Positions 1 to 64,000 of a stretch of DNA of 64,000 nt are shown in pieces. Under the pieces are notes generated by a model. It saw only the letters and a program-made list of their open reading frames with translations, was not told the origin of the DNA and made no database searches. How positions within the stretch are numbered: the first letter of the stretch is position 1; the number at the start of each line of letters is the position of its first letter. The stretch comes from a virus (Duplodnaviria > Caudoviricetes). Position numbers and translations under genes: made by a program. The stretch is taken from the IMG/VR virus record IMGVR_UViG_3300020046_005360; one strand, 5' to 3'.

Positions 1-334
1 CATTTGATTTTTTTCTTAATTCTAATAACTCAGTTATTAAACTTCTTTGAATATTTTTAGATTTTACTAAATCTTTTTCAATAGTTACTAATGGTCTTTC
101 TAAATTATTTCTTTCTTTTAATTGATCTATTAATGATTTATTTAGATTAGATAAATCCCTATTTGCTTGATTAATTTTTAATAATTGTTCTCTACCTAAA
201 GTATTTAACCCAAACGTTTTTTTAATTAAAGACATTTGTTCCCTTAATTCATCAGAATTCAATCTAGTTATCTCTAATTGAGATAATAAAACATCATTTT
301 GGTCCTGTAAATCCTGTAATGTAAAATCGGCCAT
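1..334 (-). CDS. N-terminal part of probable tape measure protein (runs off window)
   Basis: Open frame from ATG at 334 (MADFTLQDLQDQND...) to the window edge; coiled-coil-like; follows the tail tube and chaperone genes. Confidence 0.55.
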   Translation of the reverse strand, partial: MADFTLQDLQDQNDVLLSQLEITRLNSDELREQMSLIKKTFGLNTLGREQLLKINQANRDLSNLNKSLIDQLKERNNLERPLVTIEKDLVKSKNIQRSLITELLELRKKSN

Positions 335-360
335 TTATTTATATTTTATATAAATATAAA

Positions 361-387
361 AAAGACCTCTATTTTTTAGAGGTCTTT
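361..387 (-). terminator. Rho-independent terminator-like hairpin
   Basis: aaagacctcta-ttttt-tagaggtcttt inverted repeat with T tract on the minus strand. Confidence 0.6.
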
Positions 388-647
388 GAATTATATTGAT
401 TCTGTGGTGGAACTGATGGTCTAGCTATTTTGTCGGTTTTAGTTGTATTTGAAATAACATTGTTTTGTTCTTCAACTTGTTCATTTTTCTTTCTATAAAA
501 TTCTTCAATTTTTTTATAAGTAAAATTTCTTAACCAAACAGGCATATTATAAACTGTTTCCCAATCATATCCTCCATTTCCATGGAATATTATTTCGTGA
601 ATTTGGGAAAATAGTTCTATTCTATATTGTTGATTCAGGCCAAAAAA
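369..647 (-). CDS. Frameshift extension of tail assembly chaperone (gp51/gpT-like)
   Basis: Hand-translated 92-codon frame FFGLNQQYRIELFSQIHEIIFHGNGGYDWETVYNMPVWLR...; no start codon at its 5' end; overlaps the T7 run at the end of 622..1386. Confidence 0.6.
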   Translation of the reverse strand, partial: FFGLNQQYRIELFSQIHEIIFHGNGGYDWETVYNMPVWLRNFTYKKIEEFYRKKNEQVEEQNNVISNTTKTDKIARPSVPPQNQYNSKTSKK

Positions 648-1386
648 AGTTTAGATTAATTGGAATAGGTGTGCCCTCCACTTCACCCTCTTCTCTATAA
701 ATCAATTCAATGTCTGGAGATATTCTTTTAATTTCATTTCTTAATTCTTTACTATCTCTAGCTAATAAATTTTGATCTACAAATTCTCTAATGGTTTTTG
801 TTTCTCTATCTCCATCAACTGAAGTAATAATAAATTTGAATCTTGTTGTTAATTCTGGTGCGGGTTTATTTGGGAATAGTTTTTTCAAACTTTCTATTTC
901 TTTATCTATCTTTTTCTCATCGCCATGAGTTAATAATTTAAAAGTAATAGGAATTTTCATATAAGGTAAAACAAATGAAAATTCATTTTTACCCTTTTTA
1001 GATAAATAATCATCATTTAATACTTTATCTTCTAAAGTGGTTAAATCAATCGTTTTATCTGAATAGTTTCCATCAGAATCAAATGTTTTAAATGTATAAT
1101 TTTTACCATATCCCAAAATACGAGAAGCTATTAATATAGCATTTTTATCCCCTACTATTAAATCATTTATATCTATTTTTGATATAATAAGGGCTTCCAT
1201 TAGTTTATCTAAAACTGTTCCTTGTTTAATATAATTCTGGTTGGTAAGAATATCTTCTTCTGCAGCCGTCATATATTTCATCTCTATCTTTCCACTTGAT
1301 AGTGGATTATCTTCGGGATATATTAATCCACGAGATGGAAGATCAATCGTTTCTGTGGGTAATTTGAATTTTGGTTCTTGACTCAT
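622..1386 (-). CDS. Baseplate hub assembly / tail chaperone protein (T4 gp26-like)
   Basis: LPSRG...MTAAEEDIL...FFWP pattern; position between tail tube and tape measure. Confidence 0.7.
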   Translation of the reverse strand: MSQEPKFKLPTETIDLPSRGLIYPEDNPLSSGKIEMKYMTAAEEDILTNQNYIKQGTVLDKLMEALIISKIDINDLIVGDKNAILIASRILGYGKNYTFKTFDSDGNYSDKTIDLTTLEDKVLNDDYLSKKGKNEFSFVLPYMKIPITFKLLTHGDEKKIDKEIESLKKLFPNKPAPELTTRFKFIITSVDGDRETKTIREFVDQNLLARDSKELRNEIKRISPDIELIYREEGEVEGTPIPINLNFFWPESTI

Positions 1387-1450
1387 AATTTAATTTTATT
1401 TTGTGTATATAAATATATAATAAGATAGAGAAACCTAACATTTCTGTTAA

Positions 1451-2308
1451 TTACTTACAGTTTTCTAATAATATTCTTTTTACTTCGAGTATGTTATTAT
1501 TTATATCTGATTCCCAGAATCTAAGTAGTTTATAATTATTATCCTTTAACCATTGTTCTTTTTCTTTATCTCGTATTAGATTTTTCTTTTGAGAATCATA
1601 TTTAGCTTCTGAATGTTTTGAGTTTGGATTACAGTGCCAAAAATCCCCATCTATTTCTATTACTATATTAAGTTCTGGTAAATAGAAATCATAAAATGCC
1701 TTAATTTCTTTAGCATATAATTTCATTGAGTATTTTATATCAAGTAAATCTAATATGTTTTGGAAGGTGGTTTCTAATTTTGAAGTGTAATATTTCTTTT
1801 TCCCAATATTACCAGTCTTCCATTTTTCTAATTGGATTTCTCTCATTTTATCTTTAGTTTCTTGAGAGTGAATTCTACCTTCACCAAATCCCTTAGGTTT
1901 GGGTTTAGCTACTCCTAACATTTTTTTAGAGATTTTTTTACCCATAGAAATATTATCTCGAGTATAAATCATATCTATTATGTGATTATATTCTCCAGAT
2001 GCAAACTTTTCTTTTCTAGTTTTGGAAGTTTTTGCAGCCTTCTTAGGATCTTTAAGATCACCCCAATGACCTTCGAGCCTTGATTGATGACCATGTTTAC
2101 ATTTACAGAAATCAGCAATAGATGCTTCATATCTTGTTTCTTCTCCACATCCACAAGCACAAGAAGGTTTAATTCCATTATATTTAACTTGAATTAAATA
2201 ATCAGGAAATTTGAGTTTATGGATAAATCCTGTATGTTTTGATAACTTTACTTGTTTATCAGTCTTAAAATTACATAGTTTACATTCTAACATAAAAATT
2301 CCTTTCAC
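1451..2308 (-). CDS. Free-standing endonuclease, NUMOD3 + DUF559/Vsr-like domain
   Basis: HSQETKDKMR (NUMOD3-like); YDFYL...IEIDGDFWH...LLRFWESD. Confidence 0.75.
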   Translation of the reverse strand: MKGIFMLECKLCNFKTDKQVKLSKHTGFIHKLKFPDYLIQVKYNGIKPSCACGCGEETRYEASIADFCKCKHGHQSRLEGHWGDLKDPKKAAKTSKTRKEKFASGEYNHIIDMIYTRDNISMGKKISKKMLGVAKPKPKGFGEGRIHSQETKDKMREIQLEKWKTGNIGKKKYYTSKLETTFQNILDLLDIKYSMKLYAKEIKAFYDFYLPELNIVIEIDGDFWHCNPNSKHSEAKYDSQKKNLIRDKEKEQWLKDNNYKLLRFWESDINNNILEVKRILLENCK

Positions 2309-2381
2309 TTATTATACATGTATAAATATATGAAAGGAATTCAAGATTGCGATTGATTATATAGTTTTTAACTATACTGCG

Positions 2382-2870
2382 CTAAAAATTAAGTATACAA
2401 TAATCCATTGCTAAAGTTAATTGAATTTCATTTGCTGCATCTCCTGTAGCCCAATCGAAATCACCGAATGTGGCTGTTTTAACGAAGGCACCTTTTATAA
2501 TCCATTCACTTACCACATCACCTACTGGTCCTAAGAAATTTAATGTGATATCTTTTTTATAGAAATCACTATATCCATCTCTACCTGTTACAGATTCGTG
2601 AGCTAAACGAGCCCATTCCATTACTGATTGTGCTCCTGATGGTGCAATTGGGTTGTAAAGTGAAATATTCATATCATTCCAGTTTACCTTACCTTTTATT
2701 TTGCGATAAACGTTGATATGATCTAATTTTATTTCTCCTGCATCAAAAGAAGGTGCTGTTACTTTTTTAATTAGGTATGATGGAATACCATCTATGTACA
2801 TGATATGTCTATTAGCTACGATTGGCTCGAAAGCTGTGAACATCATTTCACTATTATCTAATACTGCCAT
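2382..2870 (-). CDS. Tail tube protein (gp19-like)
   Basis: 162 aa, WIIKGAF...LAMDY pattern, downstream of sheath. Confidence 0.85.
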   Translation of the reverse strand: MAVLDNSEMMFTAFEPIVANRHIMYIDGIPSYLIKKVTAPSFDAGEIKLDHINVYRKIKGKVNWNDMNISLYNPIAPSGAQSVMEWARLAHESVTGRDGYSDFYKKDITLNFLGPVGDVVSEWIIKGAFVKTATFGDFDWATGDAANEIQLTLAMDYCILNF

Positions 2871-2988
2871 TTTATTATTTGATTTATTATTATAATTATA
2901 AATATAACTATTATTAAAGGAATTGGTTTATTTAAATTTTTTTATTATATTTATCAACGTAAAACGTTTGAACCTAAAATATATAACT

Positions 2989-4479
2989 ATGGCTAGACCA
3001 TCAAATCCTAAAGAAAACAGAACATGCCCCAATTGTTTAAATATATTTGAAGTGCAATCTTGGAAAGTAAAAATATATTGTGGGAGACAGTGTGCTCAAG
3101 AATATACCAAATCAAAAAATAGGGATTGGTTGGATAAAAGAGATATAACTAATATGGAAGTATATGGAGTTAAATCCCCATTAGAAAATAAACAAGTTCT
3201 CCAAAATTATAAAGATAGTATAATAAAGAAATATGGAGTTGAAAATCCTTTTTTGGTTAAAGAATTTAGAGATAAAGCAGATAATACTATTTTAGAAAAA
3301 TATGGATTTAGATATGCAAATCAAAATAAACATATAGCTCAAAAAATTTCAAATTCTATAAAGGGGAAAGAAAAGGATAGAACTAATTTTGTAGAGTTAA
3401 AGTGGGACAAGTTGGAGTTATTTTGTAAAGAAACAGATATAACTCCCCAGTTTGATAAACAATTTTTATTAGATAATAAAGTTGAAGAACAAATTAAATT
3501 TATATTTAAATGTAATAAATGTTCCAACATAATGAGTGTATCTTTAGATAATGGGTATTTACCTAGTTGTGTTTGTTCTAATTATAGAGGATATTCATTA
3601 ATTGAAGAAGAAATATCTAAATTCATAATAAATAATTATAAAAATGAGGTTAGACTTAAAGTCAGAGGAGTATTACCTAAAAATTTTGAAATTGATATAT
3701 TAATTGAAGATTTAAACTTAGGAATTGAAGTTAATGGAATATATTGGCATTCAGAAAGTATGGGTAAATATAGAGATTATCATTTATATAAAACAGAAAA
3801 ATGTTTGGATAAAGGAATACAATTATTACATATTTTTGATAATGAATGGTTATATAAAAAACCAATAATACAATCTATTATATTAAATAAATTAGGATTA
3901 ACCCCTAATAAAGTTTATGCAAGGAAATGTGAGATTAAAGAAGTATCTAATTCACATACTAAAGAATTTCTTTTGGAAAATCATAGACAAGGGTATTGTC
4001 CTTCTAAACACAATATAGGACTATATAATAATGATGAATTAGTTTCCATCATGACATTTGGAAAAAATAGATTTAAACAGGATGGAAAATTTGAGTTACT
4101 TAGATTTTGTAATAAATTAAATACTAATGTAATAGGGGGAGCTTCCAAATTATTAAAATATTTTAATATTATCATAAACACAAAAGGGACGGATATTATA
4201 TCATTCGCAGATAGAAGGTATTCGATTGGGGGTTTATATGAAAATATTGGATTTGAATTTGAATCATTTTCTAAACCATCATATTTTTATTGGAAAAACA
4301 CACATATATTAAATAGAATGTCTTGCCAAAAACATAAATTAGAAAAATTATTACCGTTATTTGATCCTAATTTATCAGAATATGAAAATATGAAACTAAA
4401 TAAATGGAATAGGGTGTGGGATTGTGGTAATTATAAATTTATATATAAGAATAAAAAAGACCTCAATAAGAGGTCTTAA
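2989..4479 (+). CDS. Hef-like homing endonuclease (Vsr-type nuclease + C-terminal domain)
   Basis: KYGVENP repeats, EIDI...GIEVNGIYWHSE, VYARKC, FADRRYS, VWDCG; only long plus-strand gene; start placed at ATG 2989 after an ATATTTAT motif. Confidence 0.75.
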   Translation: MARPSNPKENRTCPNCLNIFEVQSWKVKIYCGRQCAQEYTKSKNRDWLDKRDITNMEVYGVKSPLENKQVLQNYKDSIIKKYGVENPFLVKEFRDKADNTILEKYGFRYANQNKHIAQKISNSIKGKEKDRTNFVELKWDKLELFCKETDITPQFDKQFLLDNKVEEQIKFIFKCNKCSNIMSVSLDNGYLPSCVCSNYRGYSLIEEEISKFIINNYKNEVRLKVRGVLPKNFEIDILIEDLNLGIEVNGIYWHSESMGKYRDYHLYKTEKCLDKGIQLLHIFDNEWLYKKPIIQSIILNKLGLTPNKVYARKCEIKEVSNSHTKEFLLENHRQGYCPSKHNIGLYNNDELVSIMTFGKNRFKQDGKFELLRFCNKLNTNVIGGASKLLKYFNIIINTKGTDIISFADRRYSIGGLYENIGFEFESFSKPSYFYWKNTHILNRMSCQKHKLEKLLPLFDPNLSEYENMKLNKWNRVWDCGNYKFIYKNKKDLNKRS

Positions 4480-4496
4480 ATATATTTATTATTTTA

Positions 4497-6143
4497 TTAA
4501 AAACTTGCACCTGTAGGTGAAACATTAAAGTCTAATATAACAAACTCAACAGTTTTTGCAGGTTGAACCCAAATTTGACCTATTAATTGATTTCTATCAA
4601 TTGTATCACTAGTATTATTAGTATCATCCATTACTACTTTATAAGCATATAATCCCCCTTTTGATTGGATTGAATCTAGATAAGGTCTTACTTGAGATAA
4701 GAAACTATTTCTAGTTGCTATAGTATTATTTTCAAACACCAATGTGTTACCTATTTGACCAATATGACGTTTAAGTTCAATTAATAACCTTCTAACGTTA
4801 ATTCTATCTAGAGCTGATGGTTTGGATATTAATGTTTTTTGTCCATAAACTACATTACCTTGTCCTGGGAAAGTTGCTATTGGATTTACTTTACCTTGAT
4901 ATAAAGTGTCTCTATCAGAAGGTTTTAATTTTTTTTCAGTTTGTACTATAGAAATACCTCCTCTTTTAAAACCTGCTGGTGCGAACCATTCAGCTCCTAC
5001 AGCATCATTATATGCATATACAGAAGGAATTATTGTTGAAGGTGGGACCCATGTTAATTTTCCTGTATTTGGAGCATTTACTTGTACCCAAGGGTGATAA
5101 GCGGCAGAATAAGAATTATCTACTTCAGCTGCTTCAGCTACTGCTGATGATACACTTGCTCCTTTATCTGTAAGATCTATAATTGCTATTGCGTCTCCTC
5201 TATCTTGAACAACAGATGTTAATAATGTAACAGCGGCACTATGACTAGAATGAGTTAAACCTGGTGTTGTAATTACATCAAATTGGTATTCATCTTTATT
5301 TGATAGGATATTTATAGATGCAGTATAATCATTTGAACCTAAACCATATACAGAAGATAAATTTCCCGCTGCATTTCCAAAAGTTCCACTTGATACTGTT
5401 GGAATAGAACTTGTATATATTGATTTAGCTACTCCATTATTGTCAAAATAATTTAATGTAGGGTTATTTACTTGTTTTACTCTAATATATCTACTTTTAT
5501 TAGTATAATCCCCTGTTATATCTACATAACCTCCTATTATTGTGGATACTTGATCACCAATAACAGCTGAAATGTAATTTGGGGAATTTGGATCTAAAGA
5601 TAAGTTAGGCCAAGTTTCTAATATAGTTTTTGTAGTACTATTATCACTTCCTTGTCTAATTAATAAATTAAAAGTACCGTTTGCTGTATTTATTGAAGGA
5701 ATTTCCCATCTATAATTATCTTGTGTACCACTTACTAAGGCCCCATTAGTAGTTTCAGAACCTGAGCTATTCATTATTGCACCTGCTGATATAGTTTCTA
5801 ATACAAATGATGAACTTACAAGAGCATTCAATATAGGTGTTGATGTTGCTGGAGCAAAAGTTCCTGATACTACTCTAGTTACTAATAATGTATCACCTCC
5901 TTGTTGAAAATAATTATATGCTGATATAGATGTTAAATATTCATTTGTTGTTGAACCACTATCAAATGCTCCTCCAAATTTTGATATATAATCACTATAA
6001 GATGTTACTAATGTTGGAATATTTACTGGTCCTTTTACAGATGGACCAATTATAGCAGCACCTGCTGTTTGAGGTCCCTGTACTATTTGGGATGTATTGT
6101 TTTCTCTGGTTAACACACCAGGAGATAAAAGAGTTTCACTCAT
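4497..6143 (-). CDS. Tail sheath protein (gp18-like)
   Basis: LSPGVLTRE, WFAPAGFKRG, GQKT...RINVRRL. Confidence 0.92.
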   Translation of the reverse strand: MSETLLSPGVLTRENNTSQIVQGPQTAGAAIIGPSVKGPVNIPTLVTSYSDYISKFGGAFDSGSTTNEYLTSISAYNYFQQGGDTLLVTRVVSGTFAPATSTPILNALVSSSFVLETISAGAIMNSSGSETTNGALVSGTQDNYRWEIPSINTANGTFNLLIRQGSDNSTTKTILETWPNLSLDPNSPNYISAVIGDQVSTIIGGYVDITGDYTNKSRYIRVKQVNNPTLNYFDNNGVAKSIYTSSIPTVSSGTFGNAAGNLSSVYGLGSNDYTASINILSNKDEYQFDVITTPGLTHSSHSAAVTLLTSVVQDRGDAIAIIDLTDKGASVSSAVAEAAEVDNSYSAAYHPWVQVNAPNTGKLTWVPPSTIIPSVYAYNDAVGAEWFAPAGFKRGGISIVQTEKKLKPSDRDTLYQGKVNPIATFPGQGNVVYGQKTLISKPSALDRINVRRLLIELKRHIGQIGNTLVFENNTIATRNSFLSQVRPYLDSIQSKGGLYAYKVVMDDTNNTSDTIDRNQLIGQIWVQPAKTVEFVILDFNVSPTGASF

Positions 6144-6196
6144 GTCGTTATATTATTTTAATTAGAATTTATTTATATATAAATATTAAAATATTT

Positions 6197-6334
6197 TTAT
6201 AAAATTAATATACTACCATCTATAACTACCTCAGTGTTGGATAAATTACCACTAAATGCTTTTAATATACGTAGGATTATAGGATCTTTAGTCCTCTTAT
6301 TTGGGGTGTCTATATAATCTAGTAAATTTTTCAT
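6197..6334 (-). CDS. 45-aa mini-ORF resembling the shared N-terminal domain of the fibre genes
   Basis: MKNLLDYIDTPNKRTKDPIILRILKAFSGNLSNTEVVIDGSILIL vs LLRIINALDGTNPNTNIEVSGSV. Confidence 0.5.
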   Translation of the reverse strand: MKNLLDYIDTPNKRTKDPIILRILKAFSGNLSNTEVVIDGSILIL

Positions 6335-6350
6335 AATAAATGCTTATTAG

Positions 6351-7292
6351 TTATATTACTATCCTAACTTCTCCAGTAGCTGTTCTATATAAATCTTTTA
6401 CCACTAATCCTCCTGTTATTGCAGCAGCATTATTTGCATAAACTCTACTATCTAAATTAATATTTAGTATATCATCTAAGGTAGCTAAAATGTAGGTCGC
6501 CTCTCCAGCGGCTGGTTTATCTATAGGAAATTTAAAGAAAAGAGATTTAGCTGTAGTTAATTCTAAATTATCATTCATATTAGTTTGTACTGCCATGGTT
6601 ACTCCTGTAGCAGGCATGAATCCTGCTTTCATATACCTGCCATCATCTAAATCAATAGAAGCTCCTATAAAAGGAACTGGTATATTAATTAATGGTAGTA
6701 CTCCTGCCTTAAGTGTAGTTAATCCAGGATCCCATTCTTTATAAAAATCAAGAGTAGTTGAATTACCTTGTGTTAAAACACTTTGTAAATCCTGTGTTCC
6801 CCCTGTTGGTATATCATCTAATGTTGCTATAATGTGATCTCCTGATGGTTTATTTGGGGGAAATCTAAAAGTATTTCTATCTCCAATAGCTCTATCAGAT
6901 AAAATTAAAAGGTTTTGCCCCGTAGTATTGTTGTTTGTGCCCATTAAGTCTTCATCTATAGACCCTAAAGTTACAATACCAATAGAATTAACACAATTAA
7001 TACCTCCTGCGTATATTTCAGTACTTGCACCCTCTTCAATTACTCTTAATATAGTAGTTGATTCATTCCCACTATCTAATACACTTTGTAAATCTTGTGA
7101 ACCTCCTCCACTTCCTGTAGGTATATTAGTTAATTGAGAACCATCACCAATAAAATATGATGCAGTTACACTACCAGACACTTCTATATTAGTGTTGGGA
7201 TTAGTTCCATCTAAGGCATTTATTATACGTAATAAATGTTCAGATTTAATTTGTTGATGAGGAGCAATCCCCGATTTTGAAATTTTTGTCAT
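6351..7292 (-). CDS. Putative virion fibre/decoration protein
   Basis: N-terminus nearly identical to 9441..11771; FIGDGSQLTNI; repeated QDLQSVL. Confidence 0.55.
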   Translation of the reverse strand: MTKISKSGIAPHQQIKSEHLLRIINALDGTNPNTNIEVSGSVTASYFIGDGSQLTNIPTGSGGGSQDLQSVLDSGNESTTILRVIEEGASTEIYAGGINCVNSIGIVTLGSIDEDLMGTNNNTTGQNLLILSDRAIGDRNTFRFPPNKPSGDHIIATLDDIPTGGTQDLQSVLTQGNSTTLDFYKEWDPGLTTLKAGVLPLINIPVPFIGASIDLDDGRYMKAGFMPATGVTMAVQTNMNDNLELTTAKSLFFKFPIDKPAAGEATYILATLDDILNINLDSRVYANNAAAITGGLVVKDLYRTATGEVRIVI

Positions 7293-7294
7293 TT

Positions 7295-7513
7295 TTATTC
7301 TTCGTATTTATAATTATTATCATATGTTCCACAACTATCATAACTAATTATTTTTGGTATTAATGTATTACAACTATCTATATTAATACTAATATTAATA
7401 TTTTGTCTACTACATGAATAAATAACATATTCGTTAACTTGTTCTTCTAAAGGTAATACACTTATATAATTCAGATTTCGGAATTCATCCCAAGATAATT
7501 TAGATACACACAT
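7295..7513 (-). CDS. Hypothetical protein
   Basis: ORF with upstream ATATTTATA motif. Confidence 0.5.
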   Translation of the reverse strand: MCVSKLSWDEFRNLNYISVLPLEEQVNEYVIYSCSRQNINISINIDSCNTLIPKIISYDSCGTYDNNYKYEE

Positions 7514-7535
7514 ATTTTAAAATTTATTATAAATA

Positions 7536-7772
7536 TTAATAACTACCGTCTTCTATATTAATATTTAGGTTATCTCCATATTTCTTTATTAAGAATTCCT
7601 TTAAAGTTTTTTCCTCATCTTGTAATTCTATTAATTTAGATTCAACTTTGATTTTTTGTTTTTTTAACATTATTTCCCCATAAGATATATCTCCCAATTC
7701 TACTATTATATCTTGAGATTTATTTTGAATATCTTTTAATTGTTCTAATTCTTGTTGTTCTATTTTTTTCAT
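7536..7772 (-). CDS. Small coiled-coil protein (possible fibre chaperone)
   Basis: Heptad Leu/Glu/Lys pattern ending KYG...INIEDGSY. Confidence 0.55.
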   Translation of the reverse strand: MKKIEQQELEQLKDIQNKSQDIIVELGDISYGEIMLKKQKIKVESKLIELQDEEKTLKEFLIKKYGDNLNINIEDGSY

Positions 7773-7774
7773 AA

Positions 7775-8155
7775 TTATATGTTATTATTTATTGAATTAA
7801 GACAATGTCCTCCTCTAAACCAATATGGAATATCTATAATATACAAAACTATTATTAATATCCACCCTACTATTGATAGAGTTTTATCTCTTTGATTTTT
7901 TCCTAAAGCAGAACTTATTGTTTCTTCTCTATTCCCGAAATGATATCCCCCTTTAATCTTGAATATTACATTCCATAATGTTTTAAATTTCCAATTAGCA
8001 TACTTATCTATATCTTCTGCTCCTTCAAAAAAGTAATCATTTGTGGTTTGGAGAAAGTCTTTAGTTCTTATATTTTTATATATTACAACTAAAAGATCTA
8101 ATATAGTTATAGGTAAAAATAAAATTGTACCTATTATATATAAAATAAATCCCAT
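7775..8155 (-). CDS. Membrane protein
   Basis: Two hydrophobic segments; FGNREETISSALGKN motif. Confidence 0.6.
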   Translation of the reverse strand: MGFILYIIGTILFLPITILDLLVVIYKNIRTKDFLQTTNDYFFEGAEDIDKYANWKFKTLWNVIFKIKGGYHFGNREETISSALGKNQRDKTLSIVGWILIIVLYIIDIPYWFRGGHCLNSINNNI

Positions 8156-8506
8156 CTATTCCCAATCATTATAAGTTGTACCATAATTTTCACCATTTTC
8201 CAACATTAATTGAATATCTGTAAATTCTTCTAATCTTTGATTTAGAGCATTTTTTAGACTTGTTGTATCTAAAGGTTGTAAAGATAACTCAACATTGTCT
8301 ATTTGTTCCCATGATAAATTTATATTAAATCTATCTAATAATACAACGCTTTCATTATCATTTATATAATAGTAATACCCATTTACGTTTACATTACTTT
8401 CATTAAAATATATATCTTCTACTTTTAGATATATGATATAATTTCCTATTAATTTATTTCTTTTATCTAATATAGGAAATGTATTTTTGGTTTGTTTTTG
8501 AATCAT
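8156..8506 (-). CDS. Hypothetical protein (fibre-associated)
   Basis: Tightly packed ORF in fibre cluster. Confidence 0.55.
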   Translation of the reverse strand: MIQKQTKNTFPILDKRNKLIGNYIIYLKVEDIYFNESNVNVNGYYYYINDNESVVLLDRFNINLSWEQIDNVELSLQPLDTTSLKNALNQRLEEFTDIQLMLENGENYGTTYNDWE

Positions 8507-8522
8507 TTTTATTTTAATTAGA

Positions 8523-9437
8523 TTATACTGTATATATATTTATTGAGTTACTCACCAATGATTTATTATAATAAATATCTACTGCTAATATTTCAATTTT
8601 ATACAACGTAGCTGTTGTAAGCGCTGTTATTGTTTGACCACTTGCAGTAATTCTTCCTTTATATATATTATTTACATACACTTCATAAAAATCAAGAGTG
8701 TTTGTACTACTTGGAGGTGTAAAATTCAATTGAATAGTAGTGCTTGTGATTGTTCCAGCTGTTAAATTAACTATAGCATTTGGTTTAGTATAATTTGGGA
8801 CAAAAACTATAGAAGATAAGGTGCCTCCTGAAACATAAGATACATCACCCTCAATACCTCCCGAATTAGAAGTTTGTTCCGATATTGGAACGTATAATTT
8901 CATTCTTTGTGCCCCATTAGGCGTAAATACACTATTGTTCACTTTACTTGTTCCAAAATTTATACACTTTGGTAAGACAACCGTTTTAGTCCCCGATGAA
9001 GTTTGCCAATTACCTAGCCAGTTAGCAGGAACGGTTGTGCAATTCGGCATATCTAGTATAAAAGGAGTAAAAATATCTTGAAATATAGTTGTTCCTGTTT
9101 GTGTTATTATGCCAGGAAAATACAACCTTATAATTCCAGCCGACATATTTGCAAAAGTTGAATTTTGAATATTAGCAACTAATCCATCATTATCATAATA
9201 ATATTTAAGTAATGTTCTTAATGAAGTTGGATTTGTAAAACCTAATGAGTAAGAACCAACCATTCTAAATTGTATGTCTGAACCAATAATAGAAAATTTT
9301 TGTATTCTACTTACTAATACGCCGAACATTGAAGCTACTGCACTAGCAGAATTCAAAACAGAAGATACTCCACCTATATAAGTATTTACAGTACCCCTTG
9401 ATTTTCCGAATTCGTAAAACTGTATTGGATTAAACAT
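8523..9437 (-). CDS. Fibre-associated protein with C-terminal fibronectin type III-like domain
   Basis: NLTAGTITSTTIQLNFT...YEVYVN...LTTATLYKIEILAVD. Confidence 0.6.
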   Translation of the reverse strand: MFNPIQFYEFGKSRGTVNTYIGGVSSVLNSASAVASMFGVLVSRIQKFSIIGSDIQFRMVGSYSLGFTNPTSLRTLLKYYYDNDGLVANIQNSTFANMSAGIIRLYFPGIITQTGTTIFQDIFTPFILDMPNCTTVPANWLGNWQTSSGTKTVVLPKCINFGTSKVNNSVFTPNGAQRMKLYVPISEQTSNSGGIEGDVSYVSGGTLSSIVFVPNYTKPNAIVNLTAGTITSTTIQLNFTPPSSTNTLDFYEVYVNNIYKGRITASGQTITALTTATLYKIEILAVDIYYNKSLVSNSINIYTV

Positions 9438-9440
9438 AAA

Positions 9441-11771
9441 TTATGCGTTAGATATTCTTAAATAAAAAGCATTACTCACTCTACTTAAAGTAGCAGTACT
9501 ACCTACTGCACCATTTAACACCGCAGTTCCATCAACTTGTATTAATGTTGATCCACTTCCTGCTAAAAATGTAATAGCGCTTGATCCACGTTTTAAATAT
9601 GAAGAAACAAAATCAAATTCTGAATTTATATCTGCAGTTAAATTTATTGCAGACGCCCCATTATCTAATATTACATTTCTTCCATGTTGTCCTATACTTT
9701 GTGAAGTGGTAAGTGTGGTTATACTTGAAGAAGTAGTTAATCTTATTTGACTTACATTTCTTCTTGATATACTTTCTAATCTATTTCTCGTGTATGAATA
9801 TCTATATTTAATTATTTCGTTAGGTAAATAAGATTCAGGTAATCCACTTCCATTATAGAAGGAAATTGAACCAGATAATGATTGACTGTGAGGGAATGTT
9901 AGTGACCCTGTACCTTGATATATGAAAGTAAATTCTTTTCCATCATATAAAGAACCAGAATTAATTGTTTTTTTAAGATAAGGTACTGTTACACTAGCTC
10001 CTGTAAATCTGATAGTGGATTTTTCATCTACTTCTATAGTATTAATAACTCCTGTTGTTGGAACTAATAATTCGGATTTTGAAGATTTTAATATATAATC
10101 ATATGAACCTGTTATTATCGGTGTTGGAGGTTCTATACTACTACCAAAAACATTTATTGATGTTACTAATAAAGTACCACTAGGAATAGTAGGAAAAACA
10201 GCTGATGATGAATTTTCTGTTCCTTCTATTTTTTGAAAATAACTAGAAGTATTTGCAACTATTATATCTATTCTATTATAATCAGCAGAAGCTGTTACTA
10301 TTGTAGTAGAATATGATGAAGTATTAGTATAATTATTTTGGTTTATTCTCCAAGAAAAATCCGAAGTTCCTATATTTATTAAACTTCCAGTTGGAATTAT
10401 AGGAGATGTTTTTGTAAAACCATCCGGAAATACAGAACTACTTAATGATGTTCTAAGACTATTAATTATATCTATAGTAGCATATTTTTGTCCGGTTCCA
10501 TCAGGATTGAAATTATTTTGTTTATTAGAAACATTTTCAGGTGTATAACCTAATCCTGATATAATAGTGGAATATGTTAAAGATACCCCAGCTCCCCCAA
10601 CAACATTACCGAATTTATCTACAGGGATAAATTCACAATCTGATGAATTTGTTAAGCTTGTAGTTCCTGATTTAACAATCAAATATGTTCTAAGAATTCC
10701 ATTTTCGGCTATATTAGCTTCAGCTATATAATCTTGGGTTTGGATGAATACTTTAGCATCTGCTAAATTACTATATAATGTTTGACCATATTGTATTATA
10801 CAATCTCCAGATTGGAATAATGTTATATGTTGAGTAGTATAACTTCCACTAGGGACTGCAGTTTTAACTCCATTTAAATCATAGAAATTAGGATCTATAT
10901 CGGTAACGTTTGAACTTTCTCCATCAGGGAGAGATGTATCTCTTAATCTATATCTAAATGTTTGAGTTGTTTGTTCTTCTATAAATAATCTATGGGGGTC
11001 ACCAAAATCATTAGCATTTATCCCTAATCCCCATATTTGACCGGAGGTTTTATGTATATTTAAGTTAGAACCAGTAGGAAAATATATATTTCCATTTAGA
11101 TTTAAACTCCCCACAGCTCTCATAAAATCATGTAATTGGTTTGTATCGGCCAATATAGGAGCTTTAATTTCATTTACTGCATTAATAGTAGAATTATCAG
11201 AATGTATTACCGCTCCTATTAATGCTAAAGTTCTTCTTGAAACATTTTCAAATGGGATTGCAGATTGAACTACATCTCCTTCAAGATCTAATGCTATATA
11301 TGAAGCTACACTAGAACTCATATATTGAGGGGTAAATTCTATAGGGGTTTCTACATATCTTATATGAGCTATTATATTATTTATGTCTGTATAATCTGTT
11401 ACTATATAAGAACCGGTCCCTATTAGTCCTTTAGTATTATCTCCAGGTTTAATAGATAAAGGAAGACCTTCAATGAATCCTGTAGGGGAACTTTGTTTTG
11501 CTGATAATCCTTCCCTAACTGCATTTGAAGTTATAGGATTATTACTACCAGATATTATAGTGTAATCTACTTTGGTAGAATCCGAATATGAAGAAGTAAG
11601 TATTCCTGTTATTTGAGAACCTTCTCCAATAAAATGAGATGCTGTAACACTTCCATTTACTAATATTTCAGAATTTGGGGCAGTTCCATCTAATGCATTT
11701 ATTATACGTAATAAATGTTCAGATTTTATTACCTGATGGGGAGCGATCCCCGATTTTGAAATTTTTGTCAT
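9441..11771 (-). CDS. Putative tail fibre / virion appendage protein
   Basis: 776 aa, S/T/G-rich; GYTPENVSNK and RIDII fibre-like motifs. Confidence 0.6.
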   Translation of the reverse strand: MTKISKSGIAPHQVIKSEHLLRIINALDGTAPNSEILVNGSVTASHFIGEGSQITGILTSSYSDSTKVDYTIISGSNNPITSNAVREGLSAKQSSPTGFIEGLPLSIKPGDNTKGLIGTGSYIVTDYTDINNIIAHIRYVETPIEFTPQYMSSSVASYIALDLEGDVVQSAIPFENVSRRTLALIGAVIHSDNSTINAVNEIKAPILADTNQLHDFMRAVGSLNLNGNIYFPTGSNLNIHKTSGQIWGLGINANDFGDPHRLFIEEQTTQTFRYRLRDTSLPDGESSNVTDIDPNFYDLNGVKTAVPSGSYTTQHITLFQSGDCIIQYGQTLYSNLADAKVFIQTQDYIAEANIAENGILRTYLIVKSGTTSLTNSSDCEFIPVDKFGNVVGGAGVSLTYSTIISGLGYTPENVSNKQNNFNPDGTGQKYATIDIINSLRTSLSSSVFPDGFTKTSPIIPTGSLINIGTSDFSWRINQNNYTNTSSYSTTIVTASADYNRIDIIVANTSSYFQKIEGTENSSSAVFPTIPSGTLLVTSINVFGSSIEPPTPIITGSYDYILKSSKSELLVPTTGVINTIEVDEKSTIRFTGASVTVPYLKKTINSGSLYDGKEFTFIYQGTGSLTFPHSQSLSGSISFYNGSGLPESYLPNEIIKYRYSYTRNRLESISRRNVSQIRLTTSSSITTLTTSQSIGQHGRNVILDNGASAINLTADINSEFDFVSSYLKRGSSAITFLAGSGSTLIQVDGTAVLNGAVGSTATLSRVSNAFYLRISNA

Positions 11772-11796
11772 TATATTATTTTTATATAAATATTAT

Positions 11797-12678
11797 TTAT
11801 TTTATAGACTCTTTAATTACTATTTTAGTGAAATTAAAAGATTTTCCTACAGGGGAAGCATTATTTACATTTATTGTATTAGGAATTATATAACCTTTAA
11901 CTGTAAGAGTCATTTCTGATTTAGAAGCTCTATCTCCCCCACTTTCTACTGATATAGGTGTTGGGTATGAATCTATACTTGCTCTAAATTGGAATCTTTC
12001 TTTATCTCCCCAATATGAATCAGAAGCAAATTCTATAGCTTCTATAAGTTTATTCATATGTTCAACATAATCTGTGTATATAATAAGTTTATATCTTATT
12101 GTGATATAATCTGGTATAATTCCTACTTTATATTCAACACTTTTCTTTTGGTTTTGCAGAACAGAAAAGTTATCATATGAGTTTCTTTGACTATAACCCT
12201 GTTTAAAATATTGAACGTTGTTTACTTTATTACCATCTAATTTATTTCCCAACGTTCTATCTTTATCAAAACTTTCACGTTTAAGTATTATTAGGGGTAT
12301 TTGAGCTTTGCCGTTTTTATCGCGATAAAAGCCGTCTTTTTGTATTGACTTCCATCTTTCAGGGGAACCATATATAACAGGTACTCCGCGCGTACTCCCG
12401 TTGATTTCAACAGTGGGTCTTATATAATTTTCTATATAATATATTATAGCAGAATCATGATCTTCAAGAGATATTTGAATATTATTTGTAGTATCTCCTT
12501 TCAAAGATATTTCATTCGCCCTAACAAAATCAGGTTGACCAGGATTAGTATACTTTAATTCAGGATTTGAATTATCGTAAGGCTGTAGTTCTTGTTCAGG
12601 AATTTGATACGGTTCAGGAAGAGCTTTCAAGAACTTATCTCTATTTATGGGAGTTGGTTTATCTCTATTTTTAGCCAT
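11797..12678 (-). CDS. Tail terminator / sheath stabiliser (gp15-like)
   Basis: VPVIYGSPERW motif; position after neck genes. Confidence 0.55.
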   Translation of the reverse strand: MAKNRDKPTPINRDKFLKALPEPYQIPEQELQPYDNSNPELKYTNPGQPDFVRANEISLKGDTTNNIQISLEDHDSAIIYYIENYIRPTVEINGSTRGVPVIYGSPERWKSIQKDGFYRDKNGKAQIPLIILKRESFDKDRTLGNKLDGNKVNNVQYFKQGYSQRNSYDNFSVLQNQKKSVEYKVGIIPDYITIRYKLIIYTDYVEHMNKLIEAIEFASDSYWGDKERFQFRASIDSYPTPISVESGGDRASKSEMTLTVKGYIIPNTINVNNASPVGKSFNFTKIVIKESIK

Positions 12679-13636
12679 TATTAATTATTTTAATAATATC
12701 ATCGGAATATAATTCTTCATATTCGTATTTATCTCCGGGACTATATATCTCTATTCTTAATTCCCCTTCTTGTGGATTTTTATCTATTTCTATTACTTCT
12801 CCCGTTTTTTCTCTTAATCCAGTTCCCTCATCAAAAATAAATTTATATTTTTTACCTATTTCTAAATCATTTATATTAACTAAATTTGGATTATTTACTT
12901 TAATTTCGCTAAAAGTAGAGTTTTGGTCTGCTACAGTATATTCTTGTAGTGTTAAATCATATCCTGCACGTAAAGCTTCAGATTGAGCTTGTTTAAAATT
13001 TTGTGGCAGCTCTCCTCCAAAGAAATCTAAGATATGCATATAATCATTAAATTTTTTTAATTGAGGTTGGTTGACTTTGATTTCATTAAGTATACCAACT
13101 AAATTTTCTTTTAATATTCTTAAATCTTCTTTTACTACAGTACGTGAAAATTTATTTCTTATTGATTTTAAATCTTTTACTAATTGGATTAGTTTAGGAC
13201 GTGAATGGAAATCTTTAAGTTGGACTTTTTCAAATTTACTTATTAAGTCAGTTAAATCTTTATGGATAGTAGAATCGTCTACTTCTTTTTTAACACTCCA
13301 TGTTACTGATTGTGTTTCAGGGTCTATATCTGTTACAGTTGTTCTTCTACCACCTGTTTCAGATGATTGACCAATGTTAAAATCGGAAACGTCTTCATTC
13401 AAATCATCATATTCTTTCCCTGTTCTTTGTTTAAATAATTCACGGGCGTATTCACTTACTTCAGATTCATTTTCTACCTCTTCATCCTCAAAATCGTTAC
13501 CTCCTGAAAATTCACCAACTTCATCTAAAGCTTGTCCCCAGCATTCATCAAATATTTTTTCATAATTTAATGGGTTGTTTACTTTTATTTCTGTAATTAT
13601 ACCAGCTAGTTGCTGCAGTCTTTTTATTTCGTTCAT
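12671..13636 (-). CDS. EIKVNxP-module polyprotein (putative internal head protein)
   Basis: [16 protein letters not shown] leader, 3 tag copies. Confidence 0.65.
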   Translation of the reverse strand: MNEIKRLQQLAGIITEIKVNNPLNYEKIFDECWGQALDEVGEFSGGNDFEDEEVENESEVSEYARELFKQRTGKEYDDLNEDVSDFNIGQSSETGGRRTTVTDIDPETQSVTWSVKKEVDDSTIHKDLTDLISKFEKVQLKDFHSRPKLIQLVKDLKSIRNKFSRTVVKEDLRILKENLVGILNEIKVNQPQLKKFNDYMHILDFFGGELPQNFKQAQSEALRAGYDLTLQEYTVADQNSTFSEIKVNNPNLVNINDLEIGKKYKFIFDEGTGLREKTGEVIEIDKNPQEGELRIEIYSPGDKYEYEELYSDDIIKIINNG

Positions 13637-14133
13637 TATATTCTTGTTTCTGTAATTCCTAATTTCTCTGAGCGTGAATAATGCGCAGAAACGATTATAC
13701 TAAGCGATACTCCTGAGTCTTCGACACCGTCACCGACCTTATAAGAATAATCGGGATCTCGACCTGATACTAATTGATTTTCGTCCACATTATCTATTTC
13801 ATAATACTCCTCATTCCACAACATTACATCTCCTATCATAGGAACGACATTAGCTTGTTTTAAATGGTATTTTAAAAAACGTACTGTAAGGGGTCTTGTT
13901 CTATCTTGTCCTTCTTCTCCATCTGTCGTAGCGTAATTACCTCTTTCAATAAGACAGTTTATTAAAACAGGACCAGTAAAAGATTTTTTAAGACTTTCAC
14001 CATATATATTTGTTTCTGATTCTTCTATATTACATAAATAATATCCTACTTTTTGTTCAATAATTTGTCCTAAAAGTTCTTTATTTATGTTATTTATGAA
14101 ATCAGAGTCTCGACTGCGTTCCCAATATGCCAT
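13636..14133 (-). CDS. Neck / head closure protein (gp14-like)
   Basis: NIYGES...[13 protein letters not shown]; next to the gp13-like gene. Confidence 0.65.
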
Positions 14134-14136
14134 AAT

Positions 14137-14427
14137 CTATGTATTTTTAGAATATTCTTCTAATTCGTTATATATAGTTTTTAAAATTTGAGGGTCTAAA
14201 TCAAATATTACCCCCTTATAGCCATCCTCATAGTCTTCCCAATTAAATCCTAGTGGGATATTATCATCAAGTATATCTCTTGCTGCTACATCATAATGAT
14301 CTTCCCCTTCATTAACATATAATTTATTATATAAATCCCATACTTTTTGAGGAGTAATATTTGGATTATTTACTTTAATTTCAGTAATGATACCAGCTAG
14401 TTGTTGTAATCGTTTTATTTCGTTCAT
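14137..14427 (-). CDS. Single-module EIKVNNP protein
   Basis: [22 protein letters not shown] start. Confidence 0.65.
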   Translation of the reverse strand: MNEIKRLQQLAGIITEIKVNNPNITPQKVWDLYNKLYVNEGEDHYDVAARDILDDNIPLGFNWEDYEDGYKGVIFDLDPQILKTIYNELEEYSKNT

Positions 14428-14429
14428 AT

Positions 14430-15611
14430 CTATCCTAGGAAAATCATCATTGGGTAACCTATCATTATTCCGGCCATAGAATCTGCTTCCTCTTTTTTAC
14501 GTGCAAGTTGATTTTTGCGGGAAGTTTCATCTAAGTCTCCTCTTAATTTTTCAATTAGTGCTGTTCTTTCACCTAGTGCAGAACTTAATAAATCTTGTTG
14601 ATTAAGAGATACTTCTGCTCCAGGAATTGGGGTAGTTTGGTATTTTCCTCTTATAAGTCCTAACATTTCTTTGGCTAGGGCTAATGTATATTCAAATATC
14701 CAATAACGACCAGGTCCATTTATTTGTGAGTATACTGGATTATTATAAGGGACGTTAGACATATCTGTAACCAAACTATCTCCACTTCCGTAACTTCCTG
14801 ATGGTGCTGTTATTTGTGCTTTTTCACTATTTTTTACATACCTAAAAAATAAATTCATATCATAAGGTGGGATAGGAAATATTTTAAGTTGATTGTTTAT
14901 TAATTCGAAAGAATTTGCTGAACGACGAATATCTTCTCTAAGTTCTATATTTTGTATTACAGCAAGATCTACATTTAAAGGCATTAACATTGAGTATGCG
15001 TCTAATGAACCTCCTGCTAGTGCTCCACCAGCTAAAAGACCATCTCCGAATGCACCTCCCACAATTCCAACACCTTGATATCCAGCAAACTGTTTTGTTG
15101 ATGCAGGTCTACCTTCATAAAATATTTGTTTTATCTCAATACTATCTCCTGGTACTAGTGATGCAGAAGATGAAGCCCACAATTTCATATCATATGATTG
15201 GGATCCTGCAGTCATACTTAAAGTACCACTATAATAAGTTACATTACCTCCAACTCCAACTTCAGAACCGTAATCCTGTGCCATTCGGATTATACTAGCA
15301 TTATTAGGTTGGATTACAACATTATTTACAGAAGAACCCGTTGAAGATGCTTCTAAATTTAGATAATTGTTTCTTATTTGGTATAGGTATACTTCATTAC
15401 CGTAAGTTGTAACAGCTTCTTCGAAACATAAAAAGAACTGATCTGCCCCCATTTCTACATCTAGTGTAGGATATCCGAGTCTTGATGCACAAAAATTAGC
15501 AACTTTTACCGCATCCGAGACGAATTGAGGATCATTATCATAGAAACCAAATGGTGTAGAGGACCCAGAGGTAAATATAGGATTACCAGTCCAAATCAAT
15601 GAATTTGCCAT
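14430..15611 (-). CDS. Neck protein / head-tail adaptor (gp13-like)
   Basis: RLGYPTLDVE, WIFEYTLALAKEMLG..RGKY. Confidence 0.75.
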   Translation of the reverse strand: MANSLIWTGNPIFTSGSSTPFGFYDNDPQFVSDAVKVANFCASRLGYPTLDVEMGADQFFLCFEEAVTTYGNEVYLYQIRNNYLNLEASSTGSSVNNVVIQPNNASIIRMAQDYGSEVGVGGNVTYYSGTLSMTAGSQSYDMKLWASSSASLVPGDSIEIKQIFYEGRPASTKQFAGYQGVGIVGGAFGDGLLAGGALAGGSLDAYSMLMPLNVDLAVIQNIELREDIRRSANSFELINNQLKIFPIPPYDMNLFFRYVKNSEKAQITAPSGSYGSGDSLVTDMSNVPYNNPVYSQINGPGRYWIFEYTLALAKEMLGLIRGKYQTTPIPGAEVSLNQQDLLSSALGERTALIEKLRGDLDETSRKNQLARKKEEADSMAGIMIGYPMMIFLG

Positions 15612-15612
15612 A

Positions 15613-16269
15613 TTATATTATATTTCTTTTTATTTCTCTGTTATACTTACTACATAAAGGTTGAAGGTTAGTATAATGACTTAATTTAATTAATTCTTCC
15701 TCTGTTTTAGCACTACTTATTGGGATTATATGATCTAGATCCCAAGTTTTATTGAATTCTAAAATTCCATCTTTTGGATTACCATAATTTTCTAATTTCA
15801 TCCAAGGTTCGAATTTAGATTCTATATAATCTTTAAAAATAACCCATTCACAACCTAATATTTGATAGGTTCTAGTTTTTTTCGAATATCCCATATTACG
15901 AAAAGACTCATTAATTCTACAAGCAATTCTATTTTTTAATTTAAATAGGGGATCATTATTAGCTCTATTTCTAAAATATTCTCTATCATACTCTTTCTTT
16001 TGGGGTTTTTGGAAAATCCTAATCTCTTTAAGTTCTTCAGAATGTTCTTTATTATATTGATTAGAATATTCTTTTATAGGAACCTCATTAATTTTATTAT
16101 ATTCTTTTCTATTTTCCCATATTTTTTCTTTATTATCTTCTTTATATTGTTTAGCACAAACTTTACATCTACCCGATAATCTATCTTTTTTAGATTTATC
16201 AGAATAAAAATTACTTAATTCTTTATCCTGTTTACAAATAACACATTGTTTCATATAAATAAATATCAT
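15613..16269 (-). CDS. HNH homing endonuclease
   Basis: CxxC...CxxC N-terminus; WDLDHIIP...HYTNLQPL. Confidence 0.8.
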   Translation of the reverse strand: MIFIYMKQCVICKQDKELSNFYSDKSKKDRLSGRCKVCAKQYKEDNKEKIWENRKEYNKINEVPIKEYSNQYNKEHSEELKEIRIFQKPQKKEYDREYFRNRANNDPLFKLKNRIACRINESFRNMGYSKKTRTYQILGCEWVIFKDYIESKFEPWMKLENYGNPKDGILEFNKTWDLDHIIPISSAKTEEELIKLSHYTNLQPLCSKYNREIKRNII

Positions 16270-16409
16270 TAATCGAATCTTGATGCACAGAATTTAGTTA
16301 CTTTTACAGAATCTGCTATAAATTGTGGATCGTTGTCGTAAAATCCGAAAGGGGTTGAGGAACCGGAAGTAAAAACCGGATTACCCATATATATTACACT
16401 ATTGGCCAT
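16269..16409 (-). pseudogene. Truncated duplicate of the neck gene 5' end (46 aa)
   Basis: MANSVIYMGNPVFTSGSSTPFGFYDNDPQFIADSVKVTKFCASRFD vs MANSLIWTGNPIFTSGSSTPFGFYDNDPQFVSDAVKVANFCASRLG. Confidence 0.9.
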
Positions 16410-16421
16410 GTTTTATTTTCG

Positions 16422-16430
16422 TATAAATAT
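16422..16430 (-). promoter_or_regulatory. Representative late-promoter-like motif ATATTTATA
   Basis: Recurs in about 18 intergenic gaps just upstream of start codons. Confidence 0.6.
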
Positions 16431-16468
16431 TGAAAAGTAAAGGCACCTAGCGGTGCCTTATTTAATCT

Positions 16469-17119
16469 TTATTTTCCATATATATAATCTAATATATCTC
16501 CTACTATACCACTTCTATGGTTTTCTTTAAGTTTAATATGTTCTATACCTTTAATATGTTTAGATAATTCTATTGCGAAGTCTAAACCTGTAACTCCTTC
16601 ATTCGTATCTCTTTGAGATGAATCTCCATTTATTATTATTTTCCCTGATACCCCCAGGCGAGTTAAAATAGCTTCCATTTCAGCTTTAGTCAAGTTTTGA
16701 GCTTCTTCCACAATTAAAATATCATCAACTGTTTTACCTCGAATGAATTGTATTGGGAGGGCTTGTATCTTTCCTGCTTTAACAAATTCATCTATTTTAA
16801 GTCTGTCAGTACATTTATATAAATTTTCAATTAAAGCTTCCATATATGGATTGAATTTATCTTTTAAATCTCCAGGAAGAAAACCTAAACTTTTTCCAAC
16901 TTCAATTGCACTTCTAGATACAAGTATTTTGTCGATCTGTTTTGTGTTTAGAAAATCTAGTGCTGTAATAGATCCAACTAAAGATTTTCCAGATCCTGCT
17001 CTACCTGTAATTATAACTATTTGATTTTCTAAAATTAATCTTTTTGCTTCTTTCTGTTCTTCATTTAATTGAATGTTGTACTTAATTTCACTTTTACGAG
17101 GGCGATTAGGTTCTTTCAT
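16469..17119 (-). CDS. phoH: PhoH-like ATPase
   Basis: GRAGSGKS, LGFLPGDLKDK, RGKT...EEAQN, LTRLG, GDSSQRD, NHRS. Confidence 0.92.
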   Translation of the reverse strand: MKEPNRPRKSEIKYNIQLNEEQKEAKRLILENQIVIITGRAGSGKSLVGSITALDFLNTKQIDKILVSRSAIEVGKSLGFLPGDLKDKFNPYMEALIENLYKCTDRLKIDEFVKAGKIQALPIQFIRGKTVDDILIVEEAQNLTKAEMEAILTRLGVSGKIIINGDSSQRDTNEGVTGLDFAIELSKHIKGIEHIKLKENHRSGIVGDILDYIYGK

Positions 17120-17179
17120 GTAATTATTTTTAGTTAGACATTTGTCTTATATAAATATTAACGTACAAAAAGAATATTG

Positions 17180-17728
17180 TTAATCCAAATAAGTACCTGA
17201 TTTTTCTCTATTATCTTGCTTAGTAAGTGGTTGGGTGTTTTCGAAATGGAAACATAGATACATTTCTTGTTCATCAAGTAAGTTGAATTTGCATATAGGT
17301 TTGATGTGGTCTATTTCCCAGTAGGTACCATAGTTGTCCCAGGACATTTCCGAAGTGAATTTGGATTCGAGGTAGAGAGTGTAGTCACTGATGTTACATC
17401 CCAAATATTGTTCTGTACTTCTGTCCTTACCGTCTTTTAATCCGTTGTATATTCTTACTCTAATAGATTCTTTAAGTCTTACTAGTGGATCTTTACGACG
17501 TTCTCTAGCTCTTTCTGTTAATTTTTGAGTGCGAATTGCTTTCTTTTCAGGTGATAAATTAGCTAGTCTGTCTTTATGATAATTCCCATTATATTTGTTT
17601 TTATTTTGAGTCTTTTGACAAATTTTACAGGGAAAAGTATGACCATTTTTATGTGATGGATGTTTGGATTTATAATACCCATCTAATGAATAGTCGTTCT
17701 TACATTTAGTGCATGTTATTAATTCCAT
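17180..17728 (-). CDS. HNH homing endonuclease
   Basis: CxxC pairs, WEIDHIKP...HFENTQPL; start moved to ATG 17728, downstream of the capsid terminator. Confidence 0.8.
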   Translation of the reverse strand: MELITCTKCKNDYSLDGYYKSKHPSHKNGHTFPCKICQKTQNKNKYNGNYHKDRLANLSPEKKAIRTQKLTERARERRKDPLVRLKESIRVRIYNGLKDGKDRSTEQYLGCNISDYTLYLESKFTSEMSWDNYGTYWEIDHIKPICKFNLLDEQEMYLCFHFENTQPLTKQDNREKSGTYLD

Positions 17729-17745
17729 TTTTATTGGTAATATAC

Positions 17746-17773
17746 AAAAAGAGGCTTGGATATCCAAGCCTCT
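17746..17773 (-). terminator. Terminator after major capsid gene
   Basis: agaggcttgga-ta-tccaagcctct hairpin followed by T run on the minus strand. Confidence 0.75.
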
Positions 17774-17795
17774 AATTTTTATTCTATTTTATCTC

Positions 17796-19436
17796 TTAGA
17801 TTGAGTTCAAGTCTGCGACCAGAATTTTACCATAGAACTCAGGACGAACCATTTTCTTAGCGTATCTTGTCATAATACCTTTCCTAGGTGTAAATGTTTC
17901 AGGATCGTATACTAATGGAGTAGTCATTACTGGAATATATGGTGCATATACAGCTCCAGTTTCCAAGAATTGATTACCTTTGAATCCCATTAATATCGTA
18001 TTCTCAGTCATATATGGGTTTTTGTAAACTTTATAACGAGAATTAATAGCTCCTACTTTTTGTACACCGAATGCGTAAGATGATTTTTCAACACTACCAT
18101 CTGTATCTGCTGCAAATCCGGGGATTGATTCAAGTACAGTAGCAACTGTTGGAGATACTACCATGAAGTTAGCACCACCTCTTAAAGTTTTCTGATGGAT
18201 TGCATTAGAAACTTTTTGCATTTTAATACCTAGTGTTTGGAACCAAGACATTTTAGTGTAATATAAACCTGCGTTATTTACATTTGTAAATCCACTTCCA
18301 GTATAATCTTGACCTACTTTAGCTGACCAATATTCTGTTGTTGGAGCGTTTTGGATTAACATATCCAAGATTTCCATATCAATCTCTAGTGAGATGTATT
18401 CTGACATTAAACCAGTAACCTCAGCCTCAGCATCGATTGATTGGAATGCATTTAAATCTTGAGAGAACTCTGGAGTCCAGCTTGCTTTTAATTTTTTAGT
18501 TTTAGCAGCAATTGTATCAGATTTCATTTGGATATTGAATTCTGGGATAACGATATCTGTTGCAGAAGCAGCATTAGGAATTGAGAATGTACCTGCTGTA
18601 CTATCTTCATAATCACCTCTGTTATTATCTTTAGTTTGTTTATTATATAAAACTGAAGCTGCTGTTAAAGTAACTGAACCAGTATAGTAGAAATCTACTG
18701 TACCTGCAGCTGTTAATCTTGTATAATTTTGTAATAAGTTTACTGGATTAACACCTGAACCTGATACTACAAACGCTCTTACTCCGTTTACATCAAATGA
18801 TGTTAATGAAGAAGTTGCTACTGAAACTTTATAGATTTGACCTGCAGCAATAGAAGCTGATACAGCTGAATCATAATTTACATCTGCTAATGTAAGTGAA
18901 GATGATGCTACAGTTCCTGAAAATACTCCAGAAGCTGATGCTATTGCGAATTGGTTAGTTGAGTAACCAAACTTACCTGCACCATATAAACCACCATCTG
19001 CGTCATTTGAGAAGATATTATTTTGGCTGTTTTTACCATATAATGAATCTCCTGCGTTAAATGGGGATTTTGTGTTACCATATTGGAAATCTAAGAAGAA
19101 GATTAAACCTGCTGGTAAAGACATTGGTTGAACAGAAACGAATTCTTTAGCGGCGATTTGACCAAATACTTTACGTACTAATGGTAATGCAACGGCTGCG
19201 TATTGTTCTCCATTACCTGCTGTGAATGTAGCTCCACCTTGGTTTGTTGTATTGCTCTCTCTTACTAATTGCTTAGCTTGATTTTCTAGCAACTGAGCCA
19301 TGTGTGCTTTTTCTGTGGTATTTTCGATACCTTCTAATAGACCTGATTTGGCCCATTTACCTGCTAATTTCATAGCTCCAGTTAATTGAGCTTGATATGG
19401 ATCTGCAGATTCTAATAATTGTTGTACTACTGACAT
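17796..19436 (-). CDS. Major capsid protein (gp23-like)
   Basis: LLENQ, VSVQPMSLPAGLIF, KLKASWTPE..QDL, YAPYIP, GIMTRY. Confidence 0.96.
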   Translation of the reverse strand: MSVVQQLLESADPYQAQLTGAMKLAGKWAKSGLLEGIENTTEKAHMAQLLENQAKQLVRESNTTNQGGATFTAGNGEQYAAVALPLVRKVFGQIAAKEFVSVQPMSLPAGLIFFLDFQYGNTKSPFNAGDSLYGKNSQNNIFSNDADGGLYGAGKFGYSTNQFAIASASGVFSGTVASSSLTLADVNYDSAVSASIAAGQIYKVSVATSSLTSFDVNGVRAFVVSGSGVNPVNLLQNYTRLTAAGTVDFYYTGSVTLTAASVLYNKQTKDNNRGDYEDSTAGTFSIPNAASATDIVIPEFNIQMKSDTIAAKTKKLKASWTPEFSQDLNAFQSIDAEAEVTGLMSEYISLEIDMEILDMLIQNAPTTEYWSAKVGQDYTGSGFTNVNNAGLYYTKMSWFQTLGIKMQKVSNAIHQKTLRGGANFMVVSPTVATVLESIPGFAADTDGSVEKSSYAFGVQKVGAINSRYKVYKNPYMTENTILMGFKGNQFLETGAVYAPYIPVMTTPLVYDPETFTPRKGIMTRYAKKMVRPEFYGKILVADLNSI

Positions 19437-19462
19437 AGGTTTTGTTTAATTATATTTTATTT

Positions 19463-20566
19463 TTATTTTACGATACCAGCTAATTGTTGCATTCTAAGTA
19501 CAAAATCACTTTCTTGTGTTGTTACTTGTTCGTTTAATGCTCTTGGAGAAGAACCCGCTGGTCTTGAAGCGCTTCCTCTGTTTTCTCTTAATTGAGTAGT
19601 TGGCGTTGTGATTAGAGATTCTTTTAATGTTAAGAAAATATTCTTAGTTTCATTAATATTTCTTCCTCTGTCTAATGCATTAACTACTTTTACTTTTTGA
19701 GATTCTGTTAAATTTTTAGCTTTAAATATTTTATTTACATATAAAAGTTTAGAATTTAACAAATTCATTTCATTAAGTGATTTTCTTTGTTCTGCTATCA
19801 CTTTTTTAGCCTCTTGGAGTTCAGTTGATTCTGCTCTTAATGCGGATCCGGCTGCTGATCCTCCTGCGGCTAATTCTGCTTTAATTTTAGCTAATACTTT
19901 AGGTCCGGCTTTTTTGATCATTGCAATGATATTATCTAATCCAGCGGCTGCTGTATTTGCAGGATCAATTGATCCACCACCCATTTCAGATAAAACTTCA
20001 TCTAAATTAATATCTTCTTCTTCACTTTCTTCTGACTCAGGTTCAAATTCTACTTCACCTTCATCTTCAAATTCTCCTTCAGGCTCTTCTTCACTTAATT
20101 CTAGTTGAACTTGACGAATAATATCTTTAAGTTCATCCACTGTAATTTCACCTACAACATCATCACCTTCAGCGTCTTCTTCTAATTCTAAACCTTCTGC
20201 TCTTAGTGCCGTACCTGCTGCTGCTCCTCCTGCTTCTAATTCTTTTTTAATTTTAGCTAAGATACCTGGAGTTTTTGCTGCTGCTCCTTTAATCATTGAG
20301 ATTAAATTATCCAATCCAGCTGCTGCTGCACCAGAAGGTTCTTGCATCGCTTCATCAACGGCTCCTTCTTGTCCTTCTAATTCGTTAAGTAATTCATCTA
20401 AAGATACTTCTGATTCTTCTTCCATTTCATTTAATTGGCTTGAAAGCATACTTTTAATTTGTGGGGCGAACGATTCAGCCATAGCTAATTTAGCATTACT
20501 AAATGCGGTTTCTCTAATTTCTTTTGCTTCTGCTACTGCGTCTGCAAAAAGTTTTGGTTTTGACAT
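19463..20566 (-). CDS. Prohead scaffold/core protein (gp22-like)
   Basis: Acidic, many L-x-E sites, between protease and capsid; ends RMQQLAGIVK. Confidence 0.8.
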   Translation of the reverse strand: MSKPKLFADAVAEAKEIRETAFSNAKLAMAESFAPQIKSMLSSQLNEMEEESEVSLDELLNELEGQEGAVDEAMQEPSGAAAAGLDNLISMIKGAAAKTPGILAKIKKELEAGGAAAGTALRAEGLELEEDAEGDDVVGEITVDELKDIIRQVQLELSEEEPEGEFEDEGEVEFEPESEESEEEDINLDEVLSEMGGGSIDPANTAAAGLDNIIAMIKKAGPKVLAKIKAELAAGGSAAGSALRAESTELQEAKKVIAEQRKSLNEMNLLNSKLLYVNKIFKAKNLTESQKVKVVNALDRGRNINETKNIFLTLKESLITTPTTQLRENRGSASRPAGSSPRALNEQVTTQESDFVLRMQQLAGIVK

Positions 20567-20761
20567 TAAAATTTATTTTGATTTTTGATTACTTATTGAG
20601 AAAGTAATATAGGAAGTGTTTATTGAGGGAGATCATAATAAGGAATGATCTATCTTATAGTCATAAATATATAAAAAGAGTTCAAAAACAAAAGAAAGGA
20701 AAAAGAAACGCATCCCTTTTGAGGATGCGTCAATCTATAAATACTATTTATAGGGTGGTTA

Positions 20762-21382
20762 TTATCTTAAGCAGCACATTCCTGTCTGAGAGCAAACAAT
20801 TTCTGATATTATTTCGTTTAATTTATCGTATTTAGAATTAGTTTTTGGTATATAATTTTCATTAAGACCTAAAGGTTTAACGAATGCTCCTTGTGTTGAT
20901 GGTTCTGATACTATATCCCAACAAACTAAAGAAAGGTCGTCTTGAACTTCTACAGTACCTTCACCTAAACTTTGCACTGAACCCATAGCTCTAGATGATA
21001 TACCTATTTGCACTCCACCTTTTACTAATGCTTTTACTATATTACCTGAAGGGGTGTCTAATATTAAAAGCTTAGCTTTTACATCATCTCCATCCCACCA
21101 AACCTCTGTTATTCTGTGGCAAACGTTTTTTAAATTGACAACTTGACTATCAGGGTGATCTAATTCTCCTGTTGCTCTATTTTCAACAACGGGACCATTT
21201 TTATAGTTTTCAATTTCTCTTTCAAGTATATTTTTGGGGTAAATCCTTCCATTTTGATTTTTAGCATCAGCACGTTGAATAATACCTTCAAGAATTAAAT
21301 CACCACTATTATGTTTAATACTCTCATTAATAGATTTAGGGTCGAGTTTAAGTGGAAAGTGTTCTATTAATAATTGCTTCAT
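20762..21382 (-). CDS. Prohead core protease (gp21-like)
   Basis: NQNGRIYP, GELDHP, GISSRAMGS, DIVSEPS. Confidence 0.93.
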   Translation of the reverse strand: MKQLLIEHFPLKLDPKSINESIKHNSGDLILEGIIQRADAKNQNGRIYPKNILEREIENYKNGPVVENRATGELDHPDSQVVNLKNVCHRITEVWWDGDDVKAKLLILDTPSGNIVKALVKGGVQIGISSRAMGSVQSLGEGTVEVQDDLSLVCWDIVSEPSTQGAFVKPLGLNENYIPKTNSKYDKLNEIISEIVCSQTGMCCLR

Positions 21383-22620
21383 TATACTCTACTTTTAGTT
21401 AATTGAACGCCTTTAGTTCTAGCATTATTTATTATACCAGCAGCTTCATTATCATCTTTAGCATATTGAACATTACCCGCTTTATCTTTTACCACAACAG
21501 CTTCTTCCATACCATATTTACCACTTGTAATTTTATTTAATTCAGTAGCAATTTCATCTAAGACATCATCATCTTCTAAATCATGTTCAGTTAATCCCCA
21601 ATCTTCAACTATTTGTCCTACAATTTTTCTTTGTTGAGGAGTTAATTCATCTAAATCTAATTCAGGAGCTCTTTCACAATCAGAACATTCTTCTCCTTCT
21701 AAATCCTCTTTTAAACTATTCATTAGTTTATACATTTCAGGAACATCATCTTCCTCCCAAATTTCCATATCTATCATATAATCTACCAAATCATCCCAAC
21801 TATTTATAGATAAGACATCTTCATCTTCATTTTCTTGCGAAATTAAATTTTTAAAATTTTGAAACTTTAAAGGATTATTTACTTTTATTTCTTTTAATTT
21901 TTTATTTTGACTTATAAGTTGTTTTCCCCCTGCTTGTTGATTATTATTAAATGTAAATAATATATCTCCTTCATAACCATCTTCTATATTTTCTATTTTT
22001 ACATCATAAGGTTTTCCTAATCGTACTCCAAGTATTCTATCCCCAATTTGAACTTTAGAAGGATCAAAATCTGGTATATATTTATTTAATTTCCATATCT
22101 TGTTGGGGGTATTTACTTTTATTTCTTTTAATTTTTTTAATTGATTTGGAGCAGTAAAGTCTTTTTTTAATTCTTCTGGTCTAAGATTTTCTTTCTCTGT
22201 TTTTTTCTCAGCATCAGAATAACATTTTTTAGTGTAGTAGTAAGGGTCAGAAGTAAGATTTTTTAATACTTTACGTTGTGTTGAAACCATTTCTTCTTCT
22301 GTAGGCATGTTTTGACCAACAGCAAGTTGAGTTAATTCCAATTCATAGTTGATTCCTTTTCCATATTCGTATGGTGAAACTTGGTCAATCGTAAAAGATT
22401 CAATTTCTGGTAGTTTAGGATTTTTATCTGCTTTATATTTTGGGACTAAATCCTTATTTTCGGTAATAATAGATTTTGATTTTAGAATTTGAATGGTGTC
22501 TTTCAACGAGTTAAATTTAGTAATCATAGGAAGTCTAGGATCACGACGTACTTCGTAAAGGAATTTTTCTTCGCTTATAATACCCTGTACTAATTGATTA
22601 TATAGTGTTTGTGCTGTCAT
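21382..22620 (-). CDS. Head-associated protein with two EIKVNxP modules
   Basis: KGINYE...NLTSDPYYY domain then LKEIKVNTP and LKEIKVNNP. Confidence 0.65.
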   Translation of the reverse strand: MTAQTLYNQLVQGIISEEKFLYEVRRDPRLPMITKFNSLKDTIQILKSKSIITENKDLVPKYKADKNPKLPEIESFTIDQVSPYEYGKGINYELELTQLAVGQNMPTEEEMVSTQRKVLKNLTSDPYYYTKKCYSDAEKKTEKENLRPEELKKDFTAPNQLKKLKEIKVNTPNKIWKLNKYIPDFDPSKVQIGDRILGVRLGKPYDVKIENIEDGYEGDILFTFNNNQQAGGKQLISQNKKLKEIKVNNPLKFQNFKNLISQENEDEDVLSINSWDDLVDYMIDMEIWEEDDVPEMYKLMNSLKEDLEGEECSDCERAPELDLDELTPQQRKIVGQIVEDWGLTEHDLEDDDVLDEIATELNKITSGKYGMEEAVVVKDKAGNVQYAKDDNEAAGIINNARTKGVQLTKSRV

Positions 22621-23615
22621 TTATTTTTGGTTTATTATTTTATTCAAATCTGAAATTAAATCTTTTTTATCTTGATTATCTAATTCTTCCCACCATTGTC
22701 CTTGGTCTGCAAAAGTAGGGTACCCATACATTTCGAGAGTATTATCAGTTTCTTTTTCACTTACTTTATCCCCATCATCATTAATTTACGTAAATCCTCA
22801 AGTTCTAAAGTGACTATATTAGGGTTATTTATTTTTATCTCGTTTATTTTAGAAATATTTGAAAATGCTTCTTTTAGTTTATTCTGAATTTTATATAATG
22901 AATCTTTAGTACGTTTTAGATATTCTATTTCCTGATCATTTTCCTGTAATTCACCTTTAATACGAGTAGTAAATTCAATAAGACGATTTACTTCATCTAA
23001 TTTTAATTGTATCTCTTTTATCGCGCGATGAAGGATTTCTCTTGGTTTAGGTTTAGAAGTAGATTTTTTAAATTGGGTGTAACGAGATTCTGATAGTGTA
23101 TTTTTTATTTGTAATGATTTGTTATTTTGTTGTAACCAATTTAATATCTTATTAACATCATTGGATTCGAATTCTGGTTCTGTTGTATAATCGTCTCCCG
23201 GTTTATTGAAATCGTAAATCTCAAATTCTCCATCAAATTGGTTTAAATCTTTATATCTTCTTATGACAATATTATCTTCTAAAAATATTTCACCTTGATC
23301 TTTTAGATTTAAAATAGCGTCTTTTAATTCTTGATTATTTGGATTATTAATTTTGATTTCTTCCAAATGTTCTCCTTTCCACAAATCTTTACTATTTAAT
23401 CTATCTTTAGGGTCAACTATTTTAAACTTCATAGTTTTAGTATACATGTTTGGTTTAGGAGATGATTCGAATCCTGTTGGTGAGTTTTTATCTTTTTTGG
23501 TTGGTTTACGGAATGCTTTTTTAGTTAAATACCCTCCTGCGTCACCTGATGTAGATGTCTCTAGTAATTCACGGCAGTAGGCCTTGATTGAGGATTTTAA
23601 AATTTTATTATCCAC
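22621..23615 (-). CDS. Head-associated protein with two EIKINNP modules; last module frameshifted near 22785
   Basis: ORF 22761..23615 plus a -1 frame continuing to TAA at 22621, abutting the next ATG. Confidence 0.6.
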
Positions 23616-24457
23616 TATAGTCTAGATATTTCTTTATTTAACTCAGTGTATTGAAGTAATGATACAACATAGTCGTCTTTCATTTTTTTAGATTCAAGAA
23701 TAGGGTCAATTAAACTAATTATCTCATTTACTTTTATAGTAACAACTTGATCATCAATTTTTGATCTGTTTTCTATTAAGTCTGATTTTAGTTTATTGAA
23801 TTCTTTATTTATAAATTCTTTTAAAAATGAAGAGTTTGATATATTGTTGATATATGTTTTAAGTATATTCTTTTGATTTTTATCTAACCCATCATATTTC
23901 TCGTTGAATTTTTCTAACATCACAGTATAGACTAGATGTCTTTCACCTTTCTCAAGATGAGATAATTCTTGATAAATTTGAGTTTCATTCTCTAATTTTT
24001 GTTCAACCAAATAATCAATTATATTATCTTTAGAAGATATTAATATATTAGGGTTTGGATTATCAACAAAATTGGATTCTATTAAAGTATATATTGAAGC
24101 CAATACTTTATAATTATCTAAAGATGCTTTAAAGAAATCTTCGATATCATATGAATTTTTTATCTCTTTAATTAAATTATATTTTTCACTATTTAATTTC
24201 TTTCTATCTAAACGTGAAGACAATTCTGATATCGTATTAATTACATTATTAGCTTTACTTTCTGTTAGATTTTGGGAGCTTATTAAAGTTTGGTATAATC
24301 TATTTTCTTTAGATATTTCTGTATTGGTAAAATATTTTTTTAAAATACCGATAGCCTTAGACTCGTTTGTAGTAATAGTTTCGTTTGTGATTTTTCTTAC
24401 TAGGAGTTCAAATAATATTCCAGAATTTTTGTACTTACTATGGGATATTTTATTCAT
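23615..24457 (-). CDS. Hypothetical head-module protein
   Basis: 280 aa ORF directly downstream of portal. Confidence 0.6.
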   Translation of the reverse strand: MNKISHSKYKNSGILFELLVRKITNETITTNESKAIGILKKYFTNTEISKENRLYQTLISSQNLTESKANNVINTISELSSRLDRKKLNSEKYNLIKEIKNSYDIEDFFKASLDNYKVLASIYTLIESNFVDNPNPNILISSKDNIIDYLVEQKLENETQIYQELSHLEKGERHLVYTVMLEKFNEKYDGLDKNQKNILKTYINNISNSSFLKEFINKEFNKLKSDLIENRSKIDDQVVTIKVNEIISLIDPILESKKMKDDYVVSLLQYTELNKEISRL

Positions 24458-24482
24458 TAATATATCAATTTACTTATAAATA

Positions 24483-26396
24483 TTAGATTATTTGGTCTTC
24501 ATTTAAGATATTATCCTCATTTAACATATTACTTTCTTCAAATAATTTAGTTTTACGGGGAGGAAATATATCTTTATTTTTGGCATACACAGAATATGTA
24601 TTTTCTAATCTTAATTCACCTTTTTTAGTTGGAGGATTTAAACTATCTCCATCACTATTATCTTTTTTCATACCATACGAACCTGTACGATCTTTTCCTA
24701 ACCCACTTTCTTGAGTGTTATAAGTTGAAGCGTGTTCTTTAGGTCTACCTAAAATAGCATCAGGTACTACGTCAGATTCAGGATCATATCCTTTAGGTAC
24801 ACCACCACTTCCAGGATATCTATTTTTTGGTTGTAAAGAGGCTAAATGTGCTGGAGTTCCATATACTTCATTACTTTCATTCGGATCGTTCCCTTCACTT
24901 TCAATTTGAGATATTCTAAACTTACGTTTTTTATCTTCAATAATAAGATCTCTATATTCCTCATATTGATTTTGAGAAAAGTGGAAAATATTATCGTAAA
25001 CCCAATCTGATGGTACTAAATTATTCTCAAGCAATGTAACAGCTAAATCTGCTTTTTCTTTAAGTAGTGCTGTTCTTTCTTGGTCATAAATTATAGAAGG
25101 AGTAGTTAAGGATAAGGTAAAATTAGTTAATGCTTCACCATCATATCCTTGGGCATATAAATGCACTAAAGCTATTTTAGTTAATTCAGATACTAATATT
25201 TTTTGTATACGTTCTACTGTACGAGCAAATCTAATATCTTCTGCAGCAAGTGTACTTTTACCACTTAAATCTTTTTCATATCCAAAATAAGCTTTTGGAA
25301 CTTTTAATGCAGCAAACAATTTATCTCTAAGGTAATTGATATCATCAATAGCCATATATTCAAGGCCTTTTGTAGTATCAATTTTAGTTGCAGTATCATT
25401 ACCCCTTACCGGAATATAGAAATCTTCTAATATATTTTGTATATTATATTTTAAATTATATTCTCCCGTTTTAGGATCAACATATGGAGTTTTTTTCATC
25501 TTATTGATGGTTTTCTGCATATATTGTTCTACCTCATTAGGTGGGATATTACCAACATTTATAAAGAATGTTCTTTTTTCAGGAGCTCTAACTATTCTAT
25601 GAATAAGCATAGCATCCTCCATCAATGTAAGTTGTTTAAATATTTTACGAGCAGGTTCAAGATAACTACGTCCATAAGGAAGATAATTATAATCCGCTAA
25701 TAGGCGGAAATGAGCCATCTCATAATTTTTGAACTCTTGTTTATCACCATTTAAATTATTATAAGCTTGATGACCATATGGAGATTGTTGTGTGGCGTAA
25801 GTAGGATCATATACAAATTTTACTTCCATAGGATTTTCAGGGTTTTCACCTTCTAATCTTACTATAGTATATGATGAATATGGTATAACATTATATACAC
25901 CATACTTTTCTGATATTTCTAATTTAAGATAAAAATCACCATATTTACACATATTTCTAGTCCACGACCATAAATTGAATTCTATATTTAAAATATCATA
26001 AAATAGATTGTATAATATTTTTTGCATAGTTTCATCTGAACTACGTATTTGTAAAGTTTCTCCAAAATCATTTCGTAAAGATACTTCATCTGATATTATA
26101 TCCAGAGTAGAAGCTATAATAGAATCAGTATCCATAGCTTCATAATCAGTATATAACTGTACTCTTGTTGTTGGGACTTGATTTATACTATTATATTGGT
26201 TTCTTCCAGATGTAGTGTAAATTTTGTTATATCTATCGTGTTGGGAATTTGTAACTAATTCTCCTTGTTTTTGGACATCATTAATATCCACAACTTTAAG
26301 TTGGTTACCTCCTGTATTGTGAAGTACTACATCTGTAGAGAATAATTTCTCTATTTTTTGAAAAAACGTCTTATTTTGTTTTGGAGTTTCTTCCAT
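24483..26396 (-). CDS. Portal protein (gp20-like)
   Basis: LMEDAMLIHRIVRAPEKR, EDFYIPVRG, ALKVP. Confidence 0.95.
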   Translation of the reverse strand: MEETPKQNKTFFQKIEKLFSTDVVLHNTGGNQLKVVDINDVQKQGELVTNSQHDRYNKIYTTSGRNQYNSINQVPTTRVQLYTDYEAMDTDSIIASTLDIISDEVSLRNDFGETLQIRSSDETMQKILYNLFYDILNIEFNLWSWTRNMCKYGDFYLKLEISEKYGVYNVIPYSSYTIVRLEGENPENPMEVKFVYDPTYATQQSPYGHQAYNNLNGDKQEFKNYEMAHFRLLADYNYLPYGRSYLEPARKIFKQLTLMEDAMLIHRIVRAPEKRTFFINVGNIPPNEVEQYMQKTINKMKKTPYVDPKTGEYNLKYNIQNILEDFYIPVRGNDTATKIDTTKGLEYMAIDDINYLRDKLFAALKVPKAYFGYEKDLSGKSTLAAEDIRFARTVERIQKILVSELTKIALVHLYAQGYDGEALTNFTLSLTTPSIIYDQERTALLKEKADLAVTLLENNLVPSDWVYDNIFHFSQNQYEEYRDLIIEDKKRKFRISQIESEGNDPNESNEVYGTPAHLASLQPKNRYPGSGGVPKGYDPESDVVPDAILGRPKEHASTYNTQESGLGKDRTGSYGMKKDNSDGDSLNPPTKKGELRLENTYSVYAKNKDIFPPRKTKLFEESNMLNEDNILNEDQII

Positions 26397-26420
26397 ATTT
26401 ATTTTATAATTTATTTAATT

Positions 26421-29201
26421 TTAGCCTAATAACCAGGTTAAGTCTTCTACACCCCCATGTCCATCTTGCATGCGATATGGATTTTGTTCATATGGATTAT
26501 TATATACAGCAGGAGTAGCATAATTTACACTTGTGAAACCATTTAATACTGCTCTCGATAATTCTTCACTTTGTTTTTGATACATTAGTGTTGTTTCTCT
26601 CAAGAATAAAAATATTCCAATAGGTAAAACTAAGTCATCATTATGACCTTGTTGTGCTTGTGGTCTACCATTTTTATATATAAATGTTCTAATCTCTTCT
26701 AATGCACGTTTTGAAAATATATCAACTGAATATTCGTTCATATACGAAATTAGTTTTGAGATGACAAGTGGTCTTGTCTTTTGGGTCATAGAAAATCCAG
26801 GAACCATACCTACATTACTATTATACTTAGATAAATATTGCTCCGAATCAATAGGGTTGTCTATTTTTGGAGAATAATATAAGTTTTTATATTCTTTGTC
26901 TATCATTCTACCTACAACGTCCCATCCTATACTTGCATTTTCGATAACACACAAAGCGTTATTCCATTCAACACAAGCTGCATGTATAACATTAGCAAAA
27001 TCTTTAGTAGGTAATTGAGATTTAAATTCAGCTACTTGACGACATAATTCTATATCAAAAACATGGAATGTAGAACTGTCTGCTCCATCTCCACGAGCAA
27101 CATCGGCAATAAGTGCGTAAGATCGAGAATAATCAGGTATTTCAAATATCCAATATTCTCCATTTAACCCTCTACGTTCAAGAGGTTCTCGTGCTATATT
27201 TTTAGTATAATAATTTAATACATCAGTATCGATGACCGATTCACCACTCGTGATGAAATCTGCGTCACAATTATGTACTATACCATACTCTGTTACATAA
27301 GTGTGTGTATTTTCAACTTCAAAATTATATACTTGTATTTTTTCTGATGAAGGATTTAATTGTAATATAGTTAATGGAATCCCATTATCAATCATAAATT
27401 TAGTAGTCTTTCTATTATTAACTACTGTATTATAATTTTTTATTCTCTTACTAAATATTTTTTCATTCGAATCAATCTTAGTATTACTATAAGTTAATAT
27501 AGTACTATTTTTACATTGATATTCTTTTCCTAATATAATATTAGTACCTTCTTTTTTATTTATTGATATTGTTGTATTATATAACCCCAACAAATTACTT
27601 ATATATAAAGAATCATACACTAGTCTTTCAGATGTTAAACCTAATTTACAATTGTAATCAGATTTTAACATTCCATCTCCAACCATTATACCATCAAGTA
27701 TACCTTTTAGAGTTTCTTTATTACTATTTTCCCATACAAAAGAACTTATATGTTTATCTTGACAATATTTTCCTCCATCAATACATAACTCTATGAATTT
27801 AAGAAATATTTGGTTTTTAACATATAAATTAGCTCCTTTATCTCGTTTACTAAGGTAATGAGAAAATATACTTATATTAAACTTTTTATTAATATAATTT
27901 TGTAATATTAAAGGCCATGAATGTTCTTCACTCTCTGTTTCTCCATTATACGAAAATGAAACTACATTATTCCAATAACTACCTTCAGATAAAAAACAAC
28001 CTATAATAAAACCTAATTCATAATCAAATTCTATATGTCGATGTACGTAAGATTTTTTATTAATCCAAATTGATTCATCATTAGATTTTAGAGGAAAATA
28101 TTGTGGATTATTAACTTTGATATAATCTAATAAATCTATTTTGGAAGGATTATCATACTGATTTATGTTAGTTGGAAATAACTGTATATATTGATTATGA
28201 TCATATATACTTTCAACTGTAGTCCATTTATTAACAATGTTTAAGAAAGGATGATTACCTGTTGTATATTTTTGAATATTATTAATCCCATTTTTGATTT
28301 CATATAAATTGTTTTCCTCTATATGATTAAATGTTTTTAATACCTTATTAAAAGTTCCATCATGACTTAATACTATATCTCCTTCTTGGATGTCTTTAAT
28401 ATATTTAGGTCCTAATTTTGTATACACAATTGTATCTCCTGAGAAACATTCTTGTGCTGCATGTTTTACACCTAAATCTCTATCTTGTTGGTCTCTCCAA
28501 GTTTGGTCTCGTTCTGGATGGACAGTCCAAGGAAGTAAAAGTGGAACAAAACTGTTTAATTTCTCTTGTGCTTTGGTAAATTCTTTATAAAACCAATTAC
28601 CCGTTCCATTTGGTGATGATAATGCGATACAAGAACCCCCAGTAGCTAGGGTTTGTTGAGCACCAGTAAAGATTCTTTCAATATTATCAATAAATGCGGC
28701 CTCATCTATTACAAGTAAAGTAACGGCTTCAGATCTTGATGCATTATCAGTTGCGGGTTTAGCTTGTATTTGAGAACCGTTTACTAACTTAAGTAATAAT
28801 TTATTATTCTCTGTATCTTTTAATCTTAACCAAGATGGAAGTTGATCGTATGAAAATCGTACTTTAGTAATTAAGTTTTTCGCTGTATCTTGCGTAGTAG
28901 CTAATACAAGAATATTCTTATCCTTATGGAATAACATTAACCAAAGTGAGAAAGCAGAAACTAGGGTTGATATACCTAGCTGCCTCGATTTATTAATTAT
29001 ACTCCACTCCCCCTTTTGAAAACGCCTTAATAGTGTTTCTTGGAATGGATATAGATTAAATAACATCCTACCTCGTTGTGGATGTTGTATATAATAATAT
29101 TTTTTACAGAAGTATACAGGGTCACTGGCACATTTATAAAATTCGTCTTTAACTAATTCCTTAAATGATTTTTGTGGTATTATATTTTCTTCTTGTGCCA
29201 T
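26421..29201 (-). CDS. Terminase large subunit (gp17-like), intein-containing
   Basis: KSRQLGIST Walker A, LLVIDEAAF Walker B, SSPNG, DVARGDG, HNDDLV. Confidence 0.95.
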   Translation of the reverse strand: MAQEENIIPQKSFKELVKDEFYKCASDPVYFCKKYYYIQHPQRGRMLFNLYPFQETLLRRFQKGEWSIINKSRQLGISTLVSAFSLWLMLFHKDKNILVLATTQDTAKNLITKVRFSYDQLPSWLRLKDTENNKLLLKLVNGSQIQAKPATDNASRSEAVTLLVIDEAAFIDNIERIFTGAQQTLATGGSCIALSSPNGTGNWFYKEFTKAQEKLNSFVPLLLPWTVHPERDQTWRDQQDRDLGVKHAAQECFSGDTIVYTKLGPKYIKDIQEGDIVLSHDGTFNKVLKTFNHIEENNLYEIKNGINNIQKYTTGNHPFLNIVNKWTTVESIYDHNQYIQLFPTNINQYDNPSKIDLLDYIKVNNPQYFPLKSNDESIWINKKSYVHRHIEFDYELGFIIGCFLSEGSYWNNVVSFSYNGETESEEHSWPLILQNYINKKFNISIFSHYLSKRDKGANLYVKNQIFLKFIELCIDGGKYCQDKHISSFVWENSNKETLKGILDGIMVGDGMLKSDYNCKLGLTSERLVYDSLYISNLLGLYNTTISINKKEGTNIILGKEYQCKNSTILTYSNTKIDSNEKIFSKRIKNYNTVVNNRKTTKFMIDNGIPLTILQLNPSSEKIQVYNFEVENTHTYVTEYGIVHNCDADFITSGESVIDTDVLNYYTKNIAREPLERRGLNGEYWIFEIPDYSRSYALIADVARGDGADSSTFHVFDIELCRQVAEFKSQLPTKDFANVIHAACVEWNNALCVIENASIGWDVVGRMIDKEYKNLYYSPKIDNPIDSEQYLSKYNSNVGMVPGFSMTQKTRPLVISKLISYMNEYSVDIFSKRALEEIRTFIYKNGRPQAQQGHNDDLVLPIGIFLFLRETTLMYQKQSEELSRAVLNGFTSVNYATPAVYNNPYEQNPYRMQDGHGGVEDLTWLLG
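27270..28448 (-). mobile_element. Intein (393 aa) with LAGLIDADG endonuclease
   Basis: Begins CFSGDT, TGNHPF block B, IGCFLSEG and DGIMVGDG motifs, ends VYNFEV...VHN followed by extein Cys. Confidence 0.93.
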
Positions 29202-30097
29202 TACTCTTTATATTTTTCTATTCTATAATTATTATATTTACCATCTATGGAATTAATACAACGTTTAATATTCCATTCACTAATACCTAAACTTCTAATA
29301 TCTTTTAAATTTTTGAATATATGTATATTATTTTCTATATAAACTTTATAACCACATTTTCTTTTTATCTTTGGTATATTATTGTTTTTATCATAAATAT
29401 CATTAGCGTATGCAAATCTAAAATTTTTTATTTTTTGATATTTTCCAGTACAACAATCTCCAATTCCACTAGATCCTATACCTAACTCATTACTAGCTTC
29501 TGTAGTTGAGTTAAATTTTTTAATAAAATTCCAATCTAAATCAAATTGAATTACTTCATTACTAGATTTACCTGTTAATATATAATCACATTCCAAAGGA
29601 TCATTTGAATGTCTCCAAATAAAATCTCCACTAGTCTTATAAATTTTATTACAACAATTAGCTATATTACCTCTATCTATTTTTAATTTAATAGAAGCAT
29701 CTAATATACTCTCCCATTCTTTAATAAAATTACCTTCTAAATCATATTGTAATACAGGTTTATTTCTTTTTCCAATATTATTTTCCTTTATAATATTTTT
29801 AGTTAATTCAGAATGAAATTCAGGACCGCTTCCACCTTTCTTTCTAACATTCATTATTTCAAATCCTAAAAATCTAAAATAATTAATCCAAAATGTTTCT
29901 AGAGGTTCCCAGTCTTCACGACTTAGAGAGTTAACTTCATCTATGTAATCATAATTTATATTTTGACCATAAGTTTTCTTATGATCATTTTTTCTTGAAC
30001 CTTTTGTTTTACCTATATAAATTTTATTTGGATTACCAAAACAATTTGTAACTAGGTAAATTTTTGTAATTTGAGAGGAAGATGTTATATTTATCAT
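29201..30097 (-). CDS. GIY-YIG homing endonuclease with NUMOD1-like repeats
   Basis: KIYLV...IYIGKT; VLQYDLEGNFIKEWES repeats. Confidence 0.8.
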   Translation of the reverse strand: MINITSSSQITKIYLVTNCFGNPNKIYIGKTKGSRKNDHKKTYGQNINYDYIDEVNSLSREDWEPLETFWINYFRFLGFEIMNVRKKGGSGPEFHSELTKNIIKENNIGKRNKPVLQYDLEGNFIKEWESILDASIKLKIDRGNIANCCNKIYKTSGDFIWRHSNDPLECDYILTGKSSNEVIQFDLDWNFIKKFNSTTEASNELGIGSSGIGDCCTGKYQKIKNFRFAYANDIYDKNNNIPKIKRKCGYKVYIENNIHIFKNLKDIRSLGISEWNIKRCINSIDGKYNNYRIEKYKE

Positions 30098-30121
30098 CGT
30101 GATATTATTATTGTTAGCACG

Positions 30122-30160
30122 TATAAATATTACTTCCTTAAGCCTCTATTCAGAGGCTTT
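30122..30160 (-). promoter_or_regulatory. Hairpin plus ATATTTATA motif at the left end of a GIY-YIG element
   Basis: 38/40 identical to 48721-48760. Confidence 0.7.
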
Positions 30161-30216
30161 ATTTGTTTTACTAACTCTTTAAACGATAAGGTGGGTTGAT
30201 TTTGATTTTCTTCCAT
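30130..30216 (-). pseudogene. Stub of terminase 5' end
   Basis: MEENQNQPTLSFKELVK... vs terminase MAQEENIIPQKSFKELVK. Confidence 0.75.
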
Positions 30217-30217
30217 A

Positions 30218-30622
30218 TTATAATTTTGTAATTAAAAATATAGAAATAGCTGTAGTAACTAAAGTGGTTGTAAACCAGAAAGTTTTTTTAATATTGGCTT
30301 GTTTAATTTGTTTTTTAAATAAAGACTCGTTACTTTTATATGCTTCTTTCTGAATAGAATCGTTTTTAATTATAAATTGATTATTTTCATCTAATTTTTT
30401 ATAACCAAATATTAAACTATCTTTTTCAGATAATTTATTTTCATATAAATCTATTTGAGAATAGAGGTATGTTTTTTCAGCCTCGCATTTATCTCCTTTT
30501 AATAAATCTTTATATATAAGTCTAACAGTATTAGTTGGGAACGACATTTTTGTCGTATCTACTTGTGACAGACTTGAAAAGCTTATCATAAGAATAGGTA
30601 TCAACATCATTAATTTCTTCAT
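30218..30622 (-). CDS. Secreted/membrane coiled-coil protein, possible spanin partner
   Basis: Signal peptide ending ...SLSQ, coiled coil, C-terminal hydrophobic segment; overlaps upstream gene. Confidence 0.45.
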   Translation of the reverse strand: MKKLMMLIPILMISFSSLSQVDTTKMSFPTNTVRLIYKDLLKGDKCEAEKTYLYSQIDLYENKLSEKDSLIFGYKKLDENNQFIIKNDSIQKEAYKSNESLFKKQIKQANIKKTFWFTTTLVTTAISIFLITKL

Positions 30623-30953
30623 TGAATTTTTTATTTAAGTTATACCATTTTTGAGTATTATCGTATAATTTATTATCTATAACATTAATATTACTTTCGA
30701 ATGTACTAAACTTATTTCGTATATCCAAATTTGCTTTAGATATAGAATCGTTTTGTTTTTGTACGTATTCTATTTTGTTTTTATTTTCTTCGAGTTGAGA
30801 TTTAAAATCATTTTGTTTAATTAAACCATATATAATTACGAAAAATAAAAATATAATTATAGAACCGAATATTGCTCGTTCTTTTGAGAACCAAGAAACT
30901 CCCCCGTTAGGAGGAGTTATCTGTTTTTGTATGTCGTAAGGCATATTATCCAA
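30531..30953 (-). CDS. Possible inner-membrane spanin
   Basis: N-terminal TM helix followed by coiled coil; 92-nt overlap with next gene. Confidence 0.45.
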   Translation of the reverse strand: MDNMPYDIQKQITPPNGGVSWFSKERAIFGSIIIFLFFVIIYGLIKQNDFKSQLEENKNKIEYVQKQNDSISKANLDIRNKFSTFESNINVIDNKLYDNTQKWYNLNKKFNEEINDVDTYSYDKLFKSVTSRYDKNVVPN

Positions 30954-31623
30954 TTATAGATGAAACTAGACTACGGATAGTAGGAACAGTTAATGCTTTT
31001 ACTACTTTTGGTTTAGAAATGAATTGTTTTAAAGCACTCATATCAACAGATTTTGCTCTATCTCTTGGATCAAGGGCTTCAATTTTATCTACTTTTTTAG
31101 TGATAATATTTTTAAAAGCATTTGCTTGTTCAATATTAGTATCTTGAGCACCTAATCCAGCACTAGCATTTTTAATATCACGTGCAGAAGGTTCTATTTC
31201 TAGTTCATCATCTTCTTCTGGAGTATTCCAAGCATCAATAATATCTTCTTCACCTTCATCCTCACCTTCTGGTTCAATAATTGAAGATAATTTTGCTGCA
31301 GCTCCTGTAGAAACTTCAGAATCTATATCTTGTTTAGCATCTGTACTACCACCAGGTTTTCTACCTCTAGATCCTACTTCTCTTTCACCTTTTTGTGCAG
31401 CGATAAATTTATTTAATTGATTATCATATAAATCTTCACCGTCTAAAGCATCTAATACTGAGGTATCTGCTCTGATTAGTTTTTTAAGTGGTAATCCATT
31501 AACTTCTGGATTGTCTGTTATTACTTTTTCAATAGCTGTTTTTAGGTCACCCTGAATTTTAGCCATTTCATCTAATTCTGTATTTTCTTTTAATAGGAAG
31601 TTTCTTGAGCTTGCAATATCCAT
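30946..31623 (-). CDS. Acidic hypothetical protein, possible internal head protein
   Basis: LLKE/LDE sites near N-terminus; acidic tracts. Confidence 0.55.
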   Translation of the reverse strand: MDIASSRNFLLKENTELDEMAKIQGDLKTAIEKVITDNPEVNGLPLKKLIRADTSVLDALDGEDLYDNQLNKFIAAQKGEREVGSRGRKPGGSTDAKQDIDSEVSTGAAAKLSSIIEPEGEDEGEEDIIDAWNTPEEDDELEIEPSARDIKNASAGLGAQDTNIEQANAFKNIITKKVDKIEALDPRDRAKSVDMSALKQFISKPKVVKALTVPTIRSLVSSIIG

Positions 31624-31698
31624 TTATTTGTTGTTTTTATTTGTTGTTTTAAGTATATAAATACTAAATTGTTAATTTAGTCTTGTTCGATATAAATA

Positions 31699-32319
31699 TT
31701 AAAGGTTGATTATTTCTAGCAATTGTTTAACTCTTCTTGGTTTGATATAATTAATTATAAGATCATAGTATTCTTTTTCCACAGGATGGCAATAACTAGC
31801 TGCTTTATTTCTATTATCTTCAGTAAATAAAGGTTGTAAGTTTCTTAAATCATTAATTAATATTAGAGGAGTATCTAATTTAAACCATGTTATAGGGATT
31901 TTATGATCTATTTCAATAGTATTCCAATTCATATTTTCTATAAATAAGTTTTCTATATAATCCTTTATGATTTTATATTCTTCTTTACCATGACCATTTT
32001 GGAATCTATTTTTTAAATTATGAAATAAATTTCTTATTTTATATGAAGGATTATTTATTCTATATTTAATTTGAGCTTCTTTTACTTTATCTGGGTTATC
32101 TTTGTTCCATTTTTTATTAACTTCTTTAAATCTTTCTAAATTATTACATTTCCAATTTTTATTTCTAATATGGAATGTTTCTTTATTATTATTATAATAA
32201 TTCTTATCAATCTCCTTTTTACATAGTCTACAGACATATGATTTCCCATCAGGAGAAGAAGTTTTATTAGTAAAATTAATTAATTCTTTATTTTCTTTAC
32301 ACTTATTACAATATTTCAT
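31699..32319 (-). CDS. HNH homing endonuclease
   Basis: CxxC pairs; IEIDHKIP...NLQPL. Confidence 0.75.
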   Translation of the reverse strand: MKYCNKCKENKELINFTNKTSSPDGKSYVCRLCKKEIDKNYYNNNKETFHIRNKNWKCNNLERFKEVNKKWNKDNPDKVKEAQIKYRINNPSYKIRNLFHNLKNRFQNGHGKEEYKIIKDYIENLFIENMNWNTIEIDHKIPITWFKLDTPLILINDLRNLQPLFTEDNRNKAASYCHPVEKEYYDLIINYIKPRRVKQLLEIINL

Positions 32320-32358
32320 TTATATATTAGTTATCGTTTAGTATAAATATATAAAGCT

Positions 32359-32895
32359 CTAACCCCATATAATATATTTTACAAAATCAACTCTTTCTTC
32401 AACAGTCATTCCATGTATCTCATGGTAGTTTTTAATTTTATATCGATATTTTGATATAAGACGAAGTATTTCAATATCGATATCTTTTCTATATTGGGGG
32501 TCAATAGTCCTAACAGAATTGTCTTCAATTTCTATTCCATCAGGTGAAATATAAAATATATAATCGTATTCGGAAATGAAACGTTCGAAATAGCTTTCAA
32601 ATGCATCTTTATCAATACTGTTTATAGATTGAGCTAAGTTTGTAAAAGACATAACATCAATTATACTACGATCAGTAATTAAATTATCATACAATAATTC
32701 TGAAAGTCTCTCACTCCCAAATATTGATTGTCCAATAATAGTTGAATCTGTATTAAGAGGAATACCTAAATCCCTCAAGTACTTACTTCGTTCTGTTGCA
32801 ATTTTATAGTCTTTAAATTGAGGTAATTTAGCTAAGGCATTTACTAAAGTTGTTTTGCCGCAGCTGACTGTAGAACATAGTGCTATTTTACTCAT
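32359..32895 (-). CDS. P-loop kinase (AAA_28/NadR-like)
   Basis: STVSCGKTT, ITDRSIID, YDYIFY. Confidence 0.7.
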   Translation of the reverse strand: MSKIALCSTVSCGKTTLVNALAKLPQFKDYKIATERSKYLRDLGIPLNTDSTIIGQSIFGSERLSELLYDNLITDRSIIDVMSFTNLAQSINSIDKDAFESYFERFISEYDYIFYISPDGIEIEDNSVRTIDPQYRKDIDIEILRLISKYRYKIKNYHEIHGMTVEERVDFVKYIIWG

Positions 32896-32896
32896 A

Positions 32897-33136
32897 TTAG
32901 TATGTTGGTGTATCTTTTAAACCTTGTTTACTTGGTGGTAAACCTATTCCATCTTTTTTAACTTCTAACCATGCATCTTTAGTATATTGAATACCATATA
33001 AATAATATTCATCTTTACGTTTCATTTCTTTAGGGAAGACTAGTGCTGGACCTTCACTCGAATGAAGTTTTCCGTCAAATATTGTTCTTTTAATTCCATC
33101 TGGAGATGTAATTGTTCTTGTTTTATAATCGCTCAT
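32897..33136 (-). CDS. Small protein with GKLHxxxGPA motif
   Basis: DGKLHSSEGPAL...EYYLYG. Confidence 0.6.
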   Translation of the reverse strand: MSDYKTRTITSPDGIKRTIFDGKLHSSEGPALVFPKEMKRKDEYYLYGIQYTKDAWLEVKKDGIGLPPSKQGLKDTPTY

Positions 33137-33137
33137 T

Positions 33138-34466
33138 TTATTTATTATTTAGTATTGAATTTGCGTTGTATAAGCCATGTAACGCAGAGATATAGATCCC
33201 GCGCGCTCCAGCTGCGTCACCCTGTAAGTGAATATTTGGATGTTGGGGCAATGATAAATCTTCTTTGTTTAGTAATATTTCGTTTGTTAAAAATTTAACT
33301 TCAGGGCAGTAGAAAATATAATTATCGTCTATTCCAAAAGTTTTATTTAAATCATCGATAAATTCTAATATATAATTAGCATATTTTCCAAAACCCTCTT
33401 TAAATTCTTCTAATTGGATTCTATATCCAGGAACTGGGGTACCTTGGTCTGTAAGTGATGGTTTTCTTCCTTTAGGAGAATAATAAGCTCCTTCTCCATG
33501 ATGTTGGAAAAATTCTACAAGTTTTTTACTAAATTCAAATGGGTCTTCTATACCACGAGCTTCTAATAAAATACCAAAATTAGTTAAACCATTTTCTTTA
33601 TCAGGGTCTTTATGAGCATGTCCATTAAACGACTTCATACCATAAGTTTCTTCTTCAGCAACAAAAGCAGCAAAATTATTTGTGCAAAATGAGCGAGCAC
33701 TATCTTCACCAAATTTCTTATATAATTTAAAATCATAAGCTACTTTAGATAATTCTTCAAAATATTTACCATCAGTTTCATATCTTACTCCAAATTGGGC
33801 AGGTTTAGGTACCGTAATTAGATTTTCTTTTTTAATTAAATAAGTAAGTAAATCCATACCTGACTTACCGGTTCCTATAATCAATTTGTCGGTAAATATT
33901 TCATATCTTTCATGTTTATAACCATCTTCTATATACCAAATAAAAATACCATCTTCTTTTATAGAAATAGATTTAACTTCAGCATTATAAATTTGATTAA
34001 CTCCTACCTTATCAAAATATTCAAATATATTTTTAACTTGTTGTTGACCATAATCTGTACCTAAATGGTAACAAGGAGATTGTCTTAATTCAAATGGAGA
34101 ATCTTTAATAAATTGAGGTTCTTCTACAGGCTCAGTATACATTATTTTAGAGGGGTCAGGATGATATTCAACTATATAATTATATAATTGTTTAGATAAC
34201 TCAGTTGCATATTCTTCGTCTTCACAATAATGGGGATAGAATAAGCCCCCTTGTTTAAATGATGGTATAACTTTAAAATCTGAGAAGGTACCACACCCTC
34301 CTGCTCCTGACATAACTTCTTTTGGTTTTCTATTATATATAGAATTCCCCTTTTCAATAATAGTTATACATGAAGGGTCGTATCCGTTCTTTAATAGATG
34401 TATAACACCATATTGTGTACTTACTCCAGCTCCAATAAAAACTAGTTTCTTTGTTTCTTTATTCAT
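33138..34466 (-). CDS. FAD-dependent oxidoreductase
   Basis: VFIGAG, GAGGCGTFSD, HLGTD, GVRYE, RSFCTN, PEVK, GDAAG; likely start MNKETKK at 34466. Confidence 0.85.
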   Translation of the reverse strand: MNKETKKLVFIGAGVSTQYGVIHLLKNGYDPSCITIIEKGNSIYNRKPKEVMSGAGGCGTFSDFKVIPSFKQGGLFYPHYCEDEEYATELSKQLYNYIVEYHPDPSKIMYTEPVEEPQFIKDSPFELRQSPCYHLGTDYGQQQVKNIFEYFDKVGVNQIYNAEVKSISIKEDGIFIWYIEDGYKHERYEIFTDKLIIGTGKSGMDLLTYLIKKENLITVPKPAQFGVRYETDGKYFEELSKVAYDFKLYKKFGEDSARSFCTNNFAAFVAEEETYGMKSFNGHAHKDPDKENGLTNFGILLEARGIEDPFEFSKKLVEFFQHHGEGAYYSPKGRKPSLTDQGTPVPGYRIQLEEFKEGFGKYANYILEFIDDLNKTFGIDDNYIFYCPEVKFLTNEILLNKEDLSLPQHPNIHLQGDAAGARGIYISALHGLYNANSILNNK

Positions 34467-34555
34467 ACTTATATTTCCAATTAAATCCGTTGAATTTTTT
34501 TTATTTTTCTTTATACTTATTTTTATTAAATCTCTACTTCCTATTATAGCGAGTT

Positions 34556-34738
34556 TCATTCTTTATCTTCATTCATGAATGATAATAAGTCAGGAAACCA
34601 CATTATTACATCTTTTAAGTACTGGATGTAATTACCTCGAACCAATTGATCGTATTCAAGACTACTATATCTCATTACTTCTACTATCATAGTACCTATA
34701 AGTAAATAAACTGCGGAGACTATTAAAATTACGTTCAT
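34556..34738 (-). CDS. Small membrane protein
   Basis: Hydrophobic N-terminus; CGTATATT motif upstream. Confidence 0.5.
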   Translation of the reverse strand: MNVILIVSAVYLLIGTMIVEVMRYSSLEYDQLVRGNYIQYLKDVIMWFPDLLSFMNEDKE

Positions 34739-34811
34739 TATTTAAGTTATTATATTATTTAATATACGAATATTTTTATGGGAAAACAAAGACCCTTTCG
34801 GGTCTTGTGAT

Positions 34812-37190
34812 CTAAAGTAATCCTGCGCGATGCATGAGACGTTCTCGAAGGAATTGTTCTTCAAAGTCTTCTTCATCGTCCTGATTATCAAGATGTGTAT
34901 CTATCCTATCTGAAACATATTCTAGATCTTGTAATTCTTCTGGAGTAAGTTCATCCATTCGAATAATATATTTATCAAACCATTTTTGGTCAACACCTTT
35001 ATCTTTCATAAGTTGTTTTAATGGGTTTGGATTATTTACTTTAATTTCTTTAATTTGGTTTATTGATTTAGAAATTTTATAATTATTTAAATCATCTTTA
35101 GGGATAAATATATGAACATCTTCATCATTTTTATGATAAAATATATAATCTCCTTGATCTTCACCATCGAAAATATAATCATATTTTCCATAATCCCCAT
35201 CATATTCGTATATATCATATATATTTCCTTTTTGGAGATAAAATGGTTTATTGATTTTAATTTCTTTTATATCACTTTTACCACTATTAATTTCAAGTTC
35301 AGATGAAGGGTATACTCTTCTTGGATCACTACTGAAATCTGGGTATCCACTTATTAAAGGTGTACCTGCTACAGAAGAAGTATTTCCATCTATACCTTTT
35401 TGTACTACTTTGTTATTTTCATCAACTAAAACCCAATCTTCATAACTATAGTCTTCACCTTTTAGGGGTAGGAGTACTAATTTTCTACCTTTATCTTCTA
35501 TAATATAAGGAAGAGCGTATAATAGAGTTGAATATTGTTCTTTCCCATTTACTTTTTCAGCTAAGTTTGTAATAACTTTACGTTCTTCGGGACTAAGTTG
35601 ATTCCACTCTTTGGCTGTAATAGGTTTTGGGTTAATATCTTGAACAGGCATATCTGCAGAAGTAGATAATTCTTCGTCACCAATATTTGTATCCTTACCA
35701 AATTCCCAAGGTGTAAACAGTTTTGAATAAATTTCAAATATTTGTTTTTGTTTTGGATCCTTAATATACTTAATAGCTTGAGGAGGTAAGTAATCTAGAT
35801 TTTTTAATTGTTTTTGTACATAATTTTCTGTAGCTTTGGGGCCAAAGAATTTTTCTATATATTCAAATGTAAGATTGTCGTCGAATGTTTCTAGATATTT
35901 TTGTTTAGCTTCGTCATCTAAAAATTTAACGTAAGGTAAAGGTATAGGATCCTTAGAATAATTTGTATGTCTGAAACGGAATGCTGCATATCTTTTTGCT
36001 AGTCCTTCGTTATCTTTTAAGTCCGCATAAGGGAATTTTTGACCATAATTTATGGCTAAGTTCTTTAATTCTTTATCTAATATTTTAAGAATTTCAGGTG
36101 ATAAAGATCCCGCATTAGCTTGAACATAATTTTGTTTATCTTCGTAATCTAACTCACGGAAGTCATTTGCAGATAATCTTTTACCTCGCATTGCGGCACC
36201 AGAAATCTCAGCTTTAGAAGGATCAACATATTTAAAAATATGTTCTAAATGTCCTATTTTAGGCCAAACTGGTGGAGCTGTTGTTTTAAGTTTTTCCCAA
36301 GGATGAAATTCTTTATCTCCACTATTTTTTGCATCTGTAATCCAATATTTTTTATTTCCTTCACCAACATGAATTACAAAAGCGTGATATGGATCTGTAT
36401 CGGGGAGACTTCTATCAAATACGAAATAAAACATACGGTTTGTACCTTCCATAAAACGATACCTATCATACATTGTATTAGATGGTTGAGCTATACACCA
36501 ACCATATTTTTTCCTACCACCTTCGGAAGGATTATAAGCGATACATTTATGTTGTGCATCTCCTTTATAAATTTCGATACCATCTTTATCATACACTTTA
36601 TCTGCGTCTGTAGTAGCGGTATTTTGATCACCTTCTTCCCCAACTTTAGCTTGCATAGGGAATAAAGCATCTAACATATGTTCCATCTGACCAAAATCCC
36701 AAGCACGAGGGTCTAGATATGCATCGTTAGGAATAAGACGTTTTGGGACTAATTTTTGTACTTCTTCTTTGCTATAATTTCCATCTTCGGTTCCGTTCGC
36801 TAAGGCGTATTTAAGGTTACGTCTGTTATTCATAAAACGAATTACGTAGCTCGTTACATCACCTTTATCCATACGTTCTTTTTCTACGAACATCTGGATA
36901 GCATCTTTTTTTATCTTATCCTCTTTTTCAGGTAAGGAACGCAGTAAGTTAACCATATCAGCCCAAGAATACTTATCTATATTAAGATAATTTTGACCTG
37001 TTTTTAGTTCGTCGCTAAGGGCTACTTGTTGTAGTTTAGAAGATAAACCTGATTTAATCTGATCAAAACGTTGTATTACTTGTCTTGCAAGATTATCGTC
37101 GATTTGAGGTGATGTTTTCTTCCATCTATCTATTGTAGTTTGGATAGTCTTGTCTGAGTATTCTAGTATTAATATATCTGTTAGTTTCAT
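34812..37190 (-). CDS. Large putative internal head protein with two C-terminal EIK(V/I)NxP modules
   Basis: MKLTDILILE start, YGWCIA domain, ends RLMHRAGLL. Confidence 0.65.
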   Translation of the reverse strand: MKLTDILILEYSDKTIQTTIDRWKKTSPQIDDNLARQVIQRFDQIKSGLSSKLQQVALSDELKTGQNYLNIDKYSWADMVNLLRSLPEKEDKIKKDAIQMFVEKERMDKGDVTSYVIRFMNNRRNLKYALANGTEDGNYSKEEVQKLVPKRLIPNDAYLDPRAWDFGQMEHMLDALFPMQAKVGEEGDQNTATTDADKVYDKDGIEIYKGDAQHKCIAYNPSEGGRKKYGWCIAQPSNTMYDRYRFMEGTNRMFYFVFDRSLPDTDPYHAFVIHVGEGNKKYWITDAKNSGDKEFHPWEKLKTTAPPVWPKIGHLEHIFKYVDPSKAEISGAAMRGKRLSANDFRELDYEDKQNYVQANAGSLSPEILKILDKELKNLAINYGQKFPYADLKDNEGLAKRYAAFRFRHTNYSKDPIPLPYVKFLDDEAKQKYLETFDDNLTFEYIEKFFGPKATENYVQKQLKNLDYLPPQAIKYIKDPKQKQIFEIYSKLFTPWEFGKDTNIGDEELSTSADMPVQDINPKPITAKEWNQLSPEERKVITNLAEKVNGKEQYSTLLYALPYIIEDKGRKLVLLPLKGEDYSYEDWVLVDENNKVVQKGIDGNTSSVAGTPLISGYPDFSSDPRRVYPSSELEINSGKSDIKEIKINKPFYLQKGNIYDIYEYDGDYGKYDYIFDGEDQGDYIFYHKNDEDVHIFIPKDDLNNYKISKSINQIKEIKVNNPNPLKQLMKDKGVDQKWFDKYIIRMDELTPEELQDLEYVSDRIDTHLDNQDDEEDFEEQFLRERLMHRAGLL

Positions 37191-37193
37191 TGT

Positions 37194-37466
37194 TTAATAT
37201 TTAGGATATAAACCTGTTTTAATAAAAGTTAAATTATGATCAAAATCATTTTGATCAAGATAACCAATATTAATTAAATAATTCACTGCATCTTCTGGAG
37301 TATTCTGGTCCTTAAAGTCTAATATTTCATGGGGTTCATACTCCTGGTCTTGCATACTTAATATATTATCTTCTTTCCATTCATTAAAATATGGATATAT
37401 AGGATTGTTTACTTTTATTTCAGTTATTATACCAGCTAGTTGTTGTAATCTTTTTATTTCGTTCAT
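37194..37466 (-). CDS. Single-module EIKVNNP protein
   Basis: [22 protein letters not shown] start. Confidence 0.65.
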   Translation of the reverse strand: MNEIKRLQQLAGIITEIKVNNPIYPYFNEWKEDNILSMQDQEYEPHEILDFKDQNTPEDAVNYLINIGYLDQNDFDHNLTFIKTGLYPKY

Positions 37467-37512
37467 GATAGTTTTAAATATTAATTAATCTTCTTTAGGG
37501 AGGTTATATATT

Positions 37513-39381
37513 TTAAATATTTTTTATATTAATAATATCATCTTTAGAAATGGTTAAATAATGATCATTATCATCATCATCTTCATTATTCATATTAATA
37601 TTTCGATTCCCAACAATAGCAGGTTTAGAATACGGATTTAGTTCATTGGGCGTTTTATTAACTATTATTAATTTTTCCATATTACCATTTTTTATTTTGA
37701 AACTATATACATCTCCTATCTTTAAATTTTCGAATTTAATTGATTCAGGATTGTTTACTTTTATTTCATCAATCCCTTCTTGATCATAATCATCAGCTTT
37801 TAAATCGAAAGATATATCTTTTAATGTAGAGTCAACCCATCTTTTTTGTTTTGGAGATAATTCTTCATTAATAGCGTTTTCTACGAAATCTATAAAATCA
37901 CCATCTTCAAGTTGATATACTTCGGAAAAGAAGAATTCTCGTATACGAGGATCAGAGTGTGGTGAGTCTGCAAAAATATCATTTAATGCATCAAAAATAT
38001 GTTTACCAAACTTAATATCATGCAACTCATTTGATAAGGTATCTACTTTATCTACAACTCCTTGATTAGCTTCTTTATCACCTTTAAAACCTTGTAATGA
38101 AACTAATTCATATAAACCTTTAATTATTTCATGAACTAACATTGGAAAACAAATAGCGCGAGCACGAATTGTTATACCGGATTCTTGTTGTTCGTTTAGT
38201 CTATCTAATTCATTTTTTATCCATTCAGGATTATTTAATTTTTCTCCTTGTTTTTGGATAATTTTTTGTTTATATTTTTTTGAATAACAAGGAGTATTAT
38301 CTATAGCTTTATTAAATACATTAATGGTATTTTCATAGTCTTTAGTGTATTTAGGAGTTAATAATTTTTGAATGAATTGTTTTAATTTATCTTTATTCCA
38401 ATCTTCTAATCCATTAAATCCCAAAGATCCACCCCAATGAGAAAAATCATTTGCCATATTATAAACATTATCTTCTTTATCATATATATTATCCCCATTC
38501 ATGCTTAATATATTATTCTTAAGCATTTTAAATAATATAGGATTTTGTTTTAAAAAATCAACCCAAGATTCATCAAAAAAACATTCTAATATTAATTTAG
38601 GTTGTTTTACTTTTATCTCATTAATAATAACTTTACTTGAACCCCCAGCAGCTTTATGACCTTGAGCTAATAAAGATAATAACATTGCTATAGCATTATC
38701 ATCATCATAAATCCCAAATGAATTTTTCATTATTTGGTTATATTTGTCTATAAGAGTAGGGTCGATTGCGTCAAGATAATCTTTAAATAGATAGAATGAG
38801 AAAGCACCACGTAGTGCTGCACCTTGAGTAATTCCATTTATTATACGGCGACGAGATTCAGGGGATATTTCTTCGTTTATAAAGGGAATAAATTCTTTTA
38901 ATCTAGATGTTGGATTTTTTTTAATTAGATTTAAAATCCTCTCTGAAGGTATGTCTCCTAATATATTTTGTGTTTCTTCAACAAAATGAAGTATCCATTC
39001 TTTTTCTCTACCTTTAATAGGTCTTCCTCCTTTACTTGATAATTTTATAAATGTATTTAAAATATCACCATCAGAAATAGGTTTGTTTATTTTTATTTCA
39101 TCCAATTCTGAATGAATATCGCTCATTGGAACAATTTTAGCATCCAACTTTATCCCCTCTTCTTCAACAATAGGATATAAATCTTCTATCATTTGAATAG
39201 CAAGTTGTTCTAATTGATCTTTATATGGAGCTTCTGCCTTAGAGATGTCATCCAATAATTCTTGTGATTGAATCATTGTTTGCATAAGTGTTTTATCACC
39301 AAGCATCGATTTAAGATTTTCTTGGGATTTTTTATTTAGCTTAGCTAGGGTTGAGGGCTTAAATATTTGATTATACTCCAT
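37513..39381 (-). CDS. Protein interrupted by EIK modules (3 tags)
   Basis: RRRIINGITQGAA and FPMLVHEIIKG segments separated by tagged inserts. Confidence 0.65.
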   Translation of the reverse strand: MEYNQIFKPSTLAKLNKKSQENLKSMLGDKTLMQTMIQSQELLDDISKAEAPYKDQLEQLAIQMIEDLYPIVEEEGIKLDAKIVPMSDIHSELDEIKINKPISDGDILNTFIKLSSKGGRPIKGREKEWILHFVEETQNILGDIPSERILNLIKKNPTSRLKEFIPFINEEISPESRRRIINGITQGAALRGAFSFYLFKDYLDAIDPTLIDKYNQIMKNSFGIYDDDNAIAMLLSLLAQGHKAAGGSSKVIINEIKVKQPKLILECFFDESWVDFLKQNPILFKMLKNNILSMNGDNIYDKEDNVYNMANDFSHWGGSLGFNGLEDWNKDKLKQFIQKLLTPKYTKDYENTINVFNKAIDNTPCYSKKYKQKIIQKQGEKLNNPEWIKNELDRLNEQQESGITIRARAICFPMLVHEIIKGLYELVSLQGFKGDKEANQGVVDKVDTLSNELHDIKFGKHIFDALNDIFADSPHSDPRIREFFFSEVYQLEDGDFIDFVENAINEELSPKQKRWVDSTLKDISFDLKADDYDQEGIDEIKVNNPESIKFENLKIGDVYSFKIKNGNMEKLIIVNKTPNELNPYSKPAIVGNRNINMNNEDDDDNDHYLTISKDDIINIKNI

Positions 39382-39629
39382 TATTTTAATTTTTGGAAAC
39401 GGTCTGCTATTTTTTGAGCTATATCTTGTTCGTTTTCTTTAATTACACCTTCTGCCTTAGGGCGTGTGGAAGGTGCTTCGGTTGGTGGAGTTAATGTACG
39501 TCTCTTTGGTTTACGTTCTGGAGTGTCAGTTTCTGGTTTAACGATTGTTTCACGTTCAGGTGCAACTCTTTGAGGTTGAGTACTTCTTACTACCTCTTTA
39601 ATTATTTGTTTTAATTCGCTACGTTTCAT
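39381..39629 (-). CDS. Small Pro/Thr-rich protein
   Basis: MKRSELKQIIKE leader. Confidence 0.6.
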   Translation of the reverse strand: MKRSELKQIIKEVVRSTQPQRVAPERETIVKPETDTPERKPKRRTLTPPTEAPSTRPKAEGVIKENEQDIAQKIADRFQKLK

Positions 39630-39642
39630 ATTTTATTTTAAA

Positions 39643-41193
39643 TTATTTGTTTAATAAAATTTCTAAGTCTTTATATAATTGTGTTTTCTCTTCTTGATCT
39701 AAAATATTAAAAATTTTTTCATTTTTGATTGGATTTAAAAATACACCCTCACTAAAACCATATTTATTTCCTAATTCTTCAAGTTCTTCATCTATCTCAG
39801 GAAACGTGTCATTTTCTTCAAAATAATCTTCAATTTTATTATGTAATGAATTATATAAATCCATAAGTTTTTTAGAATCAATTAATGGATTATTTATCTT
39901 TATTTCCGAAAGTATTCCAGCTAATTGTTGTAATCTTTTTATTTCGTTCATTGTATTTAAATTATTTTTTTCTAAATATAGAATACCATTTTTTTCTTTA
40001 ACATTATAATGACCCCAACTATTTTTTTCAATATATTGTTTATAGGTATTATTTCTTTTTTTATGAATATCACTAGGGATATCACGATCAGGATAATTTA
40101 TAATTATAACATTTGGGTCATATTTACTAAAATATTTTTTAGCAACATTAAAAACATTATTTAATATTTTTAAATATAATTGTATATTAGATTGTTCTCC
40201 AGTATTTCTTAATTTGGTAGTACCATATTCTTCATTAACAGAAAAAGATAATATACCAACTTTTTGAAATTTTTCGGGTATTTCATCTTTTAAATCTTCA
40301 TAAAAATGTTTGTCTCCAGTCATTAAATTTTGTAAATGAGTTCCATATATTTTATCTATATATTCAAATGATACTGTAGGATTTACAGATAAAATAACTT
40401 CTATAGTATTACCATCTACAGTAAATGTTGATTTAGTAGTATTAGATACATCCTCAAATGCTTGTGTTTGTTTTTCATCTGTAGGATTTAATTCTTGGTT
40501 TATTTTTATTTCTCTTAAAAATGGGTCGATCTTGTACTTCTTACCGTCCATATGAAGTGTCTTTAAACCATCCAAATTTAACATTCTGTAGCCCTTAGGA
40601 CCATTTCCAATTTTAAGGTCGTATACGGGAACAAGTCCTTTATCTTTGGGACTATATGGAAGTTCTCCACCAGACGTATACTTGCGCACACCTGTAAGGC
40701 CATTCATTGCGCGTAGTGATCCGTCTCCTCGTTTAGTGAATACAGCTTGGAATATTTTTCCTTTAAAGGAAAGTAATTCACGTGCTTGTTCTTTACTTAT
40801 AGTAGTATACTCGGCTTGTTTTTTCTCTATTTCTGGAGAAATAGGTTCATCTGGAACAGGTATAGTTTCAGGGGCTACTTCTACATCAGGTTCAACTGTA
40901 ATTTCTTCTTCATCACTCTTTGGGATAAGTTCGTCGTCTGAAATTTTTATATTTTCCGGTTCTTCTTTAGGAACAGGAATAGTTTCAGGTTCTAATTCTA
41001 CATCCTCTTCGTCTTTGTCTTTGTCTTTGTCTTTGTCCTCATCTTGTTCATTAAGACCTTGTGGAAATGTCTTTTTGTAATCTAAAACAGCTATTCTCTC
41101 CTTAATAACTCCATCGATATATTTTTTATCCCATTTTTTGTTTTGGGGATCTTGAAGGAGAATGTTTGATATGTCGGAAATTTTTATACTCAT
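39643..41193 (-). CDS. Multidomain protein: acidic repeat, SH3/WYL-like domain, two EIK modules
   Basis: FTKRGDGSLRAM...VYDL...GYRML; internal [14 protein letters not shown]. Confidence 0.6.
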   Translation of the reverse strand: MSIKISDISNILLQDPQNKKWDKKYIDGVIKERIAVLDYKKTFPQGLNEQDEDKDKDKDKDEEDVELEPETIPVPKEEPENIKISDDELIPKSDEEEITVEPDVEVAPETIPVPDEPISPEIEKKQAEYTTISKEQARELLSFKGKIFQAVFTKRGDGSLRAMNGLTGVRKYTSGGELPYSPKDKGLVPVYDLKIGNGPKGYRMLNLDGLKTLHMDGKKYKIDPFLREIKINQELNPTDEKQTQAFEDVSNTTKSTFTVDGNTIEVILSVNPTVSFEYIDKIYGTHLQNLMTGDKHFYEDLKDEIPEKFQKVGILSFSVNEEYGTTKLRNTGEQSNIQLYLKILNNVFNVAKKYFSKYDPNVIIINYPDRDIPSDIHKKRNNTYKQYIEKNSWGHYNVKEKNGILYLEKNNLNTMNEIKRLQQLAGILSEIKINNPLIDSKKLMDLYNSLHNKIEDYFEENDTFPEIDEELEELGNKYGFSEGVFLNPIKNEKIFNILDQEEKTQLYKDLEILLNK

Positions 41194-41194
41194 T

Positions 41195-41488
41195 TTATTT
41201 TGATGGAGTTATTTTTGTTAATTCATCTTCCCAAAATTCTATTATATTACCACCATCTTCTTCATCCCAATCATCTTCAAAACCATTTGGATCCATTTTA
41301 AAAAATGCAGACTTATTATTTTCAACAGGATTATAACCATCAAATTCAACCCCAGTTTCTGATATATTTTCTCCTTCCAAATCATATTTTTCTCCTAATC
41401 TTAAATTAGAGAATTTTACGTTTGGATTATTTACTTTAATTTCAGTTAATATGTCAGCTAGTTGTTGTAATCTTTGTATTTCGTTCAT
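41195..41488 (-). CDS. Single-module EIKVNNP protein
   Basis: MNEIQRLQQLADILTEIKVNNP start. Confidence 0.65.
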   Translation of the reverse strand: MNEIQRLQQLADILTEIKVNNPNVKFSNLRLGEKYDLEGENISETGVEFDGYNPVENNKSAFFKMDPNGFEDDWDEEDGGNIIEFWEDELTKITPSK

Positions 41489-42792
41489 GATAATTTTAAA
41501 TAAACAGAGCTTTCGTCTAATTCGCTGCTCGCATAAGAGATAATTTCTGTAAGTATATTATTTTGTATATCTTTAGGTTGAGATTCTATAATAGATAAAA
41601 ATTGTAATCCCATCATTTTAGAAACTCTCCAGTCAATATTTTTTTCCTGTATAAATATATCAATATCCTCCTTAGATTTATTTTCTATAAATTCATTAAA
41701 TAGCGAATGAAATATTTGTTTTGTAAGTTCATAGTCTTCCCACAATATTTTATAATGTTTAGAAGTCCTAAATGAATTTATATTATGTTTTTCTAAGATA
41801 GTGTTAATTGGACCAAAACCAATCTTACCATGCGACGCTGTCTTTCCCAAAATTTCACCAGCCCAATTTGTAGCATGATTAAATGTACGAAAATAAATTC
41901 GACCTCCATCGTATAATAAAGAAATATCTTTACTTTTTGAAGTGGTTTTATATCCTAAATATTGGTACTTTTTTTTATTATCTTTATCCATATTCTTTAC
42001 TTCTAATTTAGGGTTTTTACCTAGTTTCTTTAAACTGACTCCTATTATCTCCTTATTTTGGAACATGTCTTTTACTTGATTATTTAATTCTTCTATACTG
42101 GATGAAAATCGGGTATCTAACGCGCTGTCTTTTACAATCCATACATCGCTTGGATTCCATTTATCCGATTGATATTTTACGCCTGTACTCGCGTATTTCG
42201 CGTATAGATCGTTTATGAGTGGAGAGTCTCTATGATGAGTATAATTAGATTCGCTTACATAGCTATAGAGTATATTGGAACTAGTTATAAAGGATTGTTT
42301 CCACGATTCGTTTTGTGAAAATTTATATACTTCGTCTAATGGAGTTGTAGTTTGACAGTATTGATATGATTCAGATATTGTAGTGAAAGTAATATCTTCG
42401 GGTTTAATTTCTTGTCCTTTTAAATGTGAAAGAGAATTAAAAACACATTGAGTGGATTCTTGTACTGCTGTATTCTTTGAACCAGCACCCTGACCTCCTC
42501 CAGCACCGAATTCAACTGTTTTTTTAAATTCAGAAAGGGATCTCCATACAGCACCTTCACAACAGAATAATTTTTTACCACCACCTAATTCTTTATAATT
42601 TTTTTCTAACAAAAGGAGGACTCCAGGTGATGATTTTGATATAGTTGAAAAAGAACCATCTGTTAATTCAAATGGTTCTTCTTTATTTATTTTATCTAAA
42701 AATCTTTCACCTCGATCTTGATATAAACTATAAAACTCGTGATTAGAGTGATAAGGTTTAGAGAGTTGAGTTGGTGATAAACTTACACTCAT
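41485..42792 (-). CDS. Hypothetical protein, possible PD-(D/E)xK-like nuclease
   Basis: TAVQES...DKWNPSDVW...IIGVSLKK. Confidence 0.45.
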   Translation of the reverse strand: MSVSLSPTQLSKPYHSNHEFYSLYQDRGERFLDKINKEEPFELTDGSFSTISKSSPGVLLLLEKNYKELGGGKKLFCCEGAVWRSLSEFKKTVEFGAGGGQGAGSKNTAVQESTQCVFNSLSHLKGQEIKPEDITFTTISESYQYCQTTTPLDEVYKFSQNESWKQSFITSSNILYSYVSESNYTHHRDSPLINDLYAKYASTGVKYQSDKWNPSDVWIVKDSALDTRFSSSIEELNNQVKDMFQNKEIIGVSLKKLGKNPKLEVKNMDKDNKKKYQYLGYKTTSKSKDISLLYDGGRIYFRTFNHATNWAGEILGKTASHGKIGFGPINTILEKHNINSFRTSKHYKILWEDYELTKQIFHSLFNEFIENKSKEDIDIFIQEKNIDWRVSKMMGLQFLSIIESQPKDIQNNILTEIISYASSELDESSVYLKLS

Positions 42793-42794
42793 AT

Positions 42795-43472
42795 TTAAGC
42801 TATTAATTGTTTTACTTCATCAATACCTTCTACGGCTGATTTAAATATTTTCTTCCATTCAAAGTCATATAAACCACAAGGTTCCGGATTTAGATAAATT
42901 ATATTTTTATTATATTGAGTTATATTTGCTGATGGGTATACTTGTAGACTAGAACCTATTATAATTAGATGGTTTGATTTTCTAACTATATTTTTATATA
43001 GATGTGGTATATCTACTGGTAGTTGTTCTTCAAAAAGAACTGTGTTATGTCTAAGTTGTTCTTTGGTTATTGGATGTAAATCTCCTTCTTTAATATCTTC
43101 ATTCCATTCATATGGGTTGTCTTTATTCCAATCACAAACTTCAAAAACATTTCCATGTAAATGAATTACATTAGTACTACCAGCCCTTTCATGTAAGTTA
43201 TCTATATTTGTTGTAATAACAGTAACATCATGGTCTTTTTCTAATTCAGCTATAACTTTATGAGCGTAATTAGGTTCACAAGTTGAAATTAATTTTCTAG
43301 CATCATTATGGAAGTCAAGAACTTGAGTTAAAGCTATATCCAATCCTCTTCTTGATGCAACTAAGTTAACATCATATTTACTCCATAAACTATCTTCACT
43401 ACCGCGAAAAGTTGGAATCCCACTTTCCTGTGAAATTCCAGCTCCGGTGAAGAATATTATTTTTTTCCTCAT
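42795..43472 (-). CDS. Sir2/CobB-family NAD-dependent deacylase
   Basis: TGAGISQESGIPTFRG, TTNIDNLHERAG, HLHG, IGSSLQVYP. Confidence 0.92.
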   Translation of the reverse strand: MRKKIIFFTGAGISQESGIPTFRGSEDSLWSKYDVNLVASRRGLDIALTQVLDFHNDARKLISTCEPNYAHKVIAELEKDHDVTVITTNIDNLHERAGSTNVIHLHGNVFEVCDWNKDNPYEWNEDIKEGDLHPITKEQLRHNTVLFEEQLPVDIPHLYKNIVRKSNHLIIIGSSLQVYPSANITQYNKNIIYLNPEPCGLYDFEWKKIFKSAVEGIDEVKQLIA

Positions 43473-43475
43473 ATT

Positions 43476-44813
43476 TTATTTGTTAATTAAAAGTATTTCA
43501 GGTCCCATTTCTTTAATTTGAATTTGTGGATATTTTTCTTTACAAATTTCAGCACATTTTAAAAATATTCTACGTCTATATTCACTTATAGGGTGGAGTT
43601 TTATTAGTTGTGGTGTTTTATTTATCAAATATTTTGGGATTATTTCATCTCTAATGATTTTACATATAGTATTAGACCTCATTTCATCTTTTCCACCTAC
43701 CAACCCATCCTCAGGATTAATACTTCCAATCATTTTATCATAATCGTAAACTTCTATCCATTCTCCTTTTTTATTTTTTAAAACAAAATAAGATTCTATA
43801 TATTTAGATGAAGGATCAAAACTAACTTCTAATTTATTTCCATACTTATCCTCGAAACCCCAATGATTACTAATGTCTTCAGAATAATTATAAGCCATAT
43901 CAGGATCGGCAAGTTCCATAAATATTTCAGTGTCCGTATGAGATATAGAATCAGACTCATTTAAACCGATACATTCTTTTTGTATTCTAGCTTCAATTAA
44001 ATTTTTCTTTCTAAAAATAGAAGAATCTTTATTTTCTCTTATTATTCTAAACCTAATTGGTTTCTTTACTTGTACTTCTTTATCTTCTTGTAATTCAGCT
44101 TCCTCTTCTTCAGGAGCTTCTTCATTAGGTACTTCTGAAGTATCAACACCATCTAAATCTAAATTTTCGTCCCCAGGTTCCGCTGTCATATCTTGGACAA
44201 ATTGGTCCTTCATGTCGGTCTCGTTTTCAATCTCTTCACCAGGACCTGCACTACCAGGAGGTAGTCCTTGTAGTAATAGGTTTGATATAGCTTTTATAGC
44301 ATATTCTTCATCTTTTAAGTTCATTAAATGATAAACTTTTCCAGACACTTTTGCCATATAAGCTTTTGGGTTATAAATTAAGAGAAAATTACGTCCGTTA
44401 TGTAAAAGTATTTTAAATGTAGTTGGTTTGGGGCTTACAACAAATATACTTGTTATATAATCTTTATACACAGGAGACATTAAGTCTGTAAGTGTAGCTT
44501 CGAGTGAAGGATATTTTTGAAGAATATATTCGGTTGGATCTTTTTCAAATTCAAGTGTTTCTTGTCTTTGATTCTCAATAGCGTTATCTATCTCTTCTCT
44601 AAGTATGCTTTTTAAATCCATTTCTTGAATAATTTTACTACCAATTTTTAATATACCTTTATAAGATTTAGGTTGTTTAGTTGAACCATCATTTTCTTTG
44701 AACCAACCCCAACCATCATTTTGGTGATGATTTTGCCAATAAAGTTTATCTCCATTTTTGAAGGTAACTAAATCTCCGAAATTTAATTTTGGTGGAGTAT
44801 ATTTTTTACCCAT
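43476..44813 (-). CDS. Multidomain hypothetical (putative internal head protein)
   Basis: ILREE, LQE, IRE, LIE, LNE sites dividing segments; PKPTTFKILL domain. Confidence 0.6.
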   Translation of the reverse strand: MGKKYTPPKLNFGDLVTFKNGDKLYWQNHHQNDGWGWFKENDGSTKQPKSYKGILKIGSKIIQEMDLKSILREEIDNAIENQRQETLEFEKDPTEYILQKYPSLEATLTDLMSPVYKDYITSIFVVSPKPTTFKILLHNGRNFLLIYNPKAYMAKVSGKVYHLMNLKDEEYAIKAISNLLLQGLPPGSAGPGEEIENETDMKDQFVQDMTAEPGDENLDLDGVDTSEVPNEEAPEEEEAELQEDKEVQVKKPIRFRIIRENKDSSIFRKKNLIEARIQKECIGLNESDSISHTDTEIFMELADPDMAYNYSEDISNHWGFEDKYGNKLEVSFDPSSKYIESYFVLKNKKGEWIEVYDYDKMIGSINPEDGLVGGKDEMRSNTICKIIRDEIIPKYLINKTPQLIKLHPISEYRRRIFLKCAEICKEKYPQIQIKEMGPEILLINK

Positions 44814-45595
44814 TATCTTAGATCTAATTTATCTTTAGGAATTTTGATAAATTTTAATTCATCATCCCCAGTGATTTCATAAGGAATATTATGTTTATCT
44901 AACAAAGAAGTTAATTTATCCATTTGTTCTTGTTCTACTTCCCTATCTTCTTCCTCTTCAAATAAAAATTCCATTTTTATGAATCCAGGTTCATCAACAT
45001 AAGGTTCAGTACCCCACCAAGTTTCCCCATCTTTGGATAATGAAACTACTTTTAGTTCTCCATCATCATCATCTTCATCATAATCAAATTGAATTTTTCC
45101 AGGTGAGTTTACTTTTATTTCACTAAAAGTAGAATTTTGATCTGCTACAGTATATTCTTGTAATGTTAAATCATACCCAGAACGCAATGCTTCTGCTTGG
45201 GCTTGTTTGTAACTTTGAGGTAATTCTCCTCCAAAAAAATCTAATATATGCATGTAATCATTAAACTTTTTTAATTGGGGTTGATTTACTCTTATTTCAC
45301 TCTGAATTCCAGCTAATTCCTGCATACGATCTACTTCACCTCCATATACAGGTTTTTCTCCACGAATAATTCGTGCTACGTTTTCAGGATCAGCTCTATC
45401 TAATACTTTATTTCCACGAGCAACTTGATCTTCATCTTCAGTTACTTCAATATCACCATTAGCTATTCTTAATAATATTTTATCCAATGTATCTTTAGTT
45501 AAACCTTTTGTTGTACCTCCTGGAGCGTAGCGTGAATAACCTTTTTCTTCCAATAGTACTTCTTTAATTATATTTCTTAAATGCAATTTTTTCAT
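44813..45595 (-). CDS. EIKVNxP-module protein
   Basis: RMQELAGIQSEIRVNQP; shares a 66-aa cassette with 12671..13636. Confidence 0.65.
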   Translation of the reverse strand: MKKLHLRNIIKEVLLEEKGYSRYAPGGTTKGLTKDTLDKILLRIANGDIEVTEDEDQVARGNKVLDRADPENVARIIRGEKPVYGGEVDRMQELAGIQSEIRVNQPQLKKFNDYMHILDFFGGELPQSYKQAQAEALRSGYDLTLQEYTVADQNSTFSEIKVNSPGKIQFDYDEDDDDGELKVVSLSKDGETWWGTEPYVDEPGFIKMEFLFEEEEDREVEQEQMDKLTSLLDKHNIPYEITGDDELKFIKIPKDKLDLR

Positions 45596-45618
45596 ATTAA
45601 TCTTTATATATAAATATG

Positions 45619-46299
45619 TTAAATTTCGAAAATATTACCTTGACTACTTAATATACCAAATTTTCCATCCGTTACTACAGATCCATTACTAAATATAGTA
45701 GGATAACCTGATAATTGTAAGGTTCCTTGGTTTATGATATCCCCACAATTATGTATATGCCCACTCAAAAATAATTTAGGCTTAATACGATTTAATATAT
45801 GATTTCGTAATGCTCTATCTCCACAAAATTCTATATTATTATCTCTTCCATAAGATAAATCTAATATTCCTTTACAAGGGCCATGACATATAAATACGTC
45901 TATATCATCCGGAACGTTAGACCAATGTTTATCCATTTTATCTCTACTTTTCATGAAATACCAATCACCAAATGTTGGAGTGTTAGGTGAACCCCAAAAT
46001 TTAATACCTTCTATATAACATTCTTCATTTTCGAGGTAAATTATTCCGAAAGCCGTACATAAATTACGAAATTGAGTATTCCAATGGAATGCTAAAGAGT
46101 CATGGTTGCCTGCAATAAGTATTTTATATTCAACATCTAAATTCCCAAACCATTGAATAAAATCTTTAGCTTCGGGTTCATTTTTATATACATCATGATA
46201 ATTAGAAAAATCCCCAGAATGAACTATTATATCTATATCTTTAGGTATAGTTAGTAAACGGTGGTATCCGTGACTATCTCCGATATGTAAGAGTCGCAT
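45619..46299 (-). CDS. Calcineurin-like metallophosphoesterase
   Basis: DSHG, GDFS, GNHD, GHIH. Confidence 0.9.
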   Translation of the reverse strand: MRLLHIGDSHGYHRLLTIPKDIDIIVHSGDFSNYHDVYKNEPEAKDFIQWFGNLDVEYKILIAGNHDSLAFHWNTQFRNLCTAFGIIYLENEECYIEGIKFWGSPNTPTFGDWYFMKSRDKMDKHWSNVPDDIDVFICHGPCKGILDLSYGRDNNIEFCGDRALRNHILNRIKPKLFLSGHIHNCGDIINQGTLQLSGYPTIFSNGSVVTDGKFGILSSQGNIFEI

Positions 46300-46300
46300 A

Positions 46301-46579
46301 TTATTTATTTTTAATTACCCATTGAGTTACTAGTACTTCTTTGGCTTCTACTTCATCTAATTCAACTTCTTCTTCATATTCAAATGGACTTTCATCTTGC
46401 ATTTCTGTAGCACCACTAGACCAACTAGTTTGATAAAATTTACCTGTTGGAATGTGTTTAAATACACCTTCACTAAGAATACTCCATCTAGAAGTATCTA
46501 CTATTTTAGTTTCAATAGTTTCAAAATCTTCATGATCGTCATAAACCATTTCTCTAGCTTCTTCTCCTGTTAATTTCAT
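46301..46579 (-). CDS. Hypothetical acidic protein
   Basis: Coupled ORF, DTSRWS motif. Confidence 0.6.
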   Translation of the reverse strand: MKLTGEEAREMVYDDHEDFETIETKIVDTSRWSILSEGVFKHIPTGKFYQTSWSSGATEMQDESPFEYEEEVELDEVEAKEVLVTQWVIKNK

Positions 46580-46788
46580 AATTTATTTATTTCTTGTTTA
46601 ACTTCTTCATAATATTCACCTAAAGCGTAATATCCTTCGGTATAATAATTAGCCATTTTAATTAATTCTTCAACACATATAGACGCACTTTTACGTGCGT
46701 CTTCTTTTGTGTTATGGTCTGATAAATGAGATAACGTTTCATTATAAAAACGGTCAAATAAAAATTGGGCTTCTTGTTTAGGATCCAT
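46576..46788 (-). CDS. Hypothetical protein
   Basis: Coupled ORF, 70 aa. Confidence 0.6.
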   Translation of the reverse strand: MDPKQEAQFLFDRFYNETLSHLSDHNTKEDARKSASICVEELIKMANYYTEGYYALGEYYEEVKQEINKL

Positions 46789-47972
46789 TATTTCTTTTCA
46801 TCATATCGATTCGACATGTATTTTGCACTGAATTTGGAATCTAAAGTTCGTAATACAATACCTTCAATCATATTTTGTTTGAAATATTCTTCACATTCTT
46901 GTTCAATTTCTTGTCTTGAATTAAATTCTTTATGGAACACTTCTTTTACTGTATGAAAATTATAATACTTCATTGTAAGTGTGAAGTCTTCATAGTTCAT
47001 TTTTTCAGCAATTCCATTTTCATTGCATTCATCAGCTCCAAAGAATTTAATATTATTTTCTTCTTTACTACTTGGATTTAATTTATTTCCAGAACCTTTT
47101 AAAGTTTTCCCATTTAATTCTCCTCGTAAAATTAAATTATATTCTTTTTGGTCTAATAATTGTTCTAAATATGGTCTACCATACTTTATGAAATCAGAAT
47201 CATTTTCTACTTCTTCATATAAATTTAAATTAGGTTTAGTCCAAAATGATATTTTTTCTAAAAGTGTTTTTTCACGTCTTCCAACATGTTTTTTAACCAT
47301 AAGGTCAAGTTGTTGATTACGAGAACAAATAAATCCTTTACCATTTTTAACACCAATAGTAATACTTGATCCATCTACTTTTTCAGTACCAACTAGGGTA
47401 ATTGGATAACCAATTTTATTTTCAATATGACCCCAAAGATTATTAATATTAGTTTCATCTGTTTTATAAAGTCCTTCAGGGAATACTCGTGCACCCCCTA
47501 CTTTATTACCAGCTTTATCTTTAACTTCTGGTTCTTCCCATTTTGTGATACCTAATAAGAATGTTAAATCTTGATCTTCTAATTTTTTAGAAGTATTTAA
47601 ATACTTAGATACTTCATTATATGGTAATAAAATTCCATTACTATAAACAGGATCAATACTTCCTTCACGTGAAAAGTTAAATTTCTTAGCTCTGATACGT
47701 AAAGGTACTCCCTCTACTTTACCTAACATACTTTTAGTTACATCTCCGTTTGGACGTAAAAAAGATTCGAATAAAGGAATATCCGAAAGATTAAAGTCAG
47801 GTTGAATATAAACTGCTTTATCTCCTACTTGGTATAAATCTTTTTGAGATACAAGGGTAAACCCATTTTCTTCTAATTCAATTAATTCAATTCGTTCTGC
47901 GGGTTGTCCATCTTTAAATAAAGGAGACTTCTGCTTAATAGTTACTACAGTAACGGCATTAATTTTTTTCAT
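46788..47972 (-). CDS. RNA ligase (DRB0094/Rnl5-like)
   Basis: N-terminal OB-like AERIEL...VGDKAVYIQPD; motif I TEKVDGSS; LRGEL; EGIVLR; SAKYMS. Confidence 0.85.
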   Translation of the reverse strand: MKKINAVTVVTIKQKSPLFKDGQPAERIELIELEENGFTLVSQKDLYQVGDKAVYIQPDFNLSDIPLFESFLRPNGDVTKSMLGKVEGVPLRIRAKKFNFSREGSIDPVYSNGILLPYNEVSKYLNTSKKLEDQDLTFLLGITKWEEPEVKDKAGNKVGGARVFPEGLYKTDETNINNLWGHIENKIGYPITLVGTEKVDGSSITIGVKNGKGFICSRNQQLDLMVKKHVGRREKTLLEKISFWTKPNLNLYEEVENDSDFIKYGRPYLEQLLDQKEYNLILRGELNGKTLKGSGNKLNPSSKEENNIKFFGADECNENGIAEKMNYEDFTLTMKYYNFHTVKEVFHKEFNSRQEIEQECEEYFKQNMIEGIVLRTLDSKFSAKYMSNRYDEKK

Positions 47973-47977
47973 AAATT

Positions 47978-48696
47978 TTAAATTATATTTTTAAATTTCC
48001 AAATAAAACCACCAACACTTTTATATATTAATTCATTTCTACACATTGATGATATACCACTTCTACTTATTTTTAATTCATTATATACAGCCAAAGCAGA
48101 ATCCCAATCTTTAATAAAATTACCATCTAAATCATATTGAATTATAGGTTTTTGTTTCTTTTTCCTACCTTTATTTATAGATTCTTCAGAAATCATTCTA
48201 CCCATTAATTTTTTAGATATTTTATCTTTTGTTTCTTGAGTTTGTATTCTTCCAACATTAAAACCATTTGGTTTATTTTTTTATTCCAAGGTTTTGGTTT
48301 AGATAAATTTATTTTATGAGATTCGGATTTGGGTTTTCTCATTTTTTGTTTAGTCTCTTCAGACCTCTTTTTACCTTTATTTGAATTACTAATTTTTAAT
48401 TTAGCTTCTTCAGAATATATAGTTGGACCATTCCCACCTCTATTTTTATTTTGAACATTAAATCCCCATTGTGTAAATTGTTCTATCCAATATGATTCTA
48501 AAGGTTTCCATTCTTTACTATTTAGAGAATTAACTTCATCTATATAGTCATAATTTATAGAGGAGCCAAAAGTTTGTTTATGTTTCCAATATCTACAATT
48601 TCTTGTTTGACCAATATAGACTTTGTTTGGATCACCAAAACAGTTAGTAACTAAGTAAATTTTTGTAATTTGTTGGGAAGTTTGTGTATTTATCAT
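47978..48696 (-). pseudogene. GIY-YIG/NUMOD homing endonuclease split by a frameshift at an A7 run
   Basis: 48205..48696 (GIY-YIG, NUMOD3) joins 47978..48205 (NUMOD1) via the -1 frame KPNGFNVGRIQTQETKDKISKKLMGR. Confidence 0.75.
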
Positions 48697-48749
48697 CGCA
48701 GTATGTTTAAATGTTGGCGCGTATAAATATTACTTCTCTAAGCCTCTAT

Positions 48750-48797
48750 TCAGAGGCTTTTACTTACTGTTACGATGCTTACTGCTTGTTGTTCCAT
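48750..48797 (-). pseudogene. Stub resembling RNA ligase 5' end
   Basis: MEQQAVSIVTVSK vs MKKINAVTVVTIK. Confidence 0.5.
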
Positions 48798-48806
48798 AAA
48801 ATTTAT

Positions 48807-48980
48807 TTAATCATTTAATATTTGTTGATCATTTATATTTACTAATACTGCTTGATAATGAAATTGTCCATCACTATAAGGTCCTCCTAAAAATTGAACG
48901 CTAGGGTTGTTTTTTTGGAAATTTTGGACTTCAAATATAAGATTACCTACAGAATGTCCACTTAATATTGTATATATCAT
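48807..48980 (-). CDS. 57-aa hypothetical (DUF1737-like)
   Basis: MIYTILSGHS...FLGGPY...HYQAVL; CGTATATTTA motif upstream. Confidence 0.55.
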   Translation of the reverse strand: MIYTILSGHSVGNLIFEVQNFQKNNPSVQFLGGPYSDGQFHYQAVLVNINDQQILND

Positions 48981-49000
48981 AATATGTATTTTTATTTGAG

Positions 49001-49010
49001 TAAATATACG
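49001..49010 (-). promoter_or_regulatory. Representative early/middle promoter-like motif CGTATATTTA
   Basis: Variants at about 34761, 55299, 58073 and 17738, each after a hairpin and before small or non-structural genes. Confidence 0.5.
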
Positions 49011-49045
49011 ACCCGTCTTTAGATAAAAAAAGACCCTTTCGGATC

Positions 49046-49606
49046 TTATTTTTTAATTCTAAATTTTAATTCTTTTATTTGAGATGAAGACCAAAATTCC
49101 TTAGTTCCTGGTATTCGTCTTATTGAAGTTTTGATAAAGTCTTTTATTTCTTCATCACTTTTTTCCTTAAAGGGATATGGGTCTATTTTTATATGTAGAT
49201 TAGTATCTGATCTAGAACCAGGAATATCTTCTGTTCTTACAACTGTAACACCAAGTATACTTCTTATATCAGATAATACATCACTTAAATTTACGTTGTC
49301 TTGAACCCTAAGAGTTCCATTTAACATTAATATAGAATCAGATGTTGATTCTTCTAAATCTGGAGCATCTGAAGTATCATATTTCCCGTAGAATTCTTCC
49401 TGTTTTTTTAGATCTGTATAATGAAATGTTTCTGTTGTGCCAGTTTCATCTAAAGTAACTGAATAATATGGATGTTTAGATAAAACTATAACCCCATCAT
49501 CTCCTCTATTAGTTTTTACAACATCTCCTTCAGAAAATTTAGTGTCTTGTTCCAGTAAGTTATAAACAGTTTCTCTAATTAATTTTATTAGATTGGTTTT
49601 ATTCAT
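49046..49606 (-). CDS. Two-domain hypothetical (KOW-like + LSDIRSILGVTVV domain)
   Basis: LIKLIRE leader, FSEGDVVK. Confidence 0.6.
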   Translation of the reverse strand: MNKTNLIKLIRETVYNLLEQDTKFSEGDVVKTNRGDDGVIVLSKHPYYSVTLDETGTTETFHYTDLKKQEEFYGKYDTSDAPDLEESTSDSILMLNGTLRVQDNVNLSDVLSDIRSILGVTVVRTEDIPGSRSDTNLHIKIDPYPFKEKSDEEIKDFIKTSIRRIPGTKEFWSSSQIKELKFRIKK

Positions 49607-50159
49607 CTTCTTTAGGAGCTTCTTTTGAAGGTTTAGAAGAGGAAATAGAAGCGTCTAATCTGGTTTTCAAATCTTCTAATTTATCTAATTTTGCGTATAA
49701 AGGCTCTAAACTTGCAGACACAGAACTTCTTTGACCAGGATTATCTATTCCTTCTTGAGTTTTAGCTTGAATATCAGCTTTAATATCAGCTATCTTAGAA
49801 TCTATATCTTTTAATTGTTGAGAACCCATTTTGATGTCTTCTTTTAATTCTCCATCTCTAGTACGTAACATTTTACGAGATGTAGATCTTGCTTTACCTT
49901 CTGCTTTATATAAACCTACTATATCTTCTTTTACAAGACCTTGAGAAATCATTTCAGCTAATCCAAAAATATCTACTTCTTGAATCATATCTTCTTCAGT
50001 CGATTCTTTTATGGCTTTTTTTACAATCCAAAAGTTACCAATTTGATCTTCTAAATTATATTCACTTTCTGGTTGAGAATCTAAAATTTCTAAATTTTCT
50101 TTCATTAATTTAGCTTTCAATTCTTTTTTTATGGCACTTATTAATTCTGTTTGTTTCAT
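49599..50159 (-). CDS. Coiled-coil hypothetical protein
   Basis: ELISAIKKE leader; late-type motif upstream. Confidence 0.6.
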   Translation of the reverse strand: MKQTELISAIKKELKAKLMKENLEILDSQPESEYNLEDQIGNFWIVKKAIKESTEEDMIQEVDIFGLAEMISQGLVKEDIVGLYKAEGKARSTSRKMLRTRDGELKEDIKMGSQQLKDIDSKIADIKADIQAKTQEGIDNPGQRSSVSASLEPLYAKLDKLEDLKTRLDASISSSKPSKEAPKEDE

Positions 50160-50183
50160 TTTAAAGTATATAATATAAATATA

Positions 50184-50762
50184 TTATTTATTTTTTTCTT
50201 TCGCTTCCTTGATTTGTCTCTTCATTTCTTTAATATAATCATGGTCAATTCCTCCTCCTTGCCATGTTTCACGTACGCCGTCTTCTGTTATAAAATCTTC
50301 ATTTTTAGAATTAGCGTATTCGTCAAGAGCCTTTTCAAACTCAGTTAAATGTGAAGTAAAGTTTTTAGACATAAGATCTTTTTGATATTCTTCAAATTTA
50401 CCTTCAATTTTAAGATTAGTTTCCATCTCAATTACACAATCAAAACATTTTCCATGTATATTATACATTTTTTTATTTAGATCATATATTTTAAAATGAT
50501 TTTTACAACAAGGACAAACTAATGGATATTGACCATATTTTTTAAGTGAATCGTATTTTGTTACGGTTTGTTTGATCCCATTCTTTATTACCCATTTCTT
50601 ACCATCTTCTTCCCAAATATCACCTTCTATATGTTCTTCTTGTTGTTTAGAATACCCTGTTTGAGTTTTAGTAGTATCACCATAACGTTTAGCTGTTATA
50701 TTACGAATACGATTTAAATCGGACTCGTTCCATTCTTTTTTTAATAATGTATCTTTGCTCAT
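50184..50762 (-). CDS. Hypothetical protein with CxxC motifs
   Basis: GDIWEEDGKKW, CPCC...CFDC. Confidence 0.6.
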   Translation of the reverse strand: MSKDTLLKKEWNESDLNRIRNITAKRYGDTTKTQTGYSKQQEEHIEGDIWEEDGKKWVIKNGIKQTVTKYDSLKKYGQYPLVCPCCKNHFKIYDLNKKMYNIHGKCFDCVIEMETNLKIEGKFEEYQKDLMSKNFTSHLTEFEKALDEYANSKNEDFITEDGVRETWQGGGIDHDYIKEMKRQIKEAKEKNK

Positions 50763-50902
50763 TTTTTGTTTGGGTCTTGATAAAGATTTATATAAGTTGG
50801 AATATTTCTTCTTTCTTTTGAAGATATATAATTAGCAGCATCTATTAATTTTTTTAATAATTTAACTTCTCTACATTTTATATTTGGATTATTTACTTTC
50901 AT
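50759..50902 (-). CDS. 47-aa MKVNNP mini-protein
   Basis: MKVNNPNIKCREVK...; ATGA overlaps with both neighbours. Confidence 0.6.
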   Translation of the reverse strand: MKVNNPNIKCREVKLLKKLIDAANYISSKERRNIPTYINLYQDPNKK

Positions 50903-51447
50903 AAACCTAGTTTTTGTAATTCTTGTATAATTTCTTGTGTATTACCTTTATAAAGTAAACCTATCCCATTTCGAGCTTTCCAAGCCTGTATTGTGTCTTC
51001 ACGATCGTCTATTAAAATTTGATTTGGACCAGATAGATCTGATTTACGTTCTGCAGATCTGAATTCAATATCATAATCACCTAAATTATCTTGAACCCAA
51101 TGGGTTTTACCTTCAACCGAAACATTATTTCGTGATGGTGCAGTAAGAATAATAGGATTATATTGTTTAATATAATTCCACAATTCTTGTCCTTCAGGCA
51201 TCCAACTCATTCCTCTATAAAATCGCATACCGACCTCTTCATCAATAAGTGACCAGAATTTTTGTAATCCAATCTTAGGACCAAATTCCCTCTCGGCCCT
51301 AGCTCTATATTCAGATGGAGATAATCCACTAAAATGTTCGAAGCGGGATTCAAAGTCACATAAACAACCATCCAAATCTTGGTAAATTTGATATGAATCT
51401 TGCATATCTTCTAATAATAATTCATTTAATGTCATAACTTTATTCAA
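50899..51447 (-). CDS. HAD-family 5'(3')-nucleotidase
   Basis: DLDGCLCDF, ILTAP, K, ILIDDR. Confidence 0.85.
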   Translation of the reverse strand: MNKVMTLNELLLEDMQDSYQIYQDLDGCLCDFESRFEHFSGLSPSEYRARAEREFGPKIGLQKFWSLIDEEVGMRFYRGMSWMPEGQELWNYIKQYNPIILTAPSRNNVSVEGKTHWVQDNLGDYDIEFRSAERKSDLSGPNQILIDDREDTIQAWKARNGIGLLYKGNTQEIIQELQKLGL

Positions 51448-54280
51448 ATATTTCGGGGTTTTCTCTACTAAATTTACGCATCATAGTAGCTGCAGTTGAA
51501 TTACATTCGTTCTCCCATTCATCTCCATCTTGACCAGATTCAGGTTTTAGTCTACCTTCTATATCTTGTTTTAAATGAACCATTTCATGAAACATACTTC
51601 TTGTAATATCTGCTAAATTACGATTATAAGTAACAACTCTTATACTTTTATCACCGGGAGCATACCCACCAAATGAATGATGTTCTTTTGTATATTCAGG
51701 ATTATTTATCAATATAACATTTGGTTTTGGAATATCCAAATATTTCATAGCATACTGTACTGCTTTATTTAATATAGGAGCATGTTCTTTTTGAAATACT
51801 TCTTTTAATAATTTAGATTCATTAATAGTTTCAGGAACATCATTGGGATTAATTACACTTTTTGTTTTTAGAAAATTATTTACTTCATAATCTCCCCACC
51901 AATTATTATATATTTTATTTGGATATCTTTCTATATTATGACTTATAATTGCAGGAAACGTAGGTGCTCTAAAATCATCTTTTATTTCATTTTCACTAAG
52001 CCATTTATATCCATCTCTATTTAAAATAGGGAGTATTTTTAGCCAAGCTTCTTTATCTTTAACGTAATAATGCCAATTTTTATCAGTTGGAAAATATAAA
52101 CCCGGTTTATTCACTTTAATTTCATCAACTTCGTGATAAGGTTCTATAGTTGGTAATATATCTGAGATATATTGTTCCACACTTATTTCTTTATCTTTGT
52201 AAAGTGTTTTTACTTGTGGATATTTTGTTTGTAACTCTTGGATAAGTTTAAGAACACGAGTATTATCTCCCAACTTATCTAAAAATACATCAATTTCTTT
52301 AATATAATTTTTTGCGTTTGGAATTTCCTTTTTAGTACCCAAATTAATTCTTTCTTCAGATTCGTCTTGGGAAATTTTAGGATGAACATTATTCGTATCC
52401 ATTTCATCTGAATAGTAATAAAATGGAACAAATTTATAATTGTTTGATAATTTATTTCCGTCTAGTTTAATACGGACTAAAGAACCTCCTATTTTAGGGT
52501 CATTTTTCCATAAATTTTTATTACGAGTAGTAGAAAAGTAATTTAAATATTCGATCCCCTTATCTTTAAAATCCGATTCTTTTTTTCTAAATGATTTAAA
52601 ATCAGGACCTAAGTCATCAACTGCCGTTACGGAAGAATAAAATTTATTATCATCTAAAATACCTCTTAATCCATTAAGATTAGAAAAATGATACACATCA
52701 CCTACGCTTTTAGCTTCATCTACACGTCTTGGTTCTCGTTTCTCCATCCCCATCATAATACCAACTAGTTTTGGAAGAGTAGAAGTATCTTTAATTCTAT
52801 TATAGAAATCTGGAATATTATCACCTGACATATCATATCCATGTTTTTCTAATATATCACTTAATTCGGATTGGATTTTTACAGAATGAATTAAATCTTG
52901 GAAATCTTGGTAAGGTATTTTACCAGGCATATTTACTTTAATTTCTTCAATTGAAGCTAGTTTATCATAATATTTTGGATCTTCAAAGAGGTGATCCATA
53001 GCTATTTCTTCTGCTACGTCTTTAGAAGTGGTATGTTCTAATTCTACTTTAATACCTTTTTGGAGTTGTTTTCTTAGACTAGATATATTAGCTTTATGTT
53101 TATCAGCTATGTCTTGTAAAGTTAGTCCAGAAGATAAACCACCAGGTATTTTTTCTTCATTTAATGAGTCTTTAACCACATTAAGCAATTCAGGGGCTTT
53201 ATTAATCCATGATGATGAATCTTCGATATTAATATGAGGAGTAGATAAATATGGAGGTGGATTAGTTATTGCCGATTTTGATACAACTTTATAATTATCA
53301 TCCCAATCCTCAACTAATCTAGACCATTTAGGAACATTCATATTAGCAAAAGATGCTATTATTTTTTTATCTCTAACATCAATTAAAAAATAATCTGGAG
53401 GTCTTTGTGTTGATTCTTGGGTTTTTAAAAATTCATTATATGAATGACTTTCTCCGTAAGCTTTTTTATAATTAAAGGGTTGATTTACTTTTATTTCATT
53501 TAAATTTAATAAAGATTCATATTCTTTATAAATTTTATTTAATTCCTGTCCTGGTAGTGCTTCTAAAAATTCTTTAGTATTACGAAAAGTTATTACATCC
53601 CCATATTTATCTTTAATATCTTCTATTTTATTAATATAATACAGTTGATCATTACTTTGAAGGGTTCTATATTTTTCTCTTATTTGTTTTATCAAATTTA
53701 TAACATCAATAACAGATTTAAATCCCGGAGTATTTACTTTTATTTCATGAAGTTGAAAATTCATTAAGAAATCGTCTACTTTTATTCCTTCAGGAATTAA
53801 AGATTTAATTGCTAATCTATTTCTAATTCGTATAGCTTCACGCAATGAAGTAGATGATATGTCATCAAAATTACCAGCGTCTATAATATCAACATTTGAA
53901 TATTTTTCTCTATTTTCGTTTATAGAATTATATCTATCTTTTTCTCCTTTTCCATATACAACAATATAATTATTTGTTTTATCCTTAACTATATTATAAA
54001 TTTCTGTTATAGGAGAAGATGAAGTAGATATTTTTACTTTAACATTTTCGGGCAATAAAGGAATATATTGTTTCCAAACTTTAAGTGATACTTCAGGAGT
54101 ATATCCTTCACGTATATTATTTGAAATAATAATATGAAGTTCATCTACGTGTTGAGCAGCTCTCTTAGCAACTTCAACGTGACCACGATGTGGGGGGGAG
54201 AACGAACCAGGATATAAGCTAATTATTTTAGCAGATTCGTGTATTATTCTTTCAGCAATTTTTTGTCCTAATCCTTCCAT
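51440..54280 (-). CDS. Polyvalent protein: nucleotidyltransferase + EIK modules + DUF5661-like + ART-like + HExxH domain
   Basis: YPGSFSPPHRGH/ISSTSLR; GIKVELEHT..IAMDHL; VYHFS..FSTTR..ESEE; FHEMVH; 4 tags. Confidence 0.75.
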   Translation of the reverse strand: MEGLGQKIAERIIHESAKIISLYPGSFSPPHRGHVEVAKRAAQHVDELHIIISNNIREGYTPEVSLKVWKQYIPLLPENVKVKISTSSSPITEIYNIVKDKTNNYIVVYGKGEKDRYNSINENREKYSNVDIIDAGNFDDISSTSLREAIRIRNRLAIKSLIPEGIKVDDFLMNFQLHEIKVNTPGFKSVIDVINLIKQIREKYRTLQSNDQLYYINKIEDIKDKYGDVITFRNTKEFLEALPGQELNKIYKEYESLLNLNEIKVNQPFNYKKAYGESHSYNEFLKTQESTQRPPDYFLIDVRDKKIIASFANMNVPKWSRLVEDWDDNYKVVSKSAITNPPPYLSTPHINIEDSSSWINKAPELLNVVKDSLNEEKIPGGLSSGLTLQDIADKHKANISSLRKQLQKGIKVELEHTTSKDVAEEIAMDHLFEDPKYYDKLASIEEIKVNMPGKIPYQDFQDLIHSVKIQSELSDILEKHGYDMSGDNIPDFYNRIKDTSTLPKLVGIMMGMEKREPRRVDEAKSVGDVYHFSNLNGLRGILDDNKFYSSVTAVDDLGPDFKSFRKKESDFKDKGIEYLNYFSTTRNKNLWKNDPKIGGSLVRIKLDGNKLSNNYKFVPFYYYSDEMDTNNVHPKISQDESEERINLGTKKEIPNAKNYIKEIDVFLDKLGDNTRVLKLIQELQTKYPQVKTLYKDKEISVEQYISDILPTIEPYHEVDEIKVNKPGLYFPTDKNWHYYVKDKEAWLKILPILNRDGYKWLSENEIKDDFRAPTFPAIISHNIERYPNKIYNNWWGDYEVNNFLKTKSVINPNDVPETINESKLLKEVFQKEHAPILNKAVQYAMKYLDIPKPNVILINNPEYTKEHHSFGGYAPGDKSIRVVTYNRNLADITRSMFHEMVHLKQDIEGRLKPESGQDGDEWENECNSTAATMMRKFSRENPEIFE

Positions 54281-55011
54281 TCTGTTATTTCTTGTAATAT
54301 TTTTTCTTTGGGATAACATAAGGGTGAATAACCTATTTTATCTTCAATATTGTTTATTTTACTATCAATTTCTCCTAAAAGTAATTTGAATTTATTTTCT
54401 TTTTCTAAAATTTGTTCTACTGTATAACTAGTTGTATCTGTTCTAAAAGAAGACTCAACTTGAATATTTTGTAATTCATATTCTACTGTTGTATTACCTG
54501 ATTCAAATATTTCTACAAGATGCTCTTCTTCCTCAGTATACTCCGTCTCATAAATATAAATATTATCCTTTCCAAACATATTTATATACTCGTCTATTTG
54601 AGAATATACTTGTAACCATCGTTCTAGAAGAACTTGTTTGGGTATTCTTCGTTCACGAGAAAAATTGCGTTTAAACGCGATAATTGGATTACAATATACT
54701 ATTATGACTTTATATTGGTATTGCTTATAATCGATGATTTTGCGCAGAGTCTTCGTATTTGAACCAACGGTTTGAAGTATAAAATTCCACCCTTCATCCA
54801 TTTGATTTGGGAGGACAGTTTTATACAAGAAATTTGATGCTTTGAGTGGATTATTATAAAATTCACTATCCTCATTTTCAACCCAAATATCAGGATCAAG
54901 TCTCCCCCACATTTCTGGTTCTTGAAAATCATCCCAACGACATAATTCTTCTTCAAATTGGGTTTTACCTGATGCAGGTGAACCCATTATTAAGATACCT
55001 TTATTGCTCAT
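54268..55011 (-). CDS. P-loop kinase (zeta toxin/AAA_33-like)
   Basis: ILIMGSPASGKT; AFKRNFSRERRIP lid. Confidence 0.7.
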   Translation of the reverse strand: MSNKGILIMGSPASGKTQFEEELCRWDDFQEPEMWGRLDPDIWVENEDSEFYNNPLKASNFLYKTVLPNQMDEGWNFILQTVGSNTKTLRKIIDYKQYQYKVIIVYCNPIIAFKRNFSRERRIPKQVLLERWLQVYSQIDEYINMFGKDNIYIYETEYTEEEEHLVEIFESGNTTVEYELQNIQVESSFRTDTTSYTVEQILEKENKFKLLLGEIDSKINNIEDKIGYSPLCYPKEKILQEITEWKD

Positions 55012-55147
55012 GTTTCTTTTGGATTATTGTTTGTAGTTTTTGGCTATCAGAATTTAAAAATTGTGGGAGTATTTCAATCCATTTTCTCATTAATTCTCTC
55101 TTTTTATATTCTTCTTTAGCAGTAATGTTTGGATTATTTACTTTCAT
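55001..55147 (-). CDS. 48-aa MKVNNP mini-protein
   Basis: MKVNNPNITAKEEYKK...; TAATG coupling to upstream ORF. Confidence 0.6.
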   Translation of the reverse strand: MKVNNPNITAKEEYKKRELMRKWIEILPQFLNSDSQKLQTIIQKKHEQ

Positions 55148-55284
55148 TACTTATCATCTTTAAAAAGTGATTGAAATTTATCTGGTACCATAGCGCTTTT
55201 TCTTCCAGGAGAAGTTATATATTTTCTAAATTCTTCATATAACTTAGCTTTTGCTAATACATCGTTTGGGTTATTTATTTTCAT
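55147..55284 (-). CDS. 45-aa MKINNP mini-protein
   Basis: MKINNPNDVLAKAK...; CGTATATTTA motif upstream. Confidence 0.6.
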   Translation of the reverse strand: MKINNPNDVLAKAKLYEEFRKYITSPGRKSAMVPDKFQSLFKDDK

Positions 55285-55338
55285 AACTTTAATTTTTGTA
55301 AATATACGAAGGCCCCTTTATGAGGCCTAATTTTTAAA

Positions 55339-55398
55339 TTATATGTTTAAACATATAAAGATGTAATTTTCGTATATTTTATATGTAATTACATATAA
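55339..55398. repeat. Two perfect 20-bp palindromes TTATATGT-N4-ACATATAA
   Basis: 55339-55358 and 55379-55398. Confidence 0.85.
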
Positions 55399-56190
55399 CT
55401 ACTTTTTTCGTTTTATAACAGTCGGGAAACTGAAATGTGATGGTTCTTGTTTTGGGTTTTCAATATCGAATATAATTCTTAATGCTTTATAAATTTCAAT
55501 ATTTTTTTCATGTTTACGAGTTGGTTCTATAAGCTCCCAACCCTTTCCTTTAATTTTTTTACCTGTTTTGTCTGGTCCTCTTGAACCTGCTTTTAACCAA
55601 AGGATACCGGTTTTTGCTACTTTCTTTTGATAACATTCTTCATAACATGTTCTATATAATGAAGTTTGGATTTCATAAGTAGAAACAACTTGGTTTGATG
55701 TTTTTAAATCTATAATCCAAATTTCACCATTTATTTCACAAACTATATCACAAGTACCTGCTATTTTCAAAACATCAGAAAATAAATGAACTTCTGCTTC
55801 TAGAAGAGTAGGTTTAAATAATTCCCAAAAGTCAACGAAATTAAGGAACATTCTCCATATTTCAGGATCATATTGTGGTTGTTGTTTACTATCAAGGAAA
55901 AATAATTCTTCTCCATTTAAATATCGTTCACACAAATCGTGTACTTTAGTACCATCATCTGCAGCTTTATGAGCAATAATTTTTGAATTATAACCATATT
56001 TCATCAACCATTCTTCAAAATGTTTACCCTTCGGGTAAAGACCTAATACTGATGTTATAGAGGGGTAATATTTTCCATTACGTCTATAGAAACGAGAATC
56101 CAAAGTTGTTATTTGAAGTGAGTCTTTGGATAATTCTAAAATACGACCGTATTTTTTATTTTTTAATATTATAGGTTTTTGTTCTGTCAT
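55399..56190 (-). CDS. PD-(D/E)xK exonuclease
   Basis: YPSITSVL, GTKVH, AGTCDI...IIDLKTS, Q..Y. Confidence 0.85.
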   Translation of the reverse strand: MTEQKPIILKNKKYGRILELSKDSLQITTLDSRFYRRNGKYYPSITSVLGLYPKGKHFEEWLMKYGYNSKIIAHKAADDGTKVHDLCERYLNGEELFFLDSKQQPQYDPEIWRMFLNFVDFWELFKPTLLEAEVHLFSDVLKIAGTCDIVCEINGEIWIIDLKTSNQVVSTYEIQTSLYRTCYEECYQKKVAKTGILWLKAGSRGPDKTGKKIKGKGWELIEPTRKHEKNIEIYKALRIIFDIENPKQEPSHFSFPTVIKRKK

Positions 56191-57119
56191 ATACTCATTT
56201 TAAGTTTAAGTAAATCCCCATAAGTGAAAGGTTGGGATTTTTGGATTAATTTTGTGAATTTTTCAAAACCCATTTCACTTGGGTCTTTTCCTTTAAGTCT
56301 AACTACGTATACTTTTTTACCTAGATTAATTAACTCTTCTGCTAATTTAATTGTGTTTTTTAAAGCATCCTCATCGAGTGCGAGGTATATAGATTTTATT
56401 TTGTTTAATACTAGTTTTTTCCTAAGTTTTTCAGATACACTTTTTCCAAACAATGGAATCGCATTTCTTTTTATAGCTAACGAATCGAAGGGGCCTTCAC
56501 AGAGAATTACGGGTAAGTCCCAATTAATCATAGACTCAAAACCAATTATATTCTTATCAGATTGTGGGGCGTCTAATTTTTGGAATGGATCTTCTTCAAA
56601 TGAACGTGCAACGAAATAATCTAATTTTCCATCTTTAGAATATGAAGGTATTATAACTTTATTTTTATATCGACCCGTTTCACAAAATCCGATGTTATGT
56701 TTAATTATATCTCCGAATGATATTCCTCTATCTTTAATTAAGTATTTTAATGCATGGCGTGAAATTATATCTGTCTTTTTTAGATTAATAAAGGGAGTAA
56801 ATTCTGTTGGTAATTCAACTTGAATATCAACTTTTATTTTATCTTGTTTATAAGTTGTACCTAATATTTTATTTAATTCTTCAAATTTAGGAGTATCAAC
56901 TTTTAACGCGTTAAACAGCGATTTAAGGGTCGTACCTTTACGACCACACGTCCAGCACGCATACGGGTTTTTATTTTTAGTATTGGTAATTAAATTGACT
57001 TCTAGTTTTTTATTTTTATGATTACAAAAAGGACAATGATATGCGTAGTTCCCCTTTGATCTAACATCCCCTTTTCCTAAAACTGATTCCACTAAACCCA
57101 ATAATATCTGATCTATCAT
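56187..57119 (-). CDS. DNA primase
   Basis: CPFC/CWTC zinc finger; TOPRIM LCEGPFD, LALDED, KDPSE. Confidence 0.9.
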   Translation of the reverse strand: MIDQILLGLVESVLGKGDVRSKGNYAYHCPFCNHKNKKLEVNLITNTKNKNPYACWTCGRKGTTLKSLFNALKVDTPKFEELNKILGTTYKQDKIKVDIQVELPTEFTPFINLKKTDIISRHALKYLIKDRGISFGDIIKHNIGFCETGRYKNKVIIPSYSKDGKLDYFVARSFEEDPFQKLDAPQSDKNIIGFESMINWDLPVILCEGPFDSLAIKRNAIPLFGKSVSEKLRKKLVLNKIKSIYLALDEDALKNTIKLAEELINLGKKVYVVRLKGKDPSEMGFEKFTKLIQKSQPFTYGDLLKLKMSI

Positions 57120-57124
57120 ATCCT

Positions 57125-57859
57125 TTATTTAAATTTCCATATGAAACCATATGCTTGTTTTGCTTTGTTATTACAACAATTTGATATTGAAATTGGACTA
57201 TTTTTATTAAAAAATAAAGAAGCAGACTTCATATTATCCCATTCTTTAATATAACTACCATCTAAATCAAATTGAATAACTTTTATACTACGTCTATTTG
57301 ACTTTTTATCAACATAAACAGGTTTGTCCTTTTTAATTTTGGTGTTTTTATATTTTATATAAGAAAAGTTTTCTTCTAATGGATTATTTTTAAATCTCCA
57401 AACAAATCCACCAGAAGTATTTTGATTACCTTTAATACAATTCGATATATCTCTAATTTTAATACCTAAAATATTTTCTACTTCTGTTAAACTAGGCCAC
57501 TCTTTAATAAAATTACCTTTTATATCATATTGTAATATAGGTTTTACTCCTTTACCTATACTAGATATACTTAATTTTAATATGGATTCATAAGAAAATG
57601 AACTAGGCCCACCTCCTCCTTCATTTTCATTTAATACTTCGAATCCAAAATTTTTAAATTGTCTAATCCAGAAAGTTTCTAAAGGTTTCCAATCTTTATG
57701 ATTCCAAGAATTTACTTCATCAATATAATCGTAAGTAATATACTCACCGAAGGTCTTTTTATGTTTATTTTCTCTAGAATTTTTTGTTTTACCAATATAG
57801 ACTTTGTTAGGGTCTCCATGGCAATTAGTAACTAGGTAAATTTTGGTAAGTTCTATCAT
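57125..57859 (-). CDS. GIY-YIG homing endonuclease with NUMOD1-like repeats
   Basis: KIYLVTNC..VYIGKT; paralog of 29201..30097. Confidence 0.8.
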   Translation of the reverse strand: MIELTKIYLVTNCHGDPNKVYIGKTKNSRENKHKKTFGEYITYDYIDEVNSWNHKDWKPLETFWIRQFKNFGFEVLNENEGGGGPSSFSYESILKLSISSIGKGVKPILQYDIKGNFIKEWPSLTEVENILGIKIRDISNCIKGNQNTSGGFVWRFKNNPLEENFSYIKYKNTKIKKDKPVYVDKKSNRRSIKVIQFDLDGSYIKEWDNMKSASLFFNKNSPISISNCCNNKAKQAYGFIWKFK

Positions 57860-57861
57860 AA

Positions 57862-58056
57862 CTATTTATACGTAAAGTTTTTAACTAAAAATAATTTATC
57901 AAATTCTTCTTTTACGACAAATAATTTATCAAATTCTCCTATTGATAAATTTTTTAATCCAATAAAATAGATAACAGCAAGATCTATTCTTTTATTTTCT
58001 GTAATAGTTACACATTCTTCTAGATTATTTTTACTATATAAACCGAACTTAGCCAT
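57862..58056 (-). CDS. Small hypothetical protein with duplicated C-terminal decapeptide
   Basis: EFDKLFVVKE/EFDKLFLVKN. Confidence 0.6.
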   Translation of the reverse strand: MAKFGLYSKNNLEECVTITENKRIDLAVIYFIGLKNLSIGEFDKLFVVKEEFDKLFLVKNFTYK

Positions 58057-58108
58057 AATTTATTTTTGTTGTAAGTATACGAAAAGCCTCTTACGAGGCC
58101 TAATATAT

Positions 58109-58549
58109 TTATATAAAATCTTTACGATGGAATTTTCCAAGGATTGAGTTATTGAAGGAATCAGTTTGTAACACATTATAACTGAATTGATATTGTGTTT
58201 CAAAATAAGTAAGTTGTTTTGATGAATAAGCTAATTGTATTATAACTCGTTCGAAATTATCTTTACCTTTCTTTTTAATTTCTTCATTTAATTCTTTACT
58301 TGAACCCCAGTATGTCAACCAATCACTTTCACTCTTTACTCGTTTAGTAGTAGGTCTACGTCCTGGTTTTACTTCTATTAGAGCGAGTTCTTTTTTCCCT
58401 AATTTCTTTTTTCTATCGAATATTAATTGTTTTTTTCCGATATATATTCTTCCTGTTTCTATTTCTGTTATACGGTAAATGAAACCAAAGGCTCCATCAA
58501 ATTCTTCTATATTATTATATTCTTTTCCTTGTAGGTTTGTCCAAGTCAT
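58109..58549 (-). CDS. GIY-YIG nuclease (T4 EndoII-like)
   Basis: GFIYRIT...YIGKK...ESDWLTYWGSS. Confidence 0.75.
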   Translation of the reverse strand: MTWTNLQGKEYNNIEEFDGAFGFIYRITEIETGRIYIGKKQLIFDRKKKLGKKELALIEVKPGRRPTTKRVKSESDWLTYWGSSKELNEEIKKKGKDNFERVIIQLAYSSKQLTYFETQYQFSYNVLQTDSFNNSILGKFHRKDFI

Positions 58550-58563
58550 ATTTTTGTTTTAGG

Positions 58564-58842
58564 TTACATATCAATCCTTACTACTATGCATGTATCAGTT
58601 GTAGAAGATAAAGGTATGGGTTGTGCTAATTTAGCTACTGCTATTAATTCATTAGTATCATTATACAATCCTACTGTGGTAATATATGGAGAAAAAGTTT
58701 CCTCTAAAGCAAATTCTTTTAAATCACCATATGAACCCGTTTGTAATGTTGGATTTTGTGAATAATTTAATTCATTTTCTCCAATAATACAACGTATTTC
58801 AGTTTCATATATTATATAATTATTTTTAAATTTTAAATCCAT
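58564..58842 (-). CDS. Stand-alone baseplate/tail-collar C-terminal domain
   Basis: ITTVGLYNDTNELIAVAKLAQP, matches the C-terminus of 61726..62745. Confidence 0.65.
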   Translation of the reverse strand: MDLKFKNNYIIYETEIRCIIGENELNYSQNPTLQTGSYGDLKEFALEETFSPYITTVGLYNDTNELIAVAKLAQPIPLSSTTDTCIVVRIDM

Positions 58843-58866
58843 TTATTTATTTTGTTTAACATGAAG

Positions 58867-59664
58867 TTAAATATTTACTTTCCCTTCTGTATCAATACGT
58901 ACAACTTGATTTAATTCTTGTGATTTATAATATAAATTATAACCATCAGCTTTATTTGATAGTCCACCATCATACCATAACTGTGCTCCATTTATTAAAG
59001 TAGGAGCATCATTAAAATATACTACTGGATAAGATGTTGCAGCATAAGCTTCACTAATAGTACTTACACCTGGAGAGAAACGGTGGTAATACGAGGGAGT
59101 TGGTTCAATACATTTTGCTTCTTGAATATTAGAATATGAAGAAGAATTTGATCCTGAACATATAGATTTAGCTCTAAAATACACAGGTGAATATCGATTT
59201 AATGGTAAAGTTAATAATCCACTAGGTGAAGTTTCAGATCTATTAGTTAATCCATTTGATATATTTACAGATAAAGGGCTAATTATACTTCCTGAATAAT
59301 CTGTCACTGTAGTTCCTTTTACTTCTCCTGTAAATCCAGAATTTAGACAGTATTCTACTCTTAATCCAGAAATAGGATTAGATCCTGCTTCTATATTAAA
59401 TTGATATGTGTAGTTATATGAGCTATCACAAAACTGAGATGTAGCTGGGTGTAATATAGGTGCTACACATAATAATGGTACTACACAATTATAAGGATCA
59501 TATGTTTTATAATAAAATAATTGATTACATAATGATGAAGATATAAAATCAGACCCGGAATCGAATGTTACTGTGAATGAAGATGTTACTATTGATCCTG
59601 AACTAGGTCCTGTTGTAAATATCTGTATTACTTGTGGATTTATTTTATATCCAGTGTTTGCCAT
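58867..59664 (-). CDS. Putative virion structural protein
   Basis: MANTGYK start, Cys/Ser-rich. Confidence 0.55.
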   Translation of the reverse strand: MANTGYKINPQVIQIFTTGPSSGSIVTSSFTVTFDSGSDFISSSLCNQLFYYKTYDPYNCVVPLLCVAPILHPATSQFCDSSYNYTYQFNIEAGSNPISGLRVEYCLNSGFTGEVKGTTVTDYSGSIISPLSVNISNGLTNRSETSPSGLLTLPLNRYSPVYFRAKSICSGSNSSSYSNIQEAKCIEPTPSYYHRFSPGVSTISEAYAATSYPVVYFNDAPTLINGAQLWYDGGLSNKADGYNLYYKSQELNQVVRIDTEGKVNI

Positions 59665-59675
59665 AATTATTTTTG

Positions 59676-61676
59676 TTATATGTTTTCACAATAAGATCCA
59701 CTATAAATATATTGTCTTCCATACACTTCTTGGTAAATTGTTTTCTTACAACCATTATTATCAGTAACAGAAGCTGTTAATATTAATGGATTTAAATTAT
59801 CATAATATAATTGGATATTATTACTATCTGAATTGTATATACTTCCAGATGAAAAGACTTTATAAGTATATGGAGCTACTCCTCCACTAACATTCAATAT
59901 TATATTAGAGAAACATGGGTTTGAGTAATCTATAGATGATGATAATACCATTTCACTAAACGTTCCTATTATTACACTTGACGTTTGTGAACAATATCCA
60001 TCATATGTTTGGATTGAATATGAACCTGATGCTAGATTATTTAAATATAATGATGATGTGTTGTATGAAGATGTAGTTAAGTCTGGTTTAATTATTCTTA
60101 TAGATATATTATTTGAGTAAGTTCCTTGGAAATTATTTATAGTTAAAGTTCCACTATTAATACAAGTAACATCACTATAAATAGTATTATATGAATATGG
60201 GTTTAGATTACTTGAACTAAAAGATGATGTTAAAACACATCCTTCAGTATTATATAAATAAACATAATGACTTCCTGTTGAAACTAATACAGAAGCTGTT
60301 ATAGGGTATTGTATCGGATTTGAATCTATTTTAAAATAAGAAGCATTTGATGATGTAACTGTAAATATTCCTCCACTTACATCACAAGATGGTAGTGGTT
60401 TTATATTTAAGTTATATATAATAGGTTCTTCAAAAGCATTAAATGATGTTGAAGTTATATTATTTATATAATCTTTAACATATAATGAGCTTGATAATGA
60501 ATTTACACTTCCTGTAACTGTTATATTATTAAATCCAGGTATACTAGTATAATTTATATTATCGAATGAATAACTATATACAGGAACCCCATAATCTATA
60601 TCAAAACTGTAACTAACACTTCCTGTAGTATTATTACATATTTTTTCTACATTTAGATTATTTATTTCTAGTTTTTGTTGTATTATATTTAAATATATAT
60701 ATCCTAAATTACTTTGTAGTCCTGTATTATTATTAACAGTATATCCTATTTTATAAGAACCAGGAACATAACTAGTTTGATTATCTACTAAATATAAAAA
60801 CCCATCAACTCCTATAAAACTGTCAGGAAAATCATATCCTTCTATAGGAATTAAAACAACACTACTAAAATCTATACCTCCACAATCTGAATAATCATTT
60901 TCTGTAATATCATAATTAATAGATCTAGAAACATTTAGTTCAGTATAATAGTTATTTATTGCGGTTGGAGGTGAACCTAATAAACATATATAATCTTGGT
61001 TTGTTACAACTACTAATCCTAAAGAATAAAATATATTCCCAATATAAATGGCTGTAGGAATGCCCGATTCTATTATTTCATTATAATTTTCCTCTGTTGT
61101 ATAATCAAATACATTTCCTTCTCCATCATCTTTTACATAATAACTCCCTGATTCTAATAAAAATGTGTTTGGTAGAATATTATTCCCATAAAGGTTTTTA
61201 TCTATTGAGATAATTGTTACTAAACTTCCTCTATAAGCATCAAAAAAGGTTTCATCATATAATGAGGTGTTATCATATACATTAGAATCATTATATATGC
61301 TATTAACCCCTTGAAATGAGGATCCACTTTCTTTTGATATTCTTCTTAAATTTGTATCAAAAGTACCAGAATATAAAGTAGTTTGAGGGTAATCATAATA
61401 TGAAGAAGATGTTGTAAGAGATCCACTATCTATATAATTTTTATAAAATAAATGTTTAACAGAATTAAATATTAATCTTTTATATTCATTATTAGAAGTT
61501 TGGTTATCATTAACAGGATCAAAATAATTTATTATATCATTTATAGTATATTCACCAAAATATAAAGTTATTCCACTTCCAGATATATTTGATATATCAA
61601 AATTGTATTGTTTATTAGCATAATATGGGGATATTGTTACATTTTCGGGATGGATTTTTTTATATGCAAAACTCAT
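59676..61676 (-). CDS. Baseplate/fibre protein with Ig-like and SprB-like repeats
   Basis: DDGEGN..IGNIFY; PTAINN; VSGGVAPYTY...VTDNNGC. Confidence 0.6.
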   Translation of the reverse strand: MSFAYKKIHPENVTISPYYANKQYNFDISNISGSGITLYFGEYTINDIINYFDPVNDNQTSNNEYKRLIFNSVKHLFYKNYIDSGSLTTSSSYYDYPQTTLYSGTFDTNLRRISKESGSSFQGVNSIYNDSNVYDNTSLYDETFFDAYRGSLVTIISIDKNLYGNNILPNTFLLESGSYYVKDDGEGNVFDYTTEENYNEIIESGIPTAIYIGNIFYSLGLVVVTNQDYICLLGSPPTAINNYYTELNVSRSINYDITENDYSDCGGIDFSSVVLIPIEGYDFPDSFIGVDGFLYLVDNQTSYVPGSYKIGYTVNNNTGLQSNLGYIYLNIIQQKLEINNLNVEKICNNTTGSVSYSFDIDYGVPVYSYSFDNINYTSIPGFNNITVTGSVNSLSSSLYVKDYINNITSTSFNAFEEPIIYNLNIKPLPSCDVSGGIFTVTSSNASYFKIDSNPIQYPITASVLVSTGSHYVYLYNTEGCVLTSSFSSSNLNPYSYNTIYSDVTCINSGTLTINNFQGTYSNNISIRIIKPDLTTSSYNTSSLYLNNLASGSYSIQTYDGYCSQTSSVIIGTFSEMVLSSSIDYSNPCFSNIILNVSGGVAPYTYKVFSSGSIYNSDSNNIQLYYDNLNPLILTASVTDNNGCKKTIYQEVYGRQYIYSGSYCENI

Positions 61677-61725
61677 ATTATTATATAGGTTGGTGTTTTA
61701 ATTAAAGAAGTTTGGTGAATTAATT

Positions 61726-62745
61726 TTAGAAATCTATTTTAACTCTCAAAAGTAGTTCTTTTGTAAAATCTTTAGTTAATGGTTTTGATAGTTTAGCTAC
61801 TGCTAATAATTCGTTAGCACTATTATATAATCCAACAGTAGTAATAAAAGTTTGAGGATTATTAATTAAAGTATCATAATAAAATTCTCCATTGCTATTT
61901 ATTACTGATGGATTCGAAGTGTAATTAAATTCACCATTTTTTACTCTTATAAAGATATAATCAGATGTTATAGTTTCTTCACTATTTAAAGAAAAACGAC
62001 TTCCAGCATTAATACTATTAAATAATTCAATATTATTATTATCCTTAGCACCATCATTTGGACTAAAATCAATACTCATACCTATACCCCCATTAGCTTT
62101 TGAAAGTGCTAAGGCTCTTGGATTTAATAATATTAACCCAACATCAGGTAGAAATTTACCATAAGAACCGGATACCGTTTTACCACCCCCAGTAATAGAT
62201 TTTCCATCACTACCACTAACAATATCAAATACTCTACCAGCATCACAATAACTAACTACAGTCGAATCTTTACTATTATTAGTTAAAGATACAGAGGATG
62301 TTGATTTACTTAATACTAGATTAAACGTAGATAAAAATAGTTTTTCTTTATATCTAGATCTATTTATATTAATAGAATAAAAATCTACAGAATCTGTATT
62401 TCCACTACCAAAATTTATCGGTGTATTTTCATCTCCATTTATTAATGTTCTAATTTGTCCATAAGTAATTCTTGTTGGAGATAAACTAGGTACTATAGGA
62501 TTTATAAGAGCTGAACCAGATCCATTTTTATTTCCATATATTATAGAAAATTGGGGAGAAGGAGAAGTTGGAGAATTTGGATCTAAATTAATATCAGATG
62601 AATATACATCTAAATAAGGTTTTGTATTTTCTGCTGATGATTTATATATATTATTTATTATAGGTTTTCCTTCGCTCCATAATGTAGATACTATAGAGTC
62701 TGAACTTATTACTATGTCTTCTGGATTTAATGTTGAAAAACTCAT
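61726..62745 (-). CDS. Baseplate structural protein
   Basis: EFNYTSNP...ITTVGLYN..LLAVAKLSKP. Confidence 0.6.
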   Translation of the reverse strand: MSFSTLNPEDIVISSDSIVSTLWSEGKPIINNIYKSSAENTKPYLDVYSSDINLDPNSPTSPSPQFSIIYGNKNGSGSALINPIVPSLSPTRITYGQIRTLINGDENTPINFGSGNTDSVDFYSININRSRYKEKLFLSTFNLVLSKSTSSVSLTNNSKDSTVVSYCDAGRVFDIVSGSDGKSITGGGKTVSGSYGKFLPDVGLILLNPRALALSKANGGIGMSIDFSPNDGAKDNNNIELFNSINAGSRFSLNSEETITSDYIFIRVKNGEFNYTSNPSVINSNGEFYYDTLINNPQTFITTVGLYNSANELLAVAKLSKPLTKDFTKELLLRVKIDF

Positions 62746-63404
62746 TAATTGTTGTTTTTTATAAGGGTTAAAGGGATTGTTACTCTAGCTCCAGAGTCTC
62801 TTCCTACTATTGTTATTATGGTTGATATGGAGGTTTGTGTACCAAATAATGTATTGATTGTAGTACCAGTAATATTTAATACTGTTCCTATAACTGTTTT
62901 AGATACGTTTGTTCCTAAAGTAGTTGTTGAATTTATATTATTAACTTCTTGTGTACTTATACCAGTTCCCTCAAATAATGATACTAATCTTGAATCACCA
63001 ATATTAAAAGTATAACCAGATGATTCAAAAGTTGCGTTAGCTCCTAAATAATTTAATGTTTGAGGTGTTATTGAAAGAGAGGCTCCTTGTTTTAATGATA
63101 TCGCAGTATAACCAACATCTAGTATAGGAAGTTTTGCTGTTCCTCTAGGTAAAGTTAATAATTTATATTTCATTATTTGATTTTCATCCGGGAACGCTTC
63201 TAATATAGGCATTGCTTCTATAGCTTCTCCAAAAAAAGCAGAACCTGATGGATGATTTGGGTTATATAACGTATAATCTATTTCATCATCAGATAAAGCA
63301 AATTGTGTAATTTTAAAAGAGCCATCATTTTTAGCTAATAATTCTCTTCCTTTCTTCGTAAGAATACTATCTATTGTTATAGCATCTCCATTTAAGTATC
63401 CCAT
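62745..63404 (-). CDS. Baseplate wedge / tail-collar-like protein
   Basis: ILTKKGRELLA...ITQFALSDDEIDY. Confidence 0.6.
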   Translation of the reverse strand: MGYLNGDAITIDSILTKKGRELLAKNDGSFKITQFALSDDEIDYTLYNPNHPSGSAFFGEAIEAMPILEAFPDENQIMKYKLLTLPRGTAKLPILDVGYTAISLKQGASLSITPQTLNYLGANATFESSGYTFNIGDSRLVSLFEGTGISTQEVNNINSTTTLGTNVSKTVIGTVLNITGTTINTLFGTQTSISTIITIVGRDSGARVTIPLTLIKNNN

Positions 63405-63411
63405 ATTATTT

Positions 63412-64000
63412 TTATATTTTATATTTAAAAATTAATCCTTTGTAATTATCTTTTTTACCTTTCAAAACTTTAATAATGGAAGAATGATCTATATTTAATA
63501 TTTGTTCTGCTTCTTTTATACTATTAAATTCTTGGTTAGTATTTACACATATAATACTTTTTGATTTTGATTGAATAAATTTATTTATGTGTTCTTCACT
63601 ATGTTTATTAAATATTCCTCTTTTTTCTTGAGTTTCTAAAGTTTGAGGAATATTTAATCTATTATTCTTTTGTTTTTCTCTAGTAGAATTATCCACTATT
63701 TTATTTTTATGTATAGAAGATATAAAAGATTTCCATTCATTTGTATTTCTTTTTTCTTTGAATTTAATTTTCATTTCTTCATTCCATCTTCCTCCAATAC
63801 CTAATTCCTTTAAATTTAAACCTTCTTTTATAACATTATAAAAATTACCCCAATAAATTTCTCTTTCATTAAGTAACTCTACAGAACATTCTTCTATTTT
63901 TTCAAAATTATGATTTTCAGGACCATATTTTTTAAGAGAATTATAAAGTTTTTGTTGGCCTTTACATTGTAATTTTTTATAATATTTAAATCTATTTTCC
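63412..64000 (-). CDS. GIY-YIG/NUMOD homing endonuclease (5' end outside window)
   Basis: Frame stays open to the window end (LYNSLKKYG..NF..IEEC..LNEREIYW); C-terminal FNSIKEA HTH-like. Confidence 0.7.
   Translation of the reverse strand, partial: ENRFKYYKKLQCKGQQKLYNSLKKYGPENHNFEKIEECSVELLNEREIYWGNFYNVIKEGLNLKELGIGGRWNEEMKIKFKEKRNTNEWKSFISSIHKNKIVDNSTREKQKNNRLNIPQTLETQEKRGIFNKHSEEHINKFIQSKSKSIICVNTNQEFNSIKEAEQILNIDHSSIIKVLKGKKDNYKGLIFKYKI

Follow-up and report, generated by a model that had tools for sequence, protein, structure and literature searches.

We describe a nine-residue peptide junction, [L/I]-x-E followed by I-K-V/I-N-x-P, in a lineage of uncultured T4-like phages, and propose, with a probability of about 0.6, that this tag marks cargo cassettes that are loaded into the capsid and released by a protease. 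The upstream half, [L/I/V/M/F]-x-E, would provide positions P3-P1 of an S77 prohead protease site; the downstream half, I-K-(V/I)-N-x-P, would be the constant start of a mobile cargo cassette, in which IKVNxP is followed by a variable module and then by [L/I]-x-E. Such cassettes would be used in two settings: behind a cleavable N-terminal leader, or placed where an [L/I]-x-E site already separated conserved blocks, in head-core proteins, in a conserved protein family represented by ORF 37513 and in an NMNAT-plus-zincin polyprotein. Packaging, cleavage and delivery of the modules are inferred from the sequence of the window (the whole stretch analysed, 64,000 nucleotides of IMG/VR record IMGVR_UViG_3300020046_005360) and of its relatives. 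ORFs are named by their lower coordinate in the window, and all features given below lie on its minus strand.

A nine-residue junction in one clade of T4-like phages

The window comes from a distant T4-like phage, related to Immutovirus, which carries a prohead protease of the S77 (gp21) type. Its genome is rich in homing endonuclease genes. A six-frame scan of the window for E-I-[KR]-[VI]-[NK]-x-P returned 22 strict copies and one variant with E in place of P (40492-40512), all 23 on the minus strand. The first-pass annotation of this DNA had listed 23 tags in 11 ORFs, and the scan recovered the same set, with 3, 1, 2, 2, 2, 1, 3, 2, 1, 2 and 4 copies in ORFs 12671, 14137, 21382, 22761, 34812, 37194, 37513, 39643, 41195, 44813 and 51440, respectively. 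From amino-acid composition only 0.015 copies are expected; the enrichment also held against 2,000 within-protein shuffles, which gave a mean of 0.0145 and a maximum of one tag. EIKVN is the commonest 5-mer in the minus-strand translation of the window.

The hydrophobic residue that had been noticed before the tag is present at P3 in 22 of the 23 window tags (L/I/V/F). When the relatives are included, P3 is L/I/V/M/F in 87 of 94 distinct tags (background 0.277, p = 4e-40), and P1 is Glu in all 94. Conservation collapses at P4 and P7' and is stronger at P1'-P6' than at P3. The tag is conserved at the peptide level, as first supposed, because synonymous codons for its E, I, K, N and P match genome-wide usage; Val is the sole exception (GTA in 15 of 17 codons, against 50% genome-wide).

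An equal frequency of the tag in replication and tail genes had been named as evidence against cargo; the replication, tail and baseplate genes that we examined are tag-free. No cleavable tag was found in TerL, the portal, the major capsid protein (MCP), the gp13-like protein, the tail fibre, the primase, the exonuclease or the RNA ligase. In a 132-kb relative, G001, all 24 tags lie on one strand within 7.3-42.7 kb, and the remaining 90 kb, which include baseplate wedge, GroEL, Nampt and DNA ligase genes, hold none.

In the head loci of relatives that were retrieved from IMG/VR, IKVNxP is confined to the subclade with an MCP identity of at least 77% and is absent from sister clades having the same head proteins, unlike the leader and its [LIV]-x-E, which are family-wide. 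What had been called widespread is thus common in the window genome and its close relatives, but belongs to one clade. A leader-plus-tag profile search of 1.84 billion metagenome representatives matched 240 clusters (50% identity) with unrelated bodies and up to 10 strict tags per protein. The leader motif was present in 148 of 157 leader-type proteins examined, and degenerate tag variants on metagenomic leaders still keep E|hydrophobic-x-hydrophobic-x-x-P.

Tagged proteins and their modules

Four small window proteins begin with a cleavable-type leader (RLQQLAGI..E). The 321-aa protein 12671 (12671..13636) has three tags, whose E codons begin at 13591, 13084 and 12907, and consists of the leader, a 169-aa module, a 59-aa module and a 77-aa small beta module. 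In 14137 (14137..14427; 96 aa), which adjoins the gp13-like gene, a 16-aa leader and the tag (14362-14382) are followed by an 80-aa acidic module, and the relative L006 has a leader-tag protein at the same position. Leader, tag and module also make up 37194 (37194..37466; 90 aa, tag 37401-37421) and 41195 (41195..41488; 97 aa, tag 41423-41443); an AF2 model of the latter has a leader helix, an unstructured low-confidence tag linker and a five-strand small beta barrel. A complete leader including its own Met lies inside the 516-aa protein 39643 (39643..41193), between the variant tag and a further tag (39886-39906) that follows it, and this protein seems to have arisen by fusion of a leader-tag gene to a gene upstream of it. 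The 260-aa protein 44813 (44813..45595; tags 45278-45298 and 45101-45121) has an internal scaffold-tail-like peptide, RMQELAGIQSE.

The larger tagged proteins 34812, 37513 and 51440 have no recognizable leader. Protein 34812 (34812..37190; 792 aa), to which no family was assigned, ends in two tagged modules (35244-35264, 35028-35048). Protein 37513 (37513..39381; 622 aa, tags 39079-39099, 38599-38619 and 37747-37767) belongs to a large conserved phage family with a minimal form of about 343 aa, and holds cassettes at three inter-block junctions. The 959-aa polyprotein 51440 (51440..54319; tags 53726-53746, 53477-53497, 52925-52945 and 52103-52123) combines an HxGH nucleotidyltransferase (NMNAT-like; CTP_transf_like), DUF5661, modules of unknown type and a C-terminal HEMVH zincin-like motif. 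Its Pfam DUF5661 match ends exactly at the third tag, and residues 734-959 gave no Pfam, NCBIfam or PDB sequence match beyond the HEMVH motif itself. The scaffold gene and others have the ATATTTATA motif upstream; the 51440 operon follows a different promoter-like motif.

Two conserved head-core proteins are also tagged. In 21382 (21382..22620; 412 aa), directly upstream of the protease gene, the tags (22105-22125, 21871-21891) flank an inserted 78-aa beta module that is missing from the L006 orthologue. Protein 22761 (22761..23615) has 284 aa and two tags (23340-23360, 22821-22841), and its L006 orthologue has 626 aa and six; orthologues of head-core genes in L006 thus gain or lose tagged modules. 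Modules had been described as mostly acidic and of 50-150 aa; net acidity was found in 19 of 23, but their lengths extend from 25 to 284 aa.

Several comparisons indicate that the tags really are the bounds of swappable cassettes and that the modules are interchangeable. Orthologues have the upstream junction in common and different modules after it. A 59-residue module common to 12671 and 44813 is duplicated exactly from tag to tag, at about 87% identity in DNA. In the 37513 family, length grows with tag number, from a median of 424 aa with no tag to 1086 aa in the one protein with eight. Cassette-free junctions of this family are plain L-D-E|S or I-Q-E|Q, every cassette ends in [LI]-x-E, and all nine returns to conserved sequence come after [LI]-x-E, including both in 37513 (FINE|E, RLNE|Q).

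The hexapeptide also stands at the very start of proteins, where no upstream part could be cut off. Nine distinct basic micro-ORFs (41-73 aa, net charge +1 to +7) begin with MK(V/I)NNP. In the window, two of them stand in tandem before the polyprotein operon, a 45-aa ORF starting MKINNPN (55147..55284) and a 48-aa ORF starting MKVNNPN (55001..55147), joined by a TAATG stop-start overlap; G001 has the pair at the same position. A third, of 47 aa (50759..50902; MKVNNPN), shares an ATGA overlap with the upstream nucleotidase gene. IKVNNP follows Tyr, not Glu, at 28104..28121 inside the TerL intein, an outlier. The micro-ORFs and this copy hint at a function of the hexapeptide itself.

Leader, scaffold tail and prohead protease

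The 16-residue leader copies the C-terminal peptide of the scaffold (R-M/L-Q-Q-L-A-G-I). The acidic scaffold protein (19463..20566) is rich in [LIVM]-x-E sites and ends in RMQQLAGIVK, and its C-terminus, R[MW]QxLAGI, recurs in almost every one of some 55 relatives, whose MCP identity reaches down to 60%. The same leader in tag-less relatives ends in [LIV]-x-E and then runs into unrelated residues; some leaders shorten LAGI-x-x-E to LAGI-N-E, so that I-x-E stays. Capsid targeting would be better explained by this leader than by the tag. Since the leader copies the scaffold tail, leader proteins presumably enter the prohead through the scaffold's own docking site.

The prohead protease of the T4 gp21 (Peptidase S77) type, which had been recognized at 20762..21382, was identified as PHROG 207, head maturation protease (E = 2e-57), and its L006 orthologue as PF03420, Peptidase_S77. 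Homologues were found in 69 relatives, and the DHP and SSR motifs are invariant in the 37 that were aligned. From the portal through core genes, protease and scaffold to the MCP, the gene order is that of T4 genes 20-67-68-21-22-23, and the tagged genes 21382 and 22761 lie between portal and protease, the site of the T4 prohead core genes. Prohead proteases of T4-like and giant phages cut after Glu, at x-X-E motifs (PMC5694885, PMC10052503). The P3-P1 residues of the tag (a hydrophobic residue, which is L/I in T4, then any residue and Glu) conform to the rule of the T4 protease, whose sites were read from the record. The tag is most likely a standard cut site for the S77 head-maturation protease.

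The MCP (gp23-like, 17796..19436) has no IKVNxP. Sites in its N-terminal propeptide are plain (LLE|S, LLE|G, LLE|N, VRE|S), and those of the form [LV]-x-E|S/N are likely its maturation sites. IKVNxP is therefore probably unneeded for cutting and requires an explanation of its own: the needs of the protease alone leave the strong conservation of P1'-P6' unexplained. We know of no characterized prohead protease that reads as far as P6'.

[quoted passage not shown] The hexapeptide, constant on the P' side and closed by a structure-breaking Pro, would uncouple the site from the module that follows, so that modules could be exchanged in frame. The protease rule, the gene positions, the leader, the tag-free genes and the swappable modules lend partial support to the capsid-cargo reading of the first-pass annotation. 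Against the mechanism speak the plain sites of the MCP, the hexapeptide copies that lack an upstream Glu, the missing leader of the large tagged proteins and the different promoter-like motif of the 51440 operon.

Alternative explanations of the tag

A possible, though doubtful, explanation of the P' side, compatible with cleavage, is that the E|I cut exposes I-K-V-N-x-P as a new N-terminal signal. Its reader could be the portal, the inside of the capsid, a host factor or DNA-associated proteins, and its use could lie in retention, stability or the order of ejection. This explanation would suit the greater conservation of P1'-P6' than of P3 at a protease site whose MCP counterparts do without IKVNxP, and the retention of E|hydrophobic-x-hydrophobic-x-x-P in degenerate metagenomic variants. 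The basic micro-ORFs, with their tandem pair kept in place in G001, would encode the same end directly; they could, however, be cassettes turned into genes by an ATA-to-ATG change. Moreover, the analysis turned up no candidate for the reader protein, the 41195 model shows the hexapeptide as unstructured, and the tag is missing from sister clades with the same head proteins. We give an equally modest chance to the idea that the hexapeptide is an address readable only after the cut, which docks cargo and micro-proteins to one head or portal receptor; such docking would set cargo retention or ejection order.

It is unlikely that the chains stay intact and that the nonapeptide serves as an interdomain linker and docks to a shared partner, for instance through beta-strand addition. 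The tag does lie at domain boundaries, and cutting at inserted modules would split the conserved 37513-family protein, but a linker accounts neither for the invariant Glu and hydrophobic P3, which match the protease rule, nor for [LI]-x-E at the end of every cassette, the tag-less leaders ending by the same rule or the complete leader, Met included, inside 39643. Cutting by a different protease, either the zincin-like HExxH domain of 51440 or a host enzyme, seems less probable still. The HEMVH motif at the end of 51440, the zincin-like domain in the metagenomic multi-tag polyproteins P0115 and P0078 and the MPTase autoprocessing predicted for polyvalent proteins by Iyer et al. (PMC5512222) speak for it. 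However, no Pfam peptidase family matched in 51440, the P3-P1 pattern is of the S77 type, and the zincin-like motif recurs in the homologue of immuto, a phage without tags, so this domain does not track the tag. We place the least weight on an element of DNA or translation: a recombination site of about 21 nt, a homing-endonuclease target, a promoter, ATH codons serving as internal starts or 2A-like ribosome skipping. The duplicated cassette bounded by tags at the DNA level, the many homing endonuclease genes, the GTA bias and the ATG that replaces ATH in the micro-ORFs fit such an element, but ordinary codon usage at E, I, K, N and P, the placement of all copies in frame, in one orientation and inside ORFs, and the conserved Glu and P3, which have no role in initiation, do not. 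A 2A-like peptide was rejected, as D(V/I)ExNPGP has an obligatory NPG|P, whereas the tag has N-x-P with a variable x and no G-P.

Discussion

The cassette system appears to be an elaboration of the T4 capsid-targeting principle, in which the junction sequence and the cassette logic are new. The first-pass annotation knew of no described system with this tag; the T4 CTS, internal proteins and polyvalent proteins are nevertheless close precedents. In T4, the CTS on IPII and IPIII is removed by the prohead protease gp21, and IPI and Alt are also trimmed N-terminally (PMC9958956, PMC5694885). As with the CTS, a short N-terminal peptide, common to unrelated small proteins, ends here at a putative S77-protease Glu site. 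The genes likewise lie among head genes, with core genes between portal and protease, and the cargo is presumed to reach the host with the DNA. In contrast to T4, where the gp22 C-terminus shows no such likeness, the leader here copies the scaffold C-terminus; it resembles that of its own family and not the T4 CTS quoted in the literature, and we regard it as an analogue, not a homologue, of the CTS. The site also differs, in that it continues with a fixed P' hexapeptide, bounds swappable cassettes and occurs up to four times inside polyproteins (up to 10 in relatives).

Head, inner-body and ejection proteins of the giant phages phiKZ, 201phi2-1 and SPN3US are cut at (A/S/G)-x-E (PMC10052503, PMC5694885). 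As is proposed here, a gp21-related protease cuts numerous head proteins of these phages after Glu, with multiple cuts per protein, and the propeptides are proposed to act in targeting. Their motif, however, covers P3-P1 with only weak preferences at P4 and P1' and no known shared P' tag, and the propeptides are removed, whereas no strings of interchangeable modules are released. For polyvalent proteins, which phages and conjugative elements encode, Iyer et al. (2017, PMC5512222) predict that they travel with the DNA and are then split into units. Protein 51440 resembles them in combining several unrelated domains, enzymatic and unknown, in one phage polypeptide; of their zincin-like peptidase it shows only the HEMVH motif. 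Processing of polyvalent proteins is ascribed to the MPTase domain, with no uniform junction peptide described, whereas the junctions here follow the prohead protease rule and also serve small single-module genes. Scaffolds of HK97-fold viruses have a C-terminal coat-binding peptide, such as the helix-turn-helix of the P22 scaffolding protein. The conserved scaffold peptide R[MW]QxLAGI is likely to be such a docking element, with the difference that it has been moved to the N-terminus of cargo, before a cleavage site; its binding to the capsid protein is an inference.

If the cassette reading is true, these phages have turned the T4 capsid-targeting principle into a plug-and-play standard. Any module with an IKVNxP start and an [L/I]-x-E end could go, in frame, into a cleavage site within a head protein or follow the scaffold-mimicking leader, and would be packaged, cut free and delivered. 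This would explain the rapid diversification of injected phage arsenals, whose likely members include counter-defence functions, for instance the NAD-salvage enzyme domain of this phage. It also offers a concrete hypothesis for the reuse of scaffold-docking sites in cargo loading, and a natural rule for designing phage capsids that carry foreign proteins. What is known of prohead proteases predicts neither the strong P'-side conservation nor the MK(V/I)NNP micro-proteins. Should the hexapeptide prove to be an address, it would amount to a viral system of N-terminal tags switched on by cleavage, and to a ready-made, portable standard for capsid-loading cassettes.

Results

Within the window, the pattern E-I-[KR]-[VI]-[NK]-x-P occurs in 22 strict copies and one variant, all on the coding strand and in 11 ORFs, named here by start coordinate (12671, 14137, 21382, 22761, 34812, 37194, 37513, 39643, 41195, 44813 and 51440); this is exactly the list drawn up in the first-pass annotation. 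Composition predicts 0.015 copies of the strict tag, and the maximum in 2000 shuffles was one. The tag is real and its occurrence goes beyond chance. Also borne out was the claim that conservation lies at the peptide level. The conserved unit is the peptide and not the DNA, because the synonymous codons for E, I, K, N and P in the tags are used as they are genome-wide. The fourth codon, Val, is the sole synonymous position that departs from it (GTA in 15/17 and GTT in 0/17, compared with 50% GTA genome-wide). Taking Glu as P1 and the hexapeptide IK(V/I)NxP as P1′ to P6′, information content in 94 distinct tags pooled from the window and its relatives was high from P3 through P6′ and at background level at P4 and P7′. 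P3 was L, I, V, M or F in 87 of the 94 (background 28%; p = 4e-40).

Characterised relatives of the window's protease, such as those of T4, phiKZ and SPN3US, cleave behind the Glu of short x-X-E motifs (A-X-E in SPN3US, with weak preferences at P4 and P1′; PMC5694885, PMC10052503). In the T4 records, gp23 has L-T-E|A, and gp22, gp67 and gp68 have many [LIVM]-x-E sites, which also abound in the scaffold of the window (19463-20566). The window encodes a head maturation protease of the S77 / gp21 type (20762-21382; 206 aa; PHROG/Pfam, E = 2e-57), and the propeptide of its major capsid protein (MCP; 17796-19436) contains LLE|S, LLE|G, LLE|N and VRE|S at the spot homologous to the T4 maturation site. 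The [L/I]-x-E half of the tag fits the site expected for an S77 protease. The downstream IKVNxP is probably not required for cutting, since the MCP sites do without it. A predicted complex of the protease with a leader-tag peptide scored 0.00, a value that speaks neither for nor against an interaction. Between proteases of the tag clade and those of tag-less relatives, 13 columns of the alignment differ, 12 by substitution and one by an N-terminal gap; phylogeny confounds this comparison, to which no weight is given. The changes (window numbering) include S80Q (Q80 adjoins the DHP motif), E118A, E151S and T160E, with two acidic residues lost and E160 gained.

Four of the ORFs (12671, 14137, 37194 and 41195) start with the 16-residue leader MNEI(K/Q)RLQQLA(G/D)I..E, immediately followed by IKVNNP, and 39643 holds an internal full copy of the leader, Met included. 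The scaffold itself ends in RMQQLAGIVK, and R[MW]QxLAGI is present at the scaffold C-terminus in nearly all of ~55 relatives, down to an MCP identity of 60%. In tag-less relatives, small proteins open with MKQQxNE(I/V)KR(M/L)Q(Q/E)LAG..E and continue with unrelated residues. The leader with its [LIV]-x-E is accordingly ancestral in the family. A word search returned 30 small metagenomic proteins that share leader and tag but have unrelated bodies, and a leader-plus-tag profile matched 240 clusters among 1.84 billion representatives. Some of these are polyproteins, and those examined carry as many as 10 strict tags. Where the leader is shortened to LAGI-N-E, I-x-E is preserved. The leader with [LIV]-x-E behaves like the T4 capsid-targeting sequence (CTS; PMC9958956); however, the leader of this family mimics the scaffold tail, whereas the tail of T4 gp22 has no such relation.

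The segments behind the tags (modules) are interchangeable. Orthologous junctions, among them ...KVIINE|, ...KLASIEE|, ...NFQLHE| and ...DLWK..E|, lead into different modules, and a 59-residue module is common to 12671 and 44813 (~87% DNA identity), the likeness beginning at one tag and ending at the next. The head-core gene 22761 encodes 284 aa with two tags and its orthologue in the related locus L006 626 aa with six; gene 21382 encodes 412 aa with two tags and its L006 orthologue 345 aa with none. The family of 37513, with >500 members, shows cassette behaviour most clearly. Its minimal forms (~343 aa) have three conserved blocks; members from the tag clade hold cassettes precisely where these blocks join, at two places, and at the C-terminus, longer proteins having more tags. 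The empty junctions are L-D-E|S and I-Q-E|Q, and wherever a cassette gives way to conserved sequence again (nine of nine cases), [LI]-x-E comes just before. Each cassette thus has the form 'IKVNxP - module - [LI]-x-E', and its insertion into an existing site gives back two sites. The end of Pfam DUF5661 coincides exactly with a tag. Two metagenomic super-polyproteins, P0115 (1378 aa) and P0078 (747 aa), have 6 to >10 tagged modules in series, among them DUF5661, a 12671-type module, a nucleotidyltransferase-like region and a zincin-like domain.

Across 80 related IMG/VR head loci, tags were found only at an MCP identity of at least 77%, and there not in every gene; a pattern scan of IMG/VR gave just a handful of multi-tag contigs. 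The MCP of the window is gp23-like, and its best cultured match is that of Flavobacterium phage immuto (53% identity), ahead of a Microcystis phage, huge uncultured phages and Rhodothermus phage RM378. Hosts of the Flavobacteriia type are a guess for the clade that builds on immuto as nearest cultured phage. Immuto has no tag, and its NMNAT polyprotein aligns with that of the window in the enzyme domain only. In the 132-kb relative G001, 24 tags lie on one strand, all within 7.3-42.7 kb. The other 90 kb, annotated with PHROG through its ten largest tag-free ORFs, has zero tags and encodes a baseplate wedge protein, GroEL, Nampt, glycosyltransferases and DNA ligase, and Pfam searches of G001 for sheath and PolB found nothing. 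Equal tag frequency in replication and tail genes, which the first-pass annotation had named as an argument against its proposal, was not seen among the genes examined.

Searches of PHROG, Pfam and NCBIfam with the tag-bearing proteins returned almost nothing except a nucleotidyltransferase and DUF5661. The ESM Atlas gave no informative family for 34812 or 37513, a PDB sequence search with the zincin-like module of 51440 gave nothing, and a tblastn comparison of 37513 with cultured phages brought up remote huge-phage matches only. The AF2 model of 41195 (pLDDT 74) shows a helical leader, a low-confidence coil for the tag and, as the module, a five-strand beta barrel, for which Foldseek against PDB found only weak matches to small barrels of the SH3/Sm/Tudor type (E = 0.07 or worse). 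The model of the 321-aa polyprotein 12671 (pLDDT 52) was too low in confidence for linker analysis. An NMNAT-like nucleotidyltransferase heads the tagged polyprotein 51440-54319, and the window also has a Sir2-like gene and a PHROG 'NAD synthetase' match. This NAD-related set comprises the N-terminal domain of 51440-54319, 42795-43472 and 58109-58549 in the window, together with a nicotinamide phosphoribosyltransferase in the relative G001 (L188, 13986-15521). The set suggests phage NAD+ salvage, of which one enzyme is possibly delivered pre-made.

The window belongs to a 175,283-bp contig; its G+C content is ~28% and nearly all genes are on the minus strand. Megablast of 24 kb of it against the phage collection gave zero matches. 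PHROG and Pfam searches identified, besides the protease and MCP, a portal (24483-26396), a gp13-like neck protein (14430-15611), TerL with an intein (26421-29201; intein roughly 27267-28445), a tail-fibre-like protein, PhoH, primase, exonuclease, RNA ligase, the Sir2-like protein and several homing endonucleases. We make no claim about habitat because matches in public sequencing runs (wastewater, aquatic, freshwater and air metagenomes) cover only 0.2-0.35 of the sampled words and stem from relatives. TerL has 926 aa, ~390 of them in the intein, whose splice junctions carry Cys (N-terminal) and HN|C (C-terminal) and which has LAGLIDADG-type endonuclease motifs and weak Pfam matches to Intein_splicing and PT-HINT. 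HNH, endonuclease VII and homing-endonuclease-like genes are unusually many (15613-16269, 17180-17767, 29201-30097, 31699-32319, 48205-48696 and 57125-57859), several standing between conserved head genes. Upstream of the endonuclease-VII/HNH-like gene 15613-16269, the opening 46 codons of the gp13-like gene recur in diverged form (16270-16468; ~75% DNA identity); in L006, gp13 directly follows PhoH with no endonuclease gene between. The partial duplicate and the 15613-16269 gene have the look of a footprint left by an inserted homing endonuclease. Two upstream motifs recur (20567-20761, 17120-17179, 1387-1450, 55285-55398, 58057-58108 and 34739-34811). ATATTTATA, which resembles a T4 late promoter, stands ahead of many genes, those for scaffold and PhoH included; a GC-rich hairpin with CGTATA(T/C)TTACAA after it lies upstream of the micro-ORF/polyprotein operon and of one further unit (58057-58108), and at 34739-34811 a hairpin precedes the looser CGTATATTAAATAA.

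Discussion

The main rival to a cassette system, and also an extension of it, is an independent function of the hexapeptide, as suggested by micro-ORFs, the TerL intein and degenerate leader tags. MK(V/I)NNP forms the start of nine distinct basic ORFs (41-73 aa), several of which overlap neighbour genes stop-start, and a tandem pair of them lies upstream of the NMNAT polyprotein operon in the window and G001 alike. The TerL intein contains IKVNNP with Tyr, not Glu, in front, and degenerate tags in metagenomic leaders still keep E|hydrophobic-x-hydrophobic-x-x-P. Processing could also be the task of the zincin-like domain of 51440, a role proposed for such domains in polyvalent proteins (PMC5512222); tag-less immuto has this domain too. 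A DNA-level or translational role of the tag is disfavoured, as the codon analysis and the P3/P1 pattern speak against it. Four further ideas were rejected: internal ATH initiation, skipping of the 2A type, autocleavage at Asn-Pro and a Lys-Asn isopeptide bond. They all leave the invariant Glu and hydrophobic P3 unexplained, and a variable residue separates N from P.

In all likelihood the tags belong to a system of cargo cassettes defined by protease sites, whose modules would be packaged, cleaved and delivered. Such a system would be a variant of the theme of T4 CTS-bearing internal proteins and would overlap the concept of polyvalent proteins; this lineage is distinguished by its fixed hexapeptide on the P′ side and by the explicit grammar of its cassettes.

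Follow-up and report, generated by a model that had tools for sequence, protein, structure and literature searches.

The window (the whole stretch of 64,000 nucleotides of viral DNA that was analysed) encodes a gp23-family capsid protein (17796-19436; PF07068, E=1.5e-72), an S77 prohead protease, a portal protein and a tail sheath protein. Its closest cultured relative is Flavobacterium phage immuto (53% capsid-protein identity) and its source is an uncultured, distant T4-type myovirus. Two of its genes, A and B (Table 1), carry copies of the same cassette, bounded on both sides by a conserved heptapeptide, E-I-K-V-N-x-P, hereafter called the tag. Gene A encodes a 16-aa leader, a tag, the module A1, a conserved core domain ('Amid'), a tag, the cassette, a tag and the C-terminal module F3. 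Gene B encodes a conserved N-domain (F0) ending in RMQELAGIQSE, a tag, the cassette, a tag and the C-terminal module F2. The carrier genes are located between the structural and the nucleotide-metabolism genes of this T4-like genome, and the neighbours of gene B, outside the head module, are non-structural (phosphoesterase, RNA ligase, SIR2).

Table 1. Positions in the window of the carrier genes, cassette copies, tags and head genes
Feature	Position	Strand	Remark
Gene A, 321 aa (P0001)	12671..13636	-	
Gene A copy of the cassette: 52-residue body between two tags	12887..13084	-	
Tag EIKVNQP upstream of cassette A	13064..13084	-	Homology with relatives L007 and L025 stops here
Tag EIKVNNP downstream of cassette A	12887..12907	-	
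Tag EIKVNNP at the end of the gene A N-terminal leader	13571..13591	-	
Putative scaffold protein	19463..20566	-	Ends in RMQQLAGIVK, resembling the leader motif before many tags
Prohead protease, Peptidase_S77 (T4 gp21 family)	20762..21382	-	PF03420, E=3.3e-33
622-aa protein, three tags	37513..39381	-	L002 homology lost at two tags (39080, 38612)
N-terminal module (62 aa, ends in I-Q-E) of the adjacent gene, 43476-44813	44628..44813	-	
Gene B, 260 aa (P0002)	44813..45595	-	
Cassette copy in gene B	45101..45298	-	
Tag EIRVNQP upstream of cassette B	45278..45298	-	
Tag EIKVNSP downstream of cassette B	45101..45121	-	Breakpoint relative to L002
959-aa multi-module protein, four tags	51440..54319	-	L002 homology lost at two tags (53732, 52115)

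The cassette shared by genes A and B

The two copies are in frame on the minus strand and 198 nt long. A codon-by-codon comparison found 164/198 identical nucleotides and 60/66 identical residues, with 22 codons showing synonymous-only change and 6 a non-synonymous one. A reading made earlier from the sequence only had described this pair, its many synonymous changes and its differing flanks; all of this is borne out, identity over the adjacent 60 nt being only 43% and 38% on the two sides. The dN/dS ratio is 0.03-0.09 (0.026 by NG86, 0.086 by LWL85) for a dS of 0.65-1.9, values which indicate strong purifying selection on the cassette in both carrier genes, unrelated as these otherwise are. 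Genes A and B match with E=1.4e-40 in a BLASTP comparison among the window's own ORFs, in which a short leader-like motif is their sole further link. That similarity starts and stops at the tags, as also claimed, is true downstream, where none was found beyond the second tag, but a weak similarity (L-[AV]-G-I-x-x-E) extends 5-8 residues upstream of the first tag, where the leader motif RLQQLAGI recurs in degenerate form; homology extending well beyond the tags was looked for and not found.

The cassette body is a folded module of 52-59 residues with a tag at each end. Its predicted structure is that of an alpha/beta domain with a confident fold (pLDDT about 90) flanked by two low-confidence tags. 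In the full-length model of gene B (mean pLDDT 60.9), where the C-module alone is confident, the tags are likewise predicted, with weak support, to lie in low-confidence segments. This domain also occurs without tags in proteins of more distant T4-like phages. No Pfam or PHROG family was found for the cassette in genes A and B or the other tag proteins, and tblastn with gene B gave no match in 50,697 phage records. Neither these family searches with both genes nor the tblastn search with gene B revealed homology to the T4 internal proteins or their capsid-targeting sequence (CTS). Foldseek found no match to the cassette in the PDB (best E=5) and the ESM Atlas gave no usable feature match (TM below 0.5); the best structural match, to winged-helix-like domains (VIA-align wide, Z=3.6), is too weak to use. 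A match of the gene B N-domain to Sigma70_r1_1 was below the cut-off and was ignored.

The tag peptide and its putative reader

The window contains 20 occurrences of the tag pattern, all in frame and on the minus strand, where chance would give 0.01; a looser peptide pattern detects 22 copies in 11 ORFs. The extended form reads [I/L/V/F]-x-E followed by I-K-[V/I]-N-x-P, with I, L, V or F at position P3 in 21 of the 22 copies, and junctions devoid of IKVNxP still end in L-x-E or I-x-E (e.g. before DVSDF and MDLKS). Many tags are preceded by a motif resembling RLQQLAGI. The complete leader, MNEI(K/Q)RLQQLA(G/D)I..(T/S)E, heads four otherwise unrelated ORFs and is internal in a fifth, and three micro-ORFs start directly with MK[VI]NNPN. 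A variant, E-I-T-I-N-x-P, is found in several genes of the relative L005, which suggests that one shared reader acts on them. A scan of IMG/VR with the exact tag variant retrieved only 14 stretches; one 132-kb contig carries 9 tags. The pattern was not found in phage immuto.

The DNA of the tags is 80.0% identical, against 79.4 +/- 1.1% in sequences simulated from the codon usage of the genome, so that the simulation detected no conservation at the DNA level that peptide and codon usage do not account for. On this measure, the tag is conserved as a peptide and not as DNA; it would therefore exist for a peptide-level reason, which recombination exploits.

This reason is most likely cleavage, the tag being an extended site of a prohead protease of the gp21 (S77) family, and the S77 protease of the window is the candidate enzyme for reading it. 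In T4, gp21 cuts after L/I-x-E and the CTS, which is short and N-terminal, loads diverse internal proteins (PMC9026906, PMC3012670). The window phage resembles the T4 system of internal proteins (IPI, IPII, IPIII and Alt) in encoding a gp21-family protease and a gp23-family capsid protein, in the short N-terminal leader ending in I-x-E that is shared by otherwise unrelated small proteins, and in the high diversity among relatives of the proteins located behind the signal (PMC9026906, PMC3012670). It differs from it in that the signal is also internal, with up to four per protein, which would give multi-module polyproteins, and in that the breakpoints of exchange can be placed on the signal to the nucleotide. 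Another difference is that six conserved residues follow the presumed cut. Since no residue is conserved past the cut in T4 gp21 sites (PMC9026906), the invariant IKVNxP needs further explanation.

These six residues after Glu, which have no counterpart in known gp21 sites (PMC9026906), are what could be expected if the tag were not cleaved but were a linker with a structural or docking role, such as a strand binding a shared partner, in which case the modules would stay joined and be exchanged all the same. The three micro-ORFs, which suggest that the KVNNP segment works within a module, and the location of gene B outside the head gene cluster go in the same direction. We nevertheless consider such a linker somewhat unlikely, as [ILVF]-x-E is kept in all but one of the tag copies and at the junctions lacking IKVNxP, an S77 protease is encoded, the 16-aa N-terminal leader ending in I-T-E parallels the T4 CTS and the tags are predicted to be flexible.

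A putative cleavage at the tag would also recall the giant phages phiKZ and SPN3US, where many head-internal proteins are cut after x-x-E by a gp21-related protease (PMC9026906, PMC5694885); here too, head or ejection proteins would be processed at a short motif ending in Glu. In our literature search, neither a conserved prime-side tag nor cassette shuffling was found described for giant-phage cut sites, nor was this tag or any cassette exchange at prohead-protease sites.

Exchange of modules among relatives

Gene B has 31 metagenomic homologues that share the N-domain and, around residue 100, the tag; the modules behind it belong to at least 17 different families. Among them, the cassette is optional between F0 and F2, F3 or F4. 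The cassette is all that distinguishes the members of two near-identical pairs (P0002/P0003 and P0005/P0008), whose C-modules are 99% and N-domains 79-86% identical. In cassette-less contigs from three samples, tag is joined to tag, with 177 nt skipped and a 6-nt overlap. In two further studies, contigs leave out the 177 nt between 45107 and 45285 with a 6-nt overlap, differing at 0 positions on the C side and at 28/189 on the N side. The cassette-less forms (L001 and the runs X4 and X6) have their junction at the tag downstream of cassette B, and the tag of L001 is a hybrid of the two window tags. The cassette itself is identical at 175-176/177 nt (99%) in three lineages, the adjacent N-domains being 76-87% identical. 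Since both forms, with and without the cassette, are seen repeatedly in independent assemblies, an assembly chimera was rejected; four sequencing runs were also compared, none of which covers the gene B cassette at 85% likeness or above, so that they have no bearing on its absence.

A fixed module order in related genomes was looked for, and the order was found to vary among gene A relatives: A1 precedes the core domain in the window and follows it in L007, and the cassette precedes this domain in L005. Nucleotide identity between relatives shifts sharply at tags. Downstream ends of the homology blocks shared with L002 and L007 lie within 8 nt of a tag in 9 of 16 cases (binomial P=4e-12), and at least three independent crossovers map inside a 21-nt tag with no other homology available on that side. 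The far ends of the replaced segments are often away from tags; that of the segment replaced between the window and L002 is marked by the 62-aa module of the gene next to gene B, which co-varies with F2.

These comparisons show that co-circulating relatives gain, lose, re-partner and re-order modules with breakpoints on tags, and hence that each module has its own history. The sequence-only reading had proposed the tag-bounded module as the unit of exchange, which is supported by presence or absence running precisely from tag to tag, but it took the within-genome pair as direct evidence. The direct evidence comes from the relatives; the pair alone is weaker, because any shared domain yields homology that stops at its borders. 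As for its suggestion of recombination at tag microhomology, it fits the hybrid tag and the 6-nt junction overlap but is not separated from selection on random junctions.

Such selection could give the same breakpoint pattern: if illegitimate recombination were random and only the in-frame junctions rebuilding a functional linker or cleavage site survived, breakpoints would appear to sit on tags. The similarity of tag DNA, no higher than required by peptide and codon usage, the shortness of the overlap (just 6 nt) and the distal ends off tags are compatible with this filter. Stretches of 21 nt that are about 80% identical recombine poorly, which counts against recombination promoted by tags. 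We regard the filter as distinctly unlikely in view of the crossovers inside tags and of the tags being direct repeats with near-perfect cores of 13-14 nt; direct repeats of this kind are typical endpoints of deletion formation in T4. The filter and tag-promoted recombination are not mutually exclusive.

It is very improbable that genes A and B merely inherited a common domain, the borders being domain borders with no ongoing exchange: the high dS implies that the within-genome pair is old, but ancient sharing sits badly with a presence/absence polymorphism beside 99% identical modules, with 99% identical cassettes in diverged carriers and with a variable module order. There is next to no chance that the tags belong to a DNA-level mobile element or site-specific system, as target-site duplications or as sites of a recombinase or homing endonuclease. 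The direct repeats flanking the cassette and the three NUMOD-type homing endonucleases of the window would suit such a system, but the two flanking tags differ at 6/21 positions, synonymous positions drift freely and tags stand in frame at 22 sites, on the coding strand only and mostly without this cassette; target-site duplication and site-specific recombination were both rejected.

Modules, tags and known systems

Taken as a whole, we consider it probable that modules bounded by tags are exchanged, the tag being a putative prohead-protease cleavage site and the tags serving as recombination repeats. This can be viewed as follows. Many proteins of this phage lineage are strings of small, independently folding modules separated by the heptapeptide. 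Owing to the strong AT codon bias, tag copies are about 80% identical as DNA and thus would double as in-frame short direct repeats. Replication slippage or short-homology recombination between two tags would excise or insert a cassette with precision; where the tags belong to different genes or to co-infecting phages, recombination would swap the downstream part; and selection would then retain only in-frame, tag-preserving products. If the tag is cleaved, each carrier protein is a polyprotein that sets its modules free within the capsid, and the RLQQLAGI helix ahead of many tags would resemble a capsid-targeting propeptide. We infer that the tag probably marks cleavage points in packaged cargo polyproteins. 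The location of gene B outside the head module and the lack of a full tag in the capsid protein count against cleavage and cargo, as do the far ends off tags against the explanation in general.

A more tentative proposal, which we hold to be plausible but on balance doubtful, is that of a polymorphic cargo system. Small effector domains, dozens of them in the library, would be strung into polyproteins, loaded into the prohead by a helix mimicking the scaffold C-terminus, freed by the prohead protease at E|IKVNxP and delivered to the host alongside the DNA. The tag would be the in-frame splice point at which co-infecting phages swap effectors cassette by cassette. If true, viruses would have their own equivalent of the polymorphic toxin systems of bacteria, with the arms race against host defences as its driving force. 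Should the tags act as protease and loading signals, the lineage would show how a virus can turn a processing site into a plug-and-play interface for evolving its injected proteins; the idea of capsid targeting in T4, concerned with single N-terminal propeptides, would then be extended to multi-module polyproteins and gain a conceptual link with the evolution of polymorphic toxins. The tag would then be a natural portable one, testable for loading foreign proteins into T4-like capsids, and the catalogue of small domains would provide candidate early-acting host-takeover or anti-defence factors.

Besides the T4 internal-protein system, the closest analogue is the CdiA VENN system, in which one motif-coding sequence opens the stretch of homology between loci and the next one closes it, and in which deletions fuse new modules to the carrier (PMC3150448). 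As in CdiA, orphan cdiA-CT and Rhs tips, a short peptide motif here separates a conserved carrier from a variable downstream part. Divergence after the motif is equally abrupt, homology between loci also starts and stops at motif-coding sequences, and tag-to-tag deletions fuse new modules to the carrier. In contrast, the carriers here are phage genes and not secreted bacterial effectors (T5SS, T6SS or T7SS), and the modules are domains of 50-100 residues, several per protein, with no recognisable toxin fold; Pfam and PHROG detected no toxin family in those examined. No immunity-gene partners were identified, although they were not systematically sought.

Recombination at short conserved sequences is also known to move modules in phage mosaicism, as in tail fibres and in the PeSL regulatory cassettes of T4-type phages. 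Unlike those of PeSL mosaicism, the junctions found here are not intergenic promoter or stem-loop sequences but are intragenic and in frame, at a peptide signal of which each genome has more than 20 copies, and the exchange events are resolved to single nucleotides in environmental data.

Two copies of one cassette in two genes

The two cassette copies lie in gene A and gene B, both on the minus strand, and their 198 nt align without gaps with identities of 164/198 nt and 60/66 residues. Changes are synonymous only in 22 codons and non-synonymous in six, in agreement with the many synonymous changes that the sequence-only reading had reported for this two-gene cassette. The same reading held that the similarity starts and stops at the tags (E-I-[K/R]-[V/I]-N-x-P). 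This stands for the 60 nt beside the cassette (identity of 43% upstream and 38% downstream) but has to be softened by a weak L-[AV]-G-I-x-x-E likeness found 5–8 residues upstream of the first tag. Within the ORF set of the window, BLASTP matches the two genes through the cassette (E=1.4e-40) and detects no similarity outside it except a short leader-like motif. The dN/dS check proposed for the pair gave 0.03–0.09 with a dS of 0.65–1.9, which indicates that both copies are old and under purifying selection.

The cassette body, i.e. the 52 residues between the tags, is predicted by AlphaFold2 with an alignment of homologues to fold as strand-helix-helix-strand-helix (pLDDT about 90, both tags below 60), so that the cassette is, according to this model, a real domain. 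An exhaustive profile-free search found this body in proteins of both the gene A and gene B types and, devoid of tags, at the N-terminus of proteins from other T4-like phages; one of these tagless proteins adjoins gp13 and thus shares the neighbourhood of gene A. Comparison of the cassette with Pfam, PHROG and solved structures gave no match that explains its function.

Features of the window and their coordinates
Feature	Coordinates	Strand	Description
Gene A	12671-13636	minus	ORF, 321 aa, P0001; contains cassette 12887-13084
Gene B	44813-45595	minus	ORF, 260 aa, P0002; contains cassette 45101-45298
Prohead protease	20762-21382		Peptidase_S77 (gp21 family)
F3 module of gene A	12671-12886	minus	after the last tag
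Genes with an F3-like module	22761-23615, 37513-39381, 41195-41488	minus	module has 28-47% identity to F3
Gene after gene B	43476-44813	minus
Micro-ORFs	50759-50902, 55001-55147, 55147-55284	minus	45-48 aa
Large terminase	26421-29201	minus	926 aa
NUMOD homing-endonuclease paralogues	29201-30097, 57125-57859, 48205-48696, 47978-48205	minus
Four-tag protein	51440-54319	minus	959 aa
SIR2-family gene	42795-43472	minus
Paralogues	15613-16269, 17180-17767, 31699-32319	minus	about 30% identity

Modules swapped at tags between relatives

The genes of the window include those for a gp23-family capsid protein, a gp21-family prohead protease, a portal, a large terminase and a tail sheath. Among cultured phages, the nearest are Flavobacterium phage immuto (53% identity for the capsid protein), in whose genome a search for the tag found none, and Microcystis phage Mel-JY01. 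A 132-kb IMG/VR contig carries nine tags, all on one strand. Public runs from several studies (metagenomes of wastewater, air, fish and mouse gut) contain near-identical pieces of the region 44300-46100, which makes a widespread bacterium associated with water the probable host; only the nearest cultured phage points to Flavobacteria.

The 31 metagenomic homologues of gene B all share the N-domain (F0) followed by a tag at residues 67–104, mostly near residue 100, and downstream of this tag they carry at least 17 unrelated module families. The cassette is found between F0 and the C-module F2 in the window, F3 in the relative L002 or F4 in the relative L009, and F0-F2, F0-F3 and F0-F4 proteins devoid of cassette also exist. 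In the protein P0003 from L001, gene B recurs without the cassette and with nothing else missing: the C-module matches that of the window at 307/309 nt, the N-domain is only 77% identical, and the single tag is a hybrid that combines EIR of the upstream tag with VNSP of the downstream one. A second presence/absence pair (P0005 and P0008) shows the same pattern. In two further studies, of fish and mouse-gut metagenomes, contigs run from position 45107 straight on to 45285, so that 177 nt are missing, with an ambiguous overlap of 6 nt at the junction; they differ from the window at 0 positions on the C side versus 28/189 on the N side. The cassettes of the window, L002 and L009 are identical at 175–176/177 nt versus 76–87% for the N-domains; between the window and L002, identity is near-perfect from 9 nt ahead of the first tag to the seventh base of the second, where homology ends. 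In the gene after gene B, residues 1–62 form an N-terminal module ending in I-Q-E that is exchanged between relatives together with the C-module of gene B; in L009, this 62-aa module precedes a tag (IQE-IKINEP) with another body behind it.

In the gene A family, changing modules surround a conserved core domain. The module A1 lies ahead of the core in the window and behind it in L007, the cassette precedes the core in L005, and homology with L007 and L025 stops on the tag 13064-13084. When syntenic homology blocks are compared with L002 and L007, 9/16 downstream ends fall at most 8 nt from a tag (chance per end 0.02, binomial P=4e-12) but 0/17 upstream ends do so, and the position of these ends identifies the tag as the point where conserved sequence passes into a variable module. 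At its far end, a replaced segment is bounded by another tag, by the end of the gene or by a further x-E junction, as with the I-Q-E that precedes MDLKS in the gene after gene B. Three further genes of the window carry, immediately after a tag, weak relatives of the F3 module of gene A, and this indicates that other module families are likewise reused within the genome.

Taken together, these comparisons show that tag-bounded modules are exchanged among related phages and that several crossovers lie inside the 21-nt tag. The claim that the module is the unit of exchange is thus supported by the presence/absence pairs, the steps in identity and the block ends, and the comparison with related phages that had been called for revealed gains, losses and changes in order of modules at tag boundaries. 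The tags are in-frame direct repeats with nearly identical first 14 nt, and the shared DNA reaches about 66–85 nt (80–92% identity) where an RLQQLAGI helix precedes the tag. As to how the crossovers arise, we infer that recombination over short homologies, or slipped replication, between tags would be the simplest way in which a T4-type phage could excise or insert a module precisely or replace what lies downstream. Selection that keeps junctions intact must contribute too, its share being inseparable in these data from a direct role of the homology. The earlier proposal of recombination at the tag fits the crossovers inside the tag and the hybrid tag; it needs qualifying in that the tag would be kept for a peptide-level function that recombination exploits.

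The tag as a peptide and its candidate role

The tag occurs in 22 copies across 11 minus-strand ORFs of the window, and its degenerate DNA form in 20 copies, all on the coding strand (chance expectation 0.01). An I, L, V or F is found three positions ahead of the tag Ile in 21/22 copies, so that [ILVF]-x-E precedes all tags but one. A 16-residue leader directly followed by a tag opens four ORFs, the same unit is internal to ORF 39643-41193, and the leader-related RMQELAGIQSE precedes the first tag of gene B. The mean pairwise nucleotide identity of the tags (80.0%) does not differ from that simulated from genome codon usage (79.4 +/- 1.1%, P=0.28); as synonymous positions vary as this usage predicts, selection acts, on this evidence, on the peptide of the tag and not on its DNA. 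Val is encoded in the tag by GTA in 15/17 cases and never by GTT, which accounts for 41% of the Val codons of the window; the other tag codons match genome usage.

In T4, cleavage by gp21 follows L/I-x-E, and internal proteins of diverse kinds are brought into the prohead by a 10-residue N-terminal capsid-targeting sequence (CTS; PMC9026906, PMC3012670). A candidate role of the tag as an extended gp21-type site in packaged polyproteins would agree with several features: the [ILVF]-x-E motif, the retention of L-x-E or I-x-E at junctions lacking IKVNxP, the I-T-E at the end of the leader, the resemblance of the leader to the scaffold C-terminus RMQQLAGIVK, the presence of an S77 protease and the predicted flexibility of the tags. 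In the more distant relative L005 (594-10486), at least three genes have the tag in a variant form, (L)SE-ITINxP, behind differing leaders (MDI.K....FLLSE), and the scaffold still ends in RMQKLAGLL. This use of E-I-T-I-N-x-P across several genes speaks for a single reader common to all copies of the motif; tag and reader seem to vary together from one lineage to another, and not every leader copies the scaffold end.

The closest functional analogue is the CTS/internal-protein system of T4, and the closest evolutionary one the VENN-demarcated cdiA-CT cassette, in which homology likewise extends between two consecutive motif-coding sequences (PMC3150448). There is no known precedent for the invariant IKVNxP downstream of the presumed cut, and neither a tag of this kind nor cassettes exchanged at prohead-protease sites turned up in a literature search. 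Three micro-ORFs start with MK[VI]NNPN, i.e. the tag with Met replacing the Ile that follows the presumed cut, and L002 has 45- and 48-aa genes called at the place syntenic to those of 55001-55284. These micro-ORFs suggest that the IKVNxP segment also has a function within the mature module.

Other genes of the window

The 959-aa four-tag protein harbours an N-terminal cytidylyl/NMN-adenylyltransferase-like domain and a DUF5661 that terminates, on its C-terminal side, at a tag, and a SIR2-family gene lies nearby; an NAD-related function may be carried as a tagged module. An insert in the large terminase has a weak match to an intein splicing domain (E=4e-5, short of the Pfam cut-off). The NUMOD-domain paralogues, 45–64% identical in their N-terminal parts, are scattered in the window. 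Of a separate set of three paralogues, about 30% identical, two flank the PhoH and capsid genes.

Follow-up and report, generated by a model that had tools for sequence, protein, structure and literature searches.

A portable leader peptide resembling the scaffold C-terminus as a candidate capsid-targeting propeptide in a T4-like phage clade

A 16-residue leader carried by several proteins of an uncultured T4-like phage is probably (at about two chances in three) a capsid-targeting propeptide of the T4 CTS (capsid-targeting sequence) type that acts by mimicry of the C-terminal tail of the head scaffold. The tagged proteins are most likely loaded into the capsid, because the peptide copies the scaffold tail and ends in what reads as a cut site of the head protease. 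In our reading, the element belongs to a known kind, the CTS-like targeting propeptides, and what appears new about it is the visible copy of the scaffold tail. The new results are a clade-wide scaffold tail, a widespread portable tag, and the placement of this tag at C-termini and inside proteins. More cautiously, we find it plausible that a T4-like clade, probably infecting Flavobacteria, uses one address peptide taken from the docking tail, placed at any position and removed by the protease, to load hundreds of injected proteins, many of them possibly with counter-defence roles. Bacteroidota are the probable hosts of this clade.

Leader copies and the scaffold tail in the window

In the analyzed DNA (64,000 nucleotides, hereafter the window), all elements of the motif are encoded on the minus strand (Table 1). 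As stated in the preliminary description, four genes start with MNEI[KQ]RLQQLA[GD]I[IL]TE, followed by IKVNNP, and the last three residues of the copies in the window are I-T-E, L-T-E or L-S-E. The fifth, internal copy and the RMQELAGI segment inside 44813-45595 were found where they had been reported, and the scaffold indeed carries the leader motif at its C-terminus. One of the tagged genes, 14137-14427, lies directly downstream of a head-completion/adaptor-like gene (14430-15611).

Table 1. Motif copies and head genes in the window
Feature	Position	Strand	Description
Leader, 16 residues	13589..13636	-	Start of the 321-aa protein 12671-13636; IMG/VR-leader HMM 31 bits, E 5.5e-9
Leader, 16 residues	14380..14427	-	Start of the 96-aa protein 14137-14427
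Major capsid protein, gp23-like	17796..19436	-	phrog_138 at 6.9e-68
Scaffold gene	19463..20566	-	367 aa, all-helical, 20 [LIV]-x-E sites; aligns with scaffolds of relatives
Scaffold C-terminal tail, SDFVLRMQQLAGIVK-stop	19466..19510	-	Includes RMQQLAGIVK
Prohead protease, Peptidase_S77 (T4 gp21 family)	20762..21382	-	Pfam 3.3e-33
Candidate degenerate tail, RLMHRAGLL	34815..34841	-	C-terminus of the 792-aa protein 34812-37190
Leader, 16 residues	37419..37466	-	Start of the 90-aa protein 37194-37466
Internal copy, then IKINNP	39904..39951	-	Residues 415-430 of ORF 39643-41193
Leader variant, MNEIQRLQQLADILTE	41441..41488	-	Start of the 97-aa protein 41195-41488
Internal RMQELAGIQSE, then IRVNQP	45296..45328	-	Inside 44813-45595; ranked second in the window by the scaffold-tail HMM

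The core R[LM]Q[QE]LA[GD]I occurs seven times in 31,805 ORF residues, against 1.1e-5 occurrences expected analytically, and is absent from all of 300 shuffles. Since three leaders in the window are identical at the protein level, one could suppose that the leaders have no function, being remnants of recent gene duplications or of a recombining DNA cassette, and resemble the scaffold by chance. This explanation is scarcely credible and is already contradicted. The leader copies differ in synonymous codons (AGA/CGA, CTG/TTA, ATA/ATC/ATT, AAC/AAT, CCA/CCT) and show no relatedness in the 60 bases upstream, so they are not a DNA repeat; the excess of copies over expectation speaks against chance, and the tag is conserved where capsid proteins are only about 50% identical and the tagged bodies are unrelated.

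The scaffold gene is located immediately upstream of the capsid protein gene. In the AlphaFold2 model of the scaffold, a low-pLDDT linker (residues 318-352) is followed by a helix (353-362) and five non-helical residues, AGIVK. The scaffold is predicted to terminate in an amphipathic helix with a short end, joined to the rest of the protein by a flexible linker. A similar model of the leader of 37194-37466 contains a helix at residues 2-10 (block pLDDT 92) with a break at A11-G12. The hydrophobic moment of the scaffold tail is 0.43, and the leaders and the tail together span 0.43-0.65. No relative of the scaffold tail was found in the PDB. When an HMM built from the scaffold tails of relatives only was used to rank 1013 six-frame segments of the window, the top eight included the window scaffold, four of the five leaders and the internal RMQELAGI segment at 45328.

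The head module is of the T4 type: the protease belongs to the gp21 family, the capsid protein is gp23-like, and the scaffold is a separate protein. The protease is 33% identical to T4 gp21 and retains the GEL(D/N)HP and G(I/V)SSR blocks. The capsid protein shares 53% identity with its counterpart in Flavobacterium phage immuto. In the window protein, the N-terminal propeptide region is conserved, with the motifs KW..LLEG and ENQ common to T4, and residues 57-60 form a candidate maturation site, LVRE|S.

Conservation of the tail and portability of the tag

The tail R-[MWFL]-[QKR]-x-L-A-[GN]-[IL] is found 0-4 residues before the stop codon in all 75 IMG/VR relatives (capsid proteins 51-80% identical). 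The motif is also present in the GenBank relatives immuto, Mel-JY01, LR756508 and RM378, and in a weaker form in LR756511; it is absent from T4 and from a cyanophage. In the alignment of 61 scaffolds, R358 and A363 are invariant at a mean column identity of 20%, the tail being kept while the remainder diverges; in the scaffolds of relatives, the tail is preceded, at a distance of about 10 residues, by a conserved [IVL]-x-E. Little covariation of tags and tails is visible: at the position that is W in many scaffolds, leaders keep M or L, and at the one that is N in some scaffolds, they keep G. The LADI variant, as in the leader of 41195-41488, is also seen in the scaffold tail of LR756508.

A position-blind DNA pattern, R-x-Q-x-LAGI-[IL]-x-E, was run on IMG/VR, with approximately 20 chance matches estimated, and yielded at least 122 distinct copies of the tag. 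In 116 of the 122 distinct copies listed, a stop codon is closely followed by a Met, and R lies 2-16 residues beyond that Met. A short N-terminal peptide is conserved on otherwise unrelated proteins. The earlier view of the leader as a tag holds and extends beyond the window: the leader is portable and almost exclusively N-terminal on unrelated proteins of the clade, but C-terminal and internal copies exist as well. Among the matches listed, 109 tagged proteins are complete and form 84 BLAST clusters, 68 of which are singletons, and only three of these proteins have a Pfam match. Among the matches listed, 83% of the tagged bodies are net acidic, compared with 47% of control ORFs.

The end of the tag appears to be a site of the prohead protease type, L/I-x-E. 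The 116 N-terminal copies listed have I (84) or L (32) at P3, where I/L, like E at P1, is fixed by the pattern. After E, where the pattern leaves the residue free, S, G or N stands in 89 of the 109 complete proteins listed. Independent cases obtained with the HMM or a looser regular expression include ITE|S in immuto and in contig L033, INE|S in L084, and IKE|N in G003. Immuto, a cultured member of the clade, bears tags on gp230 and gp083. It had been proposed that each leader ends in x-x-E directly before IKVNNP; this is true of the four window genes but not universal, with S, G or N following E in other lineages, and IKVNNP is lineage-specific and lies outside the universal tag.

The variety of tagged bodies bears on whether they are cargo at all. 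They could instead be modulators that compete for the scaffold docking site and tune assembly or capsid size, or scaffold-like core proteins lost after cleavage. SaPI1 CpmB is such a modulator and competes with the scaffold by just this kind of tail mimicry (PMC5644958), and several tagged genes are situated within or beside the head gene block. Nevertheless, we regard this possibility as highly improbable: the 84 body families among the matches listed are unrelated, mostly singletons of 37-340 residues with no common fold, a diversity unlike that of assembly factors, which tend towards conservation. A cut site between tag and body would, moreover, free the body, as fits cargo.

The tag is restricted to phages with the head module of this clade. 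Seven of the nine long tag-bearing contigs encode the clade capsid protein at E<=1e-200, and the tail is present in all six of these seven that have a separately readable scaffold ORF; in the remaining one (L230), the scaffold and the major capsid protein are fused. The S77 protease was found in all three complete tag-bearing genomes tested. It was not seen in two incomplete tag-bearing contigs, G012, which has no capsid-protein match either, and G008, which has only a weak partial one. The tail is present with no tag detected in Mel-JY01 and in four of five complete IMG/VR genomes.

Another explanation is that the peptide addresses a different common partner unconnected with encapsidation, for example a host factor, chaperonin or degradation adaptor, which the scaffold happens to use as well. 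In its favor, immuto encodes GroEL and GroES, and a metabolic-looking 959-aa protein contains the neighboring junction motif EIKVNxP without the tag. We consider this very unlikely, since the motif has a single conserved carrier, the head scaffold, which bears it at the very C-terminus throughout the clade, the tag is followed by a site of the head-protease type, and it is confined to phages with this head module.

Proposed docking-site mimicry and comparison with known systems

From these data, we infer the binding of the tag, its partner, and its cleavage, packaging and injection as follows. The scaffold end, with its flexible linker, amphipathic helix of about 10 residues (..xxR-M/W-Q-x-L) and short non-helical A-G-I-I/V-K, would dock the scaffold inside the assembling shell, most likely, by analogy with 80alpha and P22, onto the N-terminal region of the capsid protein. 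Proteins that bear the same peptide, mostly at the N-terminus and at times at the C-terminus or between modules, would occupy the docking sites of the scaffold and in this way become enclosed by the prohead. Next, cleavage by the gp21-family protease would occur at [IL]-x-E right after an N-terminal tag; in scaffolds and in a family of 77-aa proteins, a matching putative cut site precedes the C-terminal tail. Cleavage would release the mature protein within the head, and the tag peptide and scaffold fragments would exit. Hundreds of proteins, 37-340 residues long, mutually unrelated, mostly acidic and without an assigned function, would make up the cargo, as candidates for co-injection with DNA similarly to T4 IPI. 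The free C-terminal carboxylate of the scaffold end, absent from an N-terminal tag, might matter for binding.

Encapsidation might also proceed through another partner, the motif being a core-assembly element whose binding partner is not the capsid protein but the scaffold body, portal or protease. On this view, the scaffolding core would take up tagged proteins by co-polymerisation, as the T4 literature accounts for the CTS. Because the propeptide motifs KW..LLEG and ENQ are common to T4, whose scaffold lacks the tail, no change of the capsid protein is seen alongside the tail, a point for this alternative. We find it unlikely, as the resolved contact in 80alpha is that of the scaffold C-terminal tail with the capsid protein, genetic data for P22 likewise favor a capsid-protein contact (PMC5644958), and the long low-confidence linker modeled before the tail would fit a tether to the shell.

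The T4 CTS is carried by the internal proteins IPI-III and Alt (Mullaney and Black 1996, following the accounts in PMC3012670 and PMC5694885) and is removed by gp21 (PMC3012670, PMC5694885). It resembles the tag described here in being a short N-terminal peptide (10-20 residues in either case) found on proteins that evolve fast and are unrelated in other respects, and each of the two has the gp21 protease site, I/L-x-E, at its end. The phages are also alike in encoding a gp21-family protease, a gp23-like capsid protein and a scaffold that is separate. In contrast to T4, where copying is not detectable, the tag here visibly copies the scaffold C-terminal tail; it also occurs C-terminally and internally, on at least 84 body families in uncultured phages, as a putative targeting signal. 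A second copy of the gp22 tail was not found in T4 or in a cyanophage, and the mimicry therefore cannot lean on T4 experiments. The mimicry and the analogy with the T4 peptide were both put forward in the preliminary description; the gp21-family protease, the I/L-x-E end and the clade-wide tail agree with them, but the T4 CTS has no detectable likeness to the gp22 tail, and hence scaffold-tail mimicry is to be seen as a feature of the clade and not as an established property of T4. Membership of the leader in the T4 CTS sequence family MKTYQEFIAE, a peptide present twice in T4, was rejected, as only the terminal x-E is in common.

The scaffold of 80alpha binds the N-arm of the capsid protein through its last 16 residues, an 11-residue helix with a five-residue hook, and SaPI1 CpmB copies this tail (PMC5644958). 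Similarly, the last 15-16 residues here are predicted to form an amphipathic helix of about 10 residues and a five-residue end (A-G-I-I/V-K, compared with R-I-I-K in 80alpha), and the tail is copied by a second, unrelated protein, as we propose for the same site. However, 80alpha represents the HK97-like siphovirus capsid lineage, and its binding to the capsid protein has been seen, whereas here it is our interpretation; CpmB is the size-redirecting scaffold of a satellite, not cargo, and its tag is C-terminal only.

In herpesviruses, the protease and the scaffold have one common C-terminal capsid-binding tail, which is cut off at the maturation site. There, too, more than one protein carries the tail for procapsid entry, and a protease site lies just upstream, comparable with the [IVL]-x-E before the scaffold tail here. 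The sharing, however, results from nested genes and involves two carriers, whereas here a portable peptide has dozens. Encapsulin cargo-loading peptides are C-terminal and uncleaved. In phage P1, DarB's N-terminal 30 residues serve as an encapsidation signal, with no consensus among Dar N-termini (PMC9024508), and head proteins of phiKZ and SPN3US have long propeptides removed by a gp21-related protease (PMC5694885). In DarB, the giant phages and encapsulins alike, a terminal peptide is sufficient or required for loading into an HK97-fold shell; unlike the tag, the giant-phage propeptides exceed 100 residues and are not one common sequence.

To our knowledge, no defined contact has ever been assigned to the step by which the T4 CTS finds the prohead. 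A tag that is the scaffold's own tail would provide a concrete mechanism open to testing, in which tag and scaffold compete for one docking site. As the tag is readable from sequence, hundreds of unannotatable phage proteins become candidate packaged or injected proteins and a rich source in which to look for anti-defence functions. If the proposed mimicry is true, injected phage effectors could be catalogued from sequence, a CTS would for the first time have its binding logic, docking-site competition, read in this way, and this phage group would come with a packaging tag of its own, a natural means of directing proteins into capsids when Bacteroidota phages are engineered. Scaffold-tail mimicry, known from the satellite that hijacks 80alpha, would then also serve the phages' own cargo.

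C-terminal and internal copies

Homologous bodies bear the tag at different ends, and non-scaffold families also terminate in the tail; in the 77-aa family, I-[ED]-E is found just before it. The ending RLMHRAGLL, reported earlier for the protein 34812-37190, is present but not significant alone, with no match to either motif HMM at E<10. It gains support as a degenerate tail from homologues in contigs L204 and L212: the former ends in RRLLHRAGIIK-stop, and the latter contains an internal RRLQQLAGIITE after the shared 645-residue body. Residues 132-222 of ORF 39643-41193 share homology with the body of an L204 protein tagged at the N-terminus, and the internal copy in this ORF may also serve as an internal start, giving a tagged protein of 102 aa. 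The module that follows RMQELAGIQSE in 44813-45595 is preceded by ILNE instead in the paralogue 12671-13636. One 798-aa protein is tagged at both termini.

Tag and tail copies in the window

Four open reading frames (ORFs) of the window begin with the 16-residue peptide MNEI[KQ]RLQQLA[GD]I[IL]TE (the tag, or leader) followed by IKVNNP, and the scaffold, encoded by the ORF directly upstream of the capsid gene, terminates in a tail with the same core (..SDFVLRMQQLAGIVK-stop). These copies had been reported in the preliminary description, together with a fifth full copy located internally, the internal RMQELAGI, and the RLMHRAGLL-stop terminus of a 792-residue protein, and all of them were found again at the positions collected in the table. 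The leaders end in I-T-E, L-T-E, or L-S-E. The core R[LM]Q[QE]LA[GD]I occurs seven times in 31,805 ORF residues, compared with approximately 1e-5 expected copies and none in 300 shuffles. Synonymous codons vary among the copies, and the DNA upstream of them is unrelated. Selection therefore operates on the peptide and not on a DNA repeat; a repeat or cassette as the source of the copies is ruled out on the same grounds. One further copy, MKYNEIERLQQLAGIITEIKVNNP in protein P0009, lies beyond the window in the 175-kb contig to which it belongs. A tblastn search of the 22-residue leader against GenBank phages yielded no match, the query being too short, and the tagged proteins of the window had no informative match in Pfam or PHROGs.

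Coordinates of the head module and of tag and tail copies in the window
Feature	Coordinates	Strand	Remarks
gp23-like major capsid protein	17796-19436	minus	phrog_138, 6.9e-68; 53% identity to that of Flavobacterium phage immuto
Scaffold	19463-20566	minus	head module; directly upstream of capsid gene
Peptidase_S77 (gp21-family) prohead protease	20762-21382	minus	Pfam 3.3e-33; 33% identity to T4 gp21
Portal	24483-26396	minus
Large terminase	26421-29201	minus
Tagged ORFs (starts)	13636, 14427, 37466, 41488	minus	N-terminal tag, then IKVNNP
Internal full tag	39951	minus	residue 415 of ORF 39643-41193
Internal RMQELAGI	45328	minus	in 44813-45595; RMQELAGIQSE, then IRVNQP
792-aa protein	34812-37190	minus	ends RLMHRAGLL-stop

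The contig has a G+C content near 28%, and its source is a distant T4-like myovirus; the genes in this region lie on the minus strand. The S77 protease retains the GEL(D/N)HP and G(I/V)SSR blocks of T4 gp21. T4 gp21 cleaves after L/I-x-E and strips a capsid targeting sequence (CTS) of 10-20 residues off internal proteins (PMC5694885; PMC3012670), and the earlier statement that these proteins carry a short N-terminal targeting peptide removed by gp21 agrees with these sources. The window's scaffold contains 20 [LIV]-x-E sites, and its capsid protein has a candidate protease site LVRE↓S, the counterpart of IVSE↓A in the GenBank relative immuto.

Tag and tail in related phages

The scaffold tail was surveyed in 80 IMG/VR loci around relatives of the capsid protein (51-80% identity). 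The pattern R-[MWFL]-[QKR]-x-L-A-[GN]-[IL], followed by zero to four residues and a stop codon, was observed in all 75 loci where the upstream ORF is present, and a conserved [IVL]-x-E is situated approximately 10 residues before the tail in the relatives' scaffolds. Among GenBank relatives, the scaffold ends with RWQKLAGIIK in immuto, RMKKLAGIVK in Microcystis phage Mel-JY01, RMQKLADIS in LR756508, RIKRLAGL in Rhodothermus phage RM378, and, as a loose fit, LKTLAGRKAK in LR756511. The gp22 endings of T4 (..VYAKVASRF) and of a cyanophage (..VDAIARWSK) are unlike the tail of this clade. A sequence search of the tail against PDB gave no match. Tag and tail variants do not covary in their W/M and G/N differences, in a motif too conserved for contrast. 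Immuto gp067 (18725-19966 in locus L001) is identified as the head scaffold by where it lies, by a sequence that is helical and acidic, and by its tail; in GenBank it is annotated as 'DNA polymerase phi-like protein'.

Tagged proteins are also present in other phages. Two immuto genes, encoding gp230 and gp083, begin with MKKQILSEQF[KR]RMQ[FK]LAGIITE↓S, and similar starts occur near the capsid gene in other lineages, e.g., MKKQLNEIKRMQLLAGLLKE, MAQLINEAKRMQYLAGIINE, ..EEFKRMQRLAGLITE, and MENKEFKRLQKLAGIIKE. IMG/VR was also scanned at the DNA level for R-x-Q-x-LAGI-[IL]-x-E, regardless of position within a gene, and at least 120 loci were identified, compared with an estimated 20 or so chance matches. 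Among the matches listed, 116 of 122 distinct copies have the R 2-16 residues past a Met closely behind a stop codon. The 109 complete tagged proteins among them carry bodies (the remainder after the tag) of 37-340 residues, with a median of 118, and fall into 84 BLAST clusters, 68 of which are singletons; Pfam returned three matches, weak or unrelated. In 89 of these proteins the residue after the E of the tag is S, G, or N. Among the matches listed, the share of net acidic proteins is 83% for tagged bodies and 47% for control ORFs taken from these loci.

The motif also occupies other positions. Residues 132-222 of the ORF with the internal full tag (39643-41193) have a homologue in IMG/VR locus L204, where the corresponding body belongs to a protein tagged at its N-terminus. 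The module IKVNQPQLKKFNDY.. is preceded by RMQELAGIQSE in 44813-45595 and by ILNE in its paralogue 12671-13636. The weak terminus of the 792-residue protein is made credible by its homologues, since the one in L204 ends with RRLLHRAGIIK-stop and the one in L212 has RRLQQLAGIITE past 645 residues in common; in the ESM Atlas, this protein matches only viral hypothetical proteins. Two non-scaffold families end similarly, one of 77 residues from six loci (..I[ED]E↓[IM]KRWQLRAGIIK-stop) and one of 309-319 residues (..YRMKKLAGL-stop), and one protein of 798 residues has the tag at both ends. Wherever it could be checked, and for either orientation, the cut-site type lies on the side of the tag that faces the body: N-terminal tags are arranged as tag-[IL]xE↓body, and scaffolds and the 77-residue family as body-[I]xE↓tag.

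The clade capsid protein was found at E<=1e-200 in seven of nine long tag-bearing contigs. The scaffold is readable as a separate ORF in six of these seven, each time with the tail at its end, and the S77 protease is present in all three complete genomes tested. The two exceptions are incomplete tag-bearing contigs: in G008 (81% complete) the capsid protein was matched only weakly and the S77 protease gave no hit, and in G012 (58% complete) neither was matched. The tag is accessory, since only the scaffold tail was detected in Mel-JY01 and in four of five complete IMG/VR genomes. In the seventh contig (L230; IMG/VR G014), the scaffold and capsid protein form one ORF of 947 residues (minus strand, 328-3168), in which the tail is fused to the N-terminal region of the capsid protein (..NRWQVLAG followed by PYQDQL..). 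Either a genuine deletion or an artefact of assembly would account for this fusion.

Proposed role of the tag

Similarity of leaders and tails was assessed in both directions. A hidden Markov model (HMM) built from the relatives' scaffold tails alone was compared with the 1013 six-frame segments of the window, and its top eight include four of the five leaders together with the window's scaffold, the copy inside 44813-45595 (at 45328), and the ..ADRFQKLK terminus of 39381-39629. With so short a motif, each E-value by itself is marginal (0.04-0.3), and the weight rests on the joint ranking. Reciprocally, an HMM built from IMG/VR leaders recovered all five window leaders (E-values of 1e-9 to 2e-4) as well as the scaffold tail (1.5e-4).

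The AlphaFold2 model of the window's scaffold, based on an alignment of 60 relatives, is all-helical with a low-confidence linker at 318-352, and its tail consists of a helix at 353-362 (SDFVLRMQQL) followed by five non-helical residues, AGIVK. For the tagged protein of 90 residues, a helix is predicted over residues 2-10 (block pLDDT 92), with a break at A11-G12. The predicted layout of linker, helix, and non-helical end is the layout of the scaffold of phage 80alpha, whose C-terminal 16 residues comprise an amphipathic helix of 11 residues and a hook of five that carries an RIIK motif, and bind the N-arm of the capsid protein (PMC5644958).

The best reading of the sequence data, which the comparative evidence supports, is that the tag is a CTS-type propeptide. 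A tagged protein would enter the prohead by mimicry of the docking tail of the scaffold, and the S77 protease would subsequently remove the tag. The binding partner of the peptide could be the N-terminal region of the capsid protein, the scaffold core, or the portal.

In T4, the CTS MKTYQEFIAE is present twice, and the clade tag is not its sequence relative. A search for a second copy of the respective gp22 tail in the T4 and cyanophage genomes found none, and extension of scaffold-tail mimicry to these phages was therefore dropped. For both reasons, mimicry would be new information on this clade and not T4 biology restated. The motif strings had no match in the literature searched, and the papers on this phage group listed by a title-level search deal with other subjects.

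Junction motif and neighbouring features

The IKVNNP junction is separate from the tag, since immuto lacks the motif [LIVF]-x-E-IK[VI]N-x-P and, among the tagged copies listed, IKVNNP comes right after the tag only in close kin of the window (L183, L210, L204, and metagenome proteins P0002-P0008). The motif occurs 20 times in the window (12671-55284), compared with 0.002 expected, at places including 13081, 12904, 21888, 22122, 22838, 23357, 35045, 37764, and 52120-53743. It marks module boundaries of approximately 11 proteins, one of which (51440-54319) has an NMN-adenylyltransferase-like N-terminus, and three micro-ORFs start with MK[VI]NNPN (50902, 55147, and 55284). This motif could act as an extended protease site or as the join between modules.

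Other terminal motifs may be shared as well. The heptapeptide MKLTDIL, a candidate second motif of this kind, begins both the window's 792-residue protein and the unrelated family of 309-319 residues (L122, L181, L188, and L199); both groups also end in a scaffold-like tail. An N-terminal pattern MK+..L..IIKEV(L/V).E is common to head-region proteins 44813-45595, 39381-39629, 22761-23615, and immuto gp072 (L001 16454-16675). Of these, 39381-39629 encodes a basic, proline-rich protein of 82 residues, whose end resembles a truncated scaffold tail.

A TAATATTTATA-like box is situated 10-40 bases upstream of the start codons at 17119, 24457, 30097, 31623, 32319, and 45595, with a near-match upstream of the tagged gene at 37466. 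The box is a candidate promoter element of the phage; its use as evidence for late promoters was rejected, as it does not separate expression classes.

The large terminase has 926 residues, compared with approximately 524 in immuto TerL, and terminase matches at residues 18-240 and 677-867 flank an unrelated insert that may be an intein or endonuclease. Three Cys-rich ORFs in or near the head module (15613-16269, 17180-17767, and 31699-32319) have similar N-terminal CxxC patterns and may be free-standing HNH-type endonuclease genes; two of them fall in the interval from the capsid gene to the head-completion gene.
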